A stretch of 64,000 nt of DNA from an uncultured Gammaproteobacteria bacterium. Lineage in GTDB: Bacteria > Pseudomonadota > Gammaproteobacteria > Steroidobacterales > Steroidobacteraceae. How positions within the stretch are numbered: the stretch's first letter is position 1; each line of letters starts with the position of its first letter. Positions 1 to 64,000 of this stretch are shown piece by piece. The stretch lies in the NCBI GenBank assembly GCA_963805965.1, contig CAWDVQ010000011.1, positions 235,802 to 299,801 of the forward strand, read 5' to 3'. A program made the translations under genes and the position numbers. The notes beneath the pieces are model-generated. The model had not been told where the DNA came from. It made no database searches and saw only the letters and a program-made list of their open reading frames with translations.

Positions 1-2
1 GC

Positions 3-854
3 GAGCAGCGTACGCGCTACCTGAACGCGCGTGCGACGCTGGATGCCCTGCTGGCGCTCAAGGCCATCCCGGTCATCAACGAAAACGACACCGTGGCGAC
101 CGCCGAGATTCGCTATGGCGACAACGACCGGCTGGCCGCGCGCGTGGCGCAGATGGCGAGCGCCGATTGCCTGGTGCTGCTATCGGATATTGACGGCCTG
201 TATACCGCGGATCCGCATCGCGACCCGCGCGCACAGTTCATCGAGCGTGTCATGCGCGTCACACCGGAAATCGAGGCGATGGCCGGGCGTTCCAATTCCG
301 AGGTTGGCTCGGGCGGGATGGTGACCAAGATCGCCGCGGCCCGGATCGCGGTCAATGCCGGTTGCCACATGTGCATCGCGTCCGGACACCAGCGACATGC
401 GCTGCGGCGCCTGGAGTCCGGAGCACGCTGCACCTGGTTCGTGCCCGCCTCGACGCCACTGGCGGCGCGCAAGCAATGGATCGCCGGCACACTCAGGCCG
501 GCGGGCGCGATCCATATCGATGCCGGTGCGCTGCGGGCGCTGCAGGGCGGCAAAAGCCTGCTGGCGGCCGGCGTTACCGGGACGCTCGGGCGCTTCGAAA
601 GCGGCGAGACGGTCAGCGTGCTGGCGCCCGACGGCGTGGAAGTCGCGCGCGGCATCGCGGCCTACTCCGACAGCGACGCCACTCGCATCATGGGTCGCAG
701 GAGCAGCGACATTGAGGCCATCCTGGGGTTTCGAGGACGCGAGGAGCTGATTCATCGTGACGATCTGGTGTTTCTGCAGCATGATCATCGGCCCCAGGAA
801 CTGACGTCCGCGGCCCCAGCCGGGCCCGGGAGCGTTACCGAGATGAAATCGTGA
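3..854 (+). CDS. proB: glutamate 5-kinase, 5'-truncated at window edge
   Basis: Frame is open from the window edge. Translation [49 protein letters not shown]...[15 protein letters not shown] matches the ProB amino-acid-kinase core. A C-terminal PUA-like segment follows ([22 protein letters not shown]...GETVSV). GTGA stop/start overlap with proA at 851-854. Confidence 0.9.
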
Positions 855-2152
855 CCGGTGTCGTCACATCGATCGCCGAGCGCGCCGACTGCTCCGACCT
901 GCACGCCCTGATGCAGACCATCGGGCGCAGCGCGGTCGTAGCCGCGGAGCGGCTGGCGCTGGCCGACGGCGCCATCAAGGACCAGGCGCTGCTGGCAGCG
1001 GCTGCCGCGCTGCGCGTACAGGCGGACGCGATCCTGGCGGCCAACGCCGAGGACATGCGCGCAGCGCGGGATGCGGCCCTGAGCGGCGCGCTGCTCGATC
1101 GCCTGCAACTCGACGCCGCGCGCGTCGAGGCGATGGCGCGCGGGCTGGAACAGGTGGCGGCGCTGCCTGATCCGATCGGCGTGACGATCGCGCAATGGAC
1201 GCGCCCGAATGGCCTGCGCATCAGTCGCGTGCGCGTTCCCCTGGGGGTCATCGGCATCATCTACGAGAGCCGGCCGAACGTGACCGCCGATGCCGGTGCG
1301 CTGTGCCTGAAATCCGGTAACGCCGCGATCCTGCGCGGCGGCTCGGACAGCCGCCGCTCCAGTGCTGCGATCCACGCCTGCCTGGTCGCGGGGCTTGCGG
1401 CGGCGGGATTGCCGCCGACCGCCATCCAGCTGGTACCGACCGCCGATCGGGCCGCAGTCGGCGAGATGCTGTCGGGCATGCAGCAATTTATCGATGTATT
1501 GGTGCCGCGCGGCGGCAAGAGCCTGGTGGCGCGGGTGCAGGCCGAGGCACGGGTGCCGGTCATTGGCCATCTGGAAGGCAACTGCCACGTCTATGTGGAT
1601 CGCGACGCGGAACTGGATATGGCGTGCAGGATCGTGACCAACGCCAAGATGCGCCGCACCGGCGTGTGTGGTGCGGCCGAGACGCTGCTGGTCGACCGCG
1701 CCTGTCCGCCCTGGCATCTGACGTCCCTGATCAGTGAGCTGATGGCCGCCGGTTGCGAGGTGCGCGGCGATGAGGGCGCGCGCGAGGTCGATGATCGCGT
1801 CAAACCCGCGAGCGAAACCGACTGGTCGACCGAATACCTGGATGCGATCATCGCGGTGCGCGTCGTCGATGGCGTCGACGAGGCCATCGCCCACATCGCC
1901 CGCTACGGCTCGTCGCACACCGATGCCATCGTGACCTCCAATGCGGCCACGGCGGAATATTTCCTGCAGCGCGTGGACAGTGCGATCGTATTGCACAATG
2001 CGTCCACGCAGTTTGCCGACGGCGCTGAGTTCGGCATGGGGGCGGAGATCGGCATTTCGACCGATCGTTTTCACGCCCGCGGACCGGTCGGGGCGGAACA
2101 GCTCACCAGCTACAAGTACGTGGTGCACGGCTCGGGGCAGATACGGCCCTGA
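851..2152 (+). CDS. proA: gamma-glutamyl phosphate reductase
   Basis: 433-aa ORF with GPR hallmarks ([38 protein letters not shown]; [32 protein letters not shown]). Translationally coupled to proB. Confidence 0.93.
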
Positions 2153-2193
2153 GCCTGTCCTGATGACGCAGGACGATTGAACCTCACTTTCGA

Positions 2194-2254
2194 GTGGCAT
2201 TGGACCATGCGAGCCTTTTCGTCATGAAAAAGGGCTCGCATGGCCCGATGCCAC
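2194..2254. terminator. long imperfect hairpin between convergent proA and moaE (bidirectional terminator candidate)
   Basis: Inner arms ccatgcgagcctttt / aaaaagggctcgcatgg pair with one bulge. Outer arms gtggcat (2194-2200) / atgccac (2248-2254) also pair. A/T runs flank the loop. The hairpin ends one nt before the moaE stop codon. Confidence 0.7.
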
Positions 2255-2713
2255 TTAGGGTGTCATTCGCTCGTGCTGCGTCTCACGACTGGAGCAGTGT
2301 TCGCAGTTGACCCAGCCCGAGTCGCCGTCCTGGTAGTGCTCCTTCTTCCAGATCGGCACGCGGTGCTTGACCTCGTCGATGATGTAGCGGCAGGCATCGA
2401 AGGCCTCGCCGCGATGAGCGGCGCTGACCCCCACCCAGACCGCCAGTTCGCCCACCGCCAGCGGTCCCAGTCGGTGCGCGCAGCGGGCACGCTCGACCCC
2501 GAAGCGTTGCCGTGCCTCGGCAAGGATGCGCTCGCCCTCGCGGACGGCGAGCGGCTCGAAGCCTTCGTACTCCAGCCTGAGCACCGTGCGACCGTCGTTG
2601 AAGTCGCGCACCCAGCCCTCGAAAGCGGCATAGCCGCCACAGGCCGGATCCTGCAGTTCGATGCGTAGCTGCTCGGGTCGCAATGGCGCCTCATGCAGGC
2701 TGAAGCGGTTCAT
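2255..2713 (-). CDS. moaE: molybdopterin synthase catalytic subunit
   Basis: 152-aa ORF. GGYAAFEGWVRDFNDGRTV..LEYEGFEPLA...VGELAVWVGVSAAHRGEAFDACRYIIDEVKHRVPIWKKE is typical MoaE. Confidence 0.9.
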   Translation of the reverse strand: MNRFSLHEAPLRPEQLRIELQDPACGGYAAFEGWVRDFNDGRTVLRLEYEGFEPLAVREGERILAEARQRFGVERARCAHRLGPLAVGELAVWVGVSAAHRGEAFDACRYIIDEVKHRVPIWKKEHYQDGDSGWVNCEHCSSRETQHERMTP

Positions 2714-2717
2714 GGCT

Positions 2718-3575
2718 TTAGCCGCCCGCCACCGGCGGCAGGAAAACCACGGTGTCGCCGTCGGCCAGCAGCGAGCGCCAGTCGCCGAACTCGTCGTTCA
2801 CGGCCACGCGCAGGAATTCGGGCGCCAGGGTCAGCCCGTGGCGCTGGCGCAGCTCCTCGTACAGTTCGCGTGGCGTGGATGCCCGCGTCTCGATTTCTTC
2901 GCTGCTGCGTCCCGCCTGCTCGCGCAGCACCGCGAAGTAACGCACACGCAGGCGCCGCAGCGTCGCTGTCGCCGCATCTGCGTTACCGGCCCCGAGCGCT
3001 GCGATCGCAGCGGCATACTCCTCGCCGGTGTTGATGTTATCGAGCGCCTGAGGGTTTGGCAGATCCAGCAACTCGACGTCGCTGCGCGACAGCAGCCCAC
3101 GCGGGCATTGTTGTCCTGCGGCGAGCGACTGCTCGATGATCAGCAGACTGCGCGGCTCAAAGATGGCACACAGCGGCTCGGGCTGCCCATCGAAGTTGCT
3201 GCGATACGCGGTAGCCACGCGCGTGCTCGCACGCCGCGCGATCAGGTGCTGCAGCGTCGCGCGGTCGAGGAACGGCAGATCGCAGGCCAGGACCAGCCAG
3301 GCATGGTCTGGGTAGGAGTGCAGTGCGGCGTGAATGCCACCCATCGGACCCAGATCCGGCTTGACGTCGGTGATGGTGTCGTACGCCGTGCGCTGCGGAT
3401 CGTTGAGCTGGTCGGGCCGCACCGAGACGAAACAGCGCGTCACCAGCGGCGTCAGCAATTCCATGGCGCGCGCCAGCTGCGACTTGCCGGCATATTCGAG
3501 GCCCGCTTTGTCGCGCTGCATGCGACGGCTGCGTCCGCCGGTCAGTACCAGGCCGTACAGCTGTGGCGCGCTCAT
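2718..3575 (-). CDS. mobA/moaD: MobA-like molybdenum cofactor guanylyltransferase fused in frame to a MoaD sulfur-carrier domain
   Basis: N-terminal ~195 aa is MobA-like (MSAPQLYGLVLTGGRSRRMQRDKAGL...LVLACDLPFL). C-terminal ~80 aa is MoaD-like and ends in the obligatory GG (RYFAVLREQAG...DGDTVVFLPPVAGG). No stop codon separates the two parts. Start chosen at the ATG forming an ATGA overlap with the moaC stop (3572-3575). The 369-aa track ORF was trimmed. Confidence 0.8.
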   Translation of the reverse strand: MSAPQLYGLVLTGGRSRRMQRDKAGLEYAGKSQLARAMELLTPLVTRCFVSVRPDQLNDPQRTAYDTITDVKPDLGPMGGIHAALHSYPDHAWLVLACDLPFLDRATLQHLIARRASTRVATAYRSNFDGQPEPLCAIFEPRSLLIIEQSLAAGQQCPRGLLSRSDVELLDLPNPQALDNINTGEEYAAAIAALGAGNADAATATLRRLRVRYFAVLREQAGRSSEEIETRASTPRELYEELRQRHGLTLAPEFLRVAVNDEFGDWRSLLADGDTVVFLPPVAGG

Positions 3576-4099
3576 GCAGCCCGCGTGCGCTTGCGCACGA
3601 CGGCGCCTGCACGCACGGTGCGCTTGCCGCCGCTCTTGGACAGCAGCCGCACACCGGAAATGCGGATGTCGTGCGATAGGGATTTGCACATGTCGTAGAT
3701 GGTCAGGGCCGCGACCGTGGCACCGGTCAGGGCTTCCATCTCCACTCCGGTCTTGTGCCGTACCTCGACCCGGCAGTGCACCACGATGACGGTGCTGCCG
3801 GGGGCGAAGCCGATATCGATGCGGCATTGCTCCAGCGCCAGCGGATGGCAGAACGGGATCAGCTCCGAGGTGCGCTTGGCTGCCATCACGCCGGCGACGA
3901 TCGCGGTGTCGAACACCGGGCCTTTCCTCGTGCGCTGCCCGCTACGCCGCAATGCCCGGGCCACCGCCACGGGCAGACGTACGCGCGCTTCCGCTTCGGC
4001 AATCCGGTGGGTAACGGCCTTGGCACCGACGTCGACCATCGTGGGCCGGGAGCGCGCATCCAGATGCGACAGTCCGGTGTTGCGGGTGCGGCGTGGCAT
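3572..4099 (-). CDS. moaC: cyclic pyranopterin monophosphate synthase
   Basis: 175-aa ORF. LSHLDARSRPTMVDVGAK..T.R.A.A...GPVFDTAIVAGVMAAKRTSELIPFCHPL...GVEMEALTGATVAALTIYDMCK is canonical MoaC. Confidence 0.92.
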   Translation of the reverse strand: MPRRTRNTGLSHLDARSRPTMVDVGAKAVTHRIAEAEARVRLPVAVARALRRSGQRTRKGPVFDTAIVAGVMAAKRTSELIPFCHPLALEQCRIDIGFAPGSTVIVVHCRVEVRHKTGVEMEALTGATVAALTIYDMCKSLSHDIRISGVRLLSKSGGKRTVRAGAVVRKRTRAA

Positions 4100-4106
4100 G
4101 TGACGG

Positions 4107-5156
4107 CTAGCCCCCGACGTAATTCATCTCGACGTGCTGCACGCCTCGGGCGCGCAGTTTGTCACGCAGTTCACTGTATCGGTCCGAGCGCCGCTCCCAC
4201 ACCGCCCGCATCAGTTGCAGCAGCTCCTCATCGCTGGCGCCGCCGCGCAGCGGCGCCCGCAGATCGGTGCCCTCGGCCGCGAACAGGCAGGTGTAGAACT
4301 TGCCGTCCGAGGACAGCCGCGCGCGCGAGCAGTCGCCGCAAAACGGCTGTGTAACCGAGGAGATGAAGCCGACCTCACCACCGCCATCGCCGAACGCGTA
4401 GCGGCGCGCGACTTCGCCGCTATAGGCCGGATCGAGCGCGCTCAGCGGCCAGCGCGCGTGCAGCAGCTCGAGCAGTTGCTGCGAGGGCACGACACGCTCG
4501 CGGTTCCAGTCGTTGCGATTGCCGACGTCCATGTACTCGATCAGGCGCACGATGACGCCGGTGCCGCGGAAGTGCTCGATCAGATCGAGCACCGTGTGGT
4601 CGTTGACGCCGCGTTCCACCACCGCGTTGACCTTGATGGGTGACAACCCGGCGCGCTCGGCGGCGGCGATGCCGTCGAGCACGTCCTTGACGCTGCCGTA
4701 ACCCCCTGACATGCGCGCGAACACCGCCGGATCCAGGCTGTCGAGGCTCACGGTGACGCGTTGCAGGCCGGCCCCGCGCAGTTCAGCCGCGTGCTGCGCA
4801 AGCAGCACGCCATTGGTGGTCAGCGCAACGTCCTCGATCCCAGCCAGACCGGTCAGGTCGCCGATCAGATCGGCCAGCCCGGGGCGCAGCAGCGGCTCGC
4901 CGCCGGTGACGCGCAGCTTCACCACGCCGAGCTGCACGAACAGCCGGCTCAGGCGCAGCAGCTCGTTGAAATCGAGGCGCTCGGTGGATTTCAGGAAACG
5001 GTACTGGTCGTGAAAATGCTCGCGCGGCATGCAGTACGGGCAACGAAAGTTGCAGCGATCGATGACCGACAGGCGCAAATCGCGCAGCGGGCGGCCGAGG
5101 CTGTCCTGCAGCAGGCGCCGGCGCGGCAGCAGTGGATGAACGTTGGTACTGACCAT
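4107..5156 (-). CDS. moaA: GTP 3',8-cyclase (radical SAM)
   Basis: 349-aa ORF with the CNFRCPYCMP radical-SAM cluster motif, VTGGEPLLR, and a C-terminal CGDCSRARLSSDGKFYTCLF second-cluster motif. Confidence 0.93.
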   Translation of the reverse strand: MVSTNVHPLLPRRRLLQDSLGRPLRDLRLSVIDRCNFRCPYCMPREHFHDQYRFLKSTERLDFNELLRLSRLFVQLGVVKLRVTGGEPLLRPGLADLIGDLTGLAGIEDVALTTNGVLLAQHAAELRGAGLQRVTVSLDSLDPAVFARMSGGYGSVKDVLDGIAAAERAGLSPIKVNAVVERGVNDHTVLDLIEHFRGTGVIVRLIEYMDVGNRNDWNRERVVPSQQLLELLHARWPLSALDPAYSGEVARRYAFGDGGGEVGFISSVTQPFCGDCSRARLSSDGKFYTCLFAAEGTDLRAPLRGGASDEELLQLMRAVWERRSDRYSELRDKLRARGVQHVEMNYVGG

Positions 5157-5217
5157 GTAGCAAGGCTACCAGATCGAGTGCCTCGTCCCATCACGGCCGA
5201 GTCACAGGGGCTCACTT

Positions 5218-6423
5218 TTACCAGCGAAACAAGCGTGTTACGTAGCCTTTGGCGAAGTCGGCGGGGCCGGGAGGCAGCTCGACGAAGCCGTCGGTCAGCG
5301 CCAGCGAGGCGAAATCGCCGGAGCCGTTGGTCGCGCACGGCGCAGCCCAGGGCCGCGCCCAATCGTCGTTCGTCACCCGCACCGGCACGAAGCCGGCGAG
5401 CTGCGTTTCCCAGTGGATCGGCGCCGACAATGCCACGCGCTCGCGTGTGCCCGCCGGCATACCCATCGCGGCGTACAGCGCCGGTATCACGTAGCGCACC
5501 AGGCACACCAGCGTCGACACCGGATTGCCCGGCAATGCGAATACCGACCGGCCGTCCTGCGAAGTGCCGAACCACATCGGCCTGCCCGGGCGTTGCGCGA
5601 CCCCGTGCAGCAGGCAGCGCACGCCTATGTCCTCGAGCACTTTCGGCACCAGGTCGAAGCGCCCCATGGAGACCCCACCCGACAGGATCAGCACCTCATG
5701 TGTATTCAGGTGCAGCCGCAGCCGCTCGCGCAGCAGCGCGGCATCATCCGACAGGTGATCGTCGGCGACGCGCTGAAAGCCGCGCTGGCGCAAGGCGGCC
5801 ACTACCGCATAGGAATTGGAGCGCCGGATCTGATGCGGCGCAATCGGGTCGCCGGGCTCGACCAGTTCATTGCCGGTGGATATCACCATGATCGCCGGCT
5901 GGCTGCTGACCCGCACGCGTGCCATGCCGGCTGATGCCGCCACCGCGATCTCCGGTGCATTCAGCACGCTGCCAGCCACCAGCAGCAGCGCGCCCTGGGC
6001 GCGGTCACTGGCGCGACGGTGCACGTTTTTCCAGGGCGCAATCGTAAAGCTACGCTCGATCTCAGCGTAGCCGTCGGCGCTTTGCAGCCGCTCGACCGGC
6101 ACGACGGTATCGCAGCCTGCGGGCAGTACCGCGCCGGTCATGACCTCGATGCAATTCTCATCCGAGCTGAGCGTGCCTGGCGGATCACCGGCAGCCTGCG
6201 TCGCCTGCAGCCTGAAGCGCCGCCGGCCGTTCGCGGCTGCGCTCGAGGCCAGGGCGATGCCGTCCATCGCCACGCGGTCGAACGGCGGTTGGTCGCGCTC
6301 GGCATAGATGTTTTCGCGCAGCACGGCGCCAGCACACTGACCGACCGGCAGCGATTCGATCGGCAGGCAGGCGAGGTGCTCGTTGATCAGCGTTTCTGCG
6401 GCCGCCGGCTCTATCATTGCCAT
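5218..6423 (-). CDS. moeA: molybdopterin molybdenumtransferase
   Basis: 401-aa ORF. PPFDRVAMDGIAL, EVMTGAVLPAGCDTVVPVE, ISTGNELVEPG, LILSGGVSMGRFD and FALPGNPVST are MoeA signatures. Confidence 0.9.
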   Translation of the reverse strand: MAMIEPAAAETLINEHLACLPIESLPVGQCAGAVLRENIYAERDQPPFDRVAMDGIALASSAAANGRRRFRLQATQAAGDPPGTLSSDENCIEVMTGAVLPAGCDTVVPVERLQSADGYAEIERSFTIAPWKNVHRRASDRAQGALLLVAGSVLNAPEIAVAASAGMARVRVSSQPAIMVISTGNELVEPGDPIAPHQIRRSNSYAVVAALRQRGFQRVADDHLSDDAALLRERLRLHLNTHEVLILSGGVSMGRFDLVPKVLEDIGVRCLLHGVAQRPGRPMWFGTSQDGRSVFALPGNPVSTLVCLVRYVIPALYAAMGMPAGTRERVALSAPIHWETQLAGFVPVRVTNDDWARPWAAPCATNGSGDFASLALTDGFVELPPGPADFAKGYVTRLFRW

Positions 6424-6489
6424 ATGTTACGCCGGCGCTGGCCGGACTGTGGTGCGTTGCCGGGGTTCATGCCACGATGGCTGTTCGCT

Positions 6490-6563
6490 GCGCCCGTAGC
6501 TCAGTTGGATAGAGCATCAGGCTTCGAACCTGAGGGTCGGGAGTTCGAATCTCTCCGGGCGCG
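6490..6563 (+). tRNA. tRNA-Arg, anticodon UCG
   Basis: Hand-folded cloverleaf. Acceptor GCGCCCG/CGGGCGC, D-arm GCTC-AGTTGGATA-GAGC, anticodon arm TCAGG-CTTCGAA-CCTGA (anticodon TCG), variable GGGTC, T-arm GGGAG-TTCGAAT-CTCTC, discriminator G. CCA is not fully encoded. Confidence 0.9.
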
Positions 6564-6572
6564 CAAATCGAT
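6522..6572 (+). repeat. attL-type direct repeat (3' part of tRNA-Arg plus 8 nt)
   Basis: cttcgaacctgagggtcgggagttcgaatctctccgggcgcgc (43 nt exact), one mismatch (a vs g), then aatcgat. The same sequence is at 12551-12601. Confidence 0.9.
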
Positions 6573-6599
6573 CAATTACTTGCCGCTGATCGGCAATGC

Positions 6600-7685
6600 T
6601 CAGTTGACCAAACGTAGCGAAAACGTAGCGTTCTCTGCTACGTTTTTGCCGCGCGGCGCGACCTTCAGTTCTGGAACTTCCGGTTGCCGCTCGATGCGCC
6701 TGGCCACGGAACTTAGTTTCTCCGGGGCCAGATGCGCATAGCGCAGCACCATCTCGTACGACCTCCAGCCTCCCAGCTCCATCAGCTCCTGCAGTGAGGT
6801 GCCGCTCTGCACGTGCCAGGAGGCCCAGGTGTGCCTCAGGTCGTGGAAGCGGAAGTCCTCGATGCCGGCACGCTGCTTCGCCTTGTCCCAGGCTGTCGAG
6901 CTCTGGTGGATGCGCTGCCCGGCGAAGGTGAAACACCAGCGCCGGTGCTGACCCCGCGTCGACTCGAGCGCCGCCACGGCGTCCGCATTGAGCGGAATAC
7001 CGCGGCCCTCGCCCGACTTCGTGGTGCCATGATCGAGCCATGCCACCTTCCGAACGAGATCCACCCGGCTCCATTCGAGCCCGTGAATCTCGCCGGCACG
7101 ACAGCCGGTCGCCAGTGCGAACTGCACGATCGGCTTCATGTGCTCAGGCAGCGCCGCGATCAATCGGTCAGCCTCCTCGCGTCTCAGGAAGCGCACGCGC
7201 CGGCGGGGTTCCTTCAGCATCCGAATCTTCGGAACCCCACGCAGCCAACGCCAATCCTGATGCGCGACATTCAATATCCGCCGAACCACCTCGAGAGCGC
7301 GATTGACGGTCGCGTTCGAGACACCATCCTTCGACTTGCGATCGCGAATGTACGGCTGCAATGCCGTCATATCGATCGCATCCAACCGCAGAGAGCGTAG
7401 ATAGGGGTCGAGCTTCTTCAGGTGATCCCTGTCATTGAAGAGGCTCCTCTTATCCGCAAACTCCTCGAGATACCGTATGACCGCTTGCTGCCATACGAAA
7501 ATACCGAGAAGCCCCTGCTGCCGAGCTTCAATCGCCTCGTTCTTCAGGCGGACGACGTAGGCTTCGGCGTCGGTGCGTTCGACACACCCAGTGCTTTGGC
7601 ATACGCGGCGTCCATCCGGGAGAACGAGGTTGATCCACCAGAACCGCGAATCCTTGCGGCGGTAGAGTCCACGTTCACGGGCCAT
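6600..7685 (-). CDS. tyrosine-type site-specific integrase
   Basis: MARERGLYRRKDSRFWWINLVLPDGRR N-terminus. Catalytic-domain motifs ATGCRAGEI..L.W, HDLRHTWASW, LGGWRSYEMVLRYAH (R..HxxR..Y). Adjacent to the tRNA. Start could also be 7715. Confidence 0.9.
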   Translation of the reverse strand: MARERGLYRRKDSRFWWINLVLPDGRRVCQSTGCVERTDAEAYVVRLKNEAIEARQQGLLGIFVWQQAVIRYLEEFADKRSLFNDRDHLKKLDPYLRSLRLDAIDMTALQPYIRDRKSKDGVSNATVNRALEVVRRILNVAHQDWRWLRGVPKIRMLKEPRRRVRFLRREEADRLIAALPEHMKPIVQFALATGCRAGEIHGLEWSRVDLVRKVAWLDHGTTKSGEGRGIPLNADAVAALESTRGQHRRWCFTFAGQRIHQSSTAWDKAKQRAGIEDFRFHDLRHTWASWHVQSGTSLQELMELGGWRSYEMVLRYAHLAPEKLSSVARRIERQPEVPELKVAPRGKNVAENATFSLRLVN

Positions 7686-7873
7686 AGAATCTCCTTCCAG
7701 GCCCGCCCTCGGCACTTATCCTGCTGCATGCGCTGGTCCAGATCAATGCGGTCGTAGAGCTTGCAGCGGCCCTTGCGGATGAAGGGCAACCCCATGCCGT
7801 CAAGGAAGCGCACGCTGCAACGCACATAGGCGGCAGCCTCGCGGCGGGTGAAGTAGCGTGCAGGCGCAGCCAT
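7544..7873 (-). CDS. excisionase/AlpA-like helix-turn-helix protein (boundaries uncertain)
   Basis: MAAPARYFTRREAAAYVRCSVRFLDGMGLPFIRKGRCKLYDRIDLDQ resembles MerR/excisionase-type HTH proteins found upstream of island integrases. The 3' ~140 nt overlap the integrase start, so the real end or frame is doubtful. Confidence 0.5.
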   Translation of the reverse strand: MAAPARYFTRREAAAYVRCSVRFLDGMGLPFIRKGRCKLYDRIDLDQRMQQDKCRGRAWKEILWPVNVDSTAARIRGSGGSTSFSRMDAAYAKALGVSNAPTPKPTSSA

Positions 7874-8420
7874 CGGCTGGGCGCTCGGTGCCGCCCTGGA
7901 AAATGCCGATTCTCGGTGACGCCGAGGCGATGAGAAATCGAGCGGCAATTGCCCAGTCGGCGGCACCCCGTCGGGCAAACCCGCATTTTCAGTGCGATTC
8001 GGCATGTCGTCTTGCGGTTCCTGCCCATCATACCGGCGCCTTTCGGGCATCGACTATGAGTGCAGCAGGAGGTCAGCGCGAGAGCGGGTGGATCATCGAT
8101 CGGTCAAGACCGGCAACCTTGCAGACTTGCGGTAGCCGAAGGATCTGGACATAAGGGGCAGTCATGACAGTTCGAGCGTTCATGAGTGTGATGCCAGCGT
8201 GTGGTTCCGGTTGCTTCAGGGCGCGTTGTCACGTGAAGGAAGGATACCGCTCTCGCGCGCAAGATCGAGGGCGCGATTCGCAGTAAATTCAGCGAATCTC
8301 GGATCGCCTATTCTCTTGCCGCGGTGGGCCGTGTGCGGATCAGCGGGCATCATCGCGCTTCAGCGAACCACGACGGCGGCGATCAGTCGAAGTGAGGTTT
8401 CGCTGAATTTTGAGCGGATT

Positions 8421-8463
8421 GCAGGATAGCGCGCGGCTTACGTTTAGGGCCAAATTGGCCCTA
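8421..8463 (-). promoter_or_regulatory. oriT-like element: 19-nt palindrome plus TATCCTGC nic-type motif (minus strand)
   Basis: tagggccaaattggcccta at 8445-8463 has 9-nt perfect arms. Sixteen nt away on the minus strand lies TATCCTGC (plus strand gcaggata, 8421-8428), matching the MOBP-type YATCCTG/Y nic consensus. It sits directly upstream of, and overlaps, the MobC-like gene start. Confidence 0.4.
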
Positions 8464-9053
8464 TGCGTTGCACGGAAACCTTGAAGACGCACGTCTCGCG
8501 GGAGATGAAACTCCAGGCGAGGTCGGCTGCAGATCGCGAATTCCTGTCGGAAGCGGCTTGGCTCAAGCGCCTTGTGATGCGCGAGATTCGGGTTCGCAGC
8601 GACGCATCAGGTGCCGAGAGTGATCTCTTCCGGTCGGAGAGTATTCCCGGGCCGACCAGCGCGGCTCCTGGGGAGAATGGTGCCGGTAAGCCAATGCTGG
8701 TGCGCCTCACAGTCGAGGACAGGCTGCTCCTGGACGCCCGGGCCGAGGCGCGCGGCATGCGACCGGCCACCTACGCATCCATTTTGCTCCGATCCCATTT
8801 GCGCCAGCTCACGCCACTACCCAAGGACGAACTCCTTGCGCTCAAGCGCAGCATCGCTGAGCTGGGATCGATTGGCCGGAACATCAATCAGATCGCGAGG
8901 GCAGTGAGCGGCGGCGGAGAGGTGCCCGGTTCGCTACGGGGGGAGTTCTGGGGGATGCTGAAGATCTGCTCGGCGTTGCGCGACAACATCAAGACGCTTC
9001 TCAGTGCGAACCTGGCTAGTTGGGCGGCGGGGCACCCCCGTGGAGACACATAG
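8463..9053 (+). CDS. MobC-family / ribbon-helix-helix relaxosome accessory protein
   Basis: The C-terminal half, LVRLTVEDRLLLDARAEARGMRPATYASILLRSHL...ELLALKRSIAELGSIGRNINQIARAV, is the MobC mobilisation-protein motif. A second RHH-like segment lies near the N-terminus. Start may be 8505 instead. Confidence 0.7.
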   Translation: MRCTETLKTHVSREMKLQARSAADREFLSEAAWLKRLVMREIRVRSDASGAESDLFRSESIPGPTSAAPGENGAGKPMLVRLTVEDRLLLDARAEARGMRPATYASILLRSHLRQLTPLPKDELLALKRSIAELGSIGRNINQIARAVSGGGEVPGSLRGEFWGMLKICSALRDNIKTLLSANLASWAAGHPRGDT

Positions 9054-9183
9054 TCCGCCCAAATTGACTATGGGAACCTGGTTGCCGTATGTGGCTGAAG
9101 TTGACCCCTGAGCCGTCGGTGAGAAATGTCTGCTATCGGGCAGCGAAACATGGAACGCCGAGTGTGCAGTAGGGGCGGCCTGC

Positions 9184-9513
9184 TCATTTAGCAAGTATGA
9201 CAATGACCAGCGCAACTATGAGGGCGCCGACAAAAACGGTCAGAAGGAAGAATTTCTGAGAAACCCTGTTCGGCGTATCTACGGCGGCGCCAAGCTTTAC
9301 GAGAATCTCGTTGGCTCTCTGAAAGTCGCCGCCATTTCGAATGTAAATGCAAACGGTAAATGACGACCCGCCCGGCAAGGGTCCACCTGTCCTATAGCAA
9401 TGAACCCTAGCCTGCGTCAGCGCGTCGATTGCAGAATCAGCGAAGTCGGAGTCATCCGTTTCGTAGGTCAGTACGCCGCTGTTACCAACGCCCGTTCGTT
9501 TGATCACCCGCAT
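9184..9513 (-). CDS. hypothetical protein with C-terminal transmembrane anchor
   Basis: 109-aa ORF in the AT-richer island core. Hydrophobic C-terminus FFLLTVFVGALIVALVIVILAK. No family recognised. Confidence 0.45.
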   Translation of the reverse strand: MRVIKRTGVGNSGVLTYETDDSDFADSAIDALTQARVHCYRTGGPLPGGSSFTVCIYIRNGGDFQRANEILVKLGAAVDTPNRVSQKFFLLTVFVGALIVALVIVILAK

Positions 9514-9962
9514 GAGTCCACGCTATCGCACTGTCCTCTTAGTCGCGACTTCCTTCATCGGCGGCGTACGATCGCGACTTCGCGGCGATCGCCCGGATTG
9601 AACCCGCGCTCGCGCTGGTTGCTACCTAACAAGCCGCGGATGCAGCGCATCCCCGAAAAAAGAAAAGCCCCCGCTTAACGGGACCATGTTCGCTTGAATT
9701 GGTAGCGGGGCTGCGCTACTGTCCCGGAATTCATTGATTCGCCAAGCGAATGGCCGAGCCACGCAACGCTGCCCGAATCCGCTCCCACAGCGCCCCCTTG
9801 AAGACTTCATCCTAATTAAGAATCAAAGAAGGATGCGCTTTTTCACTTAGTAACTGTTAATTGGTGGCAGCTAAACTCGTCGTACCGCGTGGCTAGTGGC
9901 ACAAACACAAGCATGAGCAGAAGCGAAACAAGCAGACCATTTTCAATCTCGGAGAGGCCAAA

Positions 9963-10403
9963 ATGAAACAATTCGAGCCGAACGAGCGTCACGCTCTTGA
10001 AACCGCCGCCATACAGGCCGGCTTTCGACTTGAGCCGAGCGCCTATGATTGCTTGGCAATGATTGAAAATGCAAAGCATCGAACCCCTGAAGAGCTTCTA
10101 TCGGGCGAGCCCATCATGTTTGGGCGGTTTGCAATAGGGGGTAAGCTCGAATATTGTTCGGTCTCATTTGCTGAACGTGACGGTCACGAATTGGCGCAAG
10201 CGAGGGATAAAGACGGGCGGGTAATTGCCGAATATCGAGCCCAGATAATGGTGTTGGCACGCCGTCCGGGAGCTTCCTCGCCATTTGTCGTGATTGCTTT
10301 TCGACATTGTTGGCTTAAAGTCGAACTAGTAGATGGATGTTTGTTGGCCTCCGGCGGCTGTGGGACTGCATCATGGTCCTGGTCGTCCTGCGACTATTTC
10401 TGA
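9963..10403 (+). CDS. hypothetical protein
   Basis: 146-aa ORF preceded by ggagagg 6 nt upstream of the ATG. Lies in the AT-richer island core. No family recognised. Confidence 0.5.
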   Translation: MKQFEPNERHALETAAIQAGFRLEPSAYDCLAMIENAKHRTPEELLSGEPIMFGRFAIGGKLEYCSVSFAERDGHELAQARDKDGRVIAEYRAQIMVLARRPGASSPFVVIAFRHCWLKVELVDGCLLASGGCGTASWSWSSCDYF

Positions 10404-10993
10404 CAGCTCGAAGATCCTTGCGAAGGAATCGAAGCCTGCCCTCAGCAAGTCGTGCCCAGCATAAATCGGTCCTTTGAAAGGCAACTTCCTCTCGTCGCGG
10501 CTATACCGCGAAATGCTATATAGCCGGAGAATGCACTGAGCAGAGCGTCGAGCTTGAAAAGATGCTACAGGACGGGCGTCTGTCCCCGGCAATTGCTGGT
10601 GCGGCACTTGATCGAACTGTGCAGTGCGCGAGATGCCACTCCGCCCTCGTGATTCCTCTCCCTTGCGTTGAGCATGTGCAGGCGTCCCCCAAGCATGCTG
10701 GTGACGTCATCCGGAATCAGGAAATCACCCATGATTCTCAACGTCCATTGCGATTGCAATCGTTGCCATGCTAGGGGCCGGGAGCTAAGAGCCGATATCC
10801 ATCGGTCTTAGCCTACCGTAAGTGGCCAACGGCCGCTTTCCGGCGATCATTCACAGGTCGCAACTGGCCGCAGTTGGCCGGCTGCCGCCGGATCGCTCGA
10901 GCGTTGAACACGCCCATTAAAGGTGGCGGCCAGATTTGGGAAAGTCGTGAAGCTGCCACCGCTTCGGATGATCTGGGCATCTGCATTGTTGCG

Positions 10994-11275
10994 CTATGCA
11001 GCTTTTCGTACCCTTATTTCGACGCGCAGGCCCGCCGCTGCCGCCATGCTAACGAGAGCATCCAGACCAAACAGGTCGAGTTTTCCACGAATGAGGTCGG
11101 ATACGCGCGGCTGCGTGACACCGAACAGCTTCGCGGTCTGGGCCTGGCTGAGGTCGGTGTGGGCTAGATGCGCTTTCAGAGCAATCATCAGGGCCGAGCG
11201 CAGCTTCATATTTTCAGCTTCCTCGTGCGTACCCTCGATGGCGTCCCACACGCTAACAAATCGGTTTTTGCTCAT
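10994..11275 (-). CDS. XRE-family HTH protein (antitoxin-like)
   Basis: MSKNRFVSVWDAIEGTHEEAENMKLRSALMIAL...LSQAQTAKLFGVTQPRVSDLIRGKLDLFGLDALVSM is the recurrent ~95-aa XRE antitoxin-like family. An alternative GTG at 11368 would form a GTGA overlap with the brnA stop. Confidence 0.8.
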   Translation of the reverse strand: MSKNRFVSVWDAIEGTHEEAENMKLRSALMIALKAHLAHTDLSQAQTAKLFGVTQPRVSDLIRGKLDLFGLDALVSMAAAAGLRVEIRVRKAA

Positions 11276-11364
11276 TGCCCTAGCTCCGTCGTCAAGTCGC
11301 CGTAGCGCTTCTCGGCCAGGTCCAGTTTGCAGGCGCCTTGGGATCAATACCATGGTGCCGGTTG

Positions 11365-11616
11365 TCACCGCGTCTGCGCGAGCTCTTCCCGTACGATATT
11401 TCGTACTTGGGTGGCTGTCACGGGCTGCTCGACGTTGCTGGCATGTTTCGCCAACGCATCGTTGATGAGCGTCTGGTACCCCTTGCCGGTGCGCTCAGAT
11501 TCAGCTTTGAACTTTTCCAGTATCACGTCATCCAGATAGATCGTGATCCTGGTCTTGCCGGTCGTCGGTAGCACTGCACCCCGCTTACCGCGGGAAAAGT
11601 CATATTCCCTCTTCAT
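11365..11616 (-). CDS. brnA: BrnA-type antitoxin (CopG/RHH-like)
   Basis: MKREYDFSRGKRGAV....KTRITIYLDDDVILEKFKAESERTGKGYQTLINDAL-type sequence (here ITIYLDDVILEKFKAESERTGKGYQTLINDAL). Overlaps the upstream brnT by 17 nt. Confidence 0.85.
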   Translation of the reverse strand: MKREYDFSRGKRGAVLPTTGKTRITIYLDDVILEKFKAESERTGKGYQTLINDALAKHASNVEQPVTATQVRNIVREELAQTR

Positions 11617-11872
11617 AGGCTCTTCGCTCCTTCGGCTCCGCTTTCCGAGCAGAAATCAACCGCACATCGTCGTCTCGCTCAGCCCAGACGACCACCATGA
11701 GTGTTCCCACAGAATTCAAACCGACCGTAACGTATCGTACCTCTCCATCCGTCGAATCATCTTCGACCGTCAATGCGAGGGGATCGAGAAGCACGCCGTC
11801 TGCCTCCGACAGCGAGACGCCGTGCTTGGCGATGTTGGCCTCGTTCTTCTTCGGGTCGAACTCAGGGCTCAC
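11600..11872 (-). CDS. brnT: BrnT-type toxin (DUF497 ribonuclease family)
   Basis: FDPKKNEANIAKHGVSLSEA...EDDSTDGEVRYVTVGL...LMVVVWAERDDDVRLISARKAEPKERRAYE is typical BrnT. Confidence 0.85.
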   Translation of the reverse strand: MSPEFDPKKNEANIAKHGVSLSEADGVLLDPLALTVEDDSTDGEVRYVTVGLNSVGTLMVVVWAERDDDVRLISARKAEPKERRAYEEGI

Positions 11873-11935
11873 ATTGCTATTATATGTATATTGTGCATAT
11901 CACGCAAGGGGGCCCGAGGGCTTCCCCTACACCGT

Positions 11936-12124
11936 TCACTGGCGCGGGCTTGCTGCACCAGTAATTGATCGCTGTACGTACCTCAATTGGCCCTGCGCCC
12001 CGCAATCATCTTCAAAAAAGCGCATGCACCCGTTCAGTCGCTGCGCGCGGATTATTGCGAGCGAGTCATAAATGGCGTCGAAGTCGGCAGGCGCTGCGCG
12101 AAAGGGCTCGATCCGACGCGGCAT
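11936..12124 (-). pseudogene. ParE/RelE-like toxin, apparently truncated or degenerate
   Basis: 62-aa ORF coupled to parD by a TAATG overlap at 12122-12126. The N-terminus AAPADFDAIYDSLA resembles the ParE ADLDDIWDYIA motif, but the ORF is about one third too short and the rest is unrecognisable. Confidence 0.4.
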
Positions 12125-12390
12125 TAGCTCCGCGCCCGGGCGCGAGCGGCCAATCGACGGCGACCTCGCCGGATAACCAGGTTGATATCTAGTTTACCGG
12201 CCGGTGCGGAGTCGAGGCCCTTCTGGATCTCCGACCGCAACCTGGCAAGCTGTTCGCTGCGACGCTTCTGATGCAGGACCGCAGCGACGATGGCGGCTTC
12301 GCGGCTGCGATACGCGCCGTTGCGCACCTGCGAGGCCACGAATTCTTCCAGAGCGGCTGGAAGTTTTAGCGGGGTGATGGGCATTGCCAT
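12124..12390 (-). CDS. parD: ParD-family antitoxin
   Basis: LPAALEEFVASQVRNGAYRSREAAIVAAVLHQKRRSEQLARLRSEIQKGLDS is the ParD (CC2985-type) RHH antitoxin pattern. Confidence 0.8.
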   Translation of the reverse strand: MAMPITPLKLPAALEEFVASQVRNGAYRSREAAIVAAVLHQKRRSEQLARLRSEIQKGLDSAPAGKLDINLVIRRGRRRLAARARARS

Positions 12391-12550
12391 TCCAGCTTAG
12401 ATTACGAGCCTCAGCGATCAAACCGGAAGATCGACACCGTAGCGAAAACGTAGCGTTTGATGCCGTTTCATGCGCTACGGTGCCTGTTTCGAGAGAGGGC
12501 GGGCCTGCTAACTAGTTGAAAACTAAGAACCTGTAAAATCATCTTTGCGA

Positions 12551-12601
12551 CTTCGAACCTGAGGGTCGGGAGTTCGAATCTCTCCGGGCGCGCGAATCGA
12601 T
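12551..12601 (+). repeat. attR-type direct repeat (displaced tRNA-Arg 3' fragment)
   Basis: Same-orientation copy of 6522-6572, 50 of 51 nt identical. No 5' half of a tRNA precedes it. Confidence 0.9.
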
Positions 12602-12659
12602 TACATGCCTCGGGGTGCGGTACAACTGCGGCTGCGCTGACAGCCTTGAAAGGAACGTT

Positions 12660-13265
12660 ATGAGGGCCGCGGTCGATGGCGTCGGGAAGCCGGTCTTTCT
12701 GTCTTCCGAGCGGATGATCTGTCTCAGCGACACCATATTCGGGGTGGCGATGACCTTGCAGGCGTCGACGTTGCTGCTGTCGATCCAGGGCCTGAAGGGA
12801 GGCGTCACGGGCATCATCCAGGATATACGCGGCCAAGTCATCGCCGTGGCGCTGAGCTTTGCCATTTCGGGCAGCTACTGGATCGTGCAGCAGCGGCGCC
12901 TGGGGATGATCAGAGCCGTAACGCCGCTGCAGACGCTGCTGCATTTCCTGTTCCTGTTTTTGTTTGTCTTGTTACCTTTTTCCACTGGCCTATGGGGCCA
13001 GTACGGCGAAACCCGTCCGGTGGTGGTGATCTATGGCAGCCACCTGCTGCTGATCGCGCTCGTCAATCTGCTGCTGTGGATTGATATGCATCGGACCGTC
13101 GCAGCCCATGCCCAGATCGTGCGCTCATCGCTGGCCGCCGCACTGTTCGTGCTGGCGCTGCTGCTGGGCTCGATCAGGCCGGTCGTCGCCCCCTATCTCT
13201 GGTTAGCGGTATTCGCCACCTCTTTCATCGGTCCGAAGCTGGCGCGGCGTTTCTATGGCGCCTGA
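12660..13265 (+). CDS. TMEM175/DUF1211-family membrane protein (putative K+ channel)
   Basis: SERMICLSDTIFGVAMTLQASTLLL matches the RxxxFSDGVFAIAITL first-helix motif. About 6 hydrophobic segments. ATG at 12660 preceded by aaagga. Confidence 0.65.
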   Translation: MRAAVDGVGKPVFLSSERMICLSDTIFGVAMTLQASTLLLSIQGLKGGVTGIIQDIRGQVIAVALSFAISGSYWIVQQRRLGMIRAVTPLQTLLHFLFLFLFVLLPFSTGLWGQYGETRPVVVIYGSHLLLIALVNLLLWIDMHRTVAAHAQIVRSSLAAALFVLALLLGSIRPVVAPYLWLAVFATSFIGPKLARRFYGA

Positions 13266-14433
13266 CCGGCGCGCAATGCTGTTCGGCGGGGCCGCCGCGC
13301 TTTTCCTTGGGGGCCTGGCATTTCGCGCCTGGGATCGTGGTGTCTGGTCGGCCGGAGCCGGAGTGGCCTATGCCCCCTGGTCCGATTTCGAAAGCAGCGG
13401 CGTCGATCGCGGCACGCTGCCGCTGCGCGCCGCGATCCTGGCGGCCAATCCGCACGACACCCAGCCCTGGCTGTTTCAGGTGAAGGACAACTCGATCACG
13501 GCGTTTGCCGACCGGACGCGCCATCTGGGATCCTTCGATCCGTTCCGGCGGGAAATGCATCTGGGCCTGGGCGCGGCTGTGGAAAACCTGGCGCTGGCGG
13601 CGCAGGCTCTCGGGTTTTCCGCAAGCATAATGCCGGTGGAGGGCCGACTTACGCTGTCGCCGGACGACGTACCCATGGCGGTGGCGCGGATAGTGTTGCG
13701 GCCGGCGCCGGCCGCGCATGGTGTGCTGTTTACTGCCATCCCACGGCGCCATACCAATCGTGGACCCTATCGCCCGGACCAGCCTGTGGCTGCCGAAACG
13801 CTGCATCGTCTTGCCGGTCTGGTGACCGACGAGAGCGTGCGTGTCATCTTCGTCACCGACAAGATAGCGCGTAACGATTTGGGTGCGCTGATCATCGCAG
13901 CCACCGCTCGCATTGTCGGCGACCCGCAAATGTCGGCCGACAGTGCCCGCTGGTTCCGTACCGGCCGGCGCGACATCGCCGCGCACAGGGACGGTGTCAC
14001 TGTCGATACGTCCGGAGCGTCACCATCAATGGCAGCAATGGCAAAAATGCTTCCCGACCTCGATGCCAGGACGGCGGACCAATATTGGCTCGCCAGCACG
14101 CGCGATACCGCAGTGCCGACTGCGGCGGTGCTCGGCATTCTGCTGGTGCGCGACCGGCTGGACATGAGCGCGGCAATTGCAGCCGGGCGCACCTGGCAAA
14201 GACTGCATCTGGCCCTGACCGAGGCAGGCCTGGCCGCGCAACCGCTCAATCAGCCGGTCGAATGCGTCGACCGCAGTGCCATGCGCGGCGATGCAGATGA
14301 TATGGCTCCGGCGATCAACAAGTTCACCGCCATGCCGGGCTGGGAGCCCACCTTCATGTTCCGGCTAGGCGTGGCCGACAGCGCGGCGGGCCCTAGCCCG
14401 AGGCGGCCGCTGGCTGCAGTCTTGATGGCATGA
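13255..14433 (+). CDS. Acg-like nitroreductase-fold FMN oxidoreductase with twin-arginine signal
   Basis: N-terminus MAPDRRAMLFGGAAALFLGGLAF (DRRxMLF Tat motif). Also AANPHDTQPW.F, RHLG.FDP.RREMH.GLGAA.ENL and RRHTNRGPY, typical of Acg-family proteins. Overlaps the upstream gene by 11 nt. Confidence 0.65.
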   Translation: MAPDRRAMLFGGAAALFLGGLAFRAWDRGVWSAGAGVAYAPWSDFESSGVDRGTLPLRAAILAANPHDTQPWLFQVKDNSITAFADRTRHLGSFDPFRREMHLGLGAAVENLALAAQALGFSASIMPVEGRLTLSPDDVPMAVARIVLRPAPAAHGVLFTAIPRRHTNRGPYRPDQPVAAETLHRLAGLVTDESVRVIFVTDKIARNDLGALIIAATARIVGDPQMSADSARWFRTGRRDIAAHRDGVTVDTSGASPSMAAMAKMLPDLDARTADQYWLASTRDTAVPTAAVLGILLVRDRLDMSAAIAAGRTWQRLHLALTEAGLAAQPLNQPVECVDRSAMRGDADDMAPAINKFTAMPGWEPTFMFRLGVADSAAGPSPRRPLAAVLMA

Positions 14434-14500
14434 CGCCTGCAAATACCCCCGGATTCCAATATATTATTGCAGCGGACCCACCGGCGAGGGACAGACGGCG

Positions 14501-14923
14501 ATGCGTCACATCTGGGTGTTTGCATTCGCAGCACTGGCGTTGCCAGCCATGCGGCTTGAGGCGCAGCCGCCCGCACCGGTCGACGGACCGGCCGGGTACG
14601 AAGTGGCCTGTTCGCTGCATCCCTCGTCGGCATACCACTCCTGCAGCGATCTTCCTTCGGCGCAGTCCTGCGCGTCCGAACCCAACTTCGCATCGCGGCC
14701 TTCGAAGCAACACACCGGCATCACCTTCGTCAACCGCAGCGACGAGCCGGTCAAGATCTACTGGCTGAGCTTTCAGGGCGCGCGCAAACTCTATCAATAC
14801 CTGCCGCCCGGCGGGCGGCACACGCAACCGACATTCATTGGTCATTACTGGCTGGTGGCATCGTTGACCGAGCAGTGCATCGGCATTTTCAAAGGCGCTC
14901 CGCAATCGATCGCATTTTTCTAG
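14501..14923 (+). CDS. secreted VHL beta-domain-like protein
   Basis: Signal peptide MRHIWVFAFAALALPAMRLEA. The segment TFVNRSDEPVKIYWLSFQGARKLYQYLPPGGRHTQPTFIGHYWLV aligns without gaps to human pVHL 75-119 ([45 protein letters not shown]). Confidence 0.75.
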   Translation: MRHIWVFAFAALALPAMRLEAQPPAPVDGPAGYEVACSLHPSSAYHSCSDLPSAQSCASEPNFASRPSKQHTGITFVNRSDEPVKIYWLSFQGARKLYQYLPPGGRHTQPTFIGHYWLVASLTEQCIGIFKGAPQSIAFF

Positions 14924-14962
14924 CGCACCTGGTCGCGCGCGGCGCTGCGGAGGGGGTACGCG

Positions 14963-15388
14963 ATGCTCAGTTACGTCTACTACGGCACCAACGATCTCGA
15001 GCGCGCCATTCGGTTCTACGATGCGGCGTTGGCAGAGCTCGAGATGCAGCGTTGCATCACCGGTGACCCGGATTGGGATCGCACCTCGGCTGGCTGGGGC
15101 ATGTACCAGGATGGCGGTGCGCGCGAGCTCGCGTTCTGGATCGGCAAACCGTTCAATCAGCAGCCGGCGACGACCGGCAACGGCAGCATGATTGCGTTCC
15201 GGGCGCAACGGCGCCAGCAGGTCAACCAGTTTCACGCGGCCGCCCTCGCCAATGGTGGCAGCTGCGACGGCCCGCCCGGCGTGCGGTTGCATTACAGCCC
15301 GGATTTCTATGCGGCCTATGTGCGCGATCCGGATGGCAACAAACTCGCTGCCGTCTGCCGTGGGCATGCATCCGACACACGCGCGTGA
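14963..15388 (+). CDS. VOC (glyoxalase/bleomycin-resistance/dioxygenase) family protein
   Basis: MLSYVYYGTNDLERAIRFYDAAL...NGSMIAF.A...VNQFHAAALANGG...YAAYVRDPDGNKL is the VOC fold pattern. Confidence 0.8.
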   Translation: MLSYVYYGTNDLERAIRFYDAALAELEMQRCITGDPDWDRTSAGWGMYQDGGARELAFWIGKPFNQQPATTGNGSMIAFRAQRRQQVNQFHAAALANGGSCDGPPGVRLHYSPDFYAAYVRDPDGNKLAAVCRGHASDTRA

Positions 15389-16080
15389 GCAGCCGCGACC
15401 TGCTCGACAACATCATCTGGAACTCGCTTACCGGGGCACATGCAAAATTCGCTGCCGGCACCGGCGACGCGCGCCGCTATGCGAAAGGTTTCTCCCCGAT
15501 CGTCGGCTTCAGAGATCCGCAGCGACCTGATCTTGCGGCACTGGTTCCGTTCTGCGATCCGGGCGAACATTTCTATTGCGATATCTGGTCCGGTCCCGCT
15601 CCCGGCGGCTGGCAGATCGACCATGAGGCCAGGATGCTCAAGATGGTGTGGGAAGCTGCCATGCCCGCGAATGACGAAGCGCCGGATGCAATTGCATTGC
15701 GCGCACGGCACGCCGCGCAGGCCCTCGAGCTGGCGACGCTGACCAATCCCGGGCCCTTCGGGCTTCGCACCGTCGAGCTGGGCGAGTACTTCGGATACTT
15801 CGAGGATTCGCGTCTCATCGCCATGGCCGGTGAGCGCATGGCCGCCGGTGCGCTGCATGAAGTCAGCGGTATCTGCACCCATCCGCAGTTTCGCGGGCGG
15901 GGTCTGGCGCGTCGACTCACCAGTAAGCTGGTGCAGCGGCAGATGCGGCGCGGCGAGACCCCGTTTCTGCACGTGATGAGCGCCAACGCCGGCGCGCGGG
16001 CGCTGTACGAGAACATGGGATTCCGGACCTACCGCGAAACCGTGGTACGCGTCATATCGCGGCGTGCGGCCGCGATATAA
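15385..16080 (+). CDS. GNAT-family N-acetyltransferase
   Basis: C-terminal acetyl-CoA motif ICTHPQFRGRGLARRLTSKLV...FLHVMSANAGARALYENMGF. GTG start forms a GTGA overlap with the VOC stop. The 335-aa track ORF was trimmed. Confidence 0.75.
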   Translation: MSSRDLLDNIIWNSLTGAHAKFAAGTGDARRYAKGFSPIVGFRDPQRPDLAALVPFCDPGEHFYCDIWSGPAPGGWQIDHEARMLKMVWEAAMPANDEAPDAIALRARHAAQALELATLTNPGPFGLRTVELGEYFGYFEDSRLIAMAGERMAAGALHEVSGICTHPQFRGRGLARRLTSKLVQRQMRRGETPFLHVMSANAGARALYENMGFRTYRETVVRVISRRAAAI

Positions 16081-16108
16081 CCCGCGCACCGCACTTGCCA
16101 GGCCGGCT

Positions 16109-16882
16109 CTAGGGCTGTTTCACCATGGTGTAACTCGCCGTGGTAGCGCGTACTGCGCTTGTATCGACCACTGACAGGCTCTTGCCATCGGCCGACACGG
16201 TGGAACGTATGACATCGGTCACCTTGCCGCCGCGCCGATCGGTCTCTTCAATCGTGTGGGCGTCGATGCGCTTCAGCGACACCATGGTATTGCCGGGATC
16301 GTTCTTGGTCGGATATTCCTTGCCATCGAATTTGGCATCATAGCTCTGGCCGTTCCACTGCATCTGCAGGCCGTCGGCAGTGGATTGATACTTTACGGTC
16401 ATCAGCGTATCCGAGCCGTCGCTGAATGCGGCTGGGCGCCAGGTACCTGACACCGCATGCGAACCGGGCGCTCCCGCCGTGAGTCGGCTGGAGGTCGAGG
16501 TGCCACTCGCCGCTTGTGCGCCGCTGTGATCCACGAATTTTTCGGTGAGCGTCTTGCCGTCGGCAGATACGGTCAAGGCGTCAGTAACGATGGTCTTGCC
16601 GCCCTTCTTGAGCGTGGTCTCGATGGAATGGTCGTTGACGACCCGAACCGCAACGCTATCGTAATAATCGTGGCCGGTGACGCTCTGATCGGTGCCATCG
16701 GCCTTTACACTGACCGGTGGCACGCAGCTGTTGCATTGATACATGCCGTTGCTGAGTTGGTACGAATCGGGTTTGCCCGACTGTTGATAGGTGTCGGCCT
16801 TGGTTTTCCAGGTGCCATCGATGGAGCTGGCGGAGAAGGCGACAGCCGGCGCCATCCATAGCAGCATGAGGAGCTTGTTCAT
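16109..16882 (-). CDS. secreted protein of unknown function with internal tandem domain duplication
   Basis: Signal peptide MNKLLMLLWMAPAVAFSA. Two homologous halves: DGTWKTK...HSIETTLKKGGKTIVTDALTVSADGKTL and SGTWRPA...HTIEETDRRGGKVTDVIRSTVSADGKSL. Confidence 0.7.
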   Translation of the reverse strand: MNKLLMLLWMAPAVAFSASSIDGTWKTKADTYQQSGKPDSYQLSNGMYQCNSCVPPVSVKADGTDQSVTGHDYYDSVAVRVVNDHSIETTLKKGGKTIVTDALTVSADGKTLTEKFVDHSGAQAASGTSTSSRLTAGAPGSHAVSGTWRPAAFSDGSDTLMTVKYQSTADGLQMQWNGQSYDAKFDGKEYPTKNDPGNTMVSLKRIDAHTIEETDRRGGKVTDVIRSTVSADGKSLSVVDTSAVRATTASYTMVKQP

Positions 16883-16918
16883 CGTGAATCTCCCGGTGGG
16901 TATTGACTTCGACGCACT

Positions 16919-16945
16919 GCAGGCCGGGCTTGCTGCCCGGCCTGC
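16919..16945. terminator. GC-rich hairpin downstream of 16982-17428 (terminator candidate)
   Basis: gcaggccgggc-ttgct-gcccggcctgc has a perfect 11-bp stem. No clear U-tract. Confidence 0.35.
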
Positions 16946-16981
16946 CTGAATCGCAAATCAGCGTCTGGCCATTGGTTGAGG

Positions 16982-17428
16982 CTATTTGAGCTCGAGTACC
17001 TGCATGGTCGAGGAGCCAAGCACGCGCCGGATCTTGGCGCGATCAGCCTGCGCCTGACTGGACGCGGCTACCGAGCCCTCGATCTGCTTGGCGATGGCAT
17101 CGCTCTTGGCGATCGCCCCGTCGAGCGACGCCCAGTTCTTGGACCTGACCACCAGCAGGATATCCGCATCATCCGGGCCACGCGGCTCGACCGTGAGTAC
17201 TTCGTAGCTGGTGATGTAACCGGCCTTCTTTGCGGCTTCCTCCTCCTGCTTCCAGGTGGTATCAAGCCACTTCATGTAGTCATCGAAATGGCCATCCATG
17301 GTGCGGATTCTGGCGACGTTGACAACGCCGCCCTCCGTGTAGGCGTGATCGTCGGCAACGGCGCTGGCGCTCATGCCAGTGAGAGCGGCACAGGCCGCAA
17401 CGGCGGCCAACAGGTGCTTAGTCGACAT
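16982..17428 (-). CDS. secreted hypothetical protein
   Basis: 148-aa ORF with signal peptide MSTKHLLAAVAACAALTGMSASAVA. No family recognised. Confidence 0.6.
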   Translation of the reverse strand: MSTKHLLAAVAACAALTGMSASAVADDHAYTEGGVVNVARIRTMDGHFDDYMKWLDTTWKQEEEAAKKAGYITSYEVLTVEPRGPDDADILLVVRSKNWASLDGAIAKSDAIAKQIEGSVAASSQAQADRAKIRRVLGSSTMQVLELK

Positions 17429-17567
17429 GATGATTCTCCCTCATGGAAATATGTGCTGATCGGAGCGCGCCCGGCTAACGCTCCTGTGGCGCGCAGGCCG
17501 CGATTATGCACTCTCGAGCGGTGGCCGCAAATAAACCTGGTCGCAAATAGAGATAGCCGCAGACAAA

Positions 17568-18338
17568 CTAGATGCCGGCGTACCAGTCGTAACCCTGGTC
17601 CTCCCAGTATCCGCCGCGGCCACGCCCGATGGCACCTAAGCTATCCACCAGCTGCAGGCGCATGATGTACTTGGCCATCTTGTAGCCGAGCTGGCGCTCG
17701 ACCCGCACCCGCAGCGGCGCGCCGTTGGCGATCGGCAGCGTGGCATCGTTGAGTTCGTAGGCAAGAATGGTCTGGGGATGATAGGCATCCTCCATGTCGA
17801 TGCTCTCGTAGTATTTGGTGCCGAGAGCGTCCATTGGATCGGCGCAATGGAACACCACGAAGCGCGCCGCCGCGGTCGGGCGCGCCAGCGCCAGCACGTC
17901 GCCGAGCGGCACGCCCTTCCATTTTCCAATCGCGCTCCAGCCCTCGACGCAGTCATGGCGCGTGATCTGTACCCGGCTGCGCATGGCGCGCAGCTGCTCG
18001 AGCGACAACCCGAGCGGCTGTTGCACCAGGCCATCGACCTGCAGTTGCCAGTTGGAGAAGCCGGCCTGCGCGAGCGCCTGATAAGCGGCATCGTTGGGAT
18101 TGGCGGTGCCGTTGCTGCGGAAGCTCGGCGACAGATCGCGTTCGGTGAACTCCTCGGCCATCGATTTGCGCGCCGTCACCGCATGCTGCACGCGGCGACT
18201 CAGCACCTCACCGGCCTTGAGAATGCCGGGGAACCAGTCGGTGCGCGACAGCGCATCGCAGCCGCCCAGCAGCAGGCCGCCGATGGCGGTCAGCAGGTTG
18301 CGACGCAGGCGGCGCGGCGACTGGCTGTGCTTGGTCAC
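17568..18338 (-). CDS. molybdopterin-dependent oxidoreductase (sulfite-oxidase/YedY-like fold)
   Basis: ITRHDCVEGWSAIGKWKGVPL..VL and GAPLRVRVERQLGYKMAKYI are signatures of the Mo-binding oxidoreductase domain. N-terminus has RRLRRNLL plus an LLGGC lipobox-like motif. GTGA overlap with the upstream cytochrome b gene. Confidence 0.8.
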   Translation of the reverse strand: MTKHSQSPRRLRRNLLTAIGGLLLGGCDALSRTDWFPGILKAGEVLSRRVQHAVTARKSMAEEFTERDLSPSFRSNGTANPNDAAYQALAQAGFSNWQLQVDGLVQQPLGLSLEQLRAMRSRVQITRHDCVEGWSAIGKWKGVPLGDVLALARPTAAARFVVFHCADPMDALGTKYYESIDMEDAYHPQTILAYELNDATLPIANGAPLRVRVERQLGYKMAKYIMRLQLVDSLGAIGRGRGGYWEDQGYDWYAGI

Positions 18339-19156
18339 GTCGGTATCCGGTAGCGGCCGGTAATCATCGAGCGCAGGTTATTCCACACACCGCTGATCAG
18401 GACTTCGAATAAGTGGATCAGCACGAACAGCACCAGCGACCAGGCCACCACGAAGTGCAGCGTGCGCGCCGATTGCCGGCCGCCGATGAATTCCACCCAT
18501 CCGGGCAACGCCGAATCCAGCCGCGGTGACATCGCCCAGCCGGTCAGGATCATGAGTGGCAGCAGGATGAAGATGACTGCCAGGTAGGCGAGTTTCTGCA
18601 GCACGTTGTAGCGTGTCGCGGCCGCCCCGGTGGGATGACGCAGGCGCACGTGATCGAGAATGGAGCGGCCGATCGAGCGCCAATCCAGCCGTGTCGGCAG
18701 CAGGTCGCGCTCTACGTGACGGCTCAGGAATGAAAACGCCAGGTAGACGCAGCCGTTGATCACCAGCAGCCATGCGAAGAAGAAGTGCCAGTGCCGCGCC
18801 ATGGCGAGCCACGGGAAGCTCGGGATCGTAATCCAGGACGGGAAGCCCTTTGCCACCTGTCGGCCGCCGTCGGTCGACAAGCCCAGCACACCGGTGGTGT
18901 TGAAGGTGTGATCAAAAACGCGCGTGGTCCCGACGGTCCTGCCATCGGCCGTGACCGCAGCTCCGGTCTCGAAGATCGGAGCGCGATTGGTGTAGGACGA
19001 CTTGCCCCACGACAGGCTCGGGTGGGCATTGAAGATCTGCAGCCCGCTCATCAGCAGTATCGTCAGTGCGATGACGTTGATCCAGTGGGTGACGCGCACC
19101 ACCAGTGCGTGCCGAAAATATAGATTGCCGCGTGCGGCGGACTGCGATGCTGCCAT
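18335..19156 (-). CDS. cytochrome b (Ni-hydrogenase b-type/cyt b561-like) membrane subunit
   Basis: FRHALVVRVTHWINVIALTILLMSGLQIFNAHP, conserved His-bearing helices and 4-5 TM segments. Coupled to the Mo-oxidoreductase. Confidence 0.75.
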   Translation of the reverse strand: MAASQSAARGNLYFRHALVVRVTHWINVIALTILLMSGLQIFNAHPSLSWGKSSYTNRAPIFETGAAVTADGRTVGTTRVFDHTFNTTGVLGLSTDGGRQVAKGFPSWITIPSFPWLAMARHWHFFFAWLLVINGCVYLAFSFLSRHVERDLLPTRLDWRSIGRSILDHVRLRHPTGAAATRYNVLQKLAYLAVIFILLPLMILTGWAMSPRLDSALPGWVEFIGGRQSARTLHFVVAWSLVLFVLIHLFEVLISGVWNNLRSMITGRYRIPT

Positions 19157-19185
19157 GGCGCCTCCAGGGCGTAATCATATCGCGG

Positions 19186-19503
19186 TTATTCGCCGCAGGT
19201 CGGGCAGCGTTCGAATGTCGCCGGGCCGTACAGGTCGGTGACCGCCGGATCGGTAGGCCGGACATGCACGAAGCGGCGCACGCCGTCGCGGTGGCAGAAG
19301 AACGATCCAAAGCGCCCGTCATCCTCGATGCTCCAGCCTTCGGCCGCCAGGCGGTCCATCGCGCGCGCCAGTACGGCGTAAAGATCGGTGCCGGGTTGCA
19401 GCGGGCTCGAGTCCAGCACCCGGCCCTGCATATCGCTGACGGTGAGCCAGTGCGGGTCGCGGCGGTTGGATAACGGCTTGCGGTCGTCGCGGCGGCGTAT
19501 CAT
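19186..19503 (-). CDS. hypothetical protein (start uncertain)
   Basis: ORF ending in ...FERCPTCGE. The longest version starts at 19590, where its ATG would share nucleotides with the divergent SRAP ATG (CATG at 19588-19591). An internal ATG (MIRRRDDRK) was therefore preferred. Confidence 0.35.
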   Translation of the reverse strand: MIRRRDDRKPLSNRRDPHWLTVSDMQGRVLDSSPLQPGTDLYAVLARAMDRLAAEGWSIEDDGRFGSFFCHRDGVRRFVHVRPTDPAVTDLYGPATFERCPTCGE

Positions 19504-19588
19504 GCCGACACCGTAGGGGCGCGACGCGACCGGCGTCCATTCAGTACTCCGCGGTGCAGCAAGCTGTATAGACTTCAAGCTACCTATC

Positions 19589-20275
19589 ATGTGCGGCCGC
19601 TACATCACCAAGGATCAAAGGGCGCTCGAGCGCGAACTGCCGTTTCTCGACGTCAAGCACTGGCCGCAGTTCGAGGCCAGCTACAACCTCGCGCCGACCC
19701 AGCCGGCGCCGGTGGTCATCGCGAGCCCCGGCGGCAACGTGTGCCAGCTGATGCGCTTCGGGCTGATCCCGTTTTTTGCCAAGGGCGTGCCCGGCAAATA
19801 CAGCACCATCAATGCGCGCGTCGAGACGATCGAGACCTCCGCGGCCTTTCGCGGTCCGTGGAAGCGCCAGCAGCGCTGCCTGGTGCTTGCCAGCGGTTTC
19901 TACGAGTGGCATCTGCTGCCGGATGGCAAGAGCAAGCAGCCGTATTTCATCAAGCCGGCCGATCAGGACAGCTTTGCGTTCGCAGGTCTGTGGGACACGT
20001 CGAAGGCCGATGACGGCACCGTCATCTACAGTTTCACCATCATCACGCTGCCGGCGTCGCCGTTGATGGCGCAGATCCACAACACCAAGCAGCGTGAGCC
20101 GGCGGTGCTGAGCGCCGCGGGCTGCCGGATCTGGCTTGGCGGTACGGCGGAGCAGGGGTGTGAGCTGCTGCGCCCCTATCCCGATGATCTCCTGGTCGCA
20201 TGGCCGGTCAGCAGGCGTGTGAATTCGCCGGGCAACAATGACGCGCAGCTGCTACAACCGGTGGAAACTGCATGA
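19589..20275 (+). CDS. SOS-response-associated peptidase (SRAP/YedK family)
   Basis: N-terminal MCGRY with catalytic Cys2. Also YNLAPTQ, MRFGLIP.FAK, INARVET, FYEW and PAVL motifs. Confidence 0.9.
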   Translation: MCGRYITKDQRALERELPFLDVKHWPQFEASYNLAPTQPAPVVIASPGGNVCQLMRFGLIPFFAKGVPGKYSTINARVETIETSAAFRGPWKRQQRCLVLASGFYEWHLLPDGKSKQPYFIKPADQDSFAFAGLWDTSKADDGTVIYSFTIITLPASPLMAQIHNTKQREPAVLSAAGCRIWLGGTAEQGCELLRPYPDDLLVAWPVSRRVNSPGNNDAQLLQPVETA

Positions 20276-20337
20276 CCGCACCGATTTGCGTGCCGACTCG
20301 CGCGCCGAGGCTATGACGTGGCCGCGGGTTACGCATC

Positions 20338-21621
20338 ATGCCGTTGACGATCATCACTACCACCTGGCCGTTGCTGCTTGGCATGGGTGTGCTGATGCTG
20401 GGCGCCGGCCTGCAAAGCACGGTGCTCGGCTTGCGCGCGACACTGGAAGGATTCCCCACGCCGGTCACGGGCGCGATCATGTCCTGCTACTACGTGGGGT
20501 ACCTCGCGGGCACCGTCGCTGCGCCGCGCATGCTGCGCCAGATCGGGCACATCCGCGTGTTCGCCGCACTGGCGGCGGTGGCTTCGGCAGCAGCTCTGGT
20601 GCAGGCGCTGTTCGTGCACCCGTTTGCCTGGGGCGCGATGCGTGCGACTTCCGGCTTGTGTTTCGCCGGCATCTACGTCGTGGCCGAGAGCTGGCTCAAC
20701 GATCGCGCCAGCCGTGCCAATCGCGGCCGCCTGCTCGCGGTCTACATGCTGGTGCTGTACATCGGTCTCGGTTCCGCCCAGTTCCTGCTGATCCCTTCCA
20801 ATCCGAGCACCCCGGCGCCGTTCATGCTGGTCTCGGCCCTGATCTGCCTGGCGATGGTTCCGATTGTGGTCTCGGCACGCCAGGCACCGGAACCGGCACT
20901 GCCGAGCAAAGTGCGCTATCGCGACCTGTATCGGAATTCCCCGCTCGGCGTGGTGGCGGTCGCCATCTCAGGCCTGATATCCGCGATCATCTTCTCGATG
21001 GGTCCGGTCTATGCGCGCCTGAGCGGCATGGCGACGGCCGACGTCGCCACGTTCATGGCGCTGAGCATCTTTGCCGCCGTGCTGACGCAGTATCCGATCG
21101 GCCGGCTGTCCGATCGTATCGATCGGCGCACCGTGATCGCTGGCATCTGCAGCGTGGCCACCGCGCTGGCGGCCGGCATTGCTCTGTTTGGGGGCATGCC
21201 GCGGCTGCTGTTCCTGGCACTCTCGGCGCTGTTCAGCGGCTTCGTGCTGACGCTGTATTCACTGGCCATATCGCACGTCAACGACAAACTGGAACCGGCA
21301 CAGACGGTTGTGGCCAGCAGTGCGTTGCTGCGCCTCAATGGCACCGCTGCGGCCGCCGGGCCGCTGCTCGCCGGCAGCTTGATGGCGGCTTTCGGACCGG
21401 CGGCGTATTTCGTCACGCTCGGATCATTGACCGGGACGCTGACGATTTACGACCTGTGGCGCAAGAGTCGACGCCGGCCGGTGCCCAGCGCACTGAAGGG
21501 GCCGTTCATCAACGTGCAGCCGCAGGGCATGACCGGTCAGATCGCAGCCGGACTCGACCAGCGGCCCGAGCGGCCGCCCGGGGCCGTGACCGAAAGGCGC
21601 GCCCGGGTGCGCGACGGCTGA
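20338..21621 (+). CDS. MFS transporter (YcaD-like)
   Basis: 427-aa ORF with 12 predicted hydrophobic segments. GYLAGTV..PRML..IGHIRVF and ESWLNDRA..ANRGRLLAVYM motifs. Confidence 0.8.
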   Translation: MPLTIITTTWPLLLGMGVLMLGAGLQSTVLGLRATLEGFPTPVTGAIMSCYYVGYLAGTVAAPRMLRQIGHIRVFAALAAVASAAALVQALFVHPFAWGAMRATSGLCFAGIYVVAESWLNDRASRANRGRLLAVYMLVLYIGLGSAQFLLIPSNPSTPAPFMLVSALICLAMVPIVVSARQAPEPALPSKVRYRDLYRNSPLGVVAVAISGLISAIIFSMGPVYARLSGMATADVATFMALSIFAAVLTQYPIGRLSDRIDRRTVIAGICSVATALAAGIALFGGMPRLLFLALSALFSGFVLTLYSLAISHVNDKLEPAQTVVASSALLRLNGTAAAAGPLLAGSLMAAFGPAAYFVTLGSLTGTLTIYDLWRKSRRRPVPSALKGPFINVQPQGMTGQIAAGLDQRPERPPGAVTERRARVRDG

Positions 21622-21654
21622 TGAACGCAGGCCAATGAACGCGCGCCAGGGCGG

Positions 21655-24066
21655 TCAGCTACGCATGCGCCTGCCGTCAGGATCGAAGGCTGGCGCGCCC
21701 AGCCGCACCGCTGCGCAGCGCTCGCCGATCAGCTCCACTTCGAACCCGGTGGAGTGGGGCGCGACTTCACGAGTCACGTAGCCCAGCGCGAGCGATTTTC
21801 GAACGCTGTGCCCGTAGCCGCCGGAGGTGACCCAGCCGACCACGCGGCCATCGTGCCAGATCGGCTCATCGCCGATCGCGTCGGCATCGCGCGCCGCCAC
21901 CTCGAGCGTGATCAGGCGCCGCTCGCCGCCGCCGGCCTGTGCCGCGACCGCGGCGTCGCGACCGACGAACTCGCCTTTGTTCAGGTCGACGAAGCGGCCG
22001 AGGCCGGCTTCGTACGGGCTGTAGATCGGGCGGTATTCGCGCGCCCAGGTGCCAAAGCTTTTTTCCAGGCGCATGGCATGCAGGGCGCGGCCGCCAAAGT
22101 GGCGCAGCTGGAGCTTATCGCCCGCCTGTGTCAGCAGCTCGAACAGCGTGCGTTGATAGTCGGTGGTGACCCAGATCTCGTAACCCAGATCGCCGGTAAA
22201 TGAAATGCGGCCGACCAGCGCCGGGACCATGCCAACGTCCAGTTGCCGAAAGCTCAGGAATGGAAACGCCGCGCTCGACAGGTCCGCATCCACCAGCGAC
22301 TGCAGCAGGTCGCGCGAGCGCGGACCGGCCAGCGACAGGCCGACGTATTGCATCGCGCACGGGCGCAGGCTGACACCGCTCGCGGGCATGTGGCGCTCGA
22401 ACCAGCGCAGGTAATAGCGCTCGGCCGCGTAGGTGCCGATGAGAAAGAATCGCTGTTCGGACAGCCGGCACAGCGTGAAATCGCCGATCAGTCGGCCGCG
22501 CTCGTTGAGCATCGGAGTCAGCGTGATGCGACCGACGGCCGGAACACGATTGGCCATGATGGACGACAGCCAGGCGGCCGCGGCCGGCCCGCTGACCTCG
22601 AACTTGCCGTAATTGGAGATCTCCAGCAGCCCGACCGCCTCGCGCACCGCGCGGCATTCCTCGCCGACCACCGCATGAGCGTTGGAACGCCGGAAGCTGA
22701 CGGTCTCGTGCGGCGCGCTGCCCTTGGGTGCGAACCACAGCGGGTGCTCGAGTCCGCAGTATTCGCCGAACACGGCGTTTTGCGACTGCAGTCGCTCGTA
22801 GATGGGTGTGGTGCGCAGCGGCCGGGCCGCGTCCAGCTCCTCGTTTGGAAACCGGATGCGAAAACGCCTGGAATAATTTTCACGCACCTTGGCATTGGTG
22901 TAGGCAGGCGTGGCCCAGTCGCCGTAGCGCGCCACGTCCATGCCCCAGATGTCGGCGCCGGGATCGCCATCGACCATCCAGTGCGCCAGCGCCAGTCCGA
23001 CACCGCCGCCCTGGCTGAAGCCGGCCATGACGGCGCAGGCCACCCAGTAGTTGGCGAGCCCAGGCACCGGGCCGAGCAGCGGATTGCCATCCGGAGCGAA
23101 GGTGAACGGGCCGTTCACCACTTTGCGGATGCCGGCACTGGCCAGCCGCGGAAAGTGTTCGAAGGCCACTTGCAGGCTGGGTGCTATGCGCTCCAGATCG
23201 TTGGGCAGGAGGTCCTGGCCGAAATCCCACGGCGTGGTGCGCGGCGACCACGGCACCCCGGCGCGCTCATAGGTGCCCAGCAGCATGCCGCCGCGCTCCT
23301 GGCGCATGTAGATCTCGCCCTCGAAATCGATACAGTGCAGCTGCTCCTTCTGGCCTGCGAATTCCGGCAGGTCCTCGGTGATCAGGTACTGGTGCTCCAT
23401 TGCCAGCACCGGCAGCGTAAGGCCCACCATGCGGCCGACCTCGCGCGCCCACAGCCCCGCGGCATTTACCACGTGCTCGGCGTGTACCGTGCCGCGCTCG
23501 GTGATGACATCCCAGCTGCCATCGGGGCGAGCTTTCATGTCCAGCACGCGTGTCTGGCGGTTGATCTCCGCCCCGGCGAGCTGCGCCGAGCGGGCATAGG
23601 CATGGGTCACGCCGTACGGATCGACGTGGCCCTCGATCGGGTCATAGATGGCGCCGACGAAATGCGCCTCATCGAGCAGCGGATAGATCTTCTTGGCCTC
23701 CGCGACCGACAGCAGCTGCAGCTCCATGCCGAGGTAGCGGCCGCGCGCCTGTGCCATCTTCAGCCAGTCGAGCCGCTCGGGCGTACCGGCCAGCAGGATG
23801 CCGCCGTTGACGTGCGCGCCGCACGACACACCCGAGATGCGCTCGATTTCCTGGTATAGCCCGATGGTGTACTGCTGCAGCTTGGCGACGTTGGGGTCGC
23901 CATTGACGGTGTGCATGCCGCCGGCGGCGTGCCAGGTGGAGCCTGAGGTCAGCTCCGCGCGCTCGATCAGCATCACATCGCGCCAGCCGGCTTTGGTGAG
24001 GTGATACAGCACGCTGGCGCCAACCACGCCGCCGCCGATCACCGCTACCCTGGTGTGTGTCTGCAT
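21655..24066 (-). CDS. dimethylglycine/sarcosine dehydrogenase-family flavoprotein (DAO domain + GcvT THF-binding domain), paralog 1
   Basis: 803 aa. VAVIGGGVVGASVLYHL dinucleotide fold, SGSTWHAAGGMH (covalent-FAD His context), and a C-terminal aminomethyltransferase-fold region (ISFTGDLGYEIW). Confidence 0.88.
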   Translation of the reverse strand: MQTHTRVAVIGGGVVGASVLYHLTKAGWRDVMLIERAELTSGSTWHAAGGMHTVNGDPNVAKLQQYTIGLYQEIERISGVSCGAHVNGGILLAGTPERLDWLKMAQARGRYLGMELQLLSVAEAKKIYPLLDEAHFVGAIYDPIEGHVDPYGVTHAYARSAQLAGAEINRQTRVLDMKARPDGSWDVITERGTVHAEHVVNAAGLWAREVGRMVGLTLPVLAMEHQYLITEDLPEFAGQKEQLHCIDFEGEIYMRQERGGMLLGTYERAGVPWSPRTTPWDFGQDLLPNDLERIAPSLQVAFEHFPRLASAGIRKVVNGPFTFAPDGNPLLGPVPGLANYWVACAVMAGFSQGGGVGLALAHWMVDGDPGADIWGMDVARYGDWATPAYTNAKVRENYSRRFRIRFPNEELDAARPLRTTPIYERLQSQNAVFGEYCGLEHPLWFAPKGSAPHETVSFRRSNAHAVVGEECRAVREAVGLLEISNYGKFEVSGPAAAAWLSSIMANRVPAVGRITLTPMLNERGRLIGDFTLCRLSEQRFFLIGTYAAERYYLRWFERHMPASGVSLRPCAMQYVGLSLAGPRSRDLLQSLVDADLSSAAFPFLSFRQLDVGMVPALVGRISFTGDLGYEIWVTTDYQRTLFELLTQAGDKLQLRHFGGRALHAMRLEKSFGTWAREYRPIYSPYEAGLGRFVDLNKGEFVGRDAAVAAQAGGGERRLITLEVAARDADAIGDEPIWHDGRVVGWVTSGGYGHSVRKSLALGYVTREVAPHSTGFEVELIGERCAAVRLGAPAFDPDGRRMRS

Positions 24067-24102
24067 GCCGGGCGTTTGCTGTGGCTGACGCGCGTGAGCG
24101 TT

Positions 24103-24162
24103 ATGGTGGGCGTCATGGTGGGCGTCATGGTGGGCGTCGTGGTGGGCGTCGTGGTGGGCGTC
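24103..24162. repeat. perfect 12-nt tandem repeat, 5 copies, in the mttB-1/DMGDH-1 spacer
   Basis: atggtgggcgtc x3 then gtggtgggcgtc x2, with degenerate copies upstream (24079-24102). On the minus strand, in the frame of both flanking genes, it reads (DAHH)5. Confidence 0.95.
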
Positions 24163-24177
24163 TGGGAGTTGCGCGCA

Positions 24178-25767
24178 TCAGCTCACCGGAGGCGCGCCGC
24201 CGGCGGCGATGCGGCGTGCCACGTAGTCGTCCAGTGCCTCGACCACCGCCGGATCGCGCACCGGCGGCACGTAGTTCCTGAGCGTGTCCTGCCACAGTGT
24301 GCTGGCACGCTCGGTCGCGGTGTGCGAACCGGCCTCGGTCCACTGGCCGAAATTGCGCCAGTCGGAGACCAGCGGGGTGTAGAACGCGGTGCGGTAGCGC
24401 GCCATGGTGTGCGCGCAGCCGAAAAAGTGTCCGCCCGGGCCGACTTCCGCGATCGCCTCGACCGCCAGGTCATCGCCGCTGGCGGCAAGCGGCTGAAACA
24501 CCTCGGCAAACATCTGCAGCATCTCGATGTCGAGCATGAACTTCTCGTACGAGGTGGTCAGGCCGCTCTCGAGCCAGCCGGCCGCATGCAGCAGGAAATT
24601 GCAGCCGCCCATGAGCGCGCCCCACAGGCTCATCTGCGATTCGTACGCCGCCTGCGCGTCGGGCGCATTGGATGCGGTGGCATTGGAGGAGCGCCACGGC
24701 AGGCCGATATGCCGCGCCAGCTGGCCGGCGCCGATCGAGGACTTGACGTACTCCGGAGTGCCGAATGCCGGTGAGCCGGATTTCATATCGACATTGGAGG
24801 TGAAGCTGCCGTACACCACCGGCGCGCCGGGGCGCACGATCTGTGACAGCACGGTGCCAGCCAGCGCTTCGGCGTGGGCCAATGTGAGCGCGCCGGCAAC
24901 GGTCACCGGCGCCATCGCCCCGGCAAGCGTGAACGGCGTGATGATGAACACCTGTCCGGCGGCGGCGAACTCGAGGATGCCGTTGCCCATCGGGATGTCG
25001 AGCTGCAGCGGCGAGTTGGTGTTGATGATGGTGGACACGTACGGGCGCGAGCGAAATTGCTCCGGCGTCAGCCCGTACGCAATCCTGATCAGCTCGAAAT
25101 TGTCCGCGATCTGCGGTGAGCCGCGCGAGTAAATCTTGGGAATCTTGTCGGTCAGCAGCAGCATTGCGCGCGCAGTCTCCAGGTGCCGGAACTGTACCGG
25201 TACGTCCTGCGGTTCGACGCCGCCGCCAAGCACGTGGATCACCTCGAAGCTCTGGCACAGCTTCATGATGTTGCAGAAGTCCTCCATGGTGCCGGCGCGC
25301 TTGCCGCCCCTGGTGTCCATGATGTTCGGCGGTCCGGAGGTCGGCGCAAATACCACGTGGCGCCCGGAAATCGGCATGCTGTGCTCCGGATCCCTGGCGT
25401 GCAGCGTGACTTCGCGCGGCGCCGTGGCGAGTGCAGCTGCCACCAGGCCGCGGTCAACGCGCACCATCATCGATGATTCATCGACGCTGGCGCCGCCCCT
25501 GGCATAGGTGTGGCGGGCCTCAGGCAACAGCACCCGCATGCCCTGGTTCTCCAGCACGCCCAGCGCCGCCTCGTGGATGGCCGCGACCTGGTCGTCCGAG
25601 AACACCTTGAGCGGCTCGAACGGGTTGACCAGGTGACGGTAGCTGCGGGTGCGATCCACCACCGGCGCGCTGGCCGCGGCTCCAGGCGGCCGCCGCCGTG
25701 GCCGCCGCTCGACGCGCGCGCCGGATTCGCCGGCGCCGATGAGTGCAGCGGCGGGCTCGTCAGTCAT
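24178..25767 (-). CDS. MttB-superfamily (non-pyrrolysine) quaternary-amine:corrinoid methyltransferase, paralog 1
   Basis: Uninterrupted ORF. IITPFTLAGAMAPVTVAGAL, GSFTSNVDMKSGSPAFGTPEY, LHAAGWLESGL and GPGGHFFGCAHT are typical of the trimethylamine-methyltransferase (MttB) fold. Start chosen at MTDEP, which gives an 8-nt overlap ATGACTGA with the lysR stop. Confidence 0.88.
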   Translation of the reverse strand: MTDEPAAALIGAGESGARVERRPRRRPPGAAASAPVVDRTRSYRHLVNPFEPLKVFSDDQVAAIHEAALGVLENQGMRVLLPEARHTYARGGASVDESSMMVRVDRGLVAAALATAPREVTLHARDPEHSMPISGRHVVFAPTSGPPNIMDTRGGKRAGTMEDFCNIMKLCQSFEVIHVLGGGVEPQDVPVQFRHLETARAMLLLTDKIPKIYSRGSPQIADNFELIRIAYGLTPEQFRSRPYVSTIINTNSPLQLDIPMGNGILEFAAAGQVFIITPFTLAGAMAPVTVAGALTLAHAEALAGTVLSQIVRPGAPVVYGSFTSNVDMKSGSPAFGTPEYVKSSIGAGQLARHIGLPWRSSNATASNAPDAQAAYESQMSLWGALMGGCNFLLHAAGWLESGLTTSYEKFMLDIEMLQMFAEVFQPLAASGDDLAVEAIAEVGPGGHFFGCAHTMARYRTAFYTPLVSDWRNFGQWTEAGSHTATERASTLWQDTLRNYVPPVRDPAVVEALDDYVARRIAAGGAPPVS

Positions 25768-26728
25768 TCGATACCGCAAGGCGCACCGGCGCATCCTCGG
25801 CGCTCCGGTGCGGACCAAAATGTTCAATCAGCCAGGTGCGAAACAGCGCGACGGCGGTATCGCTCAGCGCCTCGGGCTGCGTGATCAGGTAATACCCGTA
25901 GCCATCGTCGAGCGAGACCTCGAACGGTCGCACCAGGCGGCCGGAGCGCAGTTCCTCGGCAAACAGATTCACGTCCACCAGCGCCAGCCCTTCACCGCTG
26001 AGGGCGTATTCGACCGCCAGCAGCGCGGTATCGAAAATCACTCCACGCTCGAAATTGATCTGGCCCAGGTTCGCCTGGCGCGCCAGCTGCGTCCAGACGT
26101 GGTGGCGCTCCTGGTCGGCGATGCGCACGTGGATCAGCTCGTTGTCGCGGATGAAACTGCCCAGCTCCTTGCCGGCATGGCGCGCGGCGAGTTCCGGATG
26201 GCACAGGATCGACAGCTTCACCGGCCACAACAGGTCGCTGACGTACTCGGTGACCGCGGGTTTGGAATACACCACCGCCACATCCACATCGCTGGGTGGC
26301 GGCCCGACGCCATAGGGGCTGACCAGATCGAGCTCGATGTCCGGGTTGGCGCGACGAAAATCGCGCAGCACCGGCACCGCCAGCCGCACCGCGAAACTCG
26401 GCGGCATCTGCACGTGCAGCGTGCGCAGCGTCGGGGCTCCGGCATTGCGGATTTCATCCAGCGAGTACTCGAGCCGGTCAAACGACTTGATCACGGTGGG
26501 CAGCAGGTGCTGTCCTGCCTTGGTGAGCACCAGGGCATGCGGCCGGCGGTCGAACAGTTGCACGCCGATCAGCTTCTCGATCGAAATCACGTGGCGCGAC
26601 AGCGCGCTCTGCGAGATGCGCAGCGCATTCGCGGCCGCGGTGAAGCTCGCGTGCTTGGCGACTGCTTCGAATGCGCGCAGCGCGTTCAGCGGCAGCCAGC
26701 GCCGGTCGATGCGTCCTCTGTTGGGCAT
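25760..26728 (-). CDS. LysR-family transcriptional regulator (GcvA-like)
   Basis: LPLNALRAFEAVAKHASFTAAANALRISQSALSRHVISIEKLIGVQLFDRR HTH, followed by a LysR substrate-binding domain. Track ORF trimmed to MPNRG. Confidence 0.9.
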   Translation of the reverse strand: MPNRGRIDRRWLPLNALRAFEAVAKHASFTAAANALRISQSALSRHVISIEKLIGVQLFDRRPHALVLTKAGQHLLPTVIKSFDRLEYSLDEIRNAGAPTLRTLHVQMPPSFAVRLAVPVLRDFRRANPDIELDLVSPYGVGPPPSDVDVAVVYSKPAVTEYVSDLLWPVKLSILCHPELAARHAGKELGSFIRDNELIHVRIADQERHHVWTQLARQANLGQINFERGVIFDTALLAVEYALSGEGLALVDVNLFAEELRSGRLVRPFEVSLDDGYGYYLITQPEALSDTAVALFRTWLIEHFGPHRSAEDAPVRLAVSND

Positions 26729-26939
26729 GGGTGTTCCCGTAAGATCCTTTGGGCCGGCAGCGCCGCGCCGGACGGTGGCGCGCACACATTCTAGCTCCGC
26801 GCCAGCCGGCCGCGCTCGAGAGTGCGGCAACGCCGGCCCTCAAGGCCAATGCCTTTTATTGATGCGGCCGATGCATTTTCTCGGTCTGGAGTCAGCGCTC
26901 GATCTGTGGAAGTATCGCCTGCCACTCAACGGATGGGTC

Positions 26940-28097
26940 ATGAGCGCAGTTCACCTGGCACGGGTTCCAGAAATCATCCAGGGCGCCGGAAGCGTGGACG
27001 CGCTCGGCAGCACGCTGGCGGGCTGCCTGCCGCGCGCCAGCGCCGTGGTGCTTCTGGCGGATCCCGGACTGCGCGCCAGCGGCCTGATCGACACGGCCGC
27101 CGCCGCTCTCACAAGCGCGGGCTTTGGCGTCGTGGTGTGCGACGACATACAGAGTGACCCGACCATGGCGCAGGCCGATGCGGCCGCGCATCTGGCGCGA
27201 CACGAGCGCGCCGCCGCCGTGGTGGCGATCGGCGGCGGCTCGGCCATGGACGTCGGCAAGTCGGTCGCCGCCATCGCTCCCGCCCCGCACCCGGTCAGCC
27301 ACTATGGGCTGTGCGCCAACGCATTCCCGGCCCAGGGCTTGCTGTTGGTGTGCGTGCCGACGACGTCCGGAACCGGCTCGGAAGCGACCCGCACCGCGGT
27401 GCTGGCGGCGCCTGATCATTCGAAGGTCTGGCTCTGGGGCGATGAGCTCAAGCCCAGGCTGATCGTGCTCGACCCGACGCTGACCACGGGGTTGCCGGCG
27501 TCGCTGACCGCCGCCACCGGCATCGATGCGCTGGTGCATGCCATCGAGGCATCGACCAACGCCAATGCCAACGAAGCCAATGATCTTTTCTGCTTCGAGG
27601 CGATCCGGCTGGTGGTCGGGAACCTGATGCGCGCGCTGGAGGCGCCGGGCGATCTTGTGGCGCGGGCCGGCATGCAGCGCGCGGCGACGCTGGCCGGTAT
27701 CGGCATCGACAACTGTGGCACTGCGATTGCGCACAACATCGGGCATGCACTGGCCTCACTGCGCCCGGTGCATCACGGCCGCGCGGTCGGGCTGGCGCTG
27801 CGCGCGACGCTGGCATGGAATGCCGCCGATGACAGCGCGGGGCGATTTGCCGCGGTCGCCGCCGCGATGGGCGAGCCGCGCGAGGCCGCCCGTGCTGCCG
27901 CGGCTTTCGAGCGGCTGCTGCGAGCGTGCGGCATCAAGGTGTCGCTCGGCGGCGAGGGCCACGACGCCATCCGCCCGGCGGATCTGGCGCGGCAGATGGC
28001 GCGACCCGAGAATGAGGCGATGCGCCGCTCCAACCGGCGCGCGGTGAGCGATGCCGACCTGTTAGCCTTTGCCACTGCCGTACTGACCGCGAGCTAA
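26940..28097 (+). CDS. iron-containing (group III) alcohol dehydrogenase
   Basis: VVAIGGGSAMDVGK, VPTTSGTGSE and GIDALVHAIE are Fe-ADH signatures. The 586-aa track ORF was trimmed to MSAVHL. Confidence 0.85.
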   Translation: MSAVHLARVPEIIQGAGSVDALGSTLAGCLPRASAVVLLADPGLRASGLIDTAAAALTSAGFGVVVCDDIQSDPTMAQADAAAHLARHERAAAVVAIGGGSAMDVGKSVAAIAPAPHPVSHYGLCANAFPAQGLLLVCVPTTSGTGSEATRTAVLAAPDHSKVWLWGDELKPRLIVLDPTLTTGLPASLTAATGIDALVHAIEASTNANANEANDLFCFEAIRLVVGNLMRALEAPGDLVARAGMQRAATLAGIGIDNCGTAIAHNIGHALASLRPVHHGRAVGLALRATLAWNAADDSAGRFAAVAAAMGEPREAARAAAAFERLLRACGIKVSLGGEGHDAIRPADLARQMARPENEAMRRSNRRAVSDADLLAFATAVLTAS

Positions 28098-28102
28098 AAC
28101 TG

Positions 28103-29608
28103 GTGAACGAGGCACTCACGTCCCGCGACCGGGCAAGTTGGGAACGCAGCGCCGCGGCGCTCAAGATCGAGGGCCGCGCCTTCATCAATGGCCGCCACGT
28201 AGCGGCGCAATCCGGCCGCGTTTTCGATGACATCAGTCCGATCGACGGCAAGGTTATCGGCCAGGTCGCACGCTGCGAGGCGGCGGACGTCGACGCCGCG
28301 GTGGCTGCGGCGCGCGCCGCGTTTGAGGGCGGCGCCTGGCGCAGGAGCGAACCGCGGCAGCGCAAGCGCGTGCTGCTGCGCTTTGCCGAACTGATCCGCG
28401 CCGACATCGAGCGCCTGGCCCTGCTCGAGACGCTCGATGTCGGGAAACCGATCCACAATTCGATCAATGTCGATGTTCCCAACTGCGCCGACTGCATTGC
28501 TTATTACGCCGAGTTTGCCGACAAGCTGGTGGATGAGATCGCGGCCACCGGCCCGGATGACCTGGCGCTGATCCGGCGTGAGCCGCTGGGAGTCGTCGGC
28601 GCGATCGTGCCGTGGAATTACCCGCTCATCATCAGTGCCTGGAAGATCGGGCCGGCATTGCTGGCGGGCAATTCGGTGGTGCTCAAGCCCGCCGAGCAGT
28701 CACCGCTCGGCAGCATCCGCCTCGGCGAGCTCGGCCTCGAGGCCGGACTGCCGCCCGGGGTGCTCAATGTCGTACCCGGTTACGGCGAGGAGGCCGGCAA
28801 GCCGCTGGCGCTGCATCCGGATGTGGACATGATCAGCTTCACCGGATCGACCGAGGTCGGCAAGCTGATGATGCGCTATGCCGGCGAGTCCAATCTCAAA
28901 CGCGTAGCGCTGGAGCTCGGTGGCAAGAGTCCGCACCTGGTGATGGCGGATGCGGACCTGGAACAAGCGGCCGCAGGCATAGCATGGGGCATCTACTACA
29001 ACGCCGGCGAGACCTGTCACGCCGGTTCGCGCCTGATCGTGCAACAGCAGGTGCGCGCCGGCCTGATCGACGCCATCGAGCGTGTAGCCCGCACCATCAC
29101 GCTGGGACATCCGTTTGACCCGGCGACGCAGATGGGAGCGCTGATTGACAGCGGCCATCTCAAACGGGTGCTGGGCTACATCGATTCCGGCATCGCCGAA
29201 GGCGCGCGCGTGGCCTTCGGCGGCCGCCAGGCGCTGGCCGACAGCGGCGGCTACTACGTCGAAGCCACGGTCCTGGATGAGGTGCAGCCGCACATGCGCG
29301 TCAGCCGTGAGGAGATCTTCGGCCCGGTACTGGCGGTGAGCGCTTTTCGCGAACCCGGCGATGCGCTGCAGGTTGCCAACGATACGATCTACGGCCTGGC
29401 GGCCGCCGTCTGGACCCAGGATATGAATCTCGCCCACCGGCTGTCGGGTGCGCTGCGTGCGGGCACCGTGTGGATCAACAGTTTCGATCGCTCGTCGATG
29501 GCCACGCCGTTCGGCGGCTTCAAGCACTCGGGCTTCGGGCGCGATCGCTCCCCGCACGCGATCGACAAGTACGTCGATCTCAAGACCATCTGGACCGCCT
29601 TTCACTAG
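28103..29608 (+). CDS. NAD(P)-dependent aldehyde dehydrogenase (PuuC/aminoaldehyde-type)
   Basis: 501 aa. VGAIVPWNYPL, FTGSTEVGK, LELGGKSP and EEIFGPV are classical ALDH motifs. GTG start 5 nt after the ADH stop. Confidence 0.9.
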   Translation: MNEALTSRDRASWERSAAALKIEGRAFINGRHVAAQSGRVFDDISPIDGKVIGQVARCEAADVDAAVAAARAAFEGGAWRRSEPRQRKRVLLRFAELIRADIERLALLETLDVGKPIHNSINVDVPNCADCIAYYAEFADKLVDEIAATGPDDLALIRREPLGVVGAIVPWNYPLIISAWKIGPALLAGNSVVLKPAEQSPLGSIRLGELGLEAGLPPGVLNVVPGYGEEAGKPLALHPDVDMISFTGSTEVGKLMMRYAGESNLKRVALELGGKSPHLVMADADLEQAAAGIAWGIYYNAGETCHAGSRLIVQQQVRAGLIDAIERVARTITLGHPFDPATQMGALIDSGHLKRVLGYIDSGIAEGARVAFGGRQALADSGGYYVEATVLDEVQPHMRVSREEIFGPVLAVSAFREPGDALQVANDTIYGLAAAVWTQDMNLAHRLSGALRAGTVWINSFDRSSMATPFGGFKHSGFGRDRSPHAIDKYVDLKTIWTAFH

Positions 29609-29644
29609 AGCGACGGCACGCGGCTGGCGCCGGCGGCGCGCATG

Positions 29645-31249
29645 TCAGACTCCGGCCTCGTCCGCCAGGATCATCGCCGCACCCCGTTCCGCCACCATCA
29701 TCACCGGCGCGTTAGTGTTGCCGGAGGTGATCGAAGGGAACACCGAGGCGTCCACCACCCGCAAGCCGGCGACGCCGTGCACCCGCAGGCGCGCGTCGAC
29801 CACGGCGTGCGCCGGGTCATTACCCATGGCGCAGGTTCCGACCGGGTGAAACACCGATCCGGCGCGTTGCCGGAAATCCGCCAGCAGCTCCTGGTCGGAC
29901 TGCAACTGCACTCCGGGCTGAAGCTCGCGCTCGATGAGCTCGGCCAGCGGCGGCGTGGCGGCGATGCTGCGCAACAGCCGTGCGCCCACGCACACCTTCG
30001 CAACATCGCCTTCGGTAGACAGATAATTCGGGAAGATTGCCGGCGCCATTTGCGGATCGGCCGAGCGGATGGCCAGGTAGCCGCGGCTGGTCGGCCGGCA
30101 GGCGTTGAAGGACAGCAGGACACCGGGGAATGAATCCGGATTCATCAGCCGCCGGTCTCTGGTGCGGGTACTGGTGTAGCTGGCCGGATTGAAATACAGC
30201 TGCAGGTCCGGCGCCGCTTTGTCCGCGTTGCTGCGGACGAAGCCGCCGCCCTGGTTCACGCTCATCGACAGCGGGCCGCGCCGCCGCAGCAGGAACTCGA
30301 TGCCGGCCCGGATCTTGCCGCGCAGCGGATAGAGCTGGTCGTTGAGCGTCGGCACGCGGCTGCGATAGATATAGTTGATACCCAGGTGATCCTGGAGATT
30401 CTGGCCAACCGCCGGTGCGACGTGCCGCAATGCAATGCCACAGCGCGCCAGCAACGCCGGATCGGCGATCCCGGACAGTTGCAGCAGTTGCGGTGAGTTG
30501 ATGCTGCCGGCGGACAGGATCACCGCGCGCGCGGCGCTCGCGCGGCGCGCCTGGCCGTGCCACAGGTATCGGACCCCAGAGGCGCGCTGGCCTTCGAAGT
30601 CGATCTGCCCTACCAGCGCCCGCAGCTTCAGCACCAGGTTCGCTCGGGTGAGTGCCGGTCGCAGGTAGGCGCTGGCGGTGGACTCGCGCATTCCGCCGCG
30701 TGTGGTGATGGGATAGATGCCGACGCCCTCGCTCTGGGCGCTGTTGAAGTCCGGTGTATAGCGGTAGCCGAGTGACTCGCAGGCGCGCAAGTACGCCTGG
30801 CACAGCGGATGCGCCATCGGATTCATATCCGTCACCCGCAGCTGCCCGGCGCCACCGTCGGCGCGATTTTCCAGGGATTCGAATATCGGCCGCACGCCGG
30901 CCCAGCTCCAGCCGGCATCGGTGCAGGCCGCCCAGTCGTCAAAATCCGCAGGCTGTCCGCGCACGTAGACCATGGCGTTGATCGAGCCGGAACCGCCGAG
31001 GACTTTGCCGCGCGGCCAGAAGCTGCGCGCGCCGTCCAGCCCGGCATCCGGCTCGGTTTCGTACATCCAGTTGACGTGCGGGTCGTTGTAGGTACGCCCG
31101 TAGCCAATCGGCACCCGGATCCAGAAGCGCCGGTCCGAGCCCCCGGCCTCGAGCAACAGTACCCGGTTGCGGCTGCGGGCCGACAACCGGTTCGCAAGCA
31201 CGCAACCGGCAGTGCCGGCACCGACGATGATGTAGTCGAAGCTGTCCAT
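29645..31249 (-). CDS. GMC-family FAD oxidoreductase (choline-dehydrogenase-like)
   Basis: MDSFDYIIVGAGTAGCVLANRLS, GGSGSINAMVYVRG, HPVGTCAMG and DASVFPSITSGNTNAP. Start could be the GTG at 31264. Confidence 0.88.
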   Translation of the reverse strand: MDSFDYIIVGAGTAGCVLANRLSARSRNRVLLLEAGGSDRRFWIRVPIGYGRTYNDPHVNWMYETEPDAGLDGARSFWPRGKVLGGSGSINAMVYVRGQPADFDDWAACTDAGWSWAGVRPIFESLENRADGGAGQLRVTDMNPMAHPLCQAYLRACESLGYRYTPDFNSAQSEGVGIYPITTRGGMRESTASAYLRPALTRANLVLKLRALVGQIDFEGQRASGVRYLWHGQARRASAARAVILSAGSINSPQLLQLSGIADPALLARCGIALRHVAPAVGQNLQDHLGINYIYRSRVPTLNDQLYPLRGKIRAGIEFLLRRRGPLSMSVNQGGGFVRSNADKAAPDLQLYFNPASYTSTRTRDRRLMNPDSFPGVLLSFNACRPTSRGYLAIRSADPQMAPAIFPNYLSTEGDVAKVCVGARLLRSIAATPPLAELIERELQPGVQLQSDQELLADFRQRAGSVFHPVGTCAMGNDPAHAVVDARLRVHGVAGLRVVDASVFPSITSGNTNAPVMMVAERGAAMILADEAGV

Positions 31250-31322
31250 TCGCCGAGCTTGCACCTGGCATCACGCAGGTCGCAGTATCTGCGACTGAGC
31301 CCGAGCCTCGCAAAGGCAATCG

Positions 31323-32861
31323 ATGACTGAAGTTCCCGCAAGGTCCCGCCGACGTGGAGGAGGGCGCGCTGCGCGCTCCACCGGCCCCTCGCTGGCGCCG
31401 CTGCCGCGGCTGACCAACCACTTTCCGCCGCTGGAGATCCTGAGCGCCGAACAGGTGGAGCGCATCCTGGTGGCGGCGTTTCGCATCCTGGAGGAGGCGG
31501 GACTGGAGATTCGCAGCAGCGCCGCGCGCGCGGTGTATCGCAGCGCCGGGGCACTGGTGGACGAGGACACGCAGCTGGTGCGCATCGGGCGGGACATCGT
31601 CGAGGCGCACCTGGCGCACGCACCGGAGAGCTTCGTGCTGCATGCGCGCGACCCGGAACGGCATCTGCACGTTGGCGGCAGCGTGGTGAATTTCGGGCCG
31701 GTGCACGGCGCCCCCAATATCAGCGACCGCGAGGGCGGTCGCCGCTACGGCGACATCGAGGGCTTTCGCAATATCCTGCGCCTCACCCACACGCTCGGTA
31801 TCCTGCACTGGCAGGGCGGCATCGTGGTCGAGCCGGTCGATGTCCCGGTGGCGACCCGTCACCTGGCGACCTACCAGGCGCACATCGAATGCGCCGACAT
31901 CGTCTGGGCGGCGCGCGGCGTGGGCGGCGTGCAGGCGGAAGACGCTCTCGCCATGTCGGCTATCGAGCACGGCTGCAGCATCGAACAGCTGGCGTCGCGT
32001 CCGACGCTGATGACGGTCACCAACGTCAATTCGCCGCGGCGCGTCGACGCCGAGATCCTCGACAACATCATGGTGATGGCGCGCCACGGCCAGTGCGTGG
32101 TCATCACGCCGTTCACGCTCATGGGGGCAATGGCGCCGGTGACGCTGGCCGGCGCACTGGTGCAGCAGACCGCAGAGGCCATGGGCATCGTCGCGCTGTG
32201 TCAGATGCTGCGCCCCGGCACGCCGTGCGTGATGGGTGGCTTTACCTCCAACGTCGACATGCGCACCGGCTCACCGGCGTTCGGCACGCCCGAATACGTC
32301 AATGCGATCATGGCCAGTGCGCAGATCGGGCGGCGCCTGAAGCTTCCGGTTCGCACCAGCGCCGTCAACGCCTCGCCGGTGGTGGACGCGCAATCCACCT
32401 ACGAGACCGCATTCTCGCTGCAGGCCGCGATCCTCAGCCACAGTCACCTGATCAACCACGCCGCGGGCTGGCTGGAGGGCGGCATGTCGGCATCGCTGGA
32501 GAAGATCATCGTCGACGCCGAACTGCTGCGCAGCTGGGCCGAGATCCTGCGGCCGGTCAGCTTCAGCGACGACGACCTGGCGGTCGATGCCATCAAGGAC
32601 GTCGCCGCCGGCGGGCATTTCTTCGGCAGCTCGCATACGCTGGCGCGTTACGAGTCGGCGTTCTATCGGCCGCTGCTGTCGGACTGGTCGAATTTCGAGA
32701 ACTGGACCGATGCCGGCGCGCGCAACGCGACCGAGCGCGCGACCGCGATCTGGAAGAAGACCCTGGCTGACTACGTGCCGCCGCCGCTCGACCCGGCGAT
32801 CAAGGAGGCCATCGACGCCTACGTGGCCCGCAGGAGCGGTGAACTGGGCGCCGCGGCCTGA
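31323..32861 (+). CDS. MttB-superfamily (non-pyrrolysine) methyltransferase, paralog 2
   Basis: 512-aa uninterrupted ORF. VITPFTLMGAMAPVTLAGAL, GGFTSNVDMRTGSPAFGTPEY, NHAAGWLEGGM and AAGGHFFGSSHT. Confidence 0.88.
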   Translation: MTEVPARSRRRGGGRAARSTGPSLAPLPRLTNHFPPLEILSAEQVERILVAAFRILEEAGLEIRSSAARAVYRSAGALVDEDTQLVRIGRDIVEAHLAHAPESFVLHARDPERHLHVGGSVVNFGPVHGAPNISDREGGRRYGDIEGFRNILRLTHTLGILHWQGGIVVEPVDVPVATRHLATYQAHIECADIVWAARGVGGVQAEDALAMSAIEHGCSIEQLASRPTLMTVTNVNSPRRVDAEILDNIMVMARHGQCVVITPFTLMGAMAPVTLAGALVQQTAEAMGIVALCQMLRPGTPCVMGGFTSNVDMRTGSPAFGTPEYVNAIMASAQIGRRLKLPVRTSAVNASPVVDAQSTYETAFSLQAAILSHSHLINHAAGWLEGGMSASLEKIIVDAELLRSWAEILRPVSFSDDDLAVDAIKDVAAGGHFFGSSHTLARYESAFYRPLLSDWSNFENWTDAGARNATERATAIWKKTLADYVPPPLDPAIKEAIDAYVARRSGELGAAA

Positions 32862-32885
32862 CATCCGCTTCGCAGGACGCCGCAC

Positions 32886-33701
32886 ATGAGCGACTGGATC
32901 ATGAACGCTCGCATGTACGCGGTGACGCCCGAGGTCGAGGCGGCCTGGCGCTCGCTGCTCGAGCACATCACCGATGAGGCCGGGGTCGAGTTCAGGTACC
33001 TGCGCTACCCGGCGCCGCAACCGCTCGAGCAGCTGTGGTCGCGAGCCGATCTGGGTTTGGTGTTCATGTGCGGCTTTCCCATTGCACTCAAGCTCGCGGC
33101 AGTGATCCCGCTGGCGGCGCCGATTCCACGAGCGGCCTGGGCTGGCGGCCGCGCACTCTACCGCACCGACCTGATCGTGCGCAGCGATGCGCCCTACCTG
33201 ACATTGGAGGATACCTTCGGCGCTCGCGCCGGCTGGACCGTGGCGCACTCGCAATCCGGCTTCAATGCCTTTCGCCACCACCTGCTCGCGTTCCGCACAC
33301 CCGAGCGCCCGGCGCTGTATGGCCAGATGGCGGCCAACCTCGTGACCGCGCGCAACGTGCTCGACAGCGTGCGCGACGGGCGCATCGATGTCGGGCCGCT
33401 CGACGCCTACTGGCACATGTTGATCGCCCGTCACGCCCCGCAGCTCACGGCAGGTATCCGGATCCTGAGCTCTACCGCCGCGGCACCAATGCCCGCATTC
33501 GTGGCCGCCGCCGGCGCGCCCGCGCCGATGATCGTCCGCTTGCGCGCTGCCTTCGCCGGCGCCGCAACGCGCCCCTGGTTCGGTCGGCTGGCGGATGTAC
33601 TGCTGTTGGACGGATTTGCCGAGGTCAGCGAGCGGTCCTATGAGACGCTGCTGGAATGGGATCGGGCAGCGACTGCGGCCGGCTTTGAGCTGCCGGCGTA
33701 A
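32886..33701 (+). CDS. PhnD/SsuA-like periplasmic-binding-protein-fold protein without signal peptide
   Basis: MNARMYAVTPEVEAAWRSLLEHI...FMCGFP...YRTDLIVRSD...SQSGFNAFRHHL matches the leaderless PhnD-like family. The N-terminus is not hydrophobic. Confidence 0.65.
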   Translation: MSDWIMNARMYAVTPEVEAAWRSLLEHITDEAGVEFRYLRYPAPQPLEQLWSRADLGLVFMCGFPIALKLAAVIPLAAPIPRAAWAGGRALYRTDLIVRSDAPYLTLEDTFGARAGWTVAHSQSGFNAFRHHLLAFRTPERPALYGQMAANLVTARNVLDSVRDGRIDVGPLDAYWHMLIARHAPQLTAGIRILSSTAAAPMPAFVAAAGAPAPMIVRLRAAFAGAATRPWFGRLADVLLLDGFAEVSERSYETLLEWDRAATAAGFELPA

Positions 33702-33712
33702 CTCGCGACACT

Positions 33713-34708
33713 CTAGCTCAAGGCGGCGGAGCGGGCTCCGGGCACGCGGCCCTTCGGCATCGGGTGCAGCGGCGCATCGTGGCGGCGAAACAGGAAGCGG
33801 CGCGCCACATCGAAATAGCTGTAGTAGACCAGGCCGCCGTTTTCCTCCAGCAGTCGATCGCGCACCACACGGTAACGGGCGTTGTACTGGTACCAGGGGA
33901 TATTCGGTGCCTCGTGATGCAACGAGTGCAGGTTGTTGAACAGGAACAGCGGACCGAACAACCACGAGCCCTCGACGATGGCGATGCGCTGGCGTGTCTC
34001 CAGGCGCGCGCGATGCTCGGCGAAGGAGCGGATCAGCTGGATTGAATGTGCCGGCATGACCATCACGAAGAAGTAGATCGACAGCGGAATGCCGCACACC
34101 AGCTTCACCCACAGCACCACCGGCACACACCACAGCAGGTGCCTGAGCCAGATGGCGCGTGCCTCGTGCTCATTGTGCCGCACGGCGTGGCATTCGAAGC
34201 GAAGAAATCTGCCGATGCTCCAGAACGGGCCGATGACAATGCGCCCCGCCAGCGTTTGCTGTGCCTGCAGCAGCGCGCGCGTCACCGGGCTGAGTTCGGC
34301 CCACTGGTCGGGTGTCCAGTAATAGGATTCCGGATCATCGAGCGGGTCGGTGAGGCGCTTGTCGTTGTGGTGCGCCAGGTGGCTGCGCCGGTAATGCTCG
34401 AACGGCAACCACAACGATAGTGGTACCACCCCCAGCATCCAGTTCACGCCCTGCCAGCGGGTCGGGTGGCCGTGCACGATCTCGTGCTGCAACGAGCTGT
34501 GCAGCGTGATCAGCAGCACTGCGATCGGCGCGGTGAGCGCCAGCGGCCAGTGACCATAGGCCAGAGTGATCGCCAGCCAGCCACCATAGACAGCCACGAT
34601 CAGCAGTAGCGTCGGCAGCTCCACGCTGGCGCGCCGTGCGCGGCGGATGACGCGGGCACCGGGTGCGTTGTGCTCGATACTCGTTGCAGCCATGGACGGG
34701 GCAGCCAA
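33713..34708 (-). CDS. membrane fatty-acid-desaturase-family di-iron enzyme
   Basis: Three His boxes, HEIVHGH, HLAHHN and HSLHHE, with intervening TM segments. Confidence 0.8.
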   Translation of the reverse strand: MAAPSMAATSIEHNAPGARVIRRARRASVELPTLLLIVAVYGGWLAITLAYGHWPLALTAPIAVLLITLHSSLQHEIVHGHPTRWQGVNWMLGVVPLSLWLPFEHYRRSHLAHHNDKRLTDPLDDPESYYWTPDQWAELSPVTRALLQAQQTLAGRIVIGPFWSIGRFLRFECHAVRHNEHEARAIWLRHLLWCVPVVLWVKLVCGIPLSIYFFVMVMPAHSIQLIRSFAEHRARLETRQRIAIVEGSWLFGPLFLFNNLHSLHHEAPNIPWYQYNARYRVVRDRLLEENGGLVYYSYFDVARRFLFRRHDAPLHPMPKGRVPGARSAALS

Positions 34709-34798
34709 TGTCGGGAACTTCCTACGTTCATTGTAAGCGTAATCGTCAAGCGGCGCCGTCGACGGGATCGCATAACCTGATGCCGCAACTGGCGTCGT

Positions 34799-35539
34799 CT
34801 AGTCGATGCGGGCGTTACCGAACAGGCGCCGTTCGACCGCTACCATGGCGTCATAAAGCAGGATTGCGATCAGTCCGGTCACCAGGCCACCCTGCAGGAT
34901 GAAGGCGGCGTTATTTGACAGAAGCCCGGCGATGATCACCTCACCCAGGCCTTTGGCGCCGACCGTGGAGCCGATGGCGGCGGTGCCCACGTTGATGACC
35001 AGGGACAGTCTTATTCCCTCTAAAATCAATGGCATAGCGAGAGGAAGTTCGATTGACAGCAGGCGCTGGGCAGGGCTCATGCCCATGCCACTGGCGGCCT
35101 CCAGCACCGCCGGCGGACAGGCGCGCAGTCCGCCGATCGTGTTCTCGAAGATCGGCAGCAAGCCATAACAGAACAACGCGATCAGGGTGGGCCTGAGGCC
35201 GAAGCCGACCAGCGGCACGGCAATCGCCAGCACCGCCACCGGTGGAAAGGTCTGGCCGATGTTCACCAGCGTGCGCGACAGCGGCAGAAACTGCGCGCCG
35301 CGGGCGCGGGTTACCGCGATCCCGAGCCCGACCGCCACCAGCGCGCTGGCCGCCGTCGCGCACAGCACGGTCCCGACCTGCGCCAGTGCCAGGGTCAGCA
35401 GATTGCCCTGATCGTATATCGCCGGCGCCCCGTACTGCGTCAGCGGCTCGAACAACGGAGCGAAGCTGCGCGGTGCCAGCAGGAATGCCGCCAGCAACCC
35501 CAGCGCCGCCAGGCGCAGCGGCAGCGCGCCGCCCGGCAT
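34799..35539 (-). CDS. ABC transporter permease (OpuC/ProW-type, betaine/choline/carnitine family)
   Basis: BPD-transporter fold with the EAASGMGMSPAQRLLSIELPLAMP EAA-loop motif. TGATG overlap with the ATPase stop. Confidence 0.85.
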   Translation of the reverse strand: MPGGALPLRLAALGLLAAFLLAPRSFAPLFEPLTQYGAPAIYDQGNLLTLALAQVGTVLCATAASALVAVGLGIAVTRARGAQFLPLSRTLVNIGQTFPPVAVLAIAVPLVGFGLRPTLIALFCYGLLPIFENTIGGLRACPPAVLEAASGMGMSPAQRLLSIELPLAMPLILEGIRLSLVINVGTAAIGSTVGAKGLGEVIIAGLLSNNAAFILQGGLVTGLIAILLYDAMVAVERRLFGNARID

Positions 35540-36474
35540 CAGCCCGCTCGCCCGTGCGCGAGAATCGCCGCCACCGTCAGTCGTCCGCATGGCATGCCGC
35601 TGGCATCGACCACGCTGGCGGAATCGGCGCCGCGCCACACCAGTTCCGACAGCGCGTCGCGCAACGAGGCGGATGCCGCCACTATCGGACCGTTGGAGAT
35701 TCCCGCAACTGCCACTTCCCCCGCCGTGGTCAGCGACAGCAGCTTCATGGCGCGATCGGCGCTGCCGGTCATGCGTGACACCAATGGGTCCGCCGGGTGC
35801 GTAAGCAGCACCGCCGGGCGGTCATACTGCAGCACCCGGCCCTGGCTCATCACGGCGACGCGACTGCCGAGACGGAACGCTTCATCCATGTCATGCGTCA
35901 CCAGCACGATGGTGGTAGCGAAGCGCCGTTGGATGTCGAGCAGGTCGTCCTGCGCCTTGGCGCGGATGATCGGGTCGAGCGCACCGAACGGCTCGTCCAT
36001 CAGCAGCAGCGCGGGTTCGGCCGCCAGCGCGCGCGCCACCCCGACACGTTGCTGCTGGCCTCCGGACAGCTGGTGCGGAAATTTTCCGGCGAATTCCGCC
36101 GGATCGAGCTGGAACGCGCCGAGCAATTCGTCCACCCGGGCGCGTACCCGGGGCTGATCCCAGCCGAGCAGGCGCGGCACGGTGGCGATGTTTTCCGCCA
36201 CAGTACGGTGCGGAAACAGCCCATGGCCCTGGATCGCATAGCCGATCCGGCGCCGCAGCAGGTAGGCGGGTTCGCGCGCGGTGTCGTTGCCGTCGATCAG
36301 CACCCGGCCGCTGCTCGGTTCCACCAGGCGATTGATCATGCGCAGCAGCGTCGACTTGCCCGAACCGGAAGTGCCCACGATCACCGTGATGGAGTTGCGT
36401 TCGATTACCAGCGACGCATGGTCGACCACCGTGGTGGCGCCGTAGCGCTTGGTCAGCTTGTCCACCGTGATCAT
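35539..36474 (-). CDS. ABC transporter ATP-binding protein with C-terminal CBS-type region (OpuCA/ProV-like)
   Basis: Walker A GTSGSGKST, signature LSGGQQQRVGVARAL, Walker B LLLMDEPFGALD. ATGA overlap with the upstream permease. Track ORF trimmed to MITVDK. Confidence 0.9.
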   Translation of the reverse strand: MITVDKLTKRYGATTVVDHASLVIERNSITVIVGTSGSGKSTLLRMINRLVEPSSGRVLIDGNDTAREPAYLLRRRIGYAIQGHGLFPHRTVAENIATVPRLLGWDQPRVRARVDELLGAFQLDPAEFAGKFPHQLSGGQQQRVGVARALAAEPALLLMDEPFGALDPIIRAKAQDDLLDIQRRFATTIVLVTHDMDEAFRLGSRVAVMSQGRVLQYDRPAVLLTHPADPLVSRMTGSADRAMKLLSLTTAGEVAVAGISNGPIVAASASLRDALSELVWRGADSASVVDASGMPCGRLTVAAILAHGRAG

Positions 36475-37631
36475 TGCCGCGCCCGATTCATCGTTTCCAC
36501 CAGCGCATCCAGCAGCACCGCGGCCGAGAAGGCCAGTGCCACCGTGGGAATGGCTCCGAGCAGCACCAGGTCGATGGCCGTCTGTCCGATGCCCTGGAAC
36601 ACGAACACACCCAGGCCGCCGCCGCCGATCAGCGCCGCCACGGTCGTAAGGCCGATGTTCTGCACCAGCACGATACGAATGCCGGTGAGAATGGTTGGCA
36701 ACGCCAGCGACAGTTCGATCCCGGTCAGGATCTGCCAGCTGGTCATGCCCATGCCGCGCGCGGCTTCCACCGCGGCGGGCGACACCCGTCTCAGGCCAGC
36801 CACGGTATTGGCCACCACCGGCAGCAACGAGTAGAGAAACAGCGCTACCACTGCCGGCGCCGCACCAATGCCGCGGATTCCCAGCCGCGCGGCCAGCGGC
36901 ACGGCTGCTGCCAGCGCTCCGAGCGGCGCCATCAGGATGCCGAACAGTGCGATCGCAGGAATGGTCTGGATCACATTGAGCGTCCCCAGGACGCCGCTCC
37001 GCAGCCGTGGTACGCGGTGGCACAGGACGCCCAGCGGCAGCGCCACGATGACCGCGGCGGCGAGCGAGCCTAAGGCCAGCCACACGTGCTGGCGCATTTC
37101 GTGCGCGAAGCGGCCGGCGTTGACCGCGTATTCGCGCATCACCGACAGCTGATCGAAGGTGCCGTGCGCCAGAGTGAACAGTACCAGCGCGGCGAACAGC
37201 GCCAGCATCACTACCCGTGCAGCGGGCCGCGGCCGCAGGCGCGTGATGGCATCGGTGGCCAGCAGGCCGACCGCCACCAGCAGTACCCAGAAACCCGAGC
37301 CGGGTGCGACGCGCACAATCCTGTTATCGGGCGGCGTCAGCAGATCGCCCGCGGCGGCGATCGCCGCTGCCACCACGATCACGCCCAGCAGCGCTGCCGC
37401 CAGCCGCACCTGGGGCCTGGATATAATCACCATTGCCAGTGCCACCAGCATCAGGCTCGCCAGGCAGGCGACTGATGCCGATGCCGGCAGCGCTGCGATC
37501 AGACTGCGGGCATCGCCCGGCAGGATGCGGTTCGGCTTCACCACCACGAATGGCAGCCACAGCAGCGCCGCGGCGCCCACGGCCGTCACCAGCGCACCGA
37601 GCGGATCGATCCGATGGCGTTGCAGTGTCAC
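36471..37631 (-). CDS. ABC transporter permease with extended N-terminal membrane domain
   Basis: 386 aa. C-terminal half is BPD-type (EAARGMGMTSWQILTGIELSLALP). Extra N-terminal TM segments are present. Confidence 0.85.
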   Translation of the reverse strand: MTLQRHRIDPLGALVTAVGAAALLWLPFVVVKPNRILPGDARSLIAALPASASVACLASLMLVALAMVIISRPQVRLAAALLGVIVVAAAIAAAGDLLTPPDNRIVRVAPGSGFWVLLVAVGLLATDAITRLRPRPAARVVMLALFAALVLFTLAHGTFDQLSVMREYAVNAGRFAHEMRQHVWLALGSLAAAVIVALPLGVLCHRVPRLRSGVLGTLNVIQTIPAIALFGILMAPLGALAAAVPLAARLGIRGIGAAPAVVALFLYSLLPVVANTVAGLRRVSPAAVEAARGMGMTSWQILTGIELSLALPTILTGIRIVLVQNIGLTTVAALIGGGGLGVFVFQGIGQTAIDLVLLGAIPTVALAFSAAVLLDALVETMNRARQ

Positions 37632-38539
37632 TTCAGCAGGCCGCGCGTGCGCAGATACTCTTCGGCCACCGACTGCGCCGACTCGCCGTCGATCTGCACC
37701 CGCTCATTGAGGCGCTGCAGGATCTCACGCGTGAAGCTCTCCATCAGCGGCTTGACCAGCGGCGCGATCTGCGGGTTGGCAGCGAGCACCGGCTCGCGAA
37801 TGATCGGCACCGGCGCATAGATCGGCTGATCGTGGCGATCATCCTCCAGGACCTGCAGGTTCGCCGCGTCGATGCCGCCGTCGGTGCCGTACACCATGGC
37901 GGTATTGGTGCCGTTGGTGCGCGCGGCCGCGGCGCCGATAGTGGCCGAGGTTTCGCCGCCGGCGAGCACGATCAATTGCGCCGATTGCATGGTAAAGCCA
38001 TAGGTCTTCTCGAGTGAGCGCAGCGTACCGGCATTGGCAAACTCGGCCGAACAGGCGAGTACCACCTTGCCGCCGCCAGCCACCCAGCGGCCGAAATCGC
38101 TCATGGTTTTCAGATTATTGGCACGGGCGACGTCGCGCCGCACCGCCAGTGCCCAGGAGTTGCTGGCGTTGGCCGGTGTCAGCCAAACGATGTGGTTGGC
38201 GGCGTAATCGAGCCGCGAGCCGAGCTGGTAACCCTGCTGCAGATCCTTCCAGGCAGGATCGGACGCGTCATTGAAAAAGAAACCGGCATTGCCGGTGTAC
38301 TCGACGTAGATGTCGATTTCGCCGGACAGCAGCGCCTTGCGCACCACCGGCGTCGCCCCCAGCGTCATGCGATCGACCGTGGCGATGCCGTCCGCATTCA
38401 GCAGCAGGCGGATCATGTGGCCGATCATCGCCGACTCGCTCGAGAGCTTCGACGACACGACCACCGCTGCCTGCAACTGCGCCGATGCACCGAGCGCCAG
38501 GGCTGCGGCCACACACAGCGTCTTCAGAATGTTGGCCAC
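37628..38539 (-). CDS. glycine betaine/choline/carnitine-type ABC substrate-binding protein
   Basis: Signal peptide MANILKTLCVAAALALGASAQLQA. IDIYVEYTGN and WLTPANASNSWALAVR are OpuCC/OsmX-like motifs. Confidence 0.85.
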   Translation of the reverse strand: MANILKTLCVAAALALGASAQLQAAVVVSSKLSSESAMIGHMIRLLLNADGIATVDRMTLGATPVVRKALLSGEIDIYVEYTGNAGFFFNDASDPAWKDLQQGYQLGSRLDYAANHIVWLTPANASNSWALAVRRDVARANNLKTMSDFGRWVAGGGKVVLACSAEFANAGTLRSLEKTYGFTMQSAQLIVLAGGETSATIGAAAARTNGTNTAMVYGTDGGIDAANLQVLEDDRHDQPIYAPVPIIREPVLAANPQIAPLVKPLMESFTREILQRLNERVQIDGESAQSVAEEYLRTRGLLK

Positions 38540-38655
38540 CGGCCACCTCCATGCCGAGCGCCACGGTGTCGGTTGTCGTGGTGCGCGTCAAGAGCGGAGT
38601 TGATCGCGCAAAATGCACTCCTGGCCACGCCAGCGCCTTATGATGGCCGGCGAAC

Positions 38656-39963
38656 ATGACCGCCGTGTCCAACCCTGAGCCGGTGCCCGCGCGCGCCGAA
38701 GGTGAATCCAGCGGCCGCTATTCGGGCTGGCGGCTGCTGCTCGAGGGTCTGACCGGGCAGCGTGGCTGGGGGCGTGCCTGGGCCAAGGCCGCGCCGCGGC
38801 CACGCTACCGGGTGGTGATCGTCGGGGGTGGCGGACACGGACTGGCGACCGCGTATTACCTGGCCAGTGAGTACGGCATCCGTGACGTGGCGGTGCTGGA
38901 GAAGGGCCCAATCGGACTGGGAAACGTCGGCCGCAATACCACCATCATCCGTTCGAACTATTTCCTGCCCCACAATATCCGCTTCTACGAGTACTCGCTG
39001 CAATTGTGGGAGCGCTTGGAACGCCGGCTGAACTTCAACACCATGGTCAGCCAGCGCGGCACGCTCAACCTGTTTCACACCGAGTCGCAGCGCGACCTGT
39101 TTACCCGGCGCGCCAACCTGATGCGGCTGCTGGGCGTGGATGCCGTGGCGGTGAACCGCGAAGCGGTCAAGCTGCTGGCCCCGCTGGTCGATCTGGACAA
39201 TGGCCGCTACCCGGTGCTGGGCGGTTTTTTGCAGCCGCGCGGCGGCACCGTGCGCCACGACGCGGTGGCGTGGGGCTACGCGCGCGCGGCCAGTAAGGCC
39301 GGCGTGGACATCATCGAACACTGCGAAGTCACCGGCATGCGGCGCGACGGCCGGCGCGTGACCGGCGTCGACACCACGCGCGGACTGATCGAGGCCGATA
39401 CCGTCTGCCTCGCGGTAGCCGGTCATTCCTCGCAACTGGCGGCCATGGCCGGCCTGATGCTGCCGATCGAGAGCCATGTGCTGCAGGCGTTCGTCAGCGA
39501 GGCGATCAAGCCGGTGCTCGACGTCGTGGTCACCTACGGCGCCGGGCATTTCTACATCAGCCAGTCGGACAAGGGCGGGCTGGTATTCGGCGGTGCGATC
39601 GATGGCTATAACAGCTACGGCCAGCGCGGCACGCTGCCGGTCGCGGAGGAGGTGGCGATGGAGGCGGTGACGCTGATGCCGGGGCTGGCGCGGGTGAAGG
39701 TGCTGCGGCAATGGGGCGGCGTCATGGATATGAGCATGGACGGCTCGCCGATCATCTCCAAGACTGCGGTCGACGGCCTGATCCTCAACGGCGGCTGGTG
39801 TTACGGCGGCTTCAAGGCCATTCCGGCCGGCGGCATGTGTACCGCACACCTGATCGCACGCGACGCCCCGCATCCGCTCGCGGCGCATCTGGATCTGGAC
39901 CGCTTCGCGGCCGGCCGGACGCTGGACGAGCGCGGCGCCGGGCCGTTTCCGTACGCGCACTGA
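38656..39963 (+). CDS. soxB: heterotetrameric sarcosine oxidase, beta subunit
   Basis: RYSGWRLLLEGL...YRVVIVGGGGHGLATAYYLA...GNVGRNTTIIRSNY is canonical SoxB. Confidence 0.92.
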   Translation: MTAVSNPEPVPARAEGESSGRYSGWRLLLEGLTGQRGWGRAWAKAAPRPRYRVVIVGGGGHGLATAYYLASEYGIRDVAVLEKGPIGLGNVGRNTTIIRSNYFLPHNIRFYEYSLQLWERLERRLNFNTMVSQRGTLNLFHTESQRDLFTRRANLMRLLGVDAVAVNREAVKLLAPLVDLDNGRYPVLGGFLQPRGGTVRHDAVAWGYARAASKAGVDIIEHCEVTGMRRDGRRVTGVDTTRGLIEADTVCLAVAGHSSQLAAMAGLMLPIESHVLQAFVSEAIKPVLDVVVTYGAGHFYISQSDKGGLVFGGAIDGYNSYGQRGTLPVAEEVAMEAVTLMPGLARVKVLRQWGGVMDMSMDGSPIISKTAVDGLILNGGWCYGGFKAIPAGGMCTAHLIARDAPHPLAAHLDLDRFAAGRTLDERGAGPFPYAH

Positions 39964-39975
39964 TACCGGCGATCG

Positions 39976-40260
39976 ATGCTGCGTATCCGATGTCCATGGT
40001 GTGGTGAGCGCGACGAAACCGAATTTCGCTATCGCGGCGATGCCAGCCAGTCGCGCCCGGCGGGCGACGCCGGACTGGCGGCGTTCACGGCCTACGTCTA
40101 TGAGCGCAAAAATTCACGCGGCTGGCACCTGGAATGGTGGCTGCACGTCGGCGGCTGCCGCCGGCTGCTGAAACTGGTGCGTCACACACTGACGCACGAG
40201 ATCCGCCTCGTCGCCGCGGCGCACGAGCAGCCATCGCTGCCGCCGGCACCGGGCAGCTGA
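39976..40260 (+). CDS. soxD: sarcosine oxidase, delta subunit
   Basis: MLRIRCPWCGERDETEFRYRGDA...YVYERKNSRGWHLEWWLHVGGCRRLLKLVRHTLTHEI is canonical SoxD. Confidence 0.92.
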   Translation: MLRIRCPWCGERDETEFRYRGDASQSRPAGDAGLAAFTAYVYERKNSRGWHLEWWLHVGGCRRLLKLVRHTLTHEIRLVAAAHEQPSLPPAPGS

Positions 40261-43202
40261 TGCAAGGGCCGACTCGTATCGCCGACGGTCTGCTCACCGA
40301 CGCTGCACGGCCGCTCGGATTTCGCTTCGACGGCCAGCGCCTGCAGGGCCTGGCGGGCGACACGCTGGCATCGGCGCTGCTCGCCAACGGCAAACGGCTG
40401 GTGGGGCGCAGCTTCAAGTACCACCGGCCGCGCGGCATCGTGACCGCCGGAGCGGAAGAGCCATGCGCGTTGGTCGATGTGATCGGTGCCGGCGGGCGCG
40501 AGCCGAACCATCTTGCCACCACGCTCATGCTCTACCAGGGCCTGGTGGCTGAGAGCCAGAACCGCTGGCCGTCGCTCGGCTTCGATGTCGGGGCGGTCAA
40601 CAACCTCGTGGCCCGGTTCCTGCCCGCGGGATTTTATTACAAGACATTCATGGCACCGGGCTGGGCCTGGGAGCGGCTGTATGAGCCGCTGATCCGCCGC
40701 GCCGCGGGACTGGGGCGGCTGGATGCGATCGTAGGCGAGCATGCAGCGCCGGCCGACACCGTGCACGATCATGCCGACGTCCTCGTGGTCGGCGCCGGGG
40801 TGGCGGGCCTCACCGCGGCGCATCGCCTGGGCGCGAGCGGCCTGCGAGTGCTGCTGGCCGAACAGGACGTTGTGCTGGGTGGTGGCGCATTGCTCGATGC
40901 GCGCTGGAGCGATTGGCGCGAGAGCACGTGTGCCGCGCTCGCGCAGCTGCCGCAGGTACGCTCTCTGGCACGCACCACGGTGCTCGGGGCCTACGGGCAT
41001 GGTGTATTCGGCGCGCTGGAAACCCTGGCAGGCGCGGACGCGGCCGCCGTCGGTGGCCTGCGCGAGCGGCTGCGCATCATCCGTGCCCGGCGCGTGATAT
41101 TCGCCACCGGGGCGATCGAGCGCCTGATCGCCTTCCCCGGCAACGACCTGCCGGGGGTGATGCTGGCCGGAGCGGCGCTGGGTTATCTGCGCCGCTACGG
41201 CGTCGCCGTCGGCCGCCAGCCGGCGTTTTTCCTCAACACCGACCAGGCCTACGAGAGTGTGTTTGCACTGGCCGGCGCGGGTATCGAGCGCGTCGGTGTG
41301 ATCGACGTGCGCACCGGATCGCTGGCAGCGGAGCGCGCGCGCGCGCTGGGCATCGAAGTGCATGCTGGCGCGGTGGTGGAGGCGGTCATTGGGCGCGGCG
41401 CGGTTGGCGGCGTGCGGGTCGCAAATCCGGACGGCAGCCAGAGGCGCGAGTTCGAGGCCGACAGCCTGCTGATCTCCGGCGGCTATTGCCCGGCGAGCGC
41501 ACTGCCCAGCCAGCTTGGGGCAACGCTCAAATGGCAGCAGGCGATCGCGGCCTTCACGCCCGATCTCTCGCCCGCGATCGGGCGGGTGGCGGGCGCGGCG
41601 CGCGGCGTATTTGGGCTTGCGGCCGCCGCGCGCAGTGGTGAGGCGGCGGCGCGTGTCGTCGCGGCGGAACTCGGTCACCGCAGCCTGGCCGCAGGCGTGG
41701 CACTGGCATGGCCGCCCGATGCGGAAGCGACGCCAATCGAGGCGGTGTGGGAAGTGAGCGCTCGCGGCAAGGCATTCGTCGATCTGCAGAACGATGTGAC
41801 CAGCGCGGATGTACGTCTCGCCGTACAGGAAGGCTACCAGCACGTCGAGCACATGAAGCGCTACACCACCCACGGCATGGCTACCGACCAGGGCCGCATC
41901 GGCGGCCTGGTCGGCAGCGCGGTGCTGGCGCGGGCGCGCGCAGTGCCGCTCTCCGAGGTCGGCCAGCCCAAGCCGCGCCCGTACGCGCAGCCGGTGCCGC
42001 TGGCCGCGCTCGCGGGCAGCGAGGTGCGCCAGCACCTGAAGCCCATGCGCCGCGTGCCGTTGCACGACTGGCATCAGGCCGCCGGCGCAAGCTTCATGAG
42101 CAGCGGACTGTGGCTGCGGCCGCTGGTCTATGCGCGCCAATCCGGCTGGGAACCGGTGCTGCGTGAAGCGCGTGCGGTGCGGCGTTCGGTCGGCATTACG
42201 GATGTGTCGACGCTGGGCAAGATCGACGTGCAGGGGCCGGATGCCGCGACGTTCCTGGATTTCATTTATGCCAATACCTTCTCGACGCTGGCGGTCGGAC
42301 GTTGCCGCTACGGCATCATGCTGCGCGAGGATGCCATGGTGCTCGATGATGGAACTACCTCGCGGCTGGCGCAGCAGCACTTTCTGGTCACCACGACTAC
42401 CGCCAATGCGACACCGGTGCTGGAGCACATGGAATTTCACCTGCAGGCGGTATGCCAGCAATTGGATGTGGTGCTGAGCGACGTCTCCGATCAGTGGGCT
42501 CAGTTCGCGATCGCCGGGCCGCGCTCACGCGAGGTGGTGGCGGCGGTGATTTCGGACCTGGATCTGTCGGGCCCGGCATTCGCGTTCATGGCGGCGAGCG
42601 CAGCCACGATCGCGGGGATCGCGGGCCGGGTGTATCGCATCTCGTTTTCCGGCGAGCTGGCCTATGAAGTCGCGGTGCCGGCGCGCCACGCGCTGCAGGT
42701 GTGGCTGGCCCTGCTTGCGGCCGGCCAGCCATTCGGCATCAAGCCTTACGGGCTCGATGCGCTCAACACGTTGCGCATCGAGAAGGGCCACGTGACCGGC
42801 GCGGAGATCAATGGCAATACCAGCGCCGAGGATCTTGGTTTTCAGCGCCTGCTCAAGCAGCAGGGTGACTTCATCGGCCGCACGCTGTCGCAGCGCGCCG
42901 GCCTTGCGGCGCCCGATCGACTGCAGTTGGTAGGCGTGCGCCCGGTAAAACGCGCGCGCCGCCTGCGCAACGGCGCCCACCTGGTCGCGCGCAAGGCACG
43001 CACCACCAGCCTGGGCTATGTGACTTCCTCCACGCCGTCGACTGAAGATTCCGGCTGGGTGGGCCTGGCGTTGCTGGCGGGCGGCAGGCGTTGCCTCGGC
43101 CAGCGCCTGCTCACAGTATCTGCGATCCACAATGAGACCACTGAGGTCGAGATCGTCAGCCCGCAGATGATTGATCCCGAGAACCTGCGTGTCCGCGCCT
43201 GA
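40260..43202 (+). CDS. soxA: sarcosine oxidase, alpha subunit (with GcvT-type THF-binding domain)
   Basis: FRFDGQRLQGLAGDTLASALLANG..LVGRSFKYHRPRGI N-terminus, VLVVGAGVAGLTAA, and a C-terminal aminomethyltransferase fold. TGATG overlap with soxD. Track ORF trimmed. Confidence 0.92.
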   Translation: MQGPTRIADGLLTDAARPLGFRFDGQRLQGLAGDTLASALLANGKRLVGRSFKYHRPRGIVTAGAEEPCALVDVIGAGGREPNHLATTLMLYQGLVAESQNRWPSLGFDVGAVNNLVARFLPAGFYYKTFMAPGWAWERLYEPLIRRAAGLGRLDAIVGEHAAPADTVHDHADVLVVGAGVAGLTAAHRLGASGLRVLLAEQDVVLGGGALLDARWSDWRESTCAALAQLPQVRSLARTTVLGAYGHGVFGALETLAGADAAAVGGLRERLRIIRARRVIFATGAIERLIAFPGNDLPGVMLAGAALGYLRRYGVAVGRQPAFFLNTDQAYESVFALAGAGIERVGVIDVRTGSLAAERARALGIEVHAGAVVEAVIGRGAVGGVRVANPDGSQRREFEADSLLISGGYCPASALPSQLGATLKWQQAIAAFTPDLSPAIGRVAGAARGVFGLAAAARSGEAAARVVAAELGHRSLAAGVALAWPPDAEATPIEAVWEVSARGKAFVDLQNDVTSADVRLAVQEGYQHVEHMKRYTTHGMATDQGRIGGLVGSAVLARARAVPLSEVGQPKPRPYAQPVPLAALAGSEVRQHLKPMRRVPLHDWHQAAGASFMSSGLWLRPLVYARQSGWEPVLREARAVRRSVGITDVSTLGKIDVQGPDAATFLDFIYANTFSTLAVGRCRYGIMLREDAMVLDDGTTSRLAQQHFLVTTTTANATPVLEHMEFHLQAVCQQLDVVLSDVSDQWAQFAIAGPRSREVVAAVISDLDLSGPAFAFMAASAATIAGIAGRVYRISFSGELAYEVAVPARHALQVWLALLAAGQPFGIKPYGLDALNTLRIEKGHVTGAEINGNTSAEDLGFQRLLKQQGDFIGRTLSQRAGLAAPDRLQLVGVRPVKRARRLRNGAHLVARKARTTSLGYVTSSTPSTEDSGWVGLALLAGGRRCLGQRLLTVSAIHNETTEVEIVSPQMIDPENLRVRA

Positions 43203-43212
43203 AGTCCCGTCG

Positions 43213-43782
43213 ATGCGCGGCGCCGCCTTCGGGCTGCACCTGGAGACCAGCGCCAGCGATATCGTCGAGATCGCGGCGCTGCGCGATCGCGACAATGATG
43301 TTACGAGCATCGCGCTCGGCCGCGGCGTGCAGCTTCCGGCGCTCGGCCGCGCGCTGGTGGCGAGGGATCACCTGGCGCTGTGCGCGCGACCGGGGCGCTG
43401 GCTGATACTGGCCCCGCCGGTGCCTGCCGGGGCCAGCGCGGCAAGCTGGCAGGATGCGTGCAGCGGCGTTGCCGCGGTGCTTGACCAGTCCTCGGCCTTA
43501 AGCGCGCTGGAATTCTCAGGCCCGGAGGCCCGCGCGGTGCTCGCCAGGTCCTGCCGCATCGATCTTGATCCACAGGCATTTCCGGCGGGAACGGCCTGCG
43601 CCACAATCATCGCCCAGGTGTCGGTGATCGTCGTGGCGCTGGCATCGGGACTGCTGCTGCTGACGCCGGCGAGCACGGCGCGCCATTTGCACGACTGGCT
43701 GGTATCCGCTTCCAGGCAGCTGGGTTTCCAGCCGCCATCGCCGCTGAATGCCACGGCTGACGCCGGGGACGAACTGTCATGA
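43213..43782 (+). CDS. soxG: sarcosine oxidase, gamma subunit
   Basis: Position after soxA, size ~190 aa, and L.LCARPGRWLILAP...LDQSSALSALEFSGP.AR.VLA. ATGA overlap with the next gene. Confidence 0.75.
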   Translation: MRGAAFGLHLETSASDIVEIAALRDRDNDVTSIALGRGVQLPALGRALVARDHLALCARPGRWLILAPPVPAGASAASWQDACSGVAAVLDQSSALSALEFSGPEARAVLARSCRIDLDPQAFPAGTACATIIAQVSVIVVALASGLLLLTPASTARHLHDWLVSASRQLGFQPPSPLNATADAGDELS

Positions 43783-46193
43783 AGTCCAGTGCACGAGCGG
43801 TGATCATCGGCGGCGGCGTGGTGGGCGCCAGCGTGCTCTATCACCTGGCGAAGATTGGCTGGACCGACCTGCTGCTGATCGAGCAGAGTGAACTGGCGGC
43901 CGGTTCGACCTGGCACGCGGCCGGCGGCATGCACACCTTCAACGGCGAGGCCAATATCTCGCGGCTGCAGAAATACACCATCGATCTGTATCGCGAGATT
44001 GAGGCGCTGTCCGGCCAATCCTGCGGCCTGCATCCCAACGGCGGCCTGATGCTGGCCGCAAGCACCGGCGAACTCGACAGCCTGAAACTGATCTGTTCGC
44101 GCGCGCGCTACCTCGGCATGGAAACCGAGATGATTTCGCTCGACCAGGCCCGGCAGCTCAATCCGCTGATCGATACCAGCCATTTCATCGGCGCGCTGTG
44201 GCGCGCGGACGGCGGGCATTGCGACCCGTCCGGTACCACGCACGCCTACGTCAAGGCGGCGCGGCAGCTCGGCGCCTCGGTGGAGCGCTTCACGCGTGTG
44301 CGCTCGCTGGCGCAGCGGCGCGACCGCTCGTGGGATGTGATCACCGACAAGGGTGCGGTGCACGCCGAGCATGTGGTCAACTGCGCCGGCCTGTGGGCGC
44401 GCGAGGTTGGCCACATGGTCGGTATCGAACTGCCGGTGCTGGCGATGGAGCACCACTACCTTATTACCGAGGACATTCCCGAGCTGGCCGGTCGCGAGCG
44501 CGAGATCGTCAACACCACCGACTATGCGGGCGAGATCTACATGCGCCAGGAGCGCGGCGGCGCGCTGATCGGGACCTACGAGCCGCAGGGCGTGATCTGG
44601 TCGGCGCTGAAGACTCCGGATGAGTTTTCGATGCAGCTCCTGCCGGATGACTTCGAGCGCCTGGCGCCGTACTTCGAGGTCGGGTTCCAGCATTTCCCGG
44701 CGCTCGGCCGCGCGGGCATCCGCAAGGCGATCAACGGCCCGTTTACCTTCGCTCCCGACGGCAATCCGCTGGTCGGTCCGGTGCGCGGCCTCAGCAATTA
44801 CTGGGTGGCCTGCGCGGTGATGGCGGGTTTCAGCCAGGGCGGTGGCATCGGCCTGGTGCTGTCGCGCTGGATGGCTCACAACGATCCCGGCCAGGACATC
44901 CTGTCGATGGACGTGGCGCGCTTCGGCGCATTTGCCACGCCCCGATACACGTCGCTCAAGGTGCCGGAGAATTACTCGCGCCGCTTCCGACTGGCCTACC
45001 CGAACGAGGAGTTGGCGGCCGCCCGACCGGTGCGCCGTTCACCGATCTACGATCGGCTGCGGGCAGCCGGCGCCGTGATGGGGGCCAACTTTGGCCTTGA
45101 GCATGCGCTCTGGTTCGCGCCGGAGGGTGTGGCGCCGACCGAGACGCCGACGTATCGGCGCTCGGAAGCCTTCGACTACGTACGGGCCGAATGCCGGGCG
45201 GTGCGCTCCGCTGTCGGCCTGTACGAGACCACCAACTACGGTAAATACGAGGTCACGGGCCGCGGCGCGCGCGCCTGGCTGGATCGGGTGTTTGCCAGCC
45301 GCATACCCGCAGTAGGACGGCTTGGGCTCGCGCCGATGCTCAGCCCCGCCGGCCGCATCATCGGCGACCTGACGATTGCCTGCCTGGCCGACGATCGCTT
45401 CATGATCGTGGGCTCTGGTTTTGCCGAGGAATTTCACCTGCGCTGGTTCGCAGGCCAAGAGCCTCCACCCGACGTGTTCGTACGCTCGGGCGCCTCGACG
45501 CTGTGCGGGGTGTCGATCGCCGGTCCGCAGTCGCGCGCACTGTTGCAGCAACTGGTGCGAACAGATCTGTCGGCCGCGGCATTCAAGTTGTTCCACCTGC
45601 GGCAAACAGCGGTCGGACTGGCGCCGGCGATCCTGACCCGGGCCGGTTTTACCGGTGAACTCGGCTACGAGATCTGGACCACGCCGGATTATTTCGCGAC
45701 GCTCTACGATGAGCTGTGGGAGTCGGGGCGCTCGCTGGGGCTTACGCATTTCGGCGGCCGCGCGCTGTCGTCGCTGCGGCTGGAGAAGGCGTATGGATCG
45801 TTCAACAAGGACTTCCGTCCCGACTACACCGCAGCTGAAACCGGACTCGATCGCTTCATCGATTTCGGCAAATCCGAATTCGCCGGCCGCGAAGCAGCGC
45901 TCGCCGAGCGTGCGGCCGGGCCGGCGCGCCGCTTCGTCGTCATGGAGGTTGCGGATGCCGATGCCGACGTGATCGGCTATGAGTCGATCATCAAGGATGG
46001 CGCGGCCGTGGGCTACGTGACTTCGGGCGCCTACGGGCACTGCATCGGCAGAAGCCTTGCCGCAGGTTATGTGCCCGCCGGCCTGGCGCGCGACGGGGAG
46101 CGGTTCGAAATCGACATCCTGGGCGAGATGCGCACCGCCACGGTGCATCTGCAGCCGCTGTACGATCCGGAGGGAGTGCGGCTGCGTGGCTAG
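43779..46193 (+). CDS. dimethylglycine/sarcosine dehydrogenase-family flavoprotein, paralog 2
   Basis: 804 aa and colinear with 21655-24066 (AVIIGGGVVGASVLYHL, AGSTWHAAGGMH, GFTGELGYEIW). By eye, roughly 60 percent of positions are identical. Confidence 0.88.
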   Translation: MKSSARAVIIGGGVVGASVLYHLAKIGWTDLLLIEQSELAAGSTWHAAGGMHTFNGEANISRLQKYTIDLYREIEALSGQSCGLHPNGGLMLAASTGELDSLKLICSRARYLGMETEMISLDQARQLNPLIDTSHFIGALWRADGGHCDPSGTTHAYVKAARQLGASVERFTRVRSLAQRRDRSWDVITDKGAVHAEHVVNCAGLWAREVGHMVGIELPVLAMEHHYLITEDIPELAGREREIVNTTDYAGEIYMRQERGGALIGTYEPQGVIWSALKTPDEFSMQLLPDDFERLAPYFEVGFQHFPALGRAGIRKAINGPFTFAPDGNPLVGPVRGLSNYWVACAVMAGFSQGGGIGLVLSRWMAHNDPGQDILSMDVARFGAFATPRYTSLKVPENYSRRFRLAYPNEELAAARPVRRSPIYDRLRAAGAVMGANFGLEHALWFAPEGVAPTETPTYRRSEAFDYVRAECRAVRSAVGLYETTNYGKYEVTGRGARAWLDRVFASRIPAVGRLGLAPMLSPAGRIIGDLTIACLADDRFMIVGSGFAEEFHLRWFAGQEPPPDVFVRSGASTLCGVSIAGPQSRALLQQLVRTDLSAAAFKLFHLRQTAVGLAPAILTRAGFTGELGYEIWTTPDYFATLYDELWESGRSLGLTHFGGRALSSLRLEKAYGSFNKDFRPDYTAAETGLDRFIDFGKSEFAGREAALAERAAGPARRFVVMEVADADADVIGYESIIKDGAAVGYVTSGAYGHCIGRSLAAGYVPAGLARDGERFEIDILGEMRTATVHLQPLYDPEGVRLRG

Positions 46194-46307
46194 AGCGAGC
46201 GCGCTGAATTGACGACGCCCGGACGAACGGAGAAGCTTGTCGTGTCGTGCAGTGTCACCCGCTGGCCTTATTATTAATTAACGCACGCGCTTCGGGACGG
46301 AGAAATT

Positions 46308-47372
46308 ATGAAAGCCCTGTTCGGCAATGTGCTGCTGCTGGCCCTCGTGCTCCACGGGACCGCGGTGGCCGACGATGCCAAGAAACTGCGCCTCATCACC
46401 TGGGCCGACTACGCGCCGGCCGAGGTGATCGCGCAGTTCAAGCAGGAGACCGGCATCCAGGTGGAAGTGACACTGTCGAACAACGAGGAAATCATCTCCA
46501 AGCTGCGCGCCACCGGCGGCGCCGGCTTCGACCTGGCGCAGCCGTCGCAGGACCGCATCACCGGAGTGCAGCGCGAATTCGGCATCTACAAGCCGATCGA
46601 TCTGAGCCAGATCAAGATCGAGCAATTCACCCCGGAGATACTCGAGGTCACGCGCAAGAACACCACGCTGGATGGCAAGCTATACGGACTGCCCTACCTG
46701 TGGGGTGCCGACGGGCTGGTGGTCAACACCAAATACGCGAAGCTCGCCGACTATCCGGACCTGTGCCGGCAGGACCTCAAGGGCAAGACCTCGCTGCGGC
46801 TGCGCCGGCCGGTGCTGATGGCGTTTGCGTTCGCGGCCGGCAAGGATCCATTTGCGTTGTATGGCGATCCCAAGGCCTATGCGGCGCTGATGGAGAACGT
46901 CGGCGCGACACTGTCGGCCTGCAAGTCGATCGTGCGGTTCTTCTACGACAACAAGGACCAGCTGCTCAACGGCATGCGCTCCGGTGAGATCGTTGCCGCG
47001 ATGATGTGGGATACCGGCGGCTGGACGCTCAATCGCCAGGATCCGAACATCCAGTTCATCGTGCCCAAATCCGGCGCCATGGGCTGGCTGGATACCTTCG
47101 CGCTGCCGGCTCGCGGCCGCAACGACGCCGCCGCTTACGCCTGGATCAATTTCACCATGCGGCCGGACGTGGCCGCGAAGATCACCAATGCGGTCGGCAA
47201 CTGGACCGCCGCGCGCGGCACGGAAAGCCTGGTCAACCAGAAATTCCGGGCGCAGTTCAACGCCAGTTTTCCGGGCGGTGCATTCAAGGACATTCACTGG
47301 TACCCCGCGATTCCGTCGGGTGTAGAGGAAACCGAAGGGCGCATCCTGGATCGCATCAAGGCCGCCAATTGA
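46308..47372 (+). CDS. PotD/PotF-family ABC substrate-binding protein
   Basis: Signal peptide MKALFGNVLLLALVLHGTAVA. LITWADY, YGLPYLWG and GWLDTFALP motifs. Confidence 0.8.
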   Translation: MKALFGNVLLLALVLHGTAVADDAKKLRLITWADYAPAEVIAQFKQETGIQVEVTLSNNEEIISKLRATGGAGFDLAQPSQDRITGVQREFGIYKPIDLSQIKIEQFTPEILEVTRKNTTLDGKLYGLPYLWGADGLVVNTKYAKLADYPDLCRQDLKGKTSLRLRRPVLMAFAFAAGKDPFALYGDPKAYAALMENVGATLSACKSIVRFFYDNKDQLLNGMRSGEIVAAMMWDTGGWTLNRQDPNIQFIVPKSGAMGWLDTFALPARGRNDAAAYAWINFTMRPDVAAKITNAVGNWTAARGTESLVNQKFRAQFNASFPGGAFKDIHWYPAIPSGVEETEGRILDRIKAAN

Positions 47373-47382
47373 GGATCGCCTG

Positions 47383-48492
47383 GTGAGCACCCCAGACCTG
47401 AGCGTGGAGCAGCTCGACAAGCGCTTCGCTGATCACGTGGCGGTCGACCGGCTGTCGTTCGCGGTCGAGCGTGGCAGTTTTTTCTCCATTCTCGGGCCGT
47501 CCGGCTGCGGCAAGACCACGCTGCTGCGGATGATTGCCGGATTCACGCTGCCCGACAGCGGCGACATCCGCATCGGCGGCCACAGCATGCGCGAGGTCGC
47601 TCCCAATCGCCGCCCGGTCAACATGGTGTTCCAGCATCTGGCGCTGTTTCCGATGATGTCGGTGGGAGAGAACGTCGGTTTCGGCCTGGCGCGGCGCGGG
47701 GTGAACAAGGCCGAGCGCACGCGCCGGGCCGCAGCCATGCTCGAGCGCGTGGGCCTGGCAGGGGCTGCCGGCAAACGGGTCGAGGAACTGTCGGGCGGAC
47801 AGCGCCAGCGGGTCGCAATCGCCCGCAGCCTGGTGCTCGAGCCGACACTGCTGCTGCTCGATGAGCCGCTGGGCGCACTCGATCTGAAGTTGCGCGAACA
47901 CATGAAAATCGAGCTCAAGCAGCTGCAGGCGGCCTTCGGCACCACGTTCGTCTACATCACGCACGACCAGTCCGAGGCGCTGGTGCTATCGGACCACGTG
48001 GCGGTGATGAACCGCGGCCGTTTCGAGCAGATCGGCACCCCGCAACAGCTCTACTACGAACCGGCCACGGCGTTCGTCGCCGGCTTCGTCGGTGCCAACA
48101 ATCGCATCCCCGGGCGCGCAGTGAGTGTCGACGGCGAAGTGGTGGAGCTGCACACGCCGCAGGGTTGGTCGGTGCGCGCCCGTCGCAGTGGAGCGGTTGC
48201 GGCGGGAGACTCAGTCGCGGCGTTCGTACGCCCGGAAGTCGCCAGCATCGAGCTCGACGCCGCGCAGCTGCCGCCGCAGATGCTGCGCTACGCGGGCGAA
48301 GTCCAGAGCCTGCTGTTCGATGGCGCCAACTCCGCGGTGCTGATCGTGGAACAGCAAAGCCGCTTCGAATTTCGCGTCGCGCTGCCACAGACCGGGCGGC
48401 TGGCGGACCTGAAAACCGGCGCGCAGGTATTCTTTGGCTTCGATCCGCAGCGCGCGATCTGCTTCACCGCCGCCGGCAGCACCCATGTCTGA
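47383..48492 (+). CDS. ABC transporter ATP-binding protein (PotA-like, with C-terminal TOBE-type region)
   Basis: Walker A GPSGCGKTT, LSGGQRQRVAIARSL, LLLLDEPLGALD. Confidence 0.9.
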   Translation: MSTPDLSVEQLDKRFADHVAVDRLSFAVERGSFFSILGPSGCGKTTLLRMIAGFTLPDSGDIRIGGHSMREVAPNRRPVNMVFQHLALFPMMSVGENVGFGLARRGVNKAERTRRAAAMLERVGLAGAAGKRVEELSGGQRQRVAIARSLVLEPTLLLLDEPLGALDLKLREHMKIELKQLQAAFGTTFVYITHDQSEALVLSDHVAVMNRGRFEQIGTPQQLYYEPATAFVAGFVGANNRIPGRAVSVDGEVVELHTPQGWSVRARRSGAVAAGDSVAAFVRPEVASIELDAAQLPPQMLRYAGEVQSLLFDGANSAVLIVEQQSRFEFRVALPQTGRLADLKTGAQVFFGFDPQRAICFTAAGSTHV

Positions 48493-49369
48493 ATCCGCCA
48501 GCAGCGCAGTGTGGCGGCGCCGGATGCTGCTGGCGGTGCTGCTTACGCCGGCGCTGCTGTGGCTGTTTGCGCTGATCATCCTGCCGCACGTGCAGCTGGC
48601 GCTGCTGTCGTTTCGCGAGCGCATCGCCCCGCGCACCTATGCGGCCAGCCTGATGCAGTACCGGACATTCTTTTCCGAGCCGCTGTACTGGGGGGTGTTC
48701 GTGCGTACCGCGATCATGTCGGCGCTCGCCACCGCACTGACGTTGCTGGTGGCGTTTCCGGTGGCGTGGATCATCGCCAAGGTCGCGCGCGGCCGCACCA
48801 GCTCGCTGCTGTTCGTGCTGTGCCTGATTCCGTTCTGGGTCAGCGAAACGGTGCGTGCGCTCGGCTGGCTGATCCTGCTGCGCCAATCCGGCGTGCTGCC
48901 GACGCTGCTGGTGCGCCTGGGCATCACGGCGGTGCCGGTGGAACTGCTCTACCACAATGCCACCATCCTGGTCGGACTGATCTATACCTCGCTGCTGTTC
49001 ATGGTGGTGCCGCTGGTGAGCAGCCTCGAGAGCCTGGACAACTCGCTGATCGAGGCGGCCTATAACCTTGGCGCCAAGGGACCTGCGATCCTGCGGCAGA
49101 TCGTCATTCCGCACGCCGCGCCCGGAATCACCTCCGGCTGCATCGTGGTGTTCATGCTCACGCTCGGCAATTACCTCACGCCCAATCTGCTGGGCGGCAA
49201 GAACTCGCAGTGGTTCACCGAGCTGATCTACACACAGTTCATCGTGCGCTTCAACTGGGAGCAGGGGGCGGCGTTCGGCTTTCTGCTGCTGGCGCTGTCC
49301 ACCGGCATGGTCGCACTCGGGCTGCGGGCCAGCGGCCAGCGCTTCGTCGACGTGATGCGGCGCGCATGA
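48485..49369 (+). CDS. ABC transporter permease (PotB-like)
   Basis: BPD fold with the EAAYNLGAKGPAILRQIVIPHAAPG EAA loop. 8-nt overlap with the ATPase stop. Confidence 0.85.
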   Translation: MSESASSAVWRRRMLLAVLLTPALLWLFALIILPHVQLALLSFRERIAPRTYAASLMQYRTFFSEPLYWGVFVRTAIMSALATALTLLVAFPVAWIIAKVARGRTSSLLFVLCLIPFWVSETVRALGWLILLRQSGVLPTLLVRLGITAVPVELLYHNATILVGLIYTSLLFMVVPLVSSLESLDNSLIEAAYNLGAKGPAILRQIVIPHAAPGITSGCIVVFMLTLGNYLTPNLLGGKNSQWFTELIYTQFIVRFNWEQGAAFGFLLLALSTGMVALGLRASGQRFVDVMRRA

Positions 49370-50256
49370 TCGCCTCGCTGCCACGTCCGGCCTGGCTGCG
49401 TGCCGCCACCGCGCTGTACCTGGGCGCGTTCCTGTTGTTCCTGTTCGTGCCGCTGACGGTAGTGGCGGTGTTCGCGTTCAACAATGCGCCCTATCCGGCG
49501 CCGCCGTGGCACGGCTTCACGCTCGACTGGTTCCTAGGTAACCCGGCCGCCGGCCGCGTCGGCCTGTTTCACGATGCGGAACTGCTCGGCAGCATCTGGA
49601 CCAGCGTCGTGGTCGCGAGCTGGGTGACCGCGCTGTCGGTGCTGGTGGGCACGGCGAATGCGTTCCTGATGGAGCGTTATCAATTCCCGGGCAAGCAGCT
49701 GCTGTCGGTGCTGATGCTGGTGCCGCTGGTGATCCCGGGTGTCATCCTCGGCATCTCCATCCTGGCGTTCTGCAGTCGACTGGCGGAACTTGCCGATAGC
49801 CTGTGGGGGCTCGATCTGGATTTCCTGCGGCCGGGCCTGGTGCTGGTGGTGCTCGGGCAGTTCTCGTTCGTGGCTACGATCGCCACGCTGATGATCAGCG
49901 CGCGGCTGAAGCGCTTTGATCGAACGCTTGAAGAGGCGGCGCTCAATCTGGGCGCCTCGCAGGCGGCGGTATTGCGCACCATCACGTTCCCCTACCTGCG
50001 TCCGGCGCTGATCGGTTCGGCGGCGATCTCATTTCTGATGTCGTTCGAGAACTTCAATACCACGCTGATGCTGGTGGGCGAGGACGCGCCGCTCACGGTG
50101 CTGATGTACGGCCGGATGCGCGAGGGCGCCAGCCCGGTGCTGAACGCGGTGAGCCTGTTTCTGATGCTGGCCTCGGCGTTGCTGGCGCTGTCTCTGATGC
50201 GCACCGGGCGCCGCGGCGCCGAACGGACCGCGGCCGCGGCCGCGGACGCGGCCTAG
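49366..50256 (+). CDS. ABC transporter permease (PotC-like)
   Basis: EAALNLGASQAAVLRTITFPYLRPA EAA loop. ATGA overlap with the upstream permease. Confidence 0.85.
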   Translation: MIASLPRPAWLRAATALYLGAFLLFLFVPLTVVAVFAFNNAPYPAPPWHGFTLDWFLGNPAAGRVGLFHDAELLGSIWTSVVVASWVTALSVLVGTANAFLMERYQFPGKQLLSVLMLVPLVIPGVILGISILAFCSRLAELADSLWGLDLDFLRPGLVLVVLGQFSFVATIATLMISARLKRFDRTLEEAALNLGASQAAVLRTITFPYLRPALIGSAAISFLMSFENFNTTLMLVGEDAPLTVLMYGRMREGASPVLNAVSLFLMLASALLALSLMRTGRRGAERTAAAAADAA

Positions 50257-51512
50257 ACCTTGATGCCGGTAGCGCGCTCCTGATCCTGCACCAGGCGCCG
50301 CGCCGACCAGAAGAAATGAAACGTGGCCCAGAAGCCGGTCGGCGCCAGGCACAGCAATGCCAGACGCAGCGATGCGGCATTGGCGATGTGGCCGGGTGCG
50401 AACCAGTCGCTCAGCAAGCCCACGGCCTGTGGCGCTACCACCAGGTTGAACACGTTGGCGACGAACAGCACCACGCAGCAGAACATGGCGCGCATGCGCG
50501 GCTCGGCCAGGTTATTCAGTAACCCGTAGCCCGGCCCGATATAAAAATATATCGACGGAATGAACACCCAGAACAGCGCCGTCGACAGCCGCAGCGAGTG
50601 GCTCCAGTAGATCACGATCGAGATCACCGTCGATACGCCGATGACGCTGCCGAGCAGCCATACGATGCGCCTGGGGTTGGCCATCCAGGGTTGCGCCAGC
50701 AGCCAGGCGGTCAACAGCGAGGCGGCGATGCCCCCATACAGATGAATCGGTGCGGTGATCGCGCCGGCCTGGCCTGCGCTGAGTGAATAGCTGCGCATCA
50801 GGAACGTCGGCGTCCACCACATCAGTCCCCAGCCCCACAGCGCACACACCGATGTGGCCAGCACCACATGCACAGCGGCACGCTGGCTCCAGAGATATTG
50901 CATCGTGACCCAGAATGACGGGCTGTCGGCATGCAGCCGCTGGTCGAGGCAGCCGCGCCGCGGTTCGCGCACCGTGGCGAACATCCACACGCCAAATACG
51001 ATGCCGGCGGCGCCGAGCCACAGGAATACCGTGCGCCAACCATAAAGATCGGATATGCGGCCGGTAAAGTCGGCCGCGATCCAGGCCCCGATCGGTGCGC
51101 CGAGGGCAAAGATGGTCAGCGCCATCGGCCGCCGCACGCATGGGAAATAATCCGACAGGATCGAGTTCGCGGCCGGAGTGCCGCCGGCTTCGCCAACCCC
51201 CACGCCGAGGCGCGATAACTGCAGCTGGCGGTAACTGCCCGACAGTCCCGTGCAGATCGTCATCGCTGACCAGGCCAACACCGAGCAGGTGAGGATAATG
51301 CGGCGGCTGTAGCGGTCGGTGAGCCAGGACAGCGGGAAGCCAAACACCACGTAGAACAGCGCGAGCGAGGTGCCGGTCAGGAATGCGATCCCGGAATCCG
51401 TCAGGTGCAGTTCCAGGCGGATCGGTTCCAGCACCGTGGAGATCGCGTAGCGGTCGGCGATACTGAGCGTATAGACCGCCACCATCATCAGCAGCACGTA
51501 CCAGCGCGCCAT
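50253..51512 (-). CDS. MFS transporter (Spinster-like; N-terminus uncertain)
   Basis: WYVLLMMVAVYTLSIADRYAISTVLEPIRLELHLTDS and 12 hydrophobic segments. Its TAG stop overlaps the TAG of the convergent permease (CTAG at 50253-50256). Confidence 0.75.
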   Translation of the reverse strand: MARWYVLLMMVAVYTLSIADRYAISTVLEPIRLELHLTDSGIAFLTGTSLALFYVVFGFPLSWLTDRYSRRIILTCSVLAWSAMTICTGLSGSYRQLQLSRLGVGVGEAGGTPAANSILSDYFPCVRRPMALTIFALGAPIGAWIAADFTGRISDLYGWRTVFLWLGAAGIVFGVWMFATVREPRRGCLDQRLHADSPSFWVTMQYLWSQRAAVHVVLATSVCALWGWGLMWWTPTFLMRSYSLSAGQAGAITAPIHLYGGIAASLLTAWLLAQPWMANPRRIVWLLGSVIGVSTVISIVIYWSHSLRLSTALFWVFIPSIYFYIGPGYGLLNNLAEPRMRAMFCCVVLFVANVFNLVVAPQAVGLLSDWFAPGHIANAASLRLALLCLAPTGFWATFHFFWSARRLVQDQERATGIKV

Positions 51513-51754
51513 GAAGGACGCCTGGCTGGCATCGACCGAAACCGGCTCCAGGGCGGCAGGGACTGAAATTTTGCTGGCCCCCGTGCTGATTATGAGATGC
51601 CGACGCTGCCTCGCGCCGAGCCATGGTACTGCTTTTGAGGCGGGTACGCAGGCCCGGGCGCTGCCGGATGCCTTTGTTTGCTGAGCCATGCGCCTTTTCT
51701 GTATGCGTGTGGGCATCTGAGCGCACCGGTTTGCGTCTATGCTTTCGCCACCGT

Positions 51755-52942
51755 ATGAAGCTTACGGACATCAGGACGTTCGTGGTCGGCAATCCGCCGC
51801 CGCACTTCGGCGGCCGCTGGTTCGTGTTCGTCAAACTGACCACCAACGACAACGTCACCGGGATCGGTGAATCGTACGGCGTGCCGTTTGACCCGCACTT
51901 GGTTGCCAGGATGCTCGAGGATGTATTCGGCCGCTATCTCGTGGGGCAGGATCCGCACGACATCGAACTGCTGTGGCGACGTGTCTATTCCGGCGGCTTC
52001 ACGCAGCATCCGGACCTCACCATGATGGGTGTGCTCAGCGCGCTCGAGATGGCGTGCTGGGACATCATCGGCAAGGCGGCCGGCCAGCCGGTCTACAAAC
52101 TGCTGGGCGGGCAGGTACACGAGCGCCTGCGCTCCTACACCTATATTTATCCGCGGCCCGACCAGGGCAGCGAGATCTATCACGATGCCGAATTGTCGGC
52201 TGAGCGCGCCCAGGATTACCTGCGCCAGGGCTTCACGGCGCTGAAATTCGATCCGGTCGGCCCGTACAGCGCCTTCGATGGGCGGCAGTTGTCGCTCGAA
52301 GCGCTGGACCGTTCCGAGCAGTTTGCGCGCGTGTTGCGCGAGGCGGTCGGATCAAAGGCCGATCTGCTGTTCGGTACCCACGGCCAGATGACCGCCGCCG
52401 CGGCCATCCGGCTGGCGCGCCGGCTGGAGCGCTACGACCCACTGTGGCTCGAGGAGCCGGTGCCGCCGGACAGCCCGGAAGAGATGGCGCGCGTGGCGCG
52501 TGCGACCACGATTCCGATTGCGACCGGCGAGCGGCTCACGACCAAGTACGACTTTGCGCGCCTGTTGCAGGCCGGCGCCGCCGCGATTTTCCAGATGAAC
52601 CTGGGTCGAGTCGGCGGCCTGCTGGAAGCCAAGAAGATCGCCGCCATGGCCGAGACGCAGCATGTGCAGATTGCGCCGCATCTGTATTGCGGCCCGGTGG
52701 TCGGTGCCGCGAATATCCAGCTGGCAACCTGCAGCCCGAATTTCCTGATACTGGAGAGCATCGAGCGCTGGCAGGGTTTCCACTCCGAAATCCTGATGAA
52801 GCCGATCCAGTGGCAGGACGGCTACGTGATTCCGCCAACCGGCGCCGGGCTCGGCGTTGAGCTCAATGAGGAAGTCGCGCTCAGGAATCCGTATCATGGC
52901 CGGCAGCTGCACCTGGAAATGCATCCCGCGCCGGTCACCTGA
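51755..52942 (+). CDS. enolase-superfamily enzyme (mandelate racemase/galactonate-dehydratase-like)
   Basis: MKLTDIRTFVV....WFVFVKLTTNDNVTGIGE, SALEMACWDIIGKAAGQPVYKLLGG, LWLEEP and IATGE are metal-ligand and capping motifs of the MR/DgoD subgroup. Track ORF trimmed. Confidence 0.85.
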   Translation: MKLTDIRTFVVGNPPPHFGGRWFVFVKLTTNDNVTGIGESYGVPFDPHLVARMLEDVFGRYLVGQDPHDIELLWRRVYSGGFTQHPDLTMMGVLSALEMACWDIIGKAAGQPVYKLLGGQVHERLRSYTYIYPRPDQGSEIYHDAELSAERAQDYLRQGFTALKFDPVGPYSAFDGRQLSLEALDRSEQFARVLREAVGSKADLLFGTHGQMTAAAAIRLARRLERYDPLWLEEPVPPDSPEEMARVARATTIPIATGERLTTKYDFARLLQAGAAAIFQMNLGRVGGLLEAKKIAAMAETQHVQIAPHLYCGPVVGAANIQLATCSPNFLILESIERWQGFHSEILMKPIQWQDGYVIPPTGAGLGVELNEEVALRNPYHGRQLHLEMHPAPVT

Positions 52943-52961
52943 AGGGCGCTGCGCGATGGTG

Positions 52962-53930
52962 CTAAGGCGGTGGCTCGGCGCGCCGGGTCAGCACTTCGTG
53001 ACCGGGCTGTTCAGGCTCCTCATCGGTAATCTGCGCCGGGAAGCCCTGGCCGAGTACCCGCACCTGGCAGGCATCCTCGAGACGCCGGATGATGTTGGGC
53101 GAAAACTCTCGCGGCCCGTAGCGTCGCTGTCCATCCCTGAAGATACCGAGCACCAGCGGCGAGATCTCGAGTGGCACATTCAGATCGCGCGCCAGCTGGT
53201 CGAACAGTCCCACGTCCTTGATCACCAGATCCATGGTGAAGTTGATATCGCGGCTGCCGTTCAGGATCACCTGGGATTCGGTTTCGTGCACGAACGAGTT
53301 GCCGGAGGAGATACGAATCGCCTCGTAGGCGGTGTTCATATCCAGGCCGGCCACCTTGCAGGTGGTCAGCGCCTCGGCCAGGGCGGCCAAATGCACCGTG
53401 CACAGATAATTGGTTACCACCTTGAGCTGCGATGCGGTGCCGAGCGCGCCGGTGTGCAGGATGTGCCGCCCCATCGTGGCCAGTACCGGCAGCACACGCT
53501 CGAAAGTCTCGCGCCGCCCGCCGGCAAAGATGGCGATGTTGCCGCTGGCAGCGCGATGACAACCACCCGACACCGGACAGTCCATCACCAGTGCGCCGCG
53601 CGCTTCGACCAGTGCGCCCAGCCGCAGCACCTCGGCGTGGTCCGTGGTGCTCATCTCGAGCCAGATCTGGCCGGCGCGCAGTGCGGACAGAAAGCCGTCC
53701 GCGCTTTCCACCACTTGCGCCGACGCGGCCGGCGAGGGCAGGCAGGTGATGATCAGGTCGACCGCCGCTGCCATCTCGCGCGGCGATGTCGCCGGGGTGG
53801 CGCCGCGCTGCTCGAACGACTGCTGCAGCTGCGGGTTGAGATCGCGTACCACCAGCGTATGGCCATTGCGCAGCAGCGTGCCGGCAAGCTTGCCCCCTAC
53901 GTTGCCCAGACCGATGAAGCCGATTTTCAT
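52962..53930 (-). CDS. NAD(P)-dependent 3-hydroxyisobutyrate-dehydrogenase-family oxidoreductase
   Basis: MKIGFIGLGNVGGKLAGTLL Rossmann start, DCPVSGG, and the 6-PGDH-like C-terminal domain. Confidence 0.85.
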   Translation of the reverse strand: MKIGFIGLGNVGGKLAGTLLRNGHTLVVRDLNPQLQQSFEQRGATPATSPREMAAAVDLIITCLPSPAASAQVVESADGFLSALRAGQIWLEMSTTDHAEVLRLGALVEARGALVMDCPVSGGCHRAASGNIAIFAGGRRETFERVLPVLATMGRHILHTGALGTASQLKVVTNYLCTVHLAALAEALTTCKVAGLDMNTAYEAIRISSGNSFVHETESQVILNGSRDINFTMDLVIKDVGLFDQLARDLNVPLEISPLVLGIFRDGQRRYGPREFSPNIIRRLEDACQVRVLGQGFPAQITDEEPEQPGHEVLTRRAEPPP

Positions 53931-54121
53931 AACATGCTTACTCTTTATGGATCAAAGGTTTACAACATCCCAGACAGCTGGCTGCCGGCGGGCGCAAGGC
54001 GCGCTGTGGGCGGCGATGTCGCGCCTAGACATGCGCCGGTCGCTATACCGGCATAGCGGCGCGGCTGCAGACTGTACGATGACAATGAGACTCCGTGCGT
54101 CCTTAAGTGGGGAGAACGTCG

Positions 54122-54820
54122 ATGGCCGATGGCCAGGATGAGGAATTCGATCTCGACAGCCTGGACGATCAGGAGCTGACCGAGCAGGTTCACGACGATC
54201 TCTACAACGGCCTGAAGGAAGAGGTCGAGACCGCGACCCGGATCTTCCTGGCGCGCGGCTGGTCGCCCGAGAAGGTGCTGAACGACGCGCTGGTCGAAGG
54301 CATGCGCATCGTTGGTATCGATTTCCGCGACGGCATCCTGTTCGTGCCCGAGGTGCTGCTGGCGGCAAACTCGATGAAAGGCGGCATGGAGATCCTGCGG
54401 CCGCTGCTGGCGGAGACCGGCGTCGAGCCGATCGGCAAGATCGTGATCGGCACCGTCAAGGGCGACATTCACGACATCGGCAAGAACCTGGTATCGATGA
54501 TGCTCGAGGGCGCCGGCTTCGAGGTCATCGATCTTGGCATCAACAATCCGGTGGAAAAGTACCTGGCTGCGATCGAGCAGCACCAGCCCGACATCCTCGG
54601 CCTGTCGGCGCTGCTGACCACCACCATGCCCTACATGAAAGTGGTGATCGATACCCTCAAGGAAAAGGGCATCCGCGACAAGTACATCGTACTGGTGGGC
54701 GGGGCACCGCTGAACGAGGAGTTCGGCAAGGCTATCGGCGCCGACGCTTACTGCCGCGATGCCGCGATCGCGGTCGAGACCGCAAAATCGATGGTGGCTG
54801 CGCGCCGGGCCGCGCGCTGA
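54122..54820 (+). CDS. corrinoid (cobalamin-binding) methyl-carrier protein, MtxC-type
   Basis: B12-binding helical cap followed by a Rossmann domain with DxHxxG (GDIHDIGKNL), SxL (LSALLTTT) and GG (LVGGAP) motifs. ggggag RBS 8 nt upstream. Confidence 0.9.
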   Translation: MADGQDEEFDLDSLDDQELTEQVHDDLYNGLKEEVETATRIFLARGWSPEKVLNDALVEGMRIVGIDFRDGILFVPEVLLAANSMKGGMEILRPLLAETGVEPIGKIVIGTVKGDIHDIGKNLVSMMLEGAGFEVIDLGINNPVEKYLAAIEQHQPDILGLSALLTTTMPYMKVVIDTLKEKGIRDKYIVLVGGAPLNEEFGKAIGADAYCRDAAIAVETAKSMVAARRAAR

Positions 54821-54834
54821 AGCAGCGCAGCCCC

Positions 54835-55455
54835 ATGCAGTGTAGCGACCGGGTACTGGTGATCGCGTGCGGCGCGCTGGCGCGCGAGATCGCGGCGCTC
54901 AAGCGCGCCAGCGGCTGGTCGGCGCTCGATGTGACCTGCCTGCCGCCGGAGCTCCACAACCGGCCGGAAAAGATCCCCGCGGCGGTCAGCGCTGCGATTC
55001 GCGAGGCGCGGGCGCGCTATCGACGAATCTTCGTGGCCTACGCCGACTGCGGTACCGGCGGCGCGCTCGACCGGGTGCTGGCCGAAGAGGGCGTCGAGCG
55101 GCTGCCGGGTGCGCACTGCTATGAACTGTTTGCCACCGCGGCGAGGTTTGCTGCGCTCGCGGAAACCGAGCCCGGCACGTTCTATCTGACCGATTTCCTG
55201 GTGCGGCATTTCGAGCGGCTGGTGATCGGCGGCCTCGGGATCGACCGGCATCCGCAGCTCGCGGGAGAGTATTTCCGCCATTACCGTCGCGTGGTCTACC
55301 TGGCGCAGGTCGCCGATGCACAGCTGGCCGATCAGGCACGCGCCATCGCCGCACGGCTCGGGCTTGCCTACGAGCAGCACGCCAGCGGCTATGGCGAGCT
55401 GGCGACCAGCCTGGCACGCGTGGTACGCGCTCCGGGCCCGCAGCCGGCGGCCTGA
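54835..55455 (+). CDS. DUF1638-family protein
   Basis: VLVIACGALAREI....DVTCLPPELHNRPEKIP...RIFVAYADCGTGGALD is the characteristic DUF1638 pattern seen next to corrinoid methyltransferase genes. Confidence 0.75.
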   Translation: MQCSDRVLVIACGALAREIAALKRASGWSALDVTCLPPELHNRPEKIPAAVSAAIREARARYRRIFVAYADCGTGGALDRVLAEEGVERLPGAHCYELFATAARFAALAETEPGTFYLTDFLVRHFERLVIGGLGIDRHPQLAGEYFRHYRRVVYLAQVADAQLADQARAIAARLGLAYEQHASGYGELATSLARVVRAPGPQPAA

Positions 55456-55473
55456 AAAAAAGGGCACCGCGGC

Positions 55474-55818
55474 GTGGCGCAGCTCATCATCATTTCGTGG
55501 CGCGACATCCCGGCCCAGGTGATCGTCAAGCGTGGGCGCGAGACGGCGAAGGTGCAGCTGTCGCAGCGCTTTCAGGAGGCGGTCGACCGCGCTGCGATGC
55601 GCGCCGGCAAGGGCAGCTCCGACGCTTATCTTGCCGACTGGAAGCGCAGCCCGCCGCGCTCCTGCGCTGATGATCTCAAGGCGGTGGCCGACGCCGAGGC
55701 TGCGGTGCTCGAGGCGCGCTACAGCGATGAGGATCTGGAGCGCATGATCCGCGCCAAGGGCATCGACGATCGCCTGACCGGCGTGGGCGCCGCGGCCGAT
55801 AGCCCCGGGGCGCGCTGA
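55474..55818 (+). CDS. small virulence-factor-like domain protein (function unknown)
   Basis: AQLIIISWRDIPAQVIVKRGRETAKVQLSQRFQEAVDRAAMRAG resembles the small protein family commonly encoded upstream of MetV/MetF-type genes. GTG start. Confidence 0.6.
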   Translation: MAQLIIISWRDIPAQVIVKRGRETAKVQLSQRFQEAVDRAAMRAGKGSSDAYLADWKRSPPRSCADDLKAVADAEAAVLEARYSDEDLERMIRAKGIDDRLTGVGAAADSPGAR

Positions 55819-56291
55819 TGTATCGCGCGCGCCTCTGGTCGGTGCGCCATGCACGCGGCCTGGATCGATTCTATGGCGTGTTCGAGCACCTGTTGGTGCG
55901 CCTGGCGCCGTTGTTCGCGGCGATCGGCTATCAGCGCCTGGAGCGCCCGGTGGCCGCGATCGAGCGCGGTGTCAAAGGCCTGCTGTTCGACTGCAAGATG
56001 TGCGGCCAGTGCGTGCTGAGTTCCACCGGCATGTCGTGCCCGATGAACTGCCCGAAGAATCTGCGCAACGGCCCCTGCGGCGGGGTGCGCGCCGATGGCT
56101 ACTGCGAGGTCGATGCCCGGATGCGCTGCGTGTGGCTGCTGGCATTCGCCGGCGCCGAGCGCATCCCCGGCGGTATCGACCGAATACGCGCGATCCAGGC
56201 GCCGGTCGACCGCCGCCTCGAGGGGCATTCATCGTGGCTGCGCCTGGTGCGTGATCGCACCGGATCGACGGCGCGCGCGAGTGCACCATGA
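55818..56291 (+). CDS. MetV-like subunit (methylenetetrahydrofolate reductase C-terminal-domain protein, Cys-rich)
   Basis: CKMCGQCVLSSTGMSCPMNCPKNLRNGPCGG Cys motif. TGATG overlap upstream and ATGA overlap downstream. Confidence 0.8.
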   Translation: MYRARLWSVRHARGLDRFYGVFEHLLVRLAPLFAAIGYQRLERPVAAIERGVKGLLFDCKMCGQCVLSSTGMSCPMNCPKNLRNGPCGGVRADGYCEVDARMRCVWLLAFAGAERIPGGIDRIRAIQAPVDRRLEGHSSWLRLVRDRTGSTARASAP

Positions 56292-57304
56292 GATTCGAGG
56301 ATGAGCCGGTTCCGGGCTATCCGCTGCCGATCCTGCCGGGCCACGTGTCCCCAGGCCGCTTCGAGCGCGTGCTGCGCGCCGGCGCGTTTGCGGTAACGAC
56401 CGAACTGGCGCCGCCGGATTCCGCCGACCCGCAGGAGGTGTACCAGCGCGCGCGCGTGCTCGATGGCTATGTCGATGCGATCAACGCCACCGACGGCTCC
56501 GGGGCCAACTGTCACATGTCGAGCCTGGCGGTGTGCGCACTGCTGACGCGCGTCGGCTATGCACCGGTGATGCAGATCTCCTGCCGCGACCGCAATCGGA
56601 TTGCCATCCAGGGCGACATCCTCGGCGGTGCCGCCATGGGGGTGTGCAACATGCTGTGCCTGACCGGCGATGGCGTGCAGGTGGGCGACCATCCGCAGGC
56701 CAGGCCGGTGTTCGATCTGGACTCGATATCGCTGCTGGAACTCGGCTGCACACTGCGCGATCAGCATTGCTTCCAGAGCGGTCGCAAGCTCAGCTTCTCG
56801 CCGCGGGTATTGTTCGGCGCCGGCGAGAACCCGATGGTGCCGCCGCTCGAACACCGTGCGCTGCGGCTAGCGAAGAAGGTGGCCGCCGGGGCGCAGTTCA
56901 TCCAGACGCAGTACGTGTACGATCTGCCGCGACTGCGCGCGTTCATGCGCGGGGTCGAGGACCTGGGGCTGCTCGACCGCGTGTTCCTGCTGATCGGGGT
57001 AGGCCCGATCAGGAGCGCCAAGGCGGCCGAGTGGATGCGCCGCCACGTGCCCGGGGTGCACATCCCCGATGCCATCGTCGATCGCCTGGCGGGCGCGCAG
57101 GATGCGGCGCGCGAGGGGCGCAACATCTGCATCGAACTGATCCAGGAGCTCCGCAGCATGCGCGGAATCCACGGCGTGCACGTGATGGCGTACCGCCAGG
57201 AAGAGGCGGTGGCCGAGATCATCACCGGCTCCGGCGTGCTGGCTGGACGAACGCCATGGCATCCGGGACGCGACCAGAATTCAGCCGACAGGAAAGCATC
57301 ATGA
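56288..57304 (+). CDS. metF: methylenetetrahydrofolate reductase (MetF-type catalytic subunit)
   Basis: FAVTTELAPP, YVDAINATDGSGA, QISCRDRNR, CLTGD and FIQTQYVYD are MTHFR TIM-barrel motifs. Confidence 0.85.
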   Translation: MRFEDEPVPGYPLPILPGHVSPGRFERVLRAGAFAVTTELAPPDSADPQEVYQRARVLDGYVDAINATDGSGANCHMSSLAVCALLTRVGYAPVMQISCRDRNRIAIQGDILGGAAMGVCNMLCLTGDGVQVGDHPQARPVFDLDSISLLELGCTLRDQHCFQSGRKLSFSPRVLFGAGENPMVPPLEHRALRLAKKVAAGAQFIQTQYVYDLPRLRAFMRGVEDLGLLDRVFLLIGVGPIRSAKAAEWMRRHVPGVHIPDAIVDRLAGAQDAAREGRNICIELIQELRSMRGIHGVHVMAYRQEEAVAEIITGSGVLAGRTPWHPGRDQNSADRKAS

Positions 57305-58224
57305 CCGATACGGTTCTCAGTTCCGCGACCAGGGAGGTGGTGATCGGATTCGATCGCCCGTTCGTCATCATCGGCGAGCGCATCAATCCGACTGGACGCA
57401 AGATCCTCGCAGCCGAAATGCTGGCCGGGGATTTCAGCCGCGTGGAGACCGACGCCCGCGCCCAGGTGGAAGCCGGCGCGCACATGCTCGACGTCAACGC
57501 CGGCATCCCGCTGGCGGATGAACCGGCGATTCTTGCGCGCGCCATCCAGCTGGTGCAGTCGATCACCGACGTGCCGCTGTCGATCGACTCCTCGATCGTC
57601 GCCGCGCTGGAAGCGGGACTCAAGGTCTACAAAGGCAAGGCGCTGGTGAATTCGGTCACCGGCGAGGAGGAGCGGCTGGAGAGCGTGCTGCCGCTGATCA
57701 AGAAATATGGCGCTGCAGTGGTCGCGATCTCCAACGATGAGACCGGCATCTCCGAGGATCCGGACGTGCGCTTCGAGGTTGCCAAGCGCATCGTGCATCG
57801 TGCGCTCGATCACGGCATTGCCGCTTGCGACATCGTGGTCGATCCGCTGGTAATGCCGATTGGCGCCATCAATCGCGCCGCGGTGCAGGTGATGCACCTG
57901 CTGCATCGGCTGAAGACCGAGCTAAAGGTCAACACCACCTGCGGCGCCTCGAACATCAGCTTCGGGCTGCCGCGCCGTAACGGTATCAACGCGGCGTTCC
58001 TGACCATGGCGATCGGCTCGGGCATGACCTCCGCGATCACCAACCCGCTGCATCCGGAAGTGGTGGAGGCGGTGCTCGGTGCTGACGTGATGATGGGCCA
58101 TGATCCGGACTGCACGCGCTGGATCAGGAAATTTCGCGAACCGCCACCGGCCGGCGCCGACGGTGAGGCTGGTCGCGGCCGTCGCGAGGGCGGTCATCGC
58201 CGTCGCCCGACGCCGGCCACCTAG
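57301..58224 (+). CDS. methyltetrahydrofolate:corrinoid methyltransferase (pterin-binding domain)
   Basis: FVIIGERINPTGRK, MLDVNAG, LSIDSS, ALVNSVTGE, VVDPLVMPIG and CGASNISFGLP are the pterin-binding (MetH/AcsE/MtrH-like) pattern. ATGA overlap with metF. Confidence 0.88.
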   Translation: MTDTVLSSATREVVIGFDRPFVIIGERINPTGRKILAAEMLAGDFSRVETDARAQVEAGAHMLDVNAGIPLADEPAILARAIQLVQSITDVPLSIDSSIVAALEAGLKVYKGKALVNSVTGEEERLESVLPLIKKYGAAVVAISNDETGISEDPDVRFEVAKRIVHRALDHGIAACDIVVDPLVMPIGAINRAAVQVMHLLHRLKTELKVNTTCGASNISFGLPRRNGINAAFLTMAIGSGMTSAITNPLHPEVVEAVLGADVMMGHDPDCTRWIRKFREPPPAGADGEAGRGRREGGHRRRPTPAT

Positions 58225-58232
58225 GAATCTGC

Positions 58233-60248
58233 ATGGCCGCGTCCGATGCGCTGGTCGTGTTCACGCCGTCGGGCAAACGCGGCCGCTTCGAGCTCGGCAC
58301 GCCGATACTATCGGCCGCGCGCAGCCTCGGAGTAGACATTGATTCCGTGTGTGGCGGGCGGGCGATGTGCACGCGCTGCCAGGTGCTGATCGCCGAGGGC
58401 GAGTTCGCCAAGCACAACGTGCGCTCCTCGGCCGGCAATCTGTCGCCGATGTCGGCCGCGGAACAAAGGCTCGCCGATCGCAAGCTGCTCGGCGCCGGAC
58501 GCCGGCTGTCCTGCCAGGCGCGGCTGCAGGGCGATGTCGTGGTGGACGTGCCGGCGAGCAGCCAGGTGCACCGCCAGGTGGTGCGCAAGGCCGCGGAAGC
58601 CTACGACATCGAGCTCTATCCGCTCATCACGCTGCACTACGTCGAGGTCGCCGAGCCGGACATGCACGATCCATCCGGCGACTTGAAGCGACTGACCGAC
58701 GCGCTGTCGCGCGAGTGGCAGCTGGGCGCACTGCAATGCGATCTGAAGGTGCTGCAGGGGCTGCAGGCTGCACTCAGGAGCGGCAAATGGAAGGTCACGG
58801 TCGCGGTCCATGACCGCTCGCGCATCGTGTCGGTGTGGCCGGGCCTGCACGAGAAGGTATACGGGCTGGCCGTGGACGTCGGTTCCACCACCATCGCCGC
58901 CCACCTGTGCGATCTGACCAGCGGCGACATCGTGGCGGCCGCCGGCATCATGAATCCGCAGATCCGCTTCGGCGAGGATCTGATGAGCCGCGTGTCGTAC
59001 GCGATGATGAACCCGGGCGGCGCCGCGCAGATGACCGCAGCGGTCAGGGGCGCGCTGAGCGAACTGGCGGCCGACGTGGCACGCGCTGCGGGCATCACGC
59101 CGGATGCGATCCTGGAGATGACCCTGGTGGGCAACCCGATCATGCACCACCTGGTCCTGGGCCTGGACCCGGTGGAACTGGGCGGCGCGCCGTTCGCATT
59201 GGCGGTGGACAGCGCGGTTACCGTCACCGCGGCGGAGCTCGACATCGCCGTGAACCCCAACGCCCGCATCTACGTGCTGCCGTGCATCGCCGGCCATGTC
59301 GGCGCCGACACCGCCGGCATGATCCTGGCGGAGCGGCCGGATCTGGCCGAGCCTCTCACGCTGCTGGTGGATGTCGGCACCAACGCGGAGATCGTGCTCG
59401 GCAACCGCGCGCGCCTGGTGGCCTGCTCCAGCCCGACCGGCCCGGCATTCGAGGGCGCGCAAATCAGTTGCGGCCAGCGCGCCGCCCCGGGTGCGATCGA
59501 GCGCGTGCGCATCGATCGCGCTACGCTCGAGCCGCGCTATCGGGTGATCGGCAGCGAGCTGTGGTCGGACGATCCGGGCTTCGCCCAGGCGGTCGGCGCC
59601 ACCGGCGTCACCGGCGTGTGCGGCTCGGGCATCATCGAGCTGATCGCCGAACTCTACCTGGCCGGTGTCATCAACCAGGACGGCGTCATCGACGGCTCGC
59701 TGGCGGCCGTGAGCCCGCGGGTGGTGGCCAACGGCAGGACATTTGCCTACCAGCTCGCGTCCGGCGAGCGCCCGCTATCGATCACGCAAAACGACGTGCG
59801 CGCGATCCAGCTGGCGAAGGCAGCGTTGTACGCCGGTATCCGGCTACTGATGGAGCGGCTGGGAGTGGAACAGGTCGATCGGATCCGGCTCGCCGGTGCG
59901 TTCGGCAGCCACATCGACGTCAAGTACGCCATGGTGCTCGGCATGATTCCCGACTGCGAGCTGTCGCAGGTCGCCTCGGCCGGCAATGCGGCCGGTACCG
60001 GCGCACGCATCGCGCTGCTCGACTCGCGCTCGCGCGCGACTATCGAGGCCATCGTGGGCCAGGTGGAGAAGATCGAGACCGCACTGGAGCCGCGCTTTCA
60101 GACGCATTTCGTCGAGGCGATGGCCCTTCCGCACAAGACCGCACCCTACCCGCACCTGCGCTCGGCGGTGCAGCTGCCGGCGCCCAAAGCGGTGCTGCAG
60201 AGCGATGGCCGCGAGCGGCGCAAGCGGCGCGTGATTCATCAAGGGTAG
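58233..60248 (+). CDS. RACE-type reductive activator of corrinoid enzymes (N-terminal 2Fe-2S ferredoxin + ASKHA ATPase)
   Basis: CGGRAMCTRCQV...LSCQA plant-type ferredoxin Cys pattern. Then GLAVDVGSTTIAAHL and LLVDVGTNAEIV ASKHA phosphate-binding motifs. 671 aa. Confidence 0.88.
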   Translation: MAASDALVVFTPSGKRGRFELGTPILSAARSLGVDIDSVCGGRAMCTRCQVLIAEGEFAKHNVRSSAGNLSPMSAAEQRLADRKLLGAGRRLSCQARLQGDVVVDVPASSQVHRQVVRKAAEAYDIELYPLITLHYVEVAEPDMHDPSGDLKRLTDALSREWQLGALQCDLKVLQGLQAALRSGKWKVTVAVHDRSRIVSVWPGLHEKVYGLAVDVGSTTIAAHLCDLTSGDIVAAAGIMNPQIRFGEDLMSRVSYAMMNPGGAAQMTAAVRGALSELAADVARAAGITPDAILEMTLVGNPIMHHLVLGLDPVELGGAPFALAVDSAVTVTAAELDIAVNPNARIYVLPCIAGHVGADTAGMILAERPDLAEPLTLLVDVGTNAEIVLGNRARLVACSSPTGPAFEGAQISCGQRAAPGAIERVRIDRATLEPRYRVIGSELWSDDPGFAQAVGATGVTGVCGSGIIELIAELYLAGVINQDGVIDGSLAAVSPRVVANGRTFAYQLASGERPLSITQNDVRAIQLAKAALYAGIRLLMERLGVEQVDRIRLAGAFGSHIDVKYAMVLGMIPDCELSQVASAGNAAGTGARIALLDSRSRATIEAIVGQVEKIETALEPRFQTHFVEAMALPHKTAPYPHLRSAVQLPAPKAVLQSDGRERRKRRVIHQG

Positions 60249-60269
60249 CGCGCAGCGGGGCGCGCGCAG

Positions 60270-61838
60270 TCAGACGTTCGAGTCTGGAAACGAGGCCTTG
60301 CGGCGCTGCATGAAATCGAGCAGCGCCTCGTCGATCGCGGCGTCCAGTGGCGGCGCCTGGTACTCGGCGAGCTGTTTTTTCCACAGCGCATTGGCGCGCT
60401 TGGCCATGTCGCTCGCCCCCTCGGCTTCCCACTGCTCGTAGCTGTTGTTGTCGGCCAGCGCCGAGCGGTAGAACGCGGTCTCGAAGTTGGCCTGGGTATG
60501 TGCACAGCCGAGGAAATGCTTGCCGGGGCCGACCTCGCGGATAGCATCCATCGCCTGGCCGTTTTCGGACATGTCCACGCCCGAGAGGAATGTCTGCATC
60601 ATGCCCGCCTGATCGACGTCCATGACGAATTTCTCGTACCCCATGGCCAGGCCGCCTTCGAGCCAGCCGGCGACATGCAGCACGAAATTGACGCCCGCAA
60701 GACAGGTCGGCAGCAACGTGTTAGCCGATTCAAACGCCGCCTGCGCATCCGGAATCTTGGATGCGCACAGGCTGCCGCCGGAACGAAACGGCACCCCGAG
60801 GCGGCGCGCCAGTGCCGCCATGACATACAGCACCAGTGCCGGCTCGGGGGTGCCGAACGTGGGCGCGCCCGACTGCATCGAGATCGAAGAGGCAAAGCTG
60901 CCGAAGATCACCGGCGCTCCGGGGTTCACCAGCTGCGTCAGTGCCATGCCAGCCAGCGCTTCGGCCAGCGTCTGGGCTGCCGTTCCCGCCACCGTCACCG
61001 GCGACATCGCGCCGGCAAGGATGAAGGGCGTCACGATCGTGGCCTGGTTGGCACGCGCGTAGACCTTGAGAGCCCCGAGCATGGTCGAGTCGAACGTCAT
61101 CGGCGAGTTGGCATTGATGAGGCTGACCAGCACGGTTCGGGGGCGCCCGGTCGCCGGGTCGATGAAGTCCGGCCCGAACAGGATCTTCGCCATCTCGACC
61201 GTATCGGCGGCGCGTTCGGGGTGCGTGACCGAGCCCATGAACGGCTTGTCGCTGTATTTGATGTGGCTGTAGACCATATCGAAATGGCGCTTGTTGACCG
61301 GCAGGTCGACCGGCTCGCAGATGGTGCCGCCCGAGTGATGCAGCGAGGGCGCCATGTAGGCGAGCTTGACGAAGTTCCTGAAATCCTCGATACGCGCGTA
61401 GCGACGCCCCTCATCCAGGTTGCGGATGAACGGCGAGCCGTAGGCCGGGGCAAACACGCTGTGCTTGCCGCCGATCGGGACGTTGTGTGCGGGATTGCGC
61501 GCATATTGAACGAATTCGCGCGGCGCGCTGTCGCGGATCAGGGAGCGGCACAGGCCGCGCGGGAAGTGCACGCGCTCGCCCTTGACCTCGGCCCCGGCCG
61601 CCTTCCACAGCGTGAGCGACTCGGGGTCGTCACGAAAGTCGATGCCAATCTCTTCCAGGATGGTATCGGCGTTGCGCTCGATGGTGACCAGGGCCTGCTC
61701 GTCGAGGACTTCGTAGTAAGGCAGGGCGCGTGTGATGTACGGAATAGTGACCGCCGAGCGTGCCGCTCGTGCGGCGCGCTTGGCCTCGCGTCCGCCGCCG
61801 CGATTGCGGCGCGCCGATAGCGCTTGCTGCTCATCCAT
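60270..61838 (-). CDS. MttB-superfamily (non-pyrrolysine) methyltransferase, paralog 3
   Basis: Uninterrupted ORF. VTPFILAGAMSPVTVAGTA, GSFASSISMQSGAPTFGTPE, LHVAGWLEGGL and GPGKHFLGCAHT. GGAGG RBS upstream of MDEQQ. Convergent with the RACE gene (21-nt gap). Confidence 0.88.
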   Translation of the reverse strand: MDEQQALSARRNRGGGREAKRAARAARSAVTIPYITRALPYYEVLDEQALVTIERNADTILEEIGIDFRDDPESLTLWKAAGAEVKGERVHFPRGLCRSLIRDSAPREFVQYARNPAHNVPIGGKHSVFAPAYGSPFIRNLDEGRRYARIEDFRNFVKLAYMAPSLHHSGGTICEPVDLPVNKRHFDMVYSHIKYSDKPFMGSVTHPERAADTVEMAKILFGPDFIDPATGRPRTVLVSLINANSPMTFDSTMLGALKVYARANQATIVTPFILAGAMSPVTVAGTAAQTLAEALAGMALTQLVNPGAPVIFGSFASSISMQSGAPTFGTPEPALVLYVMAALARRLGVPFRSGGSLCASKIPDAQAAFESANTLLPTCLAGVNFVLHVAGWLEGGLAMGYEKFVMDVDQAGMMQTFLSGVDMSENGQAMDAIREVGPGKHFLGCAHTQANFETAFYRSALADNNSYEQWEAEGASDMAKRANALWKKQLAEYQAPPLDAAIDEALLDFMQRRKASFPDSNV

Positions 61839-62179
61839 GGGGGTTGGACCTCCTGCCGCAATATACAAGTATGGTCAGGCCCACGGTGCGCGGCTGACCA
61901 ATTTGCGGCACCGATTTGTTTCGGCGCGACATTCCAGCGCCGCTGGCCCCGCAAATCGCCGCCAGCGTTGCGCCCCCGAGACAATGCACGCCGGATTGCA
62001 TTCCACTGCTTCCACGGTCCGTGTAGGACAAACACTGACAGAAAATTTTTCATGGTCCCACAGCATCATAGTCCGGGACTGGTGCAGCCAAGCGGCGCCA
62101 GTGGTTACAAGTAGCGTAGCGGTTCAATTTCCTTACCGTCGCGCGGCTATTTGCCCGCGCCTATTTGCTGGAGATTTGA

Positions 62180-63157
62180 ATGAACGACATGGCAAATTGG
62201 ATGGTTGGTGGCTCGGCGGCGATGCAGGCCATCCGCGATCTGGTGGACAAGGTAGCGCCCACCGACGCCACGGTTCTGATCTCCGGCGAGAGCGGCTCCG
62301 GCAAGGAGTTGGTCGCACAGGCGATCCACGCGCGCAGCGCGCGCGGTTCAGGACCCTTTCTCGGCATCAACTGCGGCGCTCTGCCGCCGACCCTGATCGA
62401 ATCGGAGCTGTTTGGTTTTGAGCGCGGCAGCTTCACCGGCGCCGGGCGCAGTCACGCCGGCATGGTGGAGCGCGCCTCCGGCGGAACGCTGTTCCTCGAC
62501 GAGGTCACTGAGATGAGCGCCGACATGCAGACGCGGCTGCTCCGGTTCCTGGAAACGCGATGCTTTTTCCGCGTCGGCGGCACGCAGGAGATCAGGACCG
62601 ACGTGCGCGTGGTCGCGGCGACCAATCGCTCGCCGGTACAGGCGGTGCGGGATGGCAGCCTGCGCGAGGACCTGCTGTATCGGCTGGCGGTGTTTCCGAT
62701 CGCGCTGGCACCGCTGCGCGAGCGCGGCGAGGATGTGGTGCTGCTGGCGGACCACTTCCTGAACGAGATCAATGCGCGCAACGACACTGCGAAAGTGTTC
62801 AGCAGCGGCGCCAGGCAGACATTGCGTGAATATCGCTGGCCGGGCAACGTGCGGGAGCTGAAGAATGCGGTCGAGCGCGCCTACATTCTGTGTGAGCACG
62901 AGCTGAAGCTGCAGCCGATGAATCTGCATGCGGTCGCCGGCGAGGCGGTCGTGGCAAACGAGGATACCGACGGCATCTGCGTGCCGATCGGATCATCGCT
63001 GGCGGAGGCGGAACAGTGGCTGATCGAGGCAACGCTGGCGCACTGGGCGGGCAATAAGAATCGCGCTGCCAAGACGCTGGGATGCAGCCTGAAAACGCTG
63101 TATAACAAACTGGCGATTTATGGACAACAACAGCAGGGCATGGAAACCCACGCCTGA
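62180..63157 (+). CDS. sigma54-dependent transcriptional activator lacking any N-terminal sensor/receiver domain (PspF-like architecture)
   Basis: The AAA+ domain starts at about residue 8 (GGSAAMQAIRDLV...VLISGESGSGKE). GAFTGA-type loop ERGSFTGA, RVVAATN, YRLAVFPI, and a C-terminal Fis-type HTH (NKNRAAKTLGCSLKTLYNKL). 325 aa. Confidence 0.88.
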   Translation: MNDMANWMVGGSAAMQAIRDLVDKVAPTDATVLISGESGSGKELVAQAIHARSARGSGPFLGINCGALPPTLIESELFGFERGSFTGAGRSHAGMVERASGGTLFLDEVTEMSADMQTRLLRFLETRCFFRVGGTQEIRTDVRVVAATNRSPVQAVRDGSLREDLLYRLAVFPIALAPLRERGEDVVLLADHFLNEINARNDTAKVFSSGARQTLREYRWPGNVRELKNAVERAYILCEHELKLQPMNLHAVAGEAVVANEDTDGICVPIGSSLAEAEQWLIEATLAHWAGNKNRAAKTLGCSLKTLYNKLAIYGQQQQGMETHA

Positions 63158-63190
63158 AATGCGTGAGCTTGCATGGGGATGGTTAACTCA

Positions 63191-63823
63191 ATGACAAAAG
63201 TATTGCTGGCCGATGACCACGCGATGGTACGAGCCGGGCTGCGCCAATTCCTGGTGGAAGATCGCTCCATCACCGAAATCGGCGAGGCCGCATCGGGTAA
63301 CGAGACGCTGGATAAGCTGCGTGCCGGAAGCTGGGATCTGGTGATTCTGGATATCAACATGCCTGACCGCAGCGGACTGGACATCCTGCGCTATATACGC
63401 GCGAGCTATCCGGACACCAAGGTGCTGGTGCTGAGCGGCTTTCCCGAGCGTCAATATGCCATCAACGTGCTGAAGGCCGGCGCCGGCGGATACCTGCCCA
63501 AGGAATGCGCCCCGGAAGAACTGTTGAAGGCGACCCGTACCGTGATGCAGGGGCGGCGCTACGTCAGCGCCAACCTGGCGGAGCTGCTGTTGTCGGATCT
63601 GGATGGTGACAGCGATCAACCGCTGCATCGCCGACTGTCAGAGCGCGAGTTCCAGATATTCTGCAAACTCGCCACCGGTCGGGCGGTGTCTTCGATCGCC
63701 GATGAGCTGTGCCTGTCGGTCAAGACCGTGAGTACCTACCGCACCCGCATCCTGGAAAAGATGAGTCTGACCACCAACGCCGACATCACCACCTACGCGT
63801 TGCGCAACGGAATCATCCAATAG
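63191..63823 (+). CDS. NarL/FixJ-family response regulator (REC + LuxR HTH)
   Basis: KVLLADDHAMVRAGL...DLVILDINMPD receiver domain. LSEREFQIFCKLATGRAVSSIADELCLSVKTVSTYRTRILEKM LuxR-type HTH. Confidence 0.9.
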   Translation: MTKVLLADDHAMVRAGLRQFLVEDRSITEIGEAASGNETLDKLRAGSWDLVILDINMPDRSGLDILRYIRASYPDTKVLVLSGFPERQYAINVLKAGAGGYLPKECAPEELLKATRTVMQGRRYVSANLAELLLSDLDGDSDQPLHRRLSEREFQIFCKLATGRAVSSIADELCLSVKTVSTYRTRILEKMSLTTNADITTYALRNGIIQ

Positions 63824-63945
63824 GAAGGCTGCTGTAGGCCAACGCTGATGGCGCCGGCCGGGCTGCGCGATTCTAATTTGGCGCGTGTACCCTACTAATA
63901 GACTGGCCCATGGATGCACACGCATCGTTTCTTGAGGCTGCTCAT

Positions 63946-64000
63946 ATGAGCTCGCGCAACCTGTCGGTGCTGCTGGTCGAGGATTCGCGGGTGCTGGCCG
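63946..64000 (+). CDS. response regulator, 3'-truncated at window edge
   Basis: MSSRNLSVLLVEDSRVLA is a typical receiver-domain start. Only 18 codons are visible. Confidence 0.5.
   Translation, partial: MSSRNLSVLLVEDSRVLA

What the first reader, a model, noticed from the sequence alone, without database searches (positions are those of the whole stretch)
14501..14923. Secreted bacterial protein with a gapless match to the hydroxyproline-binding beta domain of human pVHL
Seen in sequence: a 140-aa ORF with a clear signal peptide.
- Residues TFVNRSDEPVKIYWLSFQGARKLYQYLPPGGRHTQPTFIGHYWLV align without gaps to human pVHL residues 75-119 ([45 protein letters not shown]).
- The pVHL residues that bind hydroxyproline of HIF-alpha (W88, Y98, S111, H115, W117; established knowledge) correspond here to W, Y, T, H, W.
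- N78-R79-S80 and the LPPG turn are identical.
- No alpha domain or BC-box (elongin C binding) follows.

Inference: a periplasmic or extracellular stand-alone hydroxyproline-recognition module. Its ligand is unknown. Candidates are hydroxyproline-containing peptides, collagen-like or plant HRGP material, or a bacterial prolyl-hydroxylase product.
Basis: partly seen in the sequence, partly recalled or inferred. Interest (0 to 1): 0.68.

Follow-up and report, generated by a model that had tools for sequence, protein, structure and literature searches.

The report
Exported bacterial VHL-beta domain protein
A soil gammaproteobacterium encodes a small exported protein that is a genuine relative of the hydroxyproline-binding half of the human tumour suppressor pVHL and keeps the pocket residues, but databases already flag such bacterial proteins and their ligand is still unknown.

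Summary
ORF 14501-14923 (+) encodes a 140-aa protein.
- **Pfam:** it passes the VHL beta domain model PF01847 (E 1.2e-8, 35.3 bits, cut-off 21).
- **Sequence:** it aligns without gaps to human pVHL 55/60-120 (E about 1e-5). Identity is 40% over residues 75-119.
- **Fold:** the model has pLDDT 96-97 in the domain. Its top 50 listed PDB matches are all pVHL (E about 1e-7, rmsd 1.7-2.8 Å).

W88, Y98, T111 (S in human), H115 and W117 match the pVHL hydroxyproline pocket. There is no alpha domain.

Wider context:
- The domain belongs to a very large family (4382 clusters at E<=1e-3). Most listed relatives look bacterial, and many have signal-peptide-like N-termini, tandem copies, or fusions to peptidases, lectins and adhesin domains.
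- The pocket residues are among the most conserved columns across that family.
- C57 and C126 co-vary as a probable disulfide, which fits export.
- No neighbouring gene is conserved, and no prolyl hydroxylase was found nearby.

Public sources already tag these proteins as "VHL beta domain", and two papers mention bacterial cases, with function unknown. My verdict is a new member of a known but uncharacterised domain family. It is probably a non-enzymatic binding module. Hydroxyproline specificity is plausible but untested.

The parts
14486..14491 (+). Shine-Dalgarno-like GAGGGA, 9 nt upstream of the ATG
   Evidence: Read directly from the sequence.
14501..14923 (+). Complete ORF of 140 codons plus stop: exported VHL-beta domain protein
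   Evidence: There are 81 homologues with strong column conservation. GC3 is 0.74, which is coding-like for this 65.6% GC window.
14501..14563 (+). Predicted Sec signal peptide, aa 1-21 (MRH / IWVFAFAALALPAM / RLEA|Q)
   Evidence: Inspection and hydropathy. The same layout is seen in the homologues of alignment A1. No dedicated predictor was run, so the cleavage site is inferred.
14564..14692 (+). N-terminal cap of the mature protein, aa 22-64. It carries C37, C48, C57, a short strand at 35-38 and a helix at 52-62. It is specific to the Steroidobacteraceae-type subfamily, apart from the C57..E60 motif.
   Evidence: Alignment A1; AlphaFold2 secondary structure, with pLDDT 89-96 from about residue 31.
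14693..14920 (+). Compact seven-stranded VHL-type beta sandwich, aa 65-140 (strands 71-78, 84-89, 95-101, 106-112, 116-120, 126-131, 135-139)
   Evidence: Pfam PF01847 matches aa 65-119. Model pLDDT is 96-97. The top 50 listed Foldseek matches are all pVHL.
14762..14764 (+). Codon W88, equivalent to pVHL W88 (pocket wall)
   Evidence: W in 97% of 299 related domain copies.
14792..14794 (+). Codon Y98, equivalent to pVHL Y98
   Evidence: Y in 80% (plus F in 5%) of related domains.
14831..14833 (+). Codon T111, equivalent to pVHL S111 (hydrogen-bond partner of the Hyp hydroxyl in pVHL)
   Evidence: T in 84% and S in 11% of related domains.
14843..14851 (+). Codons H115-Y116-W117, where H115 and W117 are equivalent to pVHL H115 and W117
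   Evidence: H in 86% and W in 92% of related domains.
14669..14671 (+). Codon C57, probable disulfide partner of C126
   Evidence: A Cys just upstream of the domain and a Cys at position 126 co-occur: 90 domains have both, 51 have neither, 4 have only one (Fisher p 2.6e-34).
14876..14878 (+). Codon C126, probable disulfide partner of C57
   Evidence: Invariant in alignment A1; co-variation with the upstream Cys.

Best explanation
**What it is.** The gene encodes a small exported (periplasmic or secreted), non-enzymatic binding protein. After removal of a Sec signal peptide, the mature protein of about 119 residues has two parts. The first is a 40-residue cysteine-containing cap. The second is a compact seven-stranded beta sandwich that is a true homologue of the beta domain of pVHL (Pfam PF01847).

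**Where it belongs.** It is one member of a very large, functionally uncharacterised branch of this domain family that appears to be mainly bacterial.

**How it most likely works.** It probably uses the same face of the sandwich that pVHL uses. That face is an aromatic pocket (W88, Y98, W117) with two hydrogen-bonding residues (T111, H115). The likely ligand is a short exposed peptide segment, centred on a proline or hydroxyproline-like ring, in an extracytoplasmic protein or peptide.

**What it is not.** It has no alpha domain and no elongin-binding box, so it is not an E3-ligase component.

**Shown versus inferred.**
- Shown: homology, predicted fold, residue conservation, absence of the alpha domain, absence of a conserved operon.
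- Inferred: export, the C57-C126 disulfide, use of the pocket for binding, and a peptide ligand.
- Open: whether the ligand must carry hydroxyproline.
For: **Homology and fold.**
- Pfam PF01847: E 1.2e-8, above the gathering score.
- Gapless phmmer alignment to pVHL.
- A profile search of PDB sequences finds only pVHL.
- The AlphaFold2 model has pLDDT 96-97 in the domain, and all 50 listed Foldseek matches are pVHL.

**A functional pocket is likely.**
- Across 299 domain copies from 148 diverse representatives: W88 97%, Y98 80%, T/S111 95%, H115 86%, W117 92%. With N78 and G93, these are among the most conserved columns. 190 of 299 copies keep all seven.
- Losses at position 111 are associated with losses at 115 and 117 (odds ratios 10 and 42).
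- By strand alternation, conserved polar residues (D/N90, Q109, T111, H115) lie on the same face as W88 and W117. That is what a binding surface looks like, not a core.

**Export.**
- The N-terminus looks like a signal peptide.
- There are four conserved Cys, and C57/C126 co-vary (p 2.6e-34).
- Many relatives have signal-peptide-like N-termini.

**A binding-module role with peptide ligands.**
- The domain occurs in tandem copies.
- It is fused to Peptidase_C14 (5 proteins), the DPP IV N-terminal domain (a prolyl dipeptidase), Peptidase_M6, CAP, TIR, patatin, and adhesin and Ig-like domains.

**No catalytic family matched**.
Against: - No ligand or partner is identified.
- No gene neighbour is conserved beyond very close relatives.
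- No prolyl hydroxylase was seen in the window or in any related locus (and the Pfam lists).
- Trp, Tyr, His and Thr sites are also typical of sugar-binding modules, and some fusions are to lectins and a galactose-oxidase-like enzyme.
- Part of the conservation of W88 and W117 could be structural.
- Model coordinates could not be inspected, so the N-terminal cap could occlude the pocket.
- The co-variation statistics are not corrected for phylogeny.
Confidence: 0.6

Rival explanations
1. It is specifically a hydroxyproline reader. The pocket recognises trans-4-hydroxyproline just as pVHL does. The protein would then bind hydroxyproline-bearing material outside the cytoplasm, such as plant extensins or arabinogalactan proteins, collagen-like proteins, or a product of a bacterial prolyl hydroxylase.
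For: - All five pVHL pocket positions are kept, including both residues that hydrogen-bond the 4-hydroxyl in pVHL (S111 as T, and H115).
- These are among the most conserved columns of the bacterial family.
- One relative fuses two VHL-beta domains to the N-terminal domain of a proline-specific peptidase, DPP IV.
- The close relatives that carry a source title come from soil-type metagenome genomes, for example a palsa isolate, where plant hydroxyproline-rich glycoproteins are abundant (established knowledge).
Against: - No prolyl 4-hydroxylase lies next to any family member examined, or in the 64-kb window.
- A Ser/Thr plus His pair in an aromatic cage can hold other hydroxylated ligands.
- There is no binding data.
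- Cytoplasmic family members (retron type X, TIR and caspase fusions; PMC7736814) sit in settings where hydroxyproline is not known.
Confidence: 0.25
2. It is a carbohydrate-binding (lectin or CBM-like) beta-sandwich module. The Trp/Tyr platform with Thr, His, Gln and Asp side chains would bind a sugar ring. Hydroxyproline binding by pVHL would then be a later re-use of that site.
For: - Relatives are fused to ricin-B lectin (2 proteins), an L-type lectin domain, a galactose-oxidase-like enzyme, PKD, Big_1, invasin and T9SS-sorted surface proteins.
- Tandem duplication and extracellular location are typical of carbohydrate-binding modules.
- The aromatic-plus-polar make-up of the site also fits.
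Against: - No known carbohydrate-binding family matches the protein.
- All 50 listed structural matches are pVHL.
- Several fusions are to peptidases and to cytoplasmic signalling or defence domains, where sugar binding is unlikely (PMC7736814).
- No glycoside hydrolase or sugar-transport gene is a conserved neighbour.
Confidence: 0.15
3. The conserved 'pocket' residues are only fold determinants of a small beta sandwich. The protein would act through another surface, for example as a periplasmic inhibitor or chaperone-like factor in the way other small orphan periplasmic beta proteins do.
For: - It is a single orphan gene with no conserved partner.
- It is a small, disulfide-bonded exported protein.
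- Some giant relatives contain a peptidase-inhibitor I36 / beta-gamma-crystallin-type domain.
- The subfamily-specific C-terminal motif CIGIFxAAPxSIAFF is even more conserved than the pocket within the close family.
Against: - Conserved polar residues (T111, H115, Q109, D/N90) on one sheet face are not what a hydrophobic core needs.
- In pVHL the same positions are surface ligand contacts (established knowledge: Min et al. 2002 and Hon et al. 2002, as cited in PMC6235002).
- Losses at 111, 115 and 117 are associated with each other.
Confidence: 0.1
4. It is a chance resemblance, a spurious ORF, or a recent transfer of an animal VHL gene fragment.
For: - The overlapping frames of this GC-rich DNA contain many spurious ORFs.
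- An integrated island lies 1.9 kb upstream.
Against: - Significant E-values come from four independent methods.
- There are 81 close homologues under clear purifying selection.
- 4382 related clusters with many architectures argue against a recent import from animals.
- The gene lies outside the island's direct repeats, in DNA of ordinary GC content.
Confidence: 0.01

Closest known systems
Human pVHL beta domain (residues about 63-154 and 193-204; Pfam PF01847)
   Same: - It has the same seven-stranded beta-sandwich fold (Foldseek E about 1e-7, rmsd 1.7-2.8 Å over 81-91 aligned columns).
- The alignment over residues 60-120 is gapless and 34% identical.
- N78-R79-S80, LPPG, G114, and the pocket residues W88, Y98, S/T111, H115 and W117 are conserved.
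   Different: - There is no alpha domain or BC box, so no elongin C/cullin-2 link.
- It is exported and probably disulfide-bonded rather than cytosolic or nuclear.
- After W117 the chain is much shorter: 23 residues forming two strands, against about 37 in pVHL. The Pfam match stops at profile position 57 of 82.
- It has an N-terminal Cys-containing cap with a helix in place of the acidic N-terminal tail of pVHL.
- Ser111 is Thr.
Human VHL-like protein (VHLL/VLP), a beta-domain-only paralogue (from my own knowledge: Qi et al. 2004; not checked here)
   Same: It is a stand-alone beta domain without the elongin-binding alpha domain, so it is a binder that cannot itself trigger ubiquitylation.
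   Different: VHLL is a cytosolic animal protein derived from VHL that acts on HIF. The protein here is bacterial and exported, and has no known partner.
Secreted VHL-beta hypothetical protein EMK97_00595 of Litorilituus sediminis (PMC9002001, in-silico study)
   Same: It is a bacterial protein predicted to be secreted, with a signal peptide and a PF01847 domain, and HHpred matches it to human pVHL.
   Different: - It comes from a different gammaproteobacterial lineage.
- That paper did not analyse pocket conservation, disulfides or family breadth, and it proposed tumour-suppressor activity with no bacterial function.
- Its sequence relationship to this subfamily was not tested here.
Retron type X accessory protein (IHF-like domain, TM helix, C-terminal VHL-beta domain; PMC7736814)
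   Same: It is a bacterial use of PF01847 as a presumed protein-recruiting module. The authors state that the function of prokaryotic VHL-beta domains is unknown.
   Different: There the domain is predicted to be cytoplasmic and fused to a DNA-binding domain in a defence system. Here it is a stand-alone exported protein with no defence-gene context.

Membership tests
VHL beta domain family (Pfam PF01847) | Score above the curated Pfam gathering threshold | tested here: met
   35.3 bits against a cut-off of 21, E 1.2e-8, aa 65-119 matching profile positions 3-57 of 82.
VHL beta domain family (Pfam PF01847) | Seven-stranded beta-sandwich fold superposable on pVHL | tested here: met
   The AlphaFold2 model has seven strands and domain pLDDT 96-97. 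Foldseek gives probability 1.00, E 8e-8, rmsd 1.7-2.8 Å, and all 50 listed matches are pVHL. This is a predicted structure, not an experimental one.
VHL beta domain family (Pfam PF01847) | Signature residues N78, W88, G93, Y98, PG103-104, S/T111, G114-H115, W117 | tested here: met
   All are present, with S111 replaced by T, which is the commonest residue in bacterial members (84%).
pVHL-type hydroxyproline reader | Hydroxylation-dependent binding of a prolyl-hydroxylated peptide | not testable with these tools
   This needs binding assays or a co-structure. Only the residues are conserved.
pVHL-type hydroxyproline reader | An open, solvent-accessible pocket of the right geometry | not testable with these tools
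   The structure tool returns confidence and secondary structure but no coordinates.
pVHL-type hydroxyproline reader | A partner prolyl 4-hydroxylase in the same system or genome | tested here: inconclusive
   - No PHD2-like match was found in the six-frame translation of the window and 24 loci.
- No 2OG-oxygenase family appears among the families listed for window ORFs, but only 25 of 57 families were shown.
- None appears among the neighbours.
- The rest of the genome could not be searched.
pVHL orthologue (substrate receptor of the CRL2 E3 ligase) | Alpha domain with BC box and cullin box that binds elongin C | tested here: not met
   The protein ends 23 residues after W117. Only the beta-domain model matched, and the alignment to pVHL stops at residue 120.
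pVHL orthologue (substrate receptor of the CRL2 E3 ligase) | Cytosolic or nuclear location in an organism that has the HIF-PHD-VHL triad | tested here: not met
   The N-terminus looks like a signal peptide and there is a co-varying Cys pair. The closest homologues that carry a source title are from gammaproteobacterial genomes, several named Steroidobacteraceae. The triad is reported only in animals (PMC6235002).

The most novel reading that the evidence does not exclude
Bacterial VHL-beta domains, including this exported protein, could be an ancient and widespread class of hydroxyproline (or proline-ring) readers. This protein would then capture hydroxyproline-bearing peptides or glycoproteins outside the cell.
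Probability: 0.25. Interest if true: 0.8.

Novelty: new member of a known kind. Interest (0 to 1): 0.5.

Why it matters
**Current view.** Reviews of oxygen sensing state that the HIF-PHD-pVHL triad exists only in animals, with only the hydroxylase having older relatives (PMC6235002).

**What this adds.** This protein belongs to a family of thousands of clusters, most of them apparently bacterial. In that family the five residues that clamp hydroxyproline in pVHL are among the best-conserved positions.

**If these domains bind hydroxyproline or proline turns:**
- the origin of the reader module becomes directly testable;
- a new class of small, stable, disulfide-bonded hydroxyproline-binding reagents would exist;
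- existing VHL ligands used in PROTAC chemistry could be tried on bacterial proteins.

**If they bind something else,** that would show what the pocket did before animals re-used it.

**The limit on novelty.** The domain assignment itself is already in public databases.

Tried and rejected
1. **Conserved gene neighbourhood.** I compared 17 loci of the close family and 6 other family contexts. Only the gene itself recurs, and synteny is limited to the two nearest relatives. Context therefore gives no functional clue.
2. **Prolyl hydroxylase search.** This single-sequence search could miss collagen-type P4Hs. The Pfam overview of window ORFs listed only 25 of 57 families.
3. **Second word-indexed search.** A search with a diverse domain profile (A4), meant as a survey of architectures, returned only 29 proteins and added little.
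4. **False positive.** P0094 in the representative search is a fibronectin-III repeat protein with 24 short matches. The count of 4382 clusters therefore includes some noise, and it also includes some eukaryotes, for example Paulinella P0167.
5. **Solved bacterial structure.** None exists. Only pVHL chains match in the PDB.
6. **Promoter and terminator scan.** Nothing usable was found around the gene.
7. **Island membership.** I considered that the gene is part of the neighbouring tRNA-Arg island. I rejected this because the island's 51-nt direct repeats end at 12601 and the GC content returns to normal before the gene.
8. **Pocket geometry.** Inspection was impossible because model coordinates are not exposed.

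Full report
**1.

The window contains a 140-codon ORF at 14501-14923 on the + strand. A GAGGGA ribosome-binding-like hexamer lies 9 nt upstream. The translated sequence begins MRH-IWVFAFAALALPAM-RLEA|QPP. That is a basic start, a 14-residue hydrophobic stretch (mean hydropathy 2.16) and a small-residue cleavage motif. I had no signal-peptide predictor, so export is an inference from this layout and from the cysteine evidence in section 4.

The match to human pVHL is significant by four methods:
- phmmer against all PDB sequences aligns residues 55/60-120 to pVHL with no gap (E 7.5e-6 and upwards).
- Pfam-A gives a single hit, PF01847 "VHL beta domain" (E 1.2e-8, 35.3 bits, gathering score 21).
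- A profile of 29 homologues finds only pVHL chains in the PDB (E 6e-8).
- In reverse, a profile built only from the query's close homologues picks up human pVHL 63-120.

Identity is 18/45 over residues 75-119 and 21/61 over 60-120. N78-R79-S80, L101-P102-P103-G104, G114, W88, Y98, H115 and W117 are identical, and S111 is Thr. Residue numbers coincide in the two proteins by accident. The protein stops 23 residues after W117, so there is no alpha domain or BC box.

**2. Predicted structure**

AlphaFold2 was run with the 29-sequence alignment.
- Mean pLDDT is 84.9 overall and 96-97 from residue 50 onward.
- The model has seven strands (71-78, 84-89, 95-101, 106-112, 116-120, 126-131, 135-139).
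- These are preceded by a short strand (35-38) and a helix (52-62).

Foldseek against the PDB returns pVHL for all 50 listed matches. Probability is 1.00, the best E is 8e-8, and rmsd is 1.7-2.8 Å for most matches over 81-91 aligned columns.

The bacterial domain is therefore a shortened version of the fold. The Pfam match ends at profile position 57 of 82. The last two strands are encoded by the subfamily motif QCIGIFxAAPxSIAFF rather than by the longer 120-154 segment of pVHL.

I could not examine the pocket geometry because coordinates are not provided.

**3. The family**

*Close family.* A word-indexed search found 81 homologues at 43-100% identity.
- Nearly all already carry a precomputed PF01847 hit.
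- In GTDB representative genomes, the 15 hits at 48% identity or more are all from metagenome-assembled genomes. They are labelled Steroidobacteraceae or uncultured Gammaproteobacteria, and one is a palsa isolate.
- In this family N78, R79, S80, L89, Y98, F112, C126, G128, F130, P134, S136, A138 and F139 are invariant.
- C37, C48, C57, W88, T111, H115 and W117 are nearly invariant.

*Wider family.* A profile search of 1.84 billion representative proteins found 4382 clusters at E<=1e-3 and 1270 at E<=1e-10.
- The set contains some noise (a fibronectin-III repeat protein) and some eukaryotes (a Paulinella SAM-TIR-VHLx3 protein).
- Many of the best 150 have signal-peptide-like N-termini. These are short single-domain proteins, two- and three-domain tandems, membrane-anchored forms, and giant proteins with 9-12 copies.
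- Fusion partners include Peptidase_C14 (5 proteins), bacterial PH domains (6), CAP, ricin-B and L-type lectins, a galactose-oxidase-like enzyme, the DPP IV N-terminal domain, Peptidase_M6, patatin, SnoaL/DUF4440, OmpA, TonB_C, Big_1/invasin/PKD, and a T9SS sorting domain.

This is the behaviour of a mobile binding module.

**4. What is conserved**

I aligned 299 domain copies from the 148 best representatives to a profile of the query's domain.

| Position | Conservation |
|---|---|
| N78 | 97% |
| W88 | 97% |
| G93 | 92% |
| W117 | 92% |
| T/S111 | 95% (T 84, S 11) |
| H115 | 86% |
| Y98 | 80% |

- These are among the most conserved columns, and 190 of 299 copies have all seven.
- Five of the seven are the residues that form the hydroxyproline pocket of pVHL. 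That role is established knowledge (Min et al. 2002 and Hon et al. 2002, cited in PMC6235002).
- Loss of residue 111 is associated with loss of 115 and of 117 (odds ratios 10 and 42, not corrected for phylogeny).
- One membrane-anchored clade carries S111/A115.
- By strand alternation, the conserved polar residues D/N90, Q109, T111 and H115 lie on the same face as W88 and W117. That fits a binding surface better than a hydrophobic core (inference).

A second signal concerns the cysteines. A Cys within 14 residues upstream of the S65 position (C57 here, in a C-x2-3-E motif) and a Cys at position 126 are present together in 90 copies. Both are absent in 51 copies, and only 4 copies have just one (Fisher p 2.6e-34). 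I read this as a C57-C126 disulfide that marks an extracytoplasmic type of the domain. C37 and C48 would form a second, subfamily-specific pair.

**5. Context**

The immediate neighbours are:
- a TMEM175-like channel;
- an Acg-family FMN oxidoreductase with a twin-arginine-like start;
- a VOC/glyoxalase protein and a GNAT acetyltransferase, whose reading frames overlap by a few bases;
- two secreted proteins of unknown family;
- an MsrP-like molybdoenzyme with a cytochrome b561.

None recurs beside homologues. In 17 close-family loci only the gene itself is shared, and synteny is confined to the two nearest relatives. Six other family contexts are all different.

No prolyl hydroxylase was seen. 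No 2OG-oxygenase family appeared in the Pfam lists available. This is a weak negative, because the rest of the genome could not be searched.

**6. Mechanism**

*Best-supported reading (confidence about 0.6).* The protein is an exported, disulfide-stabilised, non-enzymatic binder. It uses the conserved aromatic and hydrogen-bonding pocket on one sheet face to hold a short peptide segment centred on a proline-type ring.

*Evidence favouring peptide ligands.* The domain is homologous to a peptide reader. It is also fused to peptidases, including a proline-specific one, and to cytoplasmic signalling or defence domains.

*Strict hydroxyproline specificity (about 0.25).* This is attractive because both hydroxyl-binding residues are kept. 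It remains untested and lacks any hydroxylase link.

*Other rivals.*
- A sugar-binding role (about 0.15) is suggested by lectin and oxidase fusions and by the make-up of the site.
- A purely structural role for the residues, with binding elsewhere (about 0.1), cannot be excluded without coordinates or mutants.
- Chance, a spurious ORF, or recent import from animals are excluded.

**7. Comparison with what is known**

The protein is a member of the PF01847 domain family: gathering threshold, fold and signature are all met. It is not a pVHL orthologue. It lacks the alpha domain, is exported, and is bacterial.

Bacterial PF01847 proteins are already flagged in public databases. They are mentioned in two papers:
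- A retron survey states that the function of prokaryotic VHL-beta domains is unknown (PMC7736814).
- An in-silico note describes a secreted VHL-beta protein of Litorilituus sediminis (PMC9002001).

I found no experimental work and no solved bacterial structure. The oxygen-sensing literature still describes the HIF-PHD-pVHL triad as animal-only (PMC6235002).

**8. Verdict**

The finding is real and correctly described. It is not new as a domain assignment, so I class it as a new member of a known but uncharacterised kind.

What this analysis adds:
- family-wide conservation of the hydroxyproline-pocket residues;
- a co-varying disulfide that marks exported forms;
- the breadth of architectures;
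- the absence of any operon partner or nearby hydroxylase.

Interest is moderate (0.5). It would rise sharply if hydroxyproline-dependent binding were shown.

Noticed in passing
window 6490-12601: An integrated island of about 6 kb sits at tRNA-Arg(TCG) (6490-6564). A 51-nt direct repeat of the tRNA 3' half occurs at 6522-6572 and 12551-12601 (98% identical), and a second exact 20-nt repeat at 6613-6632 and 12438-12457. The interval between the repeats contains a 371-aa ORF on the minus strand next to the tRNA (6600-7715; one window ORF, not individually identified, matches Phage_integrase), DNA of 53-59% GC against 65.6% for the window, and a ParD-like antitoxin at 12124-12390. The VHL-beta gene lies 1.9 kb outside it.
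   Followed up: yes
window about 20000-64000: This stretch is dense in methylamine and glycine-betaine catabolism genes: three MTTB-family methyltransferases, four GCV_T-domain proteins, DAO/FAO_M oxidases, a RACo corrinoid activator, an OpuAC binding protein and ABC transporter parts. Molybdenum-cofactor biosynthesis genes are also present (MoaE, MoeA, MobA-like, Mob_synth_C). Individual coordinates were not assigned.
   Followed up: partly
proteins P0082-P0086, P0089, P0139: Giant proteins of 900-2000 aa are built of 4-12 tandem VHL-beta domains. They have no signal-peptide-like start and no Cys pair, and some carry a beta-gamma-crystallin / inhibitor-I36-type domain. Their organism and function are unknown.
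   Followed up: partly
protein P0148 (686 aa): This protein has a signal-peptide-like start, then two VHL-beta domains, then the N-terminal beta-propeller domain of dipeptidyl peptidase IV, a proline-specific peptidase family. Its contig is only 2.5 kb, so the catalytic domain may be cut off. It is a possible hint that these domains recruit proline-containing substrates.
   Followed up: partly
proteins P0111, P0113, P0114, P0132, P0135, P0138, P0141, P0147: This is a clade of proteins of about 364-401 aa, most starting MIPLN.RQ.LP..AFWY... They have an N-terminal hydrophobic segment and a C-terminal VHL-beta domain in which the pocket pair is Ser111/Ala115 instead of Thr/His. The altered pocket suggests a different ligand. 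Six of the 81 proteins scanned match bacterial PH domains; whether they are this clade was not checked.
   Followed up: no
protein P0034 (alignment A1) versus window 14430-14768: Homologue P0034 is 99% identical in the domain, but its N-terminal 60 residues match the other reading frame of this locus (ORF 14430-14768, '...RRHTTPAAIFLRRSPARPNPTSHRGL'). It is therefore a frameshifted gene call or an assembly error in that metagenome contig.
   Followed up: partly
protein P0167: A eukaryotic transcript from Paulinella chromatophora encodes SAM, TIR and three VHL-beta domains. The domain is therefore also used outside the classical VHL architecture in protists.
   Followed up: no
window 17568-19156 (- strand): An MsrP-like molybdopterin oxidoreductase (256 aa) is followed by a cytochrome b561-type membrane protein (273 aa). 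The layout is that of the MsrPQ periplasmic methionine-sulfoxide repair system, although the scores are below the NCBIfam equivalog cut-off.
   Followed up: partly

Follow-up and report, generated by a model that had tools for sequence, protein, structure and literature searches.

In the aerobic glycine betaine demethylation clusters of the MtgB type (MtgBCD; PMC12478193), a pfam06253 gene without pyrrolysine stands beside genes for later demethylation steps, a co-location that is reported there as frequent. The locus described here has the same layout, and neither a fusion of MtgB with a dimethylglycine dehydrogenase-type protein (DMGDH) nor a repeat is described for those clusters. Several known systems offer likenesses to the junction between the two genes. 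In readthrough of the Qbeta A1 type and in selenocysteine recoding, an in-frame UGA is followed by an open frame, as it is here. Bacterial intergenic VNTR or minisatellite loci likewise consist of short units set head to tail in noncoding DNA between co-directional genes; they are defined by copy-number polymorphism within a species, whereas the array reported here is known from one assembly. The MIRU-type repeats of mycobacteria are intercistronic (e.g. in the senX3-regX3 spacer), 40-100 bp long and dispersed at dozens of loci. The published criteria for rut sites, finally, are a tract of 70-80 nt or more that is free of ribosomes, unstructured, rich in C and poor in G, and in which cytosines recur at intervals of 11-13 nt (PMC6407284). 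A literature search for intercistronic tandem repeats with translational coupling found no usable precedent.

The window analysed here is a stretch of 64,000 nucleotides from a soil-dwelling gammaproteobacterium with close relatives that bear the name Steroidobacteraceae (genome 3.6 Mb; assembly 91.7% complete, 11 contigs). Three genes on its minus strand form one string, with a LysR-family regulator gene at the head (25760..26830; Pfam HTH_1, 3e-20; LysR_substrate, 4e-20) whose stop overlaps the first codons of mttB; in relatives a LysR gene likewise lies immediately upstream of mttB. The mttB gene (24178..25767) runs from a likely ATG at 25767 to a TGA at 24180-24178 and encodes an MtgB-like member of the MttB superfamily without pyrrolysine, presumed to be a glycine betaine methyltransferase; it matches the Pfam profile PF06253 (MTTB) at 1.9e-195 over positions 4-499 of 500, and a search of the gene for an in-frame TAG found none. 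The protein ends in GGAPPVS, and the canonical ending GGAPPV[ST] is found in almost all genus relatives, the exception being one distant relative with a 49% identical C-terminus. The DMGDH gene (21655..24066; 803 aa; Pfam DAO, FAO_M, GCV_T and GCV_T_C) starts at ATG 24066, with the Rossmann motif beginning five residues later and the DAO domain at residue 6, and its N-terminus MxTHxRVxVIGGG is conserved among homologues. Exactly 803 aa is the length of 114 of its best 120 homologues, and an N-terminal extension is found in none of the 120. To judge from their sequences, both genes are complete and canonical; the idea of a recent gene fission or fusion, raised in a first-pass annotation of this DNA, finds no support in a canonical MttB end and an 803-aa DMGDH without N-terminal extension.

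Between the two genes lies an untranslated intercistronic spacer of 111 nt (24067..24177, minus strand; C 55, A 27, G 22, T 7). The first-pass annotation had observed that the mttB TGA is in frame with the DMGDH ATG at 24066, that the 111 nt hold no in-frame stop, ATG, GTG or TTG, and that they encode CAQLP followed by (DAHH)5, and both coordinates and translation bear this out: read from 24177 to 24067 in the frame common to mttB and DMGDH, the 37 codons give CAQLP(DAHH)5NAHARQPQQTPG (in full, CAQLPDAHHDAHHDAHHDAHHDAHHNAHARQPQQTPG), with out-of-frame ATGs in or at the spacer at 24178, 24128 and 24116. Tandem Repeats Finder reports a single array of 69 nt on the minus strand (24094..24162; period 12, 5.8 copies, 94% matches, score 110). 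Its five units at 24103-24162, at first described as perfect repeats, are identical in peptide and not in nucleotides, two copies of GACGCCCACCAC being followed by three of GACGCCCACCAT; of the degenerate copies claimed for both flanks, the 3' one holds (AACGCTCACGCG, 7/12) and the 5' one is unconvincing. The genome has 31 short tandem arrays of at least four copies and a period of at least 6, and such arrays are thus not rare; the two-unit pattern, with 2 mismatches allowed, matches only this locus in its 3.6 Mb. Exact two-unit scans of genome and metagenome contig collections returned 24 and 45 loci, none of them near mttB or dmgdh; these are unrelated coding low-complexity tracts, either TTPT linkers or DAHH-type His-rich stretches of actinobacteria, myxobacteria and others. 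A search of the same collections for conspecific contigs found none, and the exact DMGDH protein of the window has no record elsewhere. An antisense ORF across the repeat (24001-24774) was set aside as spurious; it matches no Pfam family, and its GC pattern is 0.85/0.51/0.69, against 0.66/0.51/0.86 in real genes here.

The same-frame, stop-free state of the spacer is unremarkable. A random stretch of 51 nt, the spacer length in the sister species discussed below, is stop-free in 65% of cases at the composition of the window and in 85% at that of the T-poor spacer (7 T in 111 nt), and multiplication by 1/3 for the frame puts the chance of an in-frame, stop-free 51-nt spacer at ~0.2-0.3, in keeping with the caution voiced at the outset that such spacers are not rare in GC-rich DNA. 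Promoter and terminator scans of the mRNA strand between mttB and DMGDH found nothing, and Rfam, run on 23800-24500, found no riboswitch or known RNA, its sole match being a chance-level snoRNA (E 0.51). The lack of a Shine-Dalgarno sequence before the DMGDH ATG, also noticed at first sight, was confirmed, since the best anti-SD duplex reaches only -1.7 kcal/mol, compared with -7.5 to -7.7 kcal/mol in relatives with GAGGATCGGT. Translational coupling of the kind that works by overlap or near-contact of stop and start does not fit a distance of 111 nt. None of the features described here accounts for the initiation of DMGDH so far past the mttB stop with no Shine-Dalgarno sequence before its ATG.

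The question of a fusion was settled by comparison with a few dozen relatives. The comparison set holds ~30 distinct orthologous junctions from the same genus and from metagenome relatives named Steroidobacteraceae; mttB and dmgdh have stayed adjacent across many species of the genus, with a match in 33 of 76 genomes. The orthologous spacers measure 111, 84, 80, 76, 72, 71, 69, 63, 51, 50, 36, 29, 27, 27, 26 and 25 nt and, among the shorter ones, 24, 23, 23, 21, 18, 10, 10, 10, 9, 5, 3, 3, 2, 2 and 0 nt. All three stop codons (TGA, TAG, TAA) end mttB in this set, and the frame relation varies: it is broken between sister species (69 vs 71, 27 vs 26 and 51 vs 25 nt), out-of-frame spacers of 25, 50, 71 and 80 nt occur among the closest species, one relative's in-frame spacer carries TAG, and distant relatives have junctions of 0-10 nt (TAGtcATG, TAAggaccagttcATG, TGAATG). 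In-frame junctions account for ~14 of 25 genus junctions, more than one third, an excess weakened by shared ancestry and by very short spacers. Variable frames and stops within the spacer, which the first-pass annotation had itself named as evidence against a fusion by TGA readthrough, are thus both seen among the ~30 junctions, and a readthrough fusion is refuted as a conserved device.

Readthrough of the UGA, whether programmed or selected, that would produce a working MttB-(DAHH)5-DMGDH fusion and so channel the first two steps of demethylation is in our view highly improbable. The frame is indeed open from mttB into DMGDH, and in G027, the sister species, the spacer likewise keeps the frame and lacks a stop, but the frame relation is unconserved even among the closest species, as are the identity of the stop and the (DAHH)5 linker peptide. 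DAHH His-rich repeats do exist in real proteins of unrelated organisms; proteins that join MttB to DAO, however, number only three singletons (P0001-P0003) among 5.8 billion protein clusters, all frameshift-ridden, with long out-of-frame stretches on long-read contigs and, in one case, the order DMGDH-MttB, so that the search for fusion orthologues proposed earlier returned no genuine one. Where MttB is naturally fused in these clusters, the partner is a PF02574 (S-methyltransferase) or a RACo-like domain and not DAO or GCV_T, and the uniform length of the DMGDH homologues given above likewise speaks against an extended form. Background misreading of UGA must produce some fused chains. Among the four UGA contexts in E. 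coli termination, UGAU is the strongest and is not leaky; the mttB stop stands in this context, and by the E. coli signals it would not be leaky either. Among 31 ordinary stops counted here TGA leads with 19, and the TGAT context recurs in 6 ordinary genes of the window. Recoding by selenocysteine or by a suppressor was rejected, since a search of the 91.7%-complete assembly detected no tRNA-Sec, suppressor tRNA, SelB or SelB wing domain (aragorn reports no tca anticodon, and the RF01852 matches are four tRNA-Ser genes) and no SECIS-like hairpin follows the mttB UGA, the region being unstructured in fold prediction. In contrast to readthrough of the Qbeta A1 type, then, neither the frame nor the stop nor the extension is conserved here.

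Very probably, the 111 nt are an untranslated spacer with a lineage-specific repeat expansion, and not a fusion. In the sister species G027, mttB ends in TGA as it does here, and a 51-nt spacer with ~1.5 repeat copies, exactly 60 nt shorter, shares TGATGCGCGC and the 3' spacer end with the window; the spacer of the window equals that of G027 plus 5x12 nt, and the frame is therefore kept automatically. In L140, a metagenome relative, a 51-nt spacer between the same flanks likewise contains ~1.5 copies, so that the comparison of copy number called for earlier gives fewer copies in both. Protein identity to G027 is 94% over the last 200 MttB codons and 96.5% over the first 200 DMGDH codons, the flanking genes being 95-99.5% identical at codon positions 1 and 2 and ~80% at position 3. 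In the spacer there is a 60-nt indel, the 5' part is hardly alignable and, in the alignable 3' part, 2 of 3 substitutions lie at second positions of the DAHH frame; no peptide-level constraint on the spacer is indicated. Other spacers have grown independently, by tandem duplication of a 15-nt unit (2.9 copies) in G061 and of GATCTGGTTTCC/GATCTGATTCC in L137. As at VNTR or minisatellite loci, the units stand head to tail with high identity (94%), their variants are ordered, the sister species has fewer copies and a shorter spacer, and duplications occur at the same site elsewhere. Among the first suggestions, that of a slippage-prone repeat has fared best as far as its origin is concerned, with support from the ~1.5 copies of the sister species and from the independent duplications in the spacers of others.

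On this explanation, the ancestral 51-nt spacer would have been in frame and stop-free by chance. Its 12-nt motif GACGCCCACCAY, previously present in ~1.5 imperfect copies, would have gained five units in one species, most likely by replication slippage, and in at least two rounds because two units ending in CAC precede three ending in CAT. Since the unit length is divisible by three and no in-frame stop occurs in it, the expanded spacer stays in frame and reads (DAHH)5; the apparent linker follows from arithmetic and does not attest to a fused enzyme. MttB would terminate at the conserved UGA and DMGDH would initiate separately at the conserved ATG, with the fused chain expected only in traces from unavoidable background UGA misreading, in which case the junction peptide would read ...APPVS-W/C/R-CAQLPDAHHDAHH.... 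The lack of conservation suggests that the expansion is probably neutral or near-neutral. In these soil gammaproteobacteria the spacer at the mttB-dmgdh junction evolves fast, often lacks a Shine-Dalgarno sequence and grows by tandem duplication. The case also counsels caution, as an open same-frame spacer in GC-rich, T-poor DNA can mimic a fusion or readthrough device and a tandem repeat with a unit length divisible by three always preserves the fusion-like appearance.

An assembly artefact, be it in the copy number or in the array as a whole, appears very unlikely. The assembly does contain a 4.9-kb poly-T run (C6:332126-337061), suggestive of an artefact-prone long-read assembler, and the related long-read MAGs G029 and G094 have frameshift errors at this very junction; here, however, the flanking ORFs are intact, the array of 69 nt is shorter than ordinary reads, its ordered pattern of two unit variants is unlike collapse or stutter errors, and a proto-repeat lies at the same place in the sister species. 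An error at the TGA itself, which the first-pass annotation had listed among its alternatives, is likewise unlikely, with the mttB stop at a conserved position and TGATGCGCGC common to the sister species.

The expansion may still have consequences for expression. It would have more than doubled the ribosome-free distance between mttB and DMGDH, and its C-rich, G-poor, unstructured RNA with a 12-nt period could weaken re-initiation coupling, favour Rho loading and lower DMGDH relative to MttB. A stronger claim, that the expanded repeat is a functional and possibly copy-number-tunable rut site that sets the MttB:DMGDH ratio by intra-operon polarity, we consider unlikely. The spacer has the length, C>G composition, periodicity and lack of structure of rut sites (PMC6407284): the tract is untranslated, exceeds 78 nt, directly follows a stop and spaces its cytosines by an exact 12-nt period, its best 78-nt window counts 41 C against 11 G (C/G = 3.7; joint third among the genome's 59 extreme loci), and the repeat region folds worse than 193 of 200 shuffles (z-score +1.6). 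The genome encodes rho, and the ancestral 51-nt spacer lies below the length that Rho needs, a length which the expansion crosses. Such criteria are very unspecific, however, with 23,930 predictions in E. coli (PMC6407284), and the resemblance is one of composition only. Most orthologous spacers have C/G of 0.8-1.4; C>G is thus unconserved, and there is no sign of selection for C-richness. The boldest form of the idea, in which slippage made a near-ideal Rho-loading tract whose copy number would act as a heritable dial on polarity and hence on DMGDH per MttB, we regard as a long shot; if it were true, the independent expansions in other Steroidobacteraceae would hint at the junction as a recurrent tuning site. 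Spacers of 0 to 111 nt in any case provide a natural series in which spacing, re-initiation and Rho polarity can be set against enzyme ratios in betaine catabolism.

Two small out-of-frame ORFs on the minus strand led to a further reading. One, MRATP(RRPP)3 (24125..24178), begins with an ATG that overlaps the mttB stop (TGATG) and ends with a TGA that overlaps the next ATG (ATGA); the other, MTPTMTPTITLTRVSHSKRPACRHTPG (24045..24128), has its start within the repeat and its stop, a TAG, 19 nt inside DMGDH. A relay of such ORFs might hand ribosomes from the mttB stop to the DMGDH start without Shine-Dalgarno sequence, the 12-nt unit preserving both frames. This recalls the MIRU-type repeats, whose tandem units also lie between two operon genes and whose small ORFs overlap the signals of their neighbours so that ribosomes could be handed on; the unit here, by contrast, has 12 nt and occurs once in the genome, and the small ORFs are unconserved in relatives. 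The relay was conceived post hoc on seven genus relatives, a clade without Shine-Dalgarno sequence (support 97/94) in which 6 of 7 species have an ATG 12-49 nt past the stop. The ATG of DMGDH follows at a distance of 62, 38, 11, 68, 38 or 17 nt (in G084, 65 nt counted from a CTG), always 2 mod 3; downstream of the spacer ATG the lengths differ only by multiples of 3, which does not hold upstream of it, and the small ORF of G061 and of G072 terminates right at the start of DMGDH, on ATGA. Tried prospectively on five new metagenome spacers without Shine-Dalgarno sequence, the idea failed in 4 of 5, for only L137 has such an ORF, while L135, L136, L138 and L139 have none or one of 2 codons. The TAG at +19 arises from a GTA Val codon that is present with or without the small ORF, and a link of this rare codon (7.3% of Val codons) to the small ORF was rejected for the same reason. 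In nearly all relatives the relay frame stops by +25 anyway, from the conserved GTG-ATC (VIGGG) coding, and the small-ORF peptides are unconserved. A simpler reading is that upstream ATGs are tolerated only in a quickly terminating frame, and we think the relay very unlikely. MRATP(RRPP)3 has a 5-codon version in G027, is absent from other relatives and is probably incidental.

In both the MFE and the centroid fold, the repeat forms the loop of a predicted 11-bp stem without covariation, of which the 5' arm, GCUGAUGCGCG (24172..24182, minus strand), includes the mttB UGA and the 3' arm, CGCGCGUCAGC, lies at 24084..24094 on the same strand. The predicted accessibility of the DMGDH start site is 0.50-0.54 across 0-10 repeat copies and thus does not change with copy number. 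Both arms of the stem are also present in G027, where the loop is 21 nt.

The spacer lies in a string of three co-directional minus-strand genes, lysR, mttB and dmgdh, since the gene for a LysR regulator immediately upstream adjoins mttB, with its stop codon overlapping the mttB start. The mttB-family ORF (1.6 kb) runs from a likely start ATG at 25767 to a TGA at 24180–24178 and matches Pfam PF06253 over profile positions 4–499 of 500 (E 1.9e-195). The DMGDH-type ORF starts with the ATG at 24066 and encodes 803 aa with DAO, FAO_M, GCV_T and GCV_T_C domains, the DAO domain starting at residue 6; close homologues of this protein carry the source name Steroidobacteraceae. Proteins of pfam06253 without pyrrolysine are glycine betaine methyltransferases (MtgB) in aerobic bacteria, and genes for later demethylation steps frequently adjoin the MtgB-type genes (PMC12478193); as a gene pair, mttB and dmgdh are ordinary. 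On the mRNA strand of the gap no promoter-like or terminator-like site was present, and an Rfam search of the gap matched no family. Convergent with dmgdh is a 466-aa ORF (20238–21638, plus strand) that matches no Pfam family; the convergent neighbour in relatives is an MFS transporter. In some close relatives (contigs L141–L143, which encode the matched protein P0062) mttB is absent and the LysR TGA abuts the DMGDH ATG (TGAATG), so the DMGDH gene can be driven without an upstream mttB.

The spacer of 111 nt, or 37 codons, is in the same frame as both genes and reads CAQLP(DAHH)5NAHARQPQQTPG. Translation confirmed the report of the first-pass annotation that the mttB stop is in frame with the DMGDH ATG and that the spacer has neither a stop nor an in-frame start codon; the reported lack of a Shine-Dalgarno sequence before that ATG also holds (best anti-SD duplex −1.7 kcal/mol), the duplex in relatives carrying GAGGATCGGT being −7.5 to −7.7 kcal/mol. 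Tandem Repeats Finder (TRF) returns one array at 24094–24162 (minus strand), with period 12, 5.8 copies and 94% matches. The five full units described earlier are there and encode the same peptide, but at the DNA level they are two of GACGCCCACCAC followed by three of GACGCCCACCAT, and while the 3' flank is recognisable as the degenerate copy claimed, the 5' flank is not. The original observation is thus correct except for the word "perfect". The unit pattern has no second locus in the 3.6-Mb, 11-contig genome.

An open, same-frame spacer does not exceed chance. The spacer contains 7 T in 111 nt, and random 51-nt stretches were stop-free in 65% of trials at the composition of the window and in 85% at that of the spacer, as were real 51-nt segments drawn at random from the window in 74%. 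An ancestral 51-nt spacer would be both in frame and stop-free with a chance of about 0.2–0.3 (the stop-free fraction times one third for frame), and because the 12-nt units have no stop in this frame, added copies alter neither frame nor openness.

Orthologous junctions were compared among relatives in the genus and metagenome contigs reached through DMGDH homologues. The mttB-dmgdh order is retained in many species of the genus (match in 33 of 76 genomes), with spacers of 0, 2, 2, 3, 3, 5, 9, 10, 10, 10, 18, 21, 23, 23, 24, 25, 26, 27, 27, 29, 36, 50, 51, 63, 69, 71, 72, 76, 80, 84 and 111 nt. The stop codon of mttB is TGA, TAG or TAA, the frame relation between the genes is not constant, and one in-frame spacer has a TAG inside it. 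Sister species in the DMGDH tree are out of step (69 nt in G034 versus 71 nt in G091; 27 nt in G095 versus 26 nt in G088), and within one clade of that tree the spacer is 51 nt in G027, the sister species of the genome carrying the window, versus 25 nt in G031. About 14 of 25 genus junctions are in frame, above one third, an excess to which we give no weight since many are very short (3–27 nt) and related by descent. The MttB C-terminus, ...GGAPPV[ST], is common to almost all genus relatives; with the protein ending at the same residues, the TGA is a normal stop, and the suggestion of a sequencing or assembly error there is not borne out. Single-base frameshifts do occur in the last mttB codons or first dmgdh codons of two low-contig MAGs (L023 of G029, L113 of G094); they look like homopolymer-type assembly errors, and errors of this kind can make two genes be called as one fused gene that does not exist.

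G027 is the closest species (protein identity 94% over the last 200 MttB codons, 96.5% over the first 200 DMGDH codons). In its 51-nt spacer the TGATGCGCGC that follows the stop and the 3' end match those of the window, and between them is a proto-repeat, GACACCATGACGCCCACC, of about 1.5 imperfect copies; the window spacer equals the G027 spacer plus exactly 60 nt. The order of units, two with CAC and then three with CAT, requires two or more rounds of duplication. In G061 the same spacer (L108, 1718–1761) holds an independent tandem repeat with a 15-nt unit (2.9 copies, 89% matches), and in L137 an imperfect 12-nt doublet, GATCTGGTTTCC/GATCTGATTCC. The earlier proposal of a slippage origin is upheld by the G027 proto-repeat and by these other duplications, and the junction enlarges repeatedly through tandem duplication. 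The array ranks fifth by score among 31 found genome-wide by TRF with at least 4 copies and a period of at least 6, a real but unexceptional slippage product. Between G027 and the window the flanking genes agree at 95–99.5% of first and second codon positions and at about 80% of third positions, whereas the 3' part of the spacer, where it can be aligned, has three substitutions, two of them at second positions of the proposed frame; the spacer is thus not evolving as coding sequence.

Conspecific contigs, sought by two-unit repeat scans of genome and metagenome contigs and by the exact DMGDH protein, were not found. Outside the window, at C6:331970–337061 of the same assembly, a 156-nt poly-A run passes directly into a poly-T run of 4,936 nt. 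The assembler almost certainly introduced it; the assembly is thus not free of errors, and some caution over long-read artefacts is called for. That the unit variants are ordered, that both flanking genes are intact and that G027 has a proto-repeat nevertheless argue for a real array, the 5.8 copies being the number in the assembly.

Readthrough of the TGA into an MttB-linker-DMGDH fusion had also been proposed, as had gene fission or fusion. When the 1370-aa read-through product was searched against 5.8 billion protein clusters, admitting only proteins of at least 754 aa that share MttB words, MTTB and DAO occurred together in only three matches. Each is a singleton from a long-read metagenome contig and has long Arg/Gly/Pro-rich out-of-frame stretches, and one is ordered DMGDH-MttB; they were rejected as frameshift artefacts. 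Other MttB partners were PF02574 (homocysteine S-methyltransferase), in many metagenome proteins of 830–880 aa, and RACo-like or ferredoxin domains (PF14574, PF17650/1, PF00111), both among P0004–P0040 and P0041–P0046. Most of these clusters have one to few members (maximum 13), but as the architecture recurs in dozens of separate clusters of several different sources, these fusions seem genuine, in contrast to the MTTB-DAO singletons. A length of exactly 803 aa is shared by 114 of the best 120 DMGDH homologues, no homologue in this set is N-terminally extended, and the N-terminus MxTHxRVxVIGGG is conserved. By the criteria that the first-pass annotation itself set, the varying frames and stops in relatives and the lack of a true MTTB-DAO fusion among the clusters searched refute the first proposal, and the conserved MttB C-terminus and DMGDH lengths refute the second.

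Nor does the genome, which is 91.7% complete, provide for recoding: none of the tRNAs called by aragorn has a tca anticodon, a tRNA-Sec model matches only the four tRNA-Ser genes, and there is no SelB wing domain. Aragorn also makes two "tRNA-???" calls with two-base anticodons (C6:1164860–1164940, and 47770–47862 on another contig), and the assembly lacks several standard tRNAs (Trp, Tyr, Gln and Ile), as would fit rRNA-operon regions that failed to assemble. Among the long ORFs of the window, TGA is used more than any other stop (19 of 31), six times as TGAT; of the four UGA contexts in E. coli, the one with U as the next base terminates most efficiently. Background UGA misreading will leave traces of fused chain, as no further stop precedes the DMGDH end, and nothing suggests that such a chain is put to use.

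An 11-bp stem is predicted on the minus strand between 24182–24172 and 24094–24084, with the repeat in its loop and the UGA in the stem; G027 has these arms as well. At 0 to 10 repeat copies the start region keeps a predicted accessibility of 0.50–0.54, and 193 of 200 shuffles fold better than the region as a whole. On the mRNA strand the best 78-nt window, with 41 C and 11 G, shares third place among 59 extreme loci of the genome. Published criteria describe a Rho loading site as RNA free of ribosomes and structure, rich in C and poor in G over at least 70–80 nt, with cytosines every 11–13 nt (PMC6407284). The expanded spacer fits this description, whereas the ancestral spacer, at 51 nt, falls short of the length, and a rho gene is present; such loading criteria are very unspecific, however, and C-richness is not general among orthologous spacers, and we consider a functional Rho attenuator here unlikely. 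This leaves a fast-evolving intercistronic spacer in which a 12-nt unit has expanded in tandem, a lineage-specific change that is probably near-neutral.

Two small ORFs lie out of frame in the spacer. The first, which encodes MRATP(RRPP)3, opens with an ATG that shares bases with the mttB stop (TGATG); its own TGA shares bases with an ATG within the repeat (ATGA), and from that ATG the second, of 27 codons, runs to a TAG 19 nt inside DMGDH. They could act as a relay handing ribosomes from the mttB stop to the DMGDH start, and six of seven species of the clade without a Shine-Dalgarno sequence have an ATG at 62, 38, 11, 68, 38 and 17 nt from the DMGDH ATG, all 2 mod 3, the small ORF ending on ATGA at the start codon in two of the six. 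Yet in a prospective test on new contigs only one of five further spacers without Shine-Dalgarno has such an ORF, the TAG at +19 is present with or without one, and the same frame stops by +25 in nearly all relatives anyway, since GTG-ATC is conserved in the codons for the VIGGG motif. The relay, which we rate as highly improbable, was dropped after the one-in-five outcome. On a simpler view, upstream ATGs are retained only in a single frame, the one in which translation soon ends. Setting aside the TGATG ATG at the mttB stop, confined to the window genome and G027-type spacers, no ATG inside the spacers without Shine-Dalgarno opens a frame running far into DMGDH; all 11, spread over eight loci, are in the +1 frame relative to DMGDH, which ends within 25 nt of its start, a bias compatible with selection against harmful upstream ATGs.

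Follow-up and report, generated by a model that had tools for sequence, protein, structure and literature searches.

We found three full-length, Pyl-free MttB-family genes (P1, P2, and P3) in a 64-kb stretch of DNA, hereafter the window, which over its whole length encodes a single corrinoid protein, a single pterin-binding methyltransferase, and a single RACo/RamA activator. That one hub is common to the three MttB paralogs is the best-supported reading of this layout, and we assign a probability of about 0.75 to the proposal that this is an MtgBCD-type region in which three MttBs load one MtgC, with the substrates and tail docking set out below. The shared hub, put forward in a preliminary description as a hub-and-spoke design, is supported because the hub operon matches an Azoarcus/S. 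meliloti/Paracoccus system shown genetically to be multi-client in Ruegeria and Phaeobacter, because each paralog type sits at the hub in one relative or another, because an MtgC HMM found no other B12-binding ORF in 1.74 Mb (the window and 98 loci), and because the paralogs are three separately conserved clades and not one. We observed the gene content, gene order, conservation, and lack of other corrinoid genes near the paralogs directly. The closest named proteins belong to Steroidobacteraceae metagenome-assembled genomes (MAGs), and one locus (L002, from a palsa MAG) is 91 to 97% identical.

TABLE 1 Features of the window (positions counted from its first nucleotide)
Feature	Position	Strand	Basis
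DMGDH-like flavoprotein 1 (DAO-FAO_M-GCV_T-GCV_T_C)	21655..24066	-	Pfam
P1, non-Pyl MttB-family methyltransferase, third clade	24178..25767	-	PF06253, 650 bits; ORF 24178-25827/25767
LysR-family (GcvA-like) regulator upstream of P1	25760..26830	-	HTH_1 + LysR_substrate; true start probably near 26725
Fe-ADH, divergent from LysR	26940-28097	+	Pfam
Aldehyde dehydrogenase (ALDH)	28103-29608	+	Pfam
GMC oxidoreductase, choline-dehydrogenase-like, divergent from P2	29645..31264	-	GMC_oxred_N + GMC_oxred_C
P2, non-Pyl MttB-family methyltransferase, uncharacterized clade	31323..32861	+	PF06253, 597 bits
Leaderless PhnD/PtxB/AioX-like binding-protein-fold protein	32886..33701	+	PF12974
FA_desaturase-family membrane di-iron protein, closing the betaine ABC operon	33713..34708	-	PF00487
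YehZYXW/OsmF-type glycine-betaine ABC importer (permease, ATPase, permease, substrate-binding protein, the last at 37628-38539)	34799..38539	-	Pfam; substrate-binding protein, OsmF equivalog 401 bits (cut-off, 400)
soxB	38656-39963	+	soxB subfamily, 620 bits (cut-off, 529)
soxD	39976-40260	+	ORF; completes soxBDAG set
soxA	40260-43202	+	Pfam
soxG	43171-43782	+	Pfam
DMGDH-like 2	43779-46193	+	Pfam; DMGDH, 558 bits to 4p9s
MtgC, stand-alone corrinoid protein	54107..54820	+	B12-binding_2 cap + B12-binding (Pfam)
DUF1638	54835-55455	+	Pfam
PF13769	55474-55818	+	Pfam
DUF5981/MTHFR C-terminal-like	55818-56291	+	Pfam
MTHFR/MetF2	56288-57304	+	Pfam
MtgD, methyl-THF:corrinoid methyltransferase	57301..58224	+	Pterin_bind; NF005719, 361 bits (cut-off, 259)
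RACo/RamA-type ATP-dependent reductive activase	58233..60248	+	Fer2, RACo_linker, Raco_middle, RACo_C_ter
P3, MtgB-type non-Pyl MttB-family methyltransferase	60270..61838	-	PF06253, 774 bits; ORF 60270-61868/61838

The hub operon runs MtgC-DUF1638-PF13769-DUF5981-MTHFR-MtgD-RACo, and its content and order are the same in Azoarcus KH32C; the S. meliloti and Paracoccus loci have the same gene set, with PF13769 missing from the Paracoccus annotation. MtgC carries the DxHxxG motif (DIHDIGKN), and MtgD starts in an ATGA overlap with MTHFR. The Pfam scans took in those ORFs of the window that GC3 selection marked as gene-like. MtgC-like proteins were sought with an HMM in all six frames, among ORFs of 90 amino acids or more; within the window this search matched 54107-54817 and no other B12-binding ORF. 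Together, the scans and this search confirmed the earlier count of a single corrinoid protein, methyl-THF methyltransferase, and activator. Over the 1.74 Mb, the B12-binding ORFs retrieved were MtgC orthologues alone, and no second B12-binding gene lay beside any MttB paralog. The window encodes no homocysteine methyltransferase (MtgE). In P. inhibens, DUF1638 and RamA are reported to be required for B12-dependent methionine synthesis (Price et al. 2018, PMC5764234).

This arrangement resembles MtgBCD(E), described as a modular cobalamin-dependent glycine-betaine demethylase/split methionine synthase in Ruegeria pomeroyi, Phaeobacter inhibens, and S. meliloti. Up to seven MttB paralogs (PF06253) per genome have been reported for it (Mausz et al. 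2025 PNAS, PMC12478193), and P. inhibens is reported to have mtgB1-4, with mtgB1 as the glycine-betaine (GB) enzyme (bioRxiv 10.64898/2025.12.19.695462, a 2025 preprint). According to the genetics in these reports (PMC12478193; bioRxiv 10.64898/2025.12.19.695462), several clients are served by one MtgC, and GB growth and methionine synthesis both need mtgC and mtgD. The window shares the stand-alone MtgC, MtgD, MetF2, RamA-like activase, and DUF1638, and its several Pyl-free PF06253 paralogs would likewise feed one MtgC. It differs in its host, an uncultured soil Steroidobacteraceae and not a marine or rhizobial alphaproteobacterium; in having no mtgE; in clustering three MttB paralogs with their downstream demethylases within 38 kb; and in the PhnD-like and desaturase-like proteins of the P2 spoke, of which the accessible text of the MtgBCD(E) papers makes no mention.

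The three paralogs are 37 to 47% identical to each other, and each belongs to a separate clade with 57 to 85% identity within it across genera and classes; they do not form one tight cluster with a single characterized enzyme. The preliminary description had recognized all three as full-length, stop-free MttB ORFs with common core motifs, and both points held: the ORFs lie at the coordinates given there, none contains an in-frame stop, the PF06253 matches are strong, and the motifs are invariant alignment columns. For the active site, we used the residue roles of Desulfitobacterium hafniense MtgB (2QNE/9YCE; Picking et al. 2026, PMC13080624), a glycine betaine:corrinoid methyltransferase that has the same fold and family and in which loss of the cation-pi residue Tyr97 raises Km several-hundred-fold. 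R312 and H348 (MtgB numbering) are invariant in all relatives examined and in all three paralogs, whereas Y97 is retained in the P3 clade only, being Ser in P1 (in 116 of 120 relatives) and H/T/N in P2. In all three, F356 is replaced by Gly, with an invariant Trp four residues earlier, at the I352 position, so that even P3 falls short of the full MtgB signature. P3 is 43% identical to D. hafniense MtgB, and P1 and P2 reach only 33 to 34%. The D. hafniense enzyme also lacks the basic N-terminal tail of the proteobacterial MttBs, and D. hafniense demethylates no further than dimethylglycine, whereas the window continues with DMGDH and Sox genes.

The pyrrolysine enzyme of Methanosarcina barkeri (7XCL, trimethylamine) shares the Pfam family and TIM-barrel fold with the paralogs, which however have no in-frame UAG, score only 111 to 182 bits against it, and reach 265 to 330 bits with TIGR02369 (cut-off, 525); in the HMMER alignment, P2 has an ordinary residue opposite the M. 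barkeri pyrrolysine (X in 7xcl). A comparable design is that of Eubacterium limosum, in which MtpB (proline betaine), MtcB (carnitine), and MtyB (gamma-butyrobetaine) share MtqC. Compared by description and not by sequence, that set likewise has substrate-specific non-Pyl MttB paralogs loading a common corrinoid protein and an R312 equivalent that recognizes the anionic group of the substrate, but it belongs to an anaerobic acetogen with other corrinoid and THF-methyltransferase lineages.

P3 is convergent with RACo, its end lying 21 nt from the RACo stop. It scores 784 bits against 4yyc, 434 bits against MtgB (2qne/9yce), and 134 bits against Pyl-MttB, and is 69 to 80% identical to S. meliloti (4YYC; 69% for the hub-adjacent gene), Paracoccus, and Azoarcus genes that lie next to the hub or next to betAB. 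In S. meliloti and Paracoccus, the P3-type gene and MtgC are transcribed away from each other; in Azoarcus, the P3-type gene has as neighbors betA, betB, folD, and a gene for a choline binding protein. On the basis of this context and of the retained Y97, R312, and H348, P3 is probably a glycine betaine:corrinoid methyltransferase. The earlier view that sequence alone does not reveal the substrates thus stands for P1 and P2 and needs amending for P3.

The genes around each paralog are different, as their coordinates and strands confirm; the earlier account of the neighborhoods stood with two minor corrections, the addition of soxD and the placing of the Fe-ADH and ALDH genes. P2 belongs to a module of betaine-uptake and DMG/sarcosine genes kept in about 75 species, in the order leaderless PhnD-like gene, desaturase-like gene, OsmF-type betaine ABC importer, and then SoxBDAG or DMGDH. 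In 77 of 81 loci, a P2 orthologue directly precedes the PhnD-like gene (24 nt apart here). The frame of the PhnD-like gene opens only at 32862, so a signal peptide cannot be added; among the matches listed (n = 120), its orthologues have 248 to 330 amino acids, mostly 262 to 271, and its best Foldseek matches are AioX, ArrX, XAC2383, and PhnD. The desaturase-family gene, convergent with it, is paired with it in 74 of the 81 loci, some of them without MttB2; the importer is kept in 60 to 70, and sox or DMGDH genes follow the ABC operon in most. The GMC oxidoreductase (528 bits against the choline dehydrogenase subfamily; cut-off, 605) is upstream of MttB2 in 13 of 81. A 75% identical P2 orthologue in Terrarubrum lies within a soxBDAG-DMGDH-bmt-MttB operon, and in another relative (L020) the P2 gene is 1.3 kb from MtgC. 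From their family assignments, soxBDAG and DMGDH-like 2 would perform the later demethylation steps, from DMG to sarcosine to glycine. P2 and P3 both sit in glycine-betaine-like contexts, which the idea of one substrate per paralog leaves unexplained.

P1 belongs to a LysR-MttB-DMGDH cassette also found in L082-L084, L086, and L087. The LysR stop at 25760 overlaps the P1 ATG at 25767, and the LysR gene (209 bits against the GcvA subfamily, under cut-off) is likewise colinear with MttB in relatives. DMGDH-like 1, 111 nt downstream of P1 on the same strand, scores 612 bits against mammalian dimethylglycine dehydrogenase (4pab), is 55 to 56% identical to DMGDH-like 2 orthologues in L015 and L079, and presumably carries out the second, THF-dependent N-demethylation, acting on the product of P1. 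The Fe-ADH and ALDH, a putative pair for oxidizing an amino alcohol to a betaine, have as best NCBIfam matches ErcA/GbsB-like and PuuC/BADH-like proteins, all under cut-off; both are kept beside LysR-MttB1 in L082-L086. An assignment of this pair to P2 was rejected, since comparative evidence puts both genes with the P1 cassette. In relatives, P1 lies among carnitine/gamma-butyrobetaine-type genes (BKACE, and 3HCDH plus thioesterase), and in L085 a P1-clade gene is the first of the hub operon. With members in at least three different contexts, the clade may not be functionally uniform.

The basic N-terminal tails pointed out in the preliminary description proved to be real, translated, and under selection. 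In the P2 tail, Arg is kept at six positions in 45 to 61 of 61 orthologues, and codon entropy is 1.57 at the third position versus 0.96 and 0.82 at positions 1 and 2; AlphaFold gives residues 1 to 23 a pLDDT of <50 and no secondary structure. Judged within the 67% GC window alone, the Arg counts of terminal segments are not unusual. Arg-rich tails also occur on MtgD (C-terminal, Arg/Gly-rich), RACo (C-terminal), and MtgE, and MtgC has a conserved acidic N-terminal extension with a net charge of -10 to -11 over its first 30 to 35 residues. These opposite charges suggest an electrostatic docking handle, through which every MtgC client, by its conserved disordered tail, may attach to the MtgC N terminus.

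The region of this uncultured soil or peat Steroidobacteraceae gammaproteobacterium serves methylated-amine catabolism, in our reading, and follows the plan of the MtgBCD system of aerobic Proteobacteria. In the mechanism we propose, each MttB would remove a single methyl from a quaternary amine that bears an anionic group and load it onto Co(I) of MtgC, MtgD would pass it to tetrahydrofolate, MetF2 (MTHFR with DUF5981) would oxidize the methyl-THF, and RACo/RamA with DUF1638 would re-reduce Co(II). We infer this route of the methyl group from homology to the systems of Ruegeria and Phaeobacter, which have been tested genetically. P3 would most likely act on glycine betaine. The substrate of P2 would most likely be glycine betaine too, or a closely similar compound, taken up through the OsmF-type transporter next to it, and the P2 product would go to DMGDH-2 and SoxBDAG; P1 would act on a different betaine, with its tertiary-amine product going to its own DMGDH-like partner.

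The three paralogs could instead all be glycine-betaine isoenzymes, set apart by nothing but their regulation or affinity: the first would be constitutive like the hub, the second induced along with the transporter and sox genes, and the third induced when choline or carnitine is broken down. The retention in all three of R312 and H348, which bind the carboxylate, the contexts of P2 and P3, a P1 partner as near to true DMGDH as DMGDH-2, the carnitine-to-betaine genes flanking P1 in relatives, and the reported increase of two PF06253 proteins on GB in Ruegeria (PMC12478193) are consistent with this. We nevertheless consider it unlikely: mutual identity is low against the conservation inside each clade, P1 and P2 have replaced the very Tyr whose loss was so costly to MtgB, and deletion of mtgB1 together with gbcAB reportedly abolishes GB growth in P. 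inhibens (bioRxiv 10.64898/2025.12.19.695462) despite mtgB2-4.

A different objection is that P1 and P2 use their own corrinoid proteins and methyl acceptors, encoded elsewhere in a genome of which 64 kb is visible, as many anaerobe MttB-family genes do; the E. limosum phosphocholine enzyme MthB works with its own MthC and MthA. The restriction of B12-binding ORFs to MtgC orthologues across the 1.74 Mb, the hubs hosting P1-clade and P2 genes (L085 and L020), and the single mtgC reported with 4 to 7 paralogs in Ruegeria and Phaeobacter make this improbable. Least credible is that P1 and/or P2 no longer transfer methyl groups and are binding or regulatory proteins, or enzymes that run another reaction on the TIM barrel, merely colocalized with amine catabolism. 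Neither clade has a characterized member, and the partner that always accompanies P2, a cytoplasmic protein of the binding-protein fold, is unexplained; yet their PF06253 matches are full length, the substrate-anchoring residues and most family motifs are invariant, and the MttB and tertiary-amine demethylase pairing, which fits sequential demethylation, recurs in several genera.

The shared-hub layout has been published for marine and rhizobial bacteria, and the window is therefore a new example and not a new principle. New here are the finding, over the 1.74 Mb, of no extra B12-binding gene near any paralog, the three separately conserved paralog clades, P3 as a probable MtgB-type enzyme, the P2 module, and the P1 cassette.

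The three non-Pyl MttB-family (PF06253) paralogs of the window, referred to as P1, P2 and P3, were examined after gene calling by third-position GC and annotation with Pfam. All three were recovered as full-length ORFs with strong PF06253 matches and zero in-frame stops, at the positions listed in the table, and their gene neighbourhoods were as the preliminary description had given them. Its claim that the paralogs are diverged was also upheld: their pairwise identities were 37 to 47%, and they fell into three separate groups in a neighbour-joining tree.

Features of the window discussed in the text (positions in nucleotides)
Feature	Position	Strand	Remarks
tRNA-Arg	6490-6564
Region of low-GC insert	6490-16000		G+C 0.56-0.58
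Phage-type integrase	6600-7715
NikA-like mobilisation protein	8463-9053
Small ORF	14426-14923		VHL beta domain (PF01847, E = 2.9e-9)
DMGDH-like 1	21655-24066		beside P1
P1 (MttB1)	24178-25767	minus	full-length PF06253, 650 bits
P2 (MttB2)	31323-32861	plus	full-length PF06253, 597 bits
PhnD-like protein	32886-33701
Desaturase-like protein	33713-34708
DMGDH-like 2	43779-46193		after soxBDAG
MFS2 and MR_MLE	50253-52942		adjoin hub, not MttB2
MR_MLE	51623-52942
Hub operon	54107-60248		MtgC-DUF1638-PF13769-DUF5981-MTHFR-MtgD-RACo
MtgC	54107-54820		stand-alone; PF02607 and PF02310; DIHDIG (DxHxxG)
DUF1638 protein	54835-55455		PF07796
MTHFR (MetF2)	56288-57304		ATGA overlap with MtgD
MtgD	57301-58224		Pterin_bind; NF005719 361 bits, cut-off 259
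RACo/RamA activase	58233-60248		four RACo domains
P3	60270-61838	minus	full-length PF06253, 774 bits
Sigma-54 activator	62180-63823		divergent from P3

Clades were delimited from the tree together with the identity matrix. The P3 clade contained P3 and the genes of Azoarcus (80% identity), S. meliloti (4YYC-like, 69%) and Paracoccus (69%), and it was the group nearest to the characterised D. hafniense MtgB (43%). The P2 clade joined P2 to the genes of the relative locus L001 (85%) and of Terrarubrum flagellatum (75%), and the P1 clade joined P1 to L082, L085 and L088 (75 to 76%) and to a Mesorhizobium plasmid gene (57%); the neighbour-joining tree placed a paralog from S. meliloti pSymA between the P1 and P2 clades. 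The scores against PDB entries 4yyc and 2qne (P3, 784 and 434 bits; P1, 356 and 316 bits; P2, 355 and 306 bits) agreed with this three-clade split. By tree, identity matrix and PDB scores, then, no single characterised enzyme draws all three paralogs into its group. L025 also had, 6 kb from its P2 orthologue, a fourth and much more distant member of the MttB family (1371-2774), with 17 to 20% identity to the proteobacterial clades and 29% to D. hafniense MtgB.

The alternative that these genes encode the pyrrolysine-containing trimethylamine methyltransferase was rejected, both because the reading frames lack stops and because the paralogs scored well under the cut-off of the Pyl-MttB equivalog TIGR02369 (330, 268 and 265 bits versus 525). 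This model was their sole match in NCBIfam, where no non-Pyl MttB model was matched, and the Pyl position (X) of M. barkeri MttB (7xcl) aligned to an ordinary residue of P2 in a HMMER alignment. For the E. limosum specificity groups MtpB, MtcB, MtyB and MthB, the PDB contained no sequences and NCBIfam gave no matching model. In MtgB, glycine betaine is bound by cation-pi contacts with Y97 and F356 and, at its carboxylate, by R312 and H348 (Picking et al. 2026, PMC13080624); the residue numbers are the 9YCE chain index plus 2, an offset taken from alignments. The carboxylate-binding pair R312/H348 of D. hafniense MtgB was present in P1, P2 and P3 alike and in 240 relatives, and was invariant across the 249 sequences compared, and all three paralogs therefore probably take substrates bearing an anionic group. 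The cation-pi pair was retained in part by P3 (Y97 only) and by neither P1 nor P2. Across 249 sequences, all three paralogs included, the F356 position was always Gly, with an invariant Trp at the I352 position, and Tyr at the Y97 position was confined to the P3 clade. That position was Ser in P1 and in 116 of 120 sequences of the P1 group, and variable in the P2 group (52 His, 50 Thr and 17 Asn; His in P2 itself). As judged from these aligned residues, P3 is the only one of the three paralogs whose predicted site resembles the glycine-betaine site.

Next to P3 lies the hub, the operon that runs from MtgC to RACo. The single corrinoid protein, pterin-binding methyltransferase and activase reported earlier were confirmed, with one of each found by Pfam among the gene-like ORFs of the 64 kb. 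We built an MtgC HMM from five sequences (S. meliloti, Paracoccus, Azoarcus, L085 and the window) and ran it over the six-frame ORFs, with a minimum length of 90 aa, of 1.74 Mb comprising the window and 98 further loci. The search returned one MtgC-like protein in the window (470 to 484 bits, the window sequence itself being in the training set) and seven MtgC orthologues in the whole 1.74 Mb, and it detected no other B12-binding protein among these ORFs. The hub of Azoarcus sp. KH32C was identical to that of the window in gene content and order. The S. meliloti and Paracoccus methylovorus hubs had the same gene set (PF13769 being without annotation in the Paracoccus locus) and, in both, a P3-type MttB gene divergent from MtgC.

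These components correspond to the MtgBCD system of aerobic Proteobacteria, of which the window has the stand-alone MtgC, a separate MtgD with adjacent MetF2, a RamA/RACo-like activase, DUF1638 and pyrrolysine-free PF06253 proteins (three). The ORFs scanned in the 64-kb window included no MtgE (PF02574 homocysteine S-methyltransferase); since mtgE is described in PMC12478193 as frequently encoded elsewhere, its absence here is compatible with membership of this system. An Rfam scan of the window gave no cobalamin or other riboswitch, its sole match being one tRNA, and a sigma-70 promoter scan of the hub gave zero sites. In L001, L020, L085 and L092-L095, the hub or the MttB paralogs were adjoined by genes for GlxA-family regulators (AraC plus DJ-1/PfpI); the window has none of these, its corresponding positions being taken by a LysR regulator and a sigma-54 activator.

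How far the hub is shared can be judged from its neighbours and from published work. The window, S. meliloti and Paracoccus each had a P3-type gene at the hub, the hub operon of L085 was headed by a P1-clade gene, and P2-type genes lay 1.3 kb from MtgC in L020 and about 7 kb from it in L001. Mausz et al. 2025 (PMC12478193) describe for Ruegeria pomeroyi that both glycine-betaine growth and methionine synthesis depend on a single MtgC and a single MtgD, that the levels of RamA and DUF1638 increase together with these two, and that MetF2 lies beside mtgD; they count up to seven PF06253 ORFs per genome and propose that through these ORFs other methylated compounds enter the shared core. A later preprint (10.64898/2025.12.19.695462) describes four paralogs (mtgB1-4) in Phaeobacter inhibens, with mtgB1 identified as the glycine-betaine enzyme by knockout, and presents MtgB and MtgE as competitors for MtgC and MtgD. 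The three-part methionine synthase of Price et al. 2018 (PMC5764234) needs RamA and DUF1638.

Sharing is therefore supported by the finding of MtgC orthologues and no other B12-binding protein among the ORFs searched in the 1.74 Mb, by the presence of each paralog type at the hub in some genome, by the published genetics of a single MtgC with several clients and, indirectly, by the Arg-rich tails described below. The proposal that three methyltransferases load a common corrinoid carrier thus remains the best-supported reading. This hub-and-spoke design was already published in 2025, and the locus adds a lineage to the MtgBCD-type systems, two of its spoke clades being uncharacterised; only the pattern of Arg-rich tails and acidic hub and the pair of PhnD-like and desaturase-like proteins might be new here.

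The neighbours of each spoke bear on its substrate. The Azoarcus orthologue of P3 adjoins folD, a choline binding protein, betA and betB, and these neighbours support glycine betaine as the predicted substrate of P3. The sigma-54 activator of the window, with a gene for a LuxR-type response regulator after it, has neither a sensor nor a receiver domain at its N-terminus. The idea that P3 is preceded by a sigma-54 promoter was rejected, because matches were not commoner than in shuffled sequence and none fell in 61839-62179.

The cassette of LysR, MttB and DMGDH around P1, with divergent Fe-ADH and ALDH genes, was also present in L082-L084, L086 and L087. In L082 and L083 it was flanked by genes for BKACE, a 3-hydroxyacyl-CoA-dehydrogenase/thioesterase fusion, an NDP-forming CoA ligase, enoyl-CoA hydratase and acyl-CoA dehydrogenase, and in L084 and L086 by portions of this BKACE/CoA-ligase/acyl-CoA set, which we take to be the one that converts carnitine and gamma-butyrobetaine to glycine betaine in the Pseudomonas and Sinorhizobium pathways. 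DMGDH-like 1 and DMGDH-like 2 resembled true dimethylglycine dehydrogenase (612 and 558 bits), and DMGDH-like 1 had 55 to 56% identity to DMGDH-like 2 orthologues. Comparable groupings, in which an MttB paralog has its own tertiary-amine demethylase and regulator beside it, were present in Mesorhizobium, S. meliloti pSymA, Leisingera and Roseinatronobacter; this cassette is a general building block.

For P2, a search with the PhnD-like protein in one genome per species gave 80 loci, nearly all from Steroidobacteraceae or unclassified Gammaproteobacteria and a few from Roseiarcus/Beijerinckiaceae. The named proteins closest to those of the window came from Steroidobacteraceae MAGs, and the closest species-representative locus, from a palsa peat MAG (L002), had 91 to 97% protein identity and was colinear from MttB1 to SoxG. 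Counting module genes by tblastn with the window proteins over 81 loci, we found MttB2 directly upstream of the PhnD-like gene in 77, the desaturase-like gene convergent with the PhnD-like gene in 74, components of a four-gene ABC importer in 60 to 70 and, after the importer, SoxB in 35 and DMGDH-2 in 24. The importer binding protein scored 401 bits against a cut-off of 400 for the OsmF glycine-betaine equivalog, and cultured Terrarubrum has an operon soxBDAG-DMGDH-DUF1289-bmt-MttB-MR_MLE in which the P2-type gene is last but two. The OsmF-level binding protein, the conserved module and the Terrarubrum operon together argue that P2 is part of a glycine-betaine-type pathway, an assignment that leaves its exact substrate ambiguous because P3, too, looks like a glycine-betaine enzyme.

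The PhnD-like protein was leaderless throughout and 262 to 271 aa long in most of the 120 orthologues listed. Its model, with a mean pLDDT of 70.6, showed the fold of type II binding proteins, and the nearest structures were the oxyanion sensors AioX and ArrX, followed by XAC2383, PhnD and PtxB. Its pairing with the desaturase-like protein persisted at loci without MttB2: in L014 a GMC oxidoreductase gene stood upstream of the pair in place of MttB2, and in L065 the pair adjoined a Rieske-type oxygenase, an MR_MLE protein and an ornithine-cyclodeaminase-family protein.

Orthologues of MFS2 and GMC oxidoreductase lay directly upstream of MttB2 in L016, L032, L040, L045, L050 and L055, as did an MR_MLE orthologue in L016. 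MFS2 and MR_MLE are placed differently in the window, and the region has therefore been rearranged; MFS2, GMC oxidoreductase and MR_MLE may be members of a betaine regulon. The function of a proline-betaine epimerase was considered for the window's MR_MLE protein and set aside, since its closest entries in the PDB were unnamed structural-genomics ones and its NCBIfam matches were sugar-acid dehydratases far under cut-off. The MR_MLE gene of L082, too, led to no named function in the PDB.

The Arg/Gly-rich N-terminal tails noticed earlier on the paralogs proved genuine: the motif RRRxRxRxxR-STGPxLAPLPRL was conserved, with a coding-type substitution pattern, across 61 orthologues of P2, and AlphaFold predicted disorder for residues 1-23 of P2. 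D. hafniense MtgB, in contrast, lacks such a tail. Arg-rich tails were not limited to MttB, since MtgD ended in GRGRREGGHRRRP, RACo in GRERRKRR, and MtgE/Bhmt-like proteins in RERRRRA (S. meliloti), ARRGARRRG (Terrarubrum) and RRSTGRRGAR (L085). The window has a G+C of 61 to 71% outside one low-GC insert, and within this GC-rich sequence alone the terminal Arg counts were unexceptional; because the single-window statistic does not discriminate, the argument relies on conservation across taxa. We therefore compared the maximum number of Arg in any 15 terminal residues over five taxa from three proteobacterial classes (the loci besides the window being L089, L094, L095, L085 and L091). It was 5 to 6 at the N-terminus of MttB and, at the C-terminus, 4 to 7 in MtgD, 5 to 7 in RACo and 5 in MtgE. 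Non-client proteins of the same operons had a weak tail or none in the five taxa, with 1 to 4, and one value of 5, at either terminus of DUF1638, PF13769 and MTHFR, and 2 to 5 in DUF5981. The N-terminus of MtgC carried a conserved acidic stretch, with a net charge of -6 to -12 over 30 residues. Distant stand-alone MtgD homologues had shorter Lys/Arg-rich tails, not long Arg/Gly ones, among 50%-identity representatives that include many fragments and fusions. In L097 (Leisingera sp. NJS201 plasmid, about 7900-8010) the annotated MttB start lacks a tail, but the sequence immediately before it encodes one of the usual basic kind, MTLENEGNTRGRRRTRKTAAGPRRSA, in another frame; a frameshift, an error in sequencing or a wrong annotation could account for this.

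A simple reading of these terminal sequences is that the tails would serve as an electrostatic docking handle common to all MtgC clients. Such a poly-Arg plug would replace the covalent linkers of MetH and would let many clients compete for one B12 carrier. The joint proposal, that the poly-Arg tails plug electrostatically onto the acidic MtgC and that the P2 spoke may need a cytoplasmic PhnD/AioX-fold binding protein and a membrane di-iron desaturase-like protein as a previously undescribed accessory pair, is tentative, and we put its probability at about 0.3. Word searches in the two main papers found no mention of the pattern of tails and acidic hub.

Elsewhere in the window, a tRNA-Arg gene is followed directly by the integrase and then by the mobilisation protein, in a stretch of lowered G+C; a mobile element has probably integrated here, separating the moa/moe genes from those of amine catabolism. 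The VHL beta domain match within the low-GC insert is unusual in a bacterium.

These results widen the range of the recently described aerobic B12-dependent betaine demethylation from marine and rhizobial Alphaproteobacteria to the Steroidobacteraceae, which recur among the soil and peat metagenomes and MAGs retrieved. Three spokes and one hub form a compact natural set for assigning substrates to uncharacterised MttB clades, and there are cultured carriers of the P2 type (Terrarubrum) and of the P3 type (Azoarcus, Paracoccus and Sinorhizobium). If true, docking of Arg-rich tails on an acidic hub would provide a physical basis for the sharing of, and contest for, one corrinoid protein by catabolic and anabolic methyltransferases, and it would be relevant to the demand for B12 and to how methyl groups move through soils and oceans.
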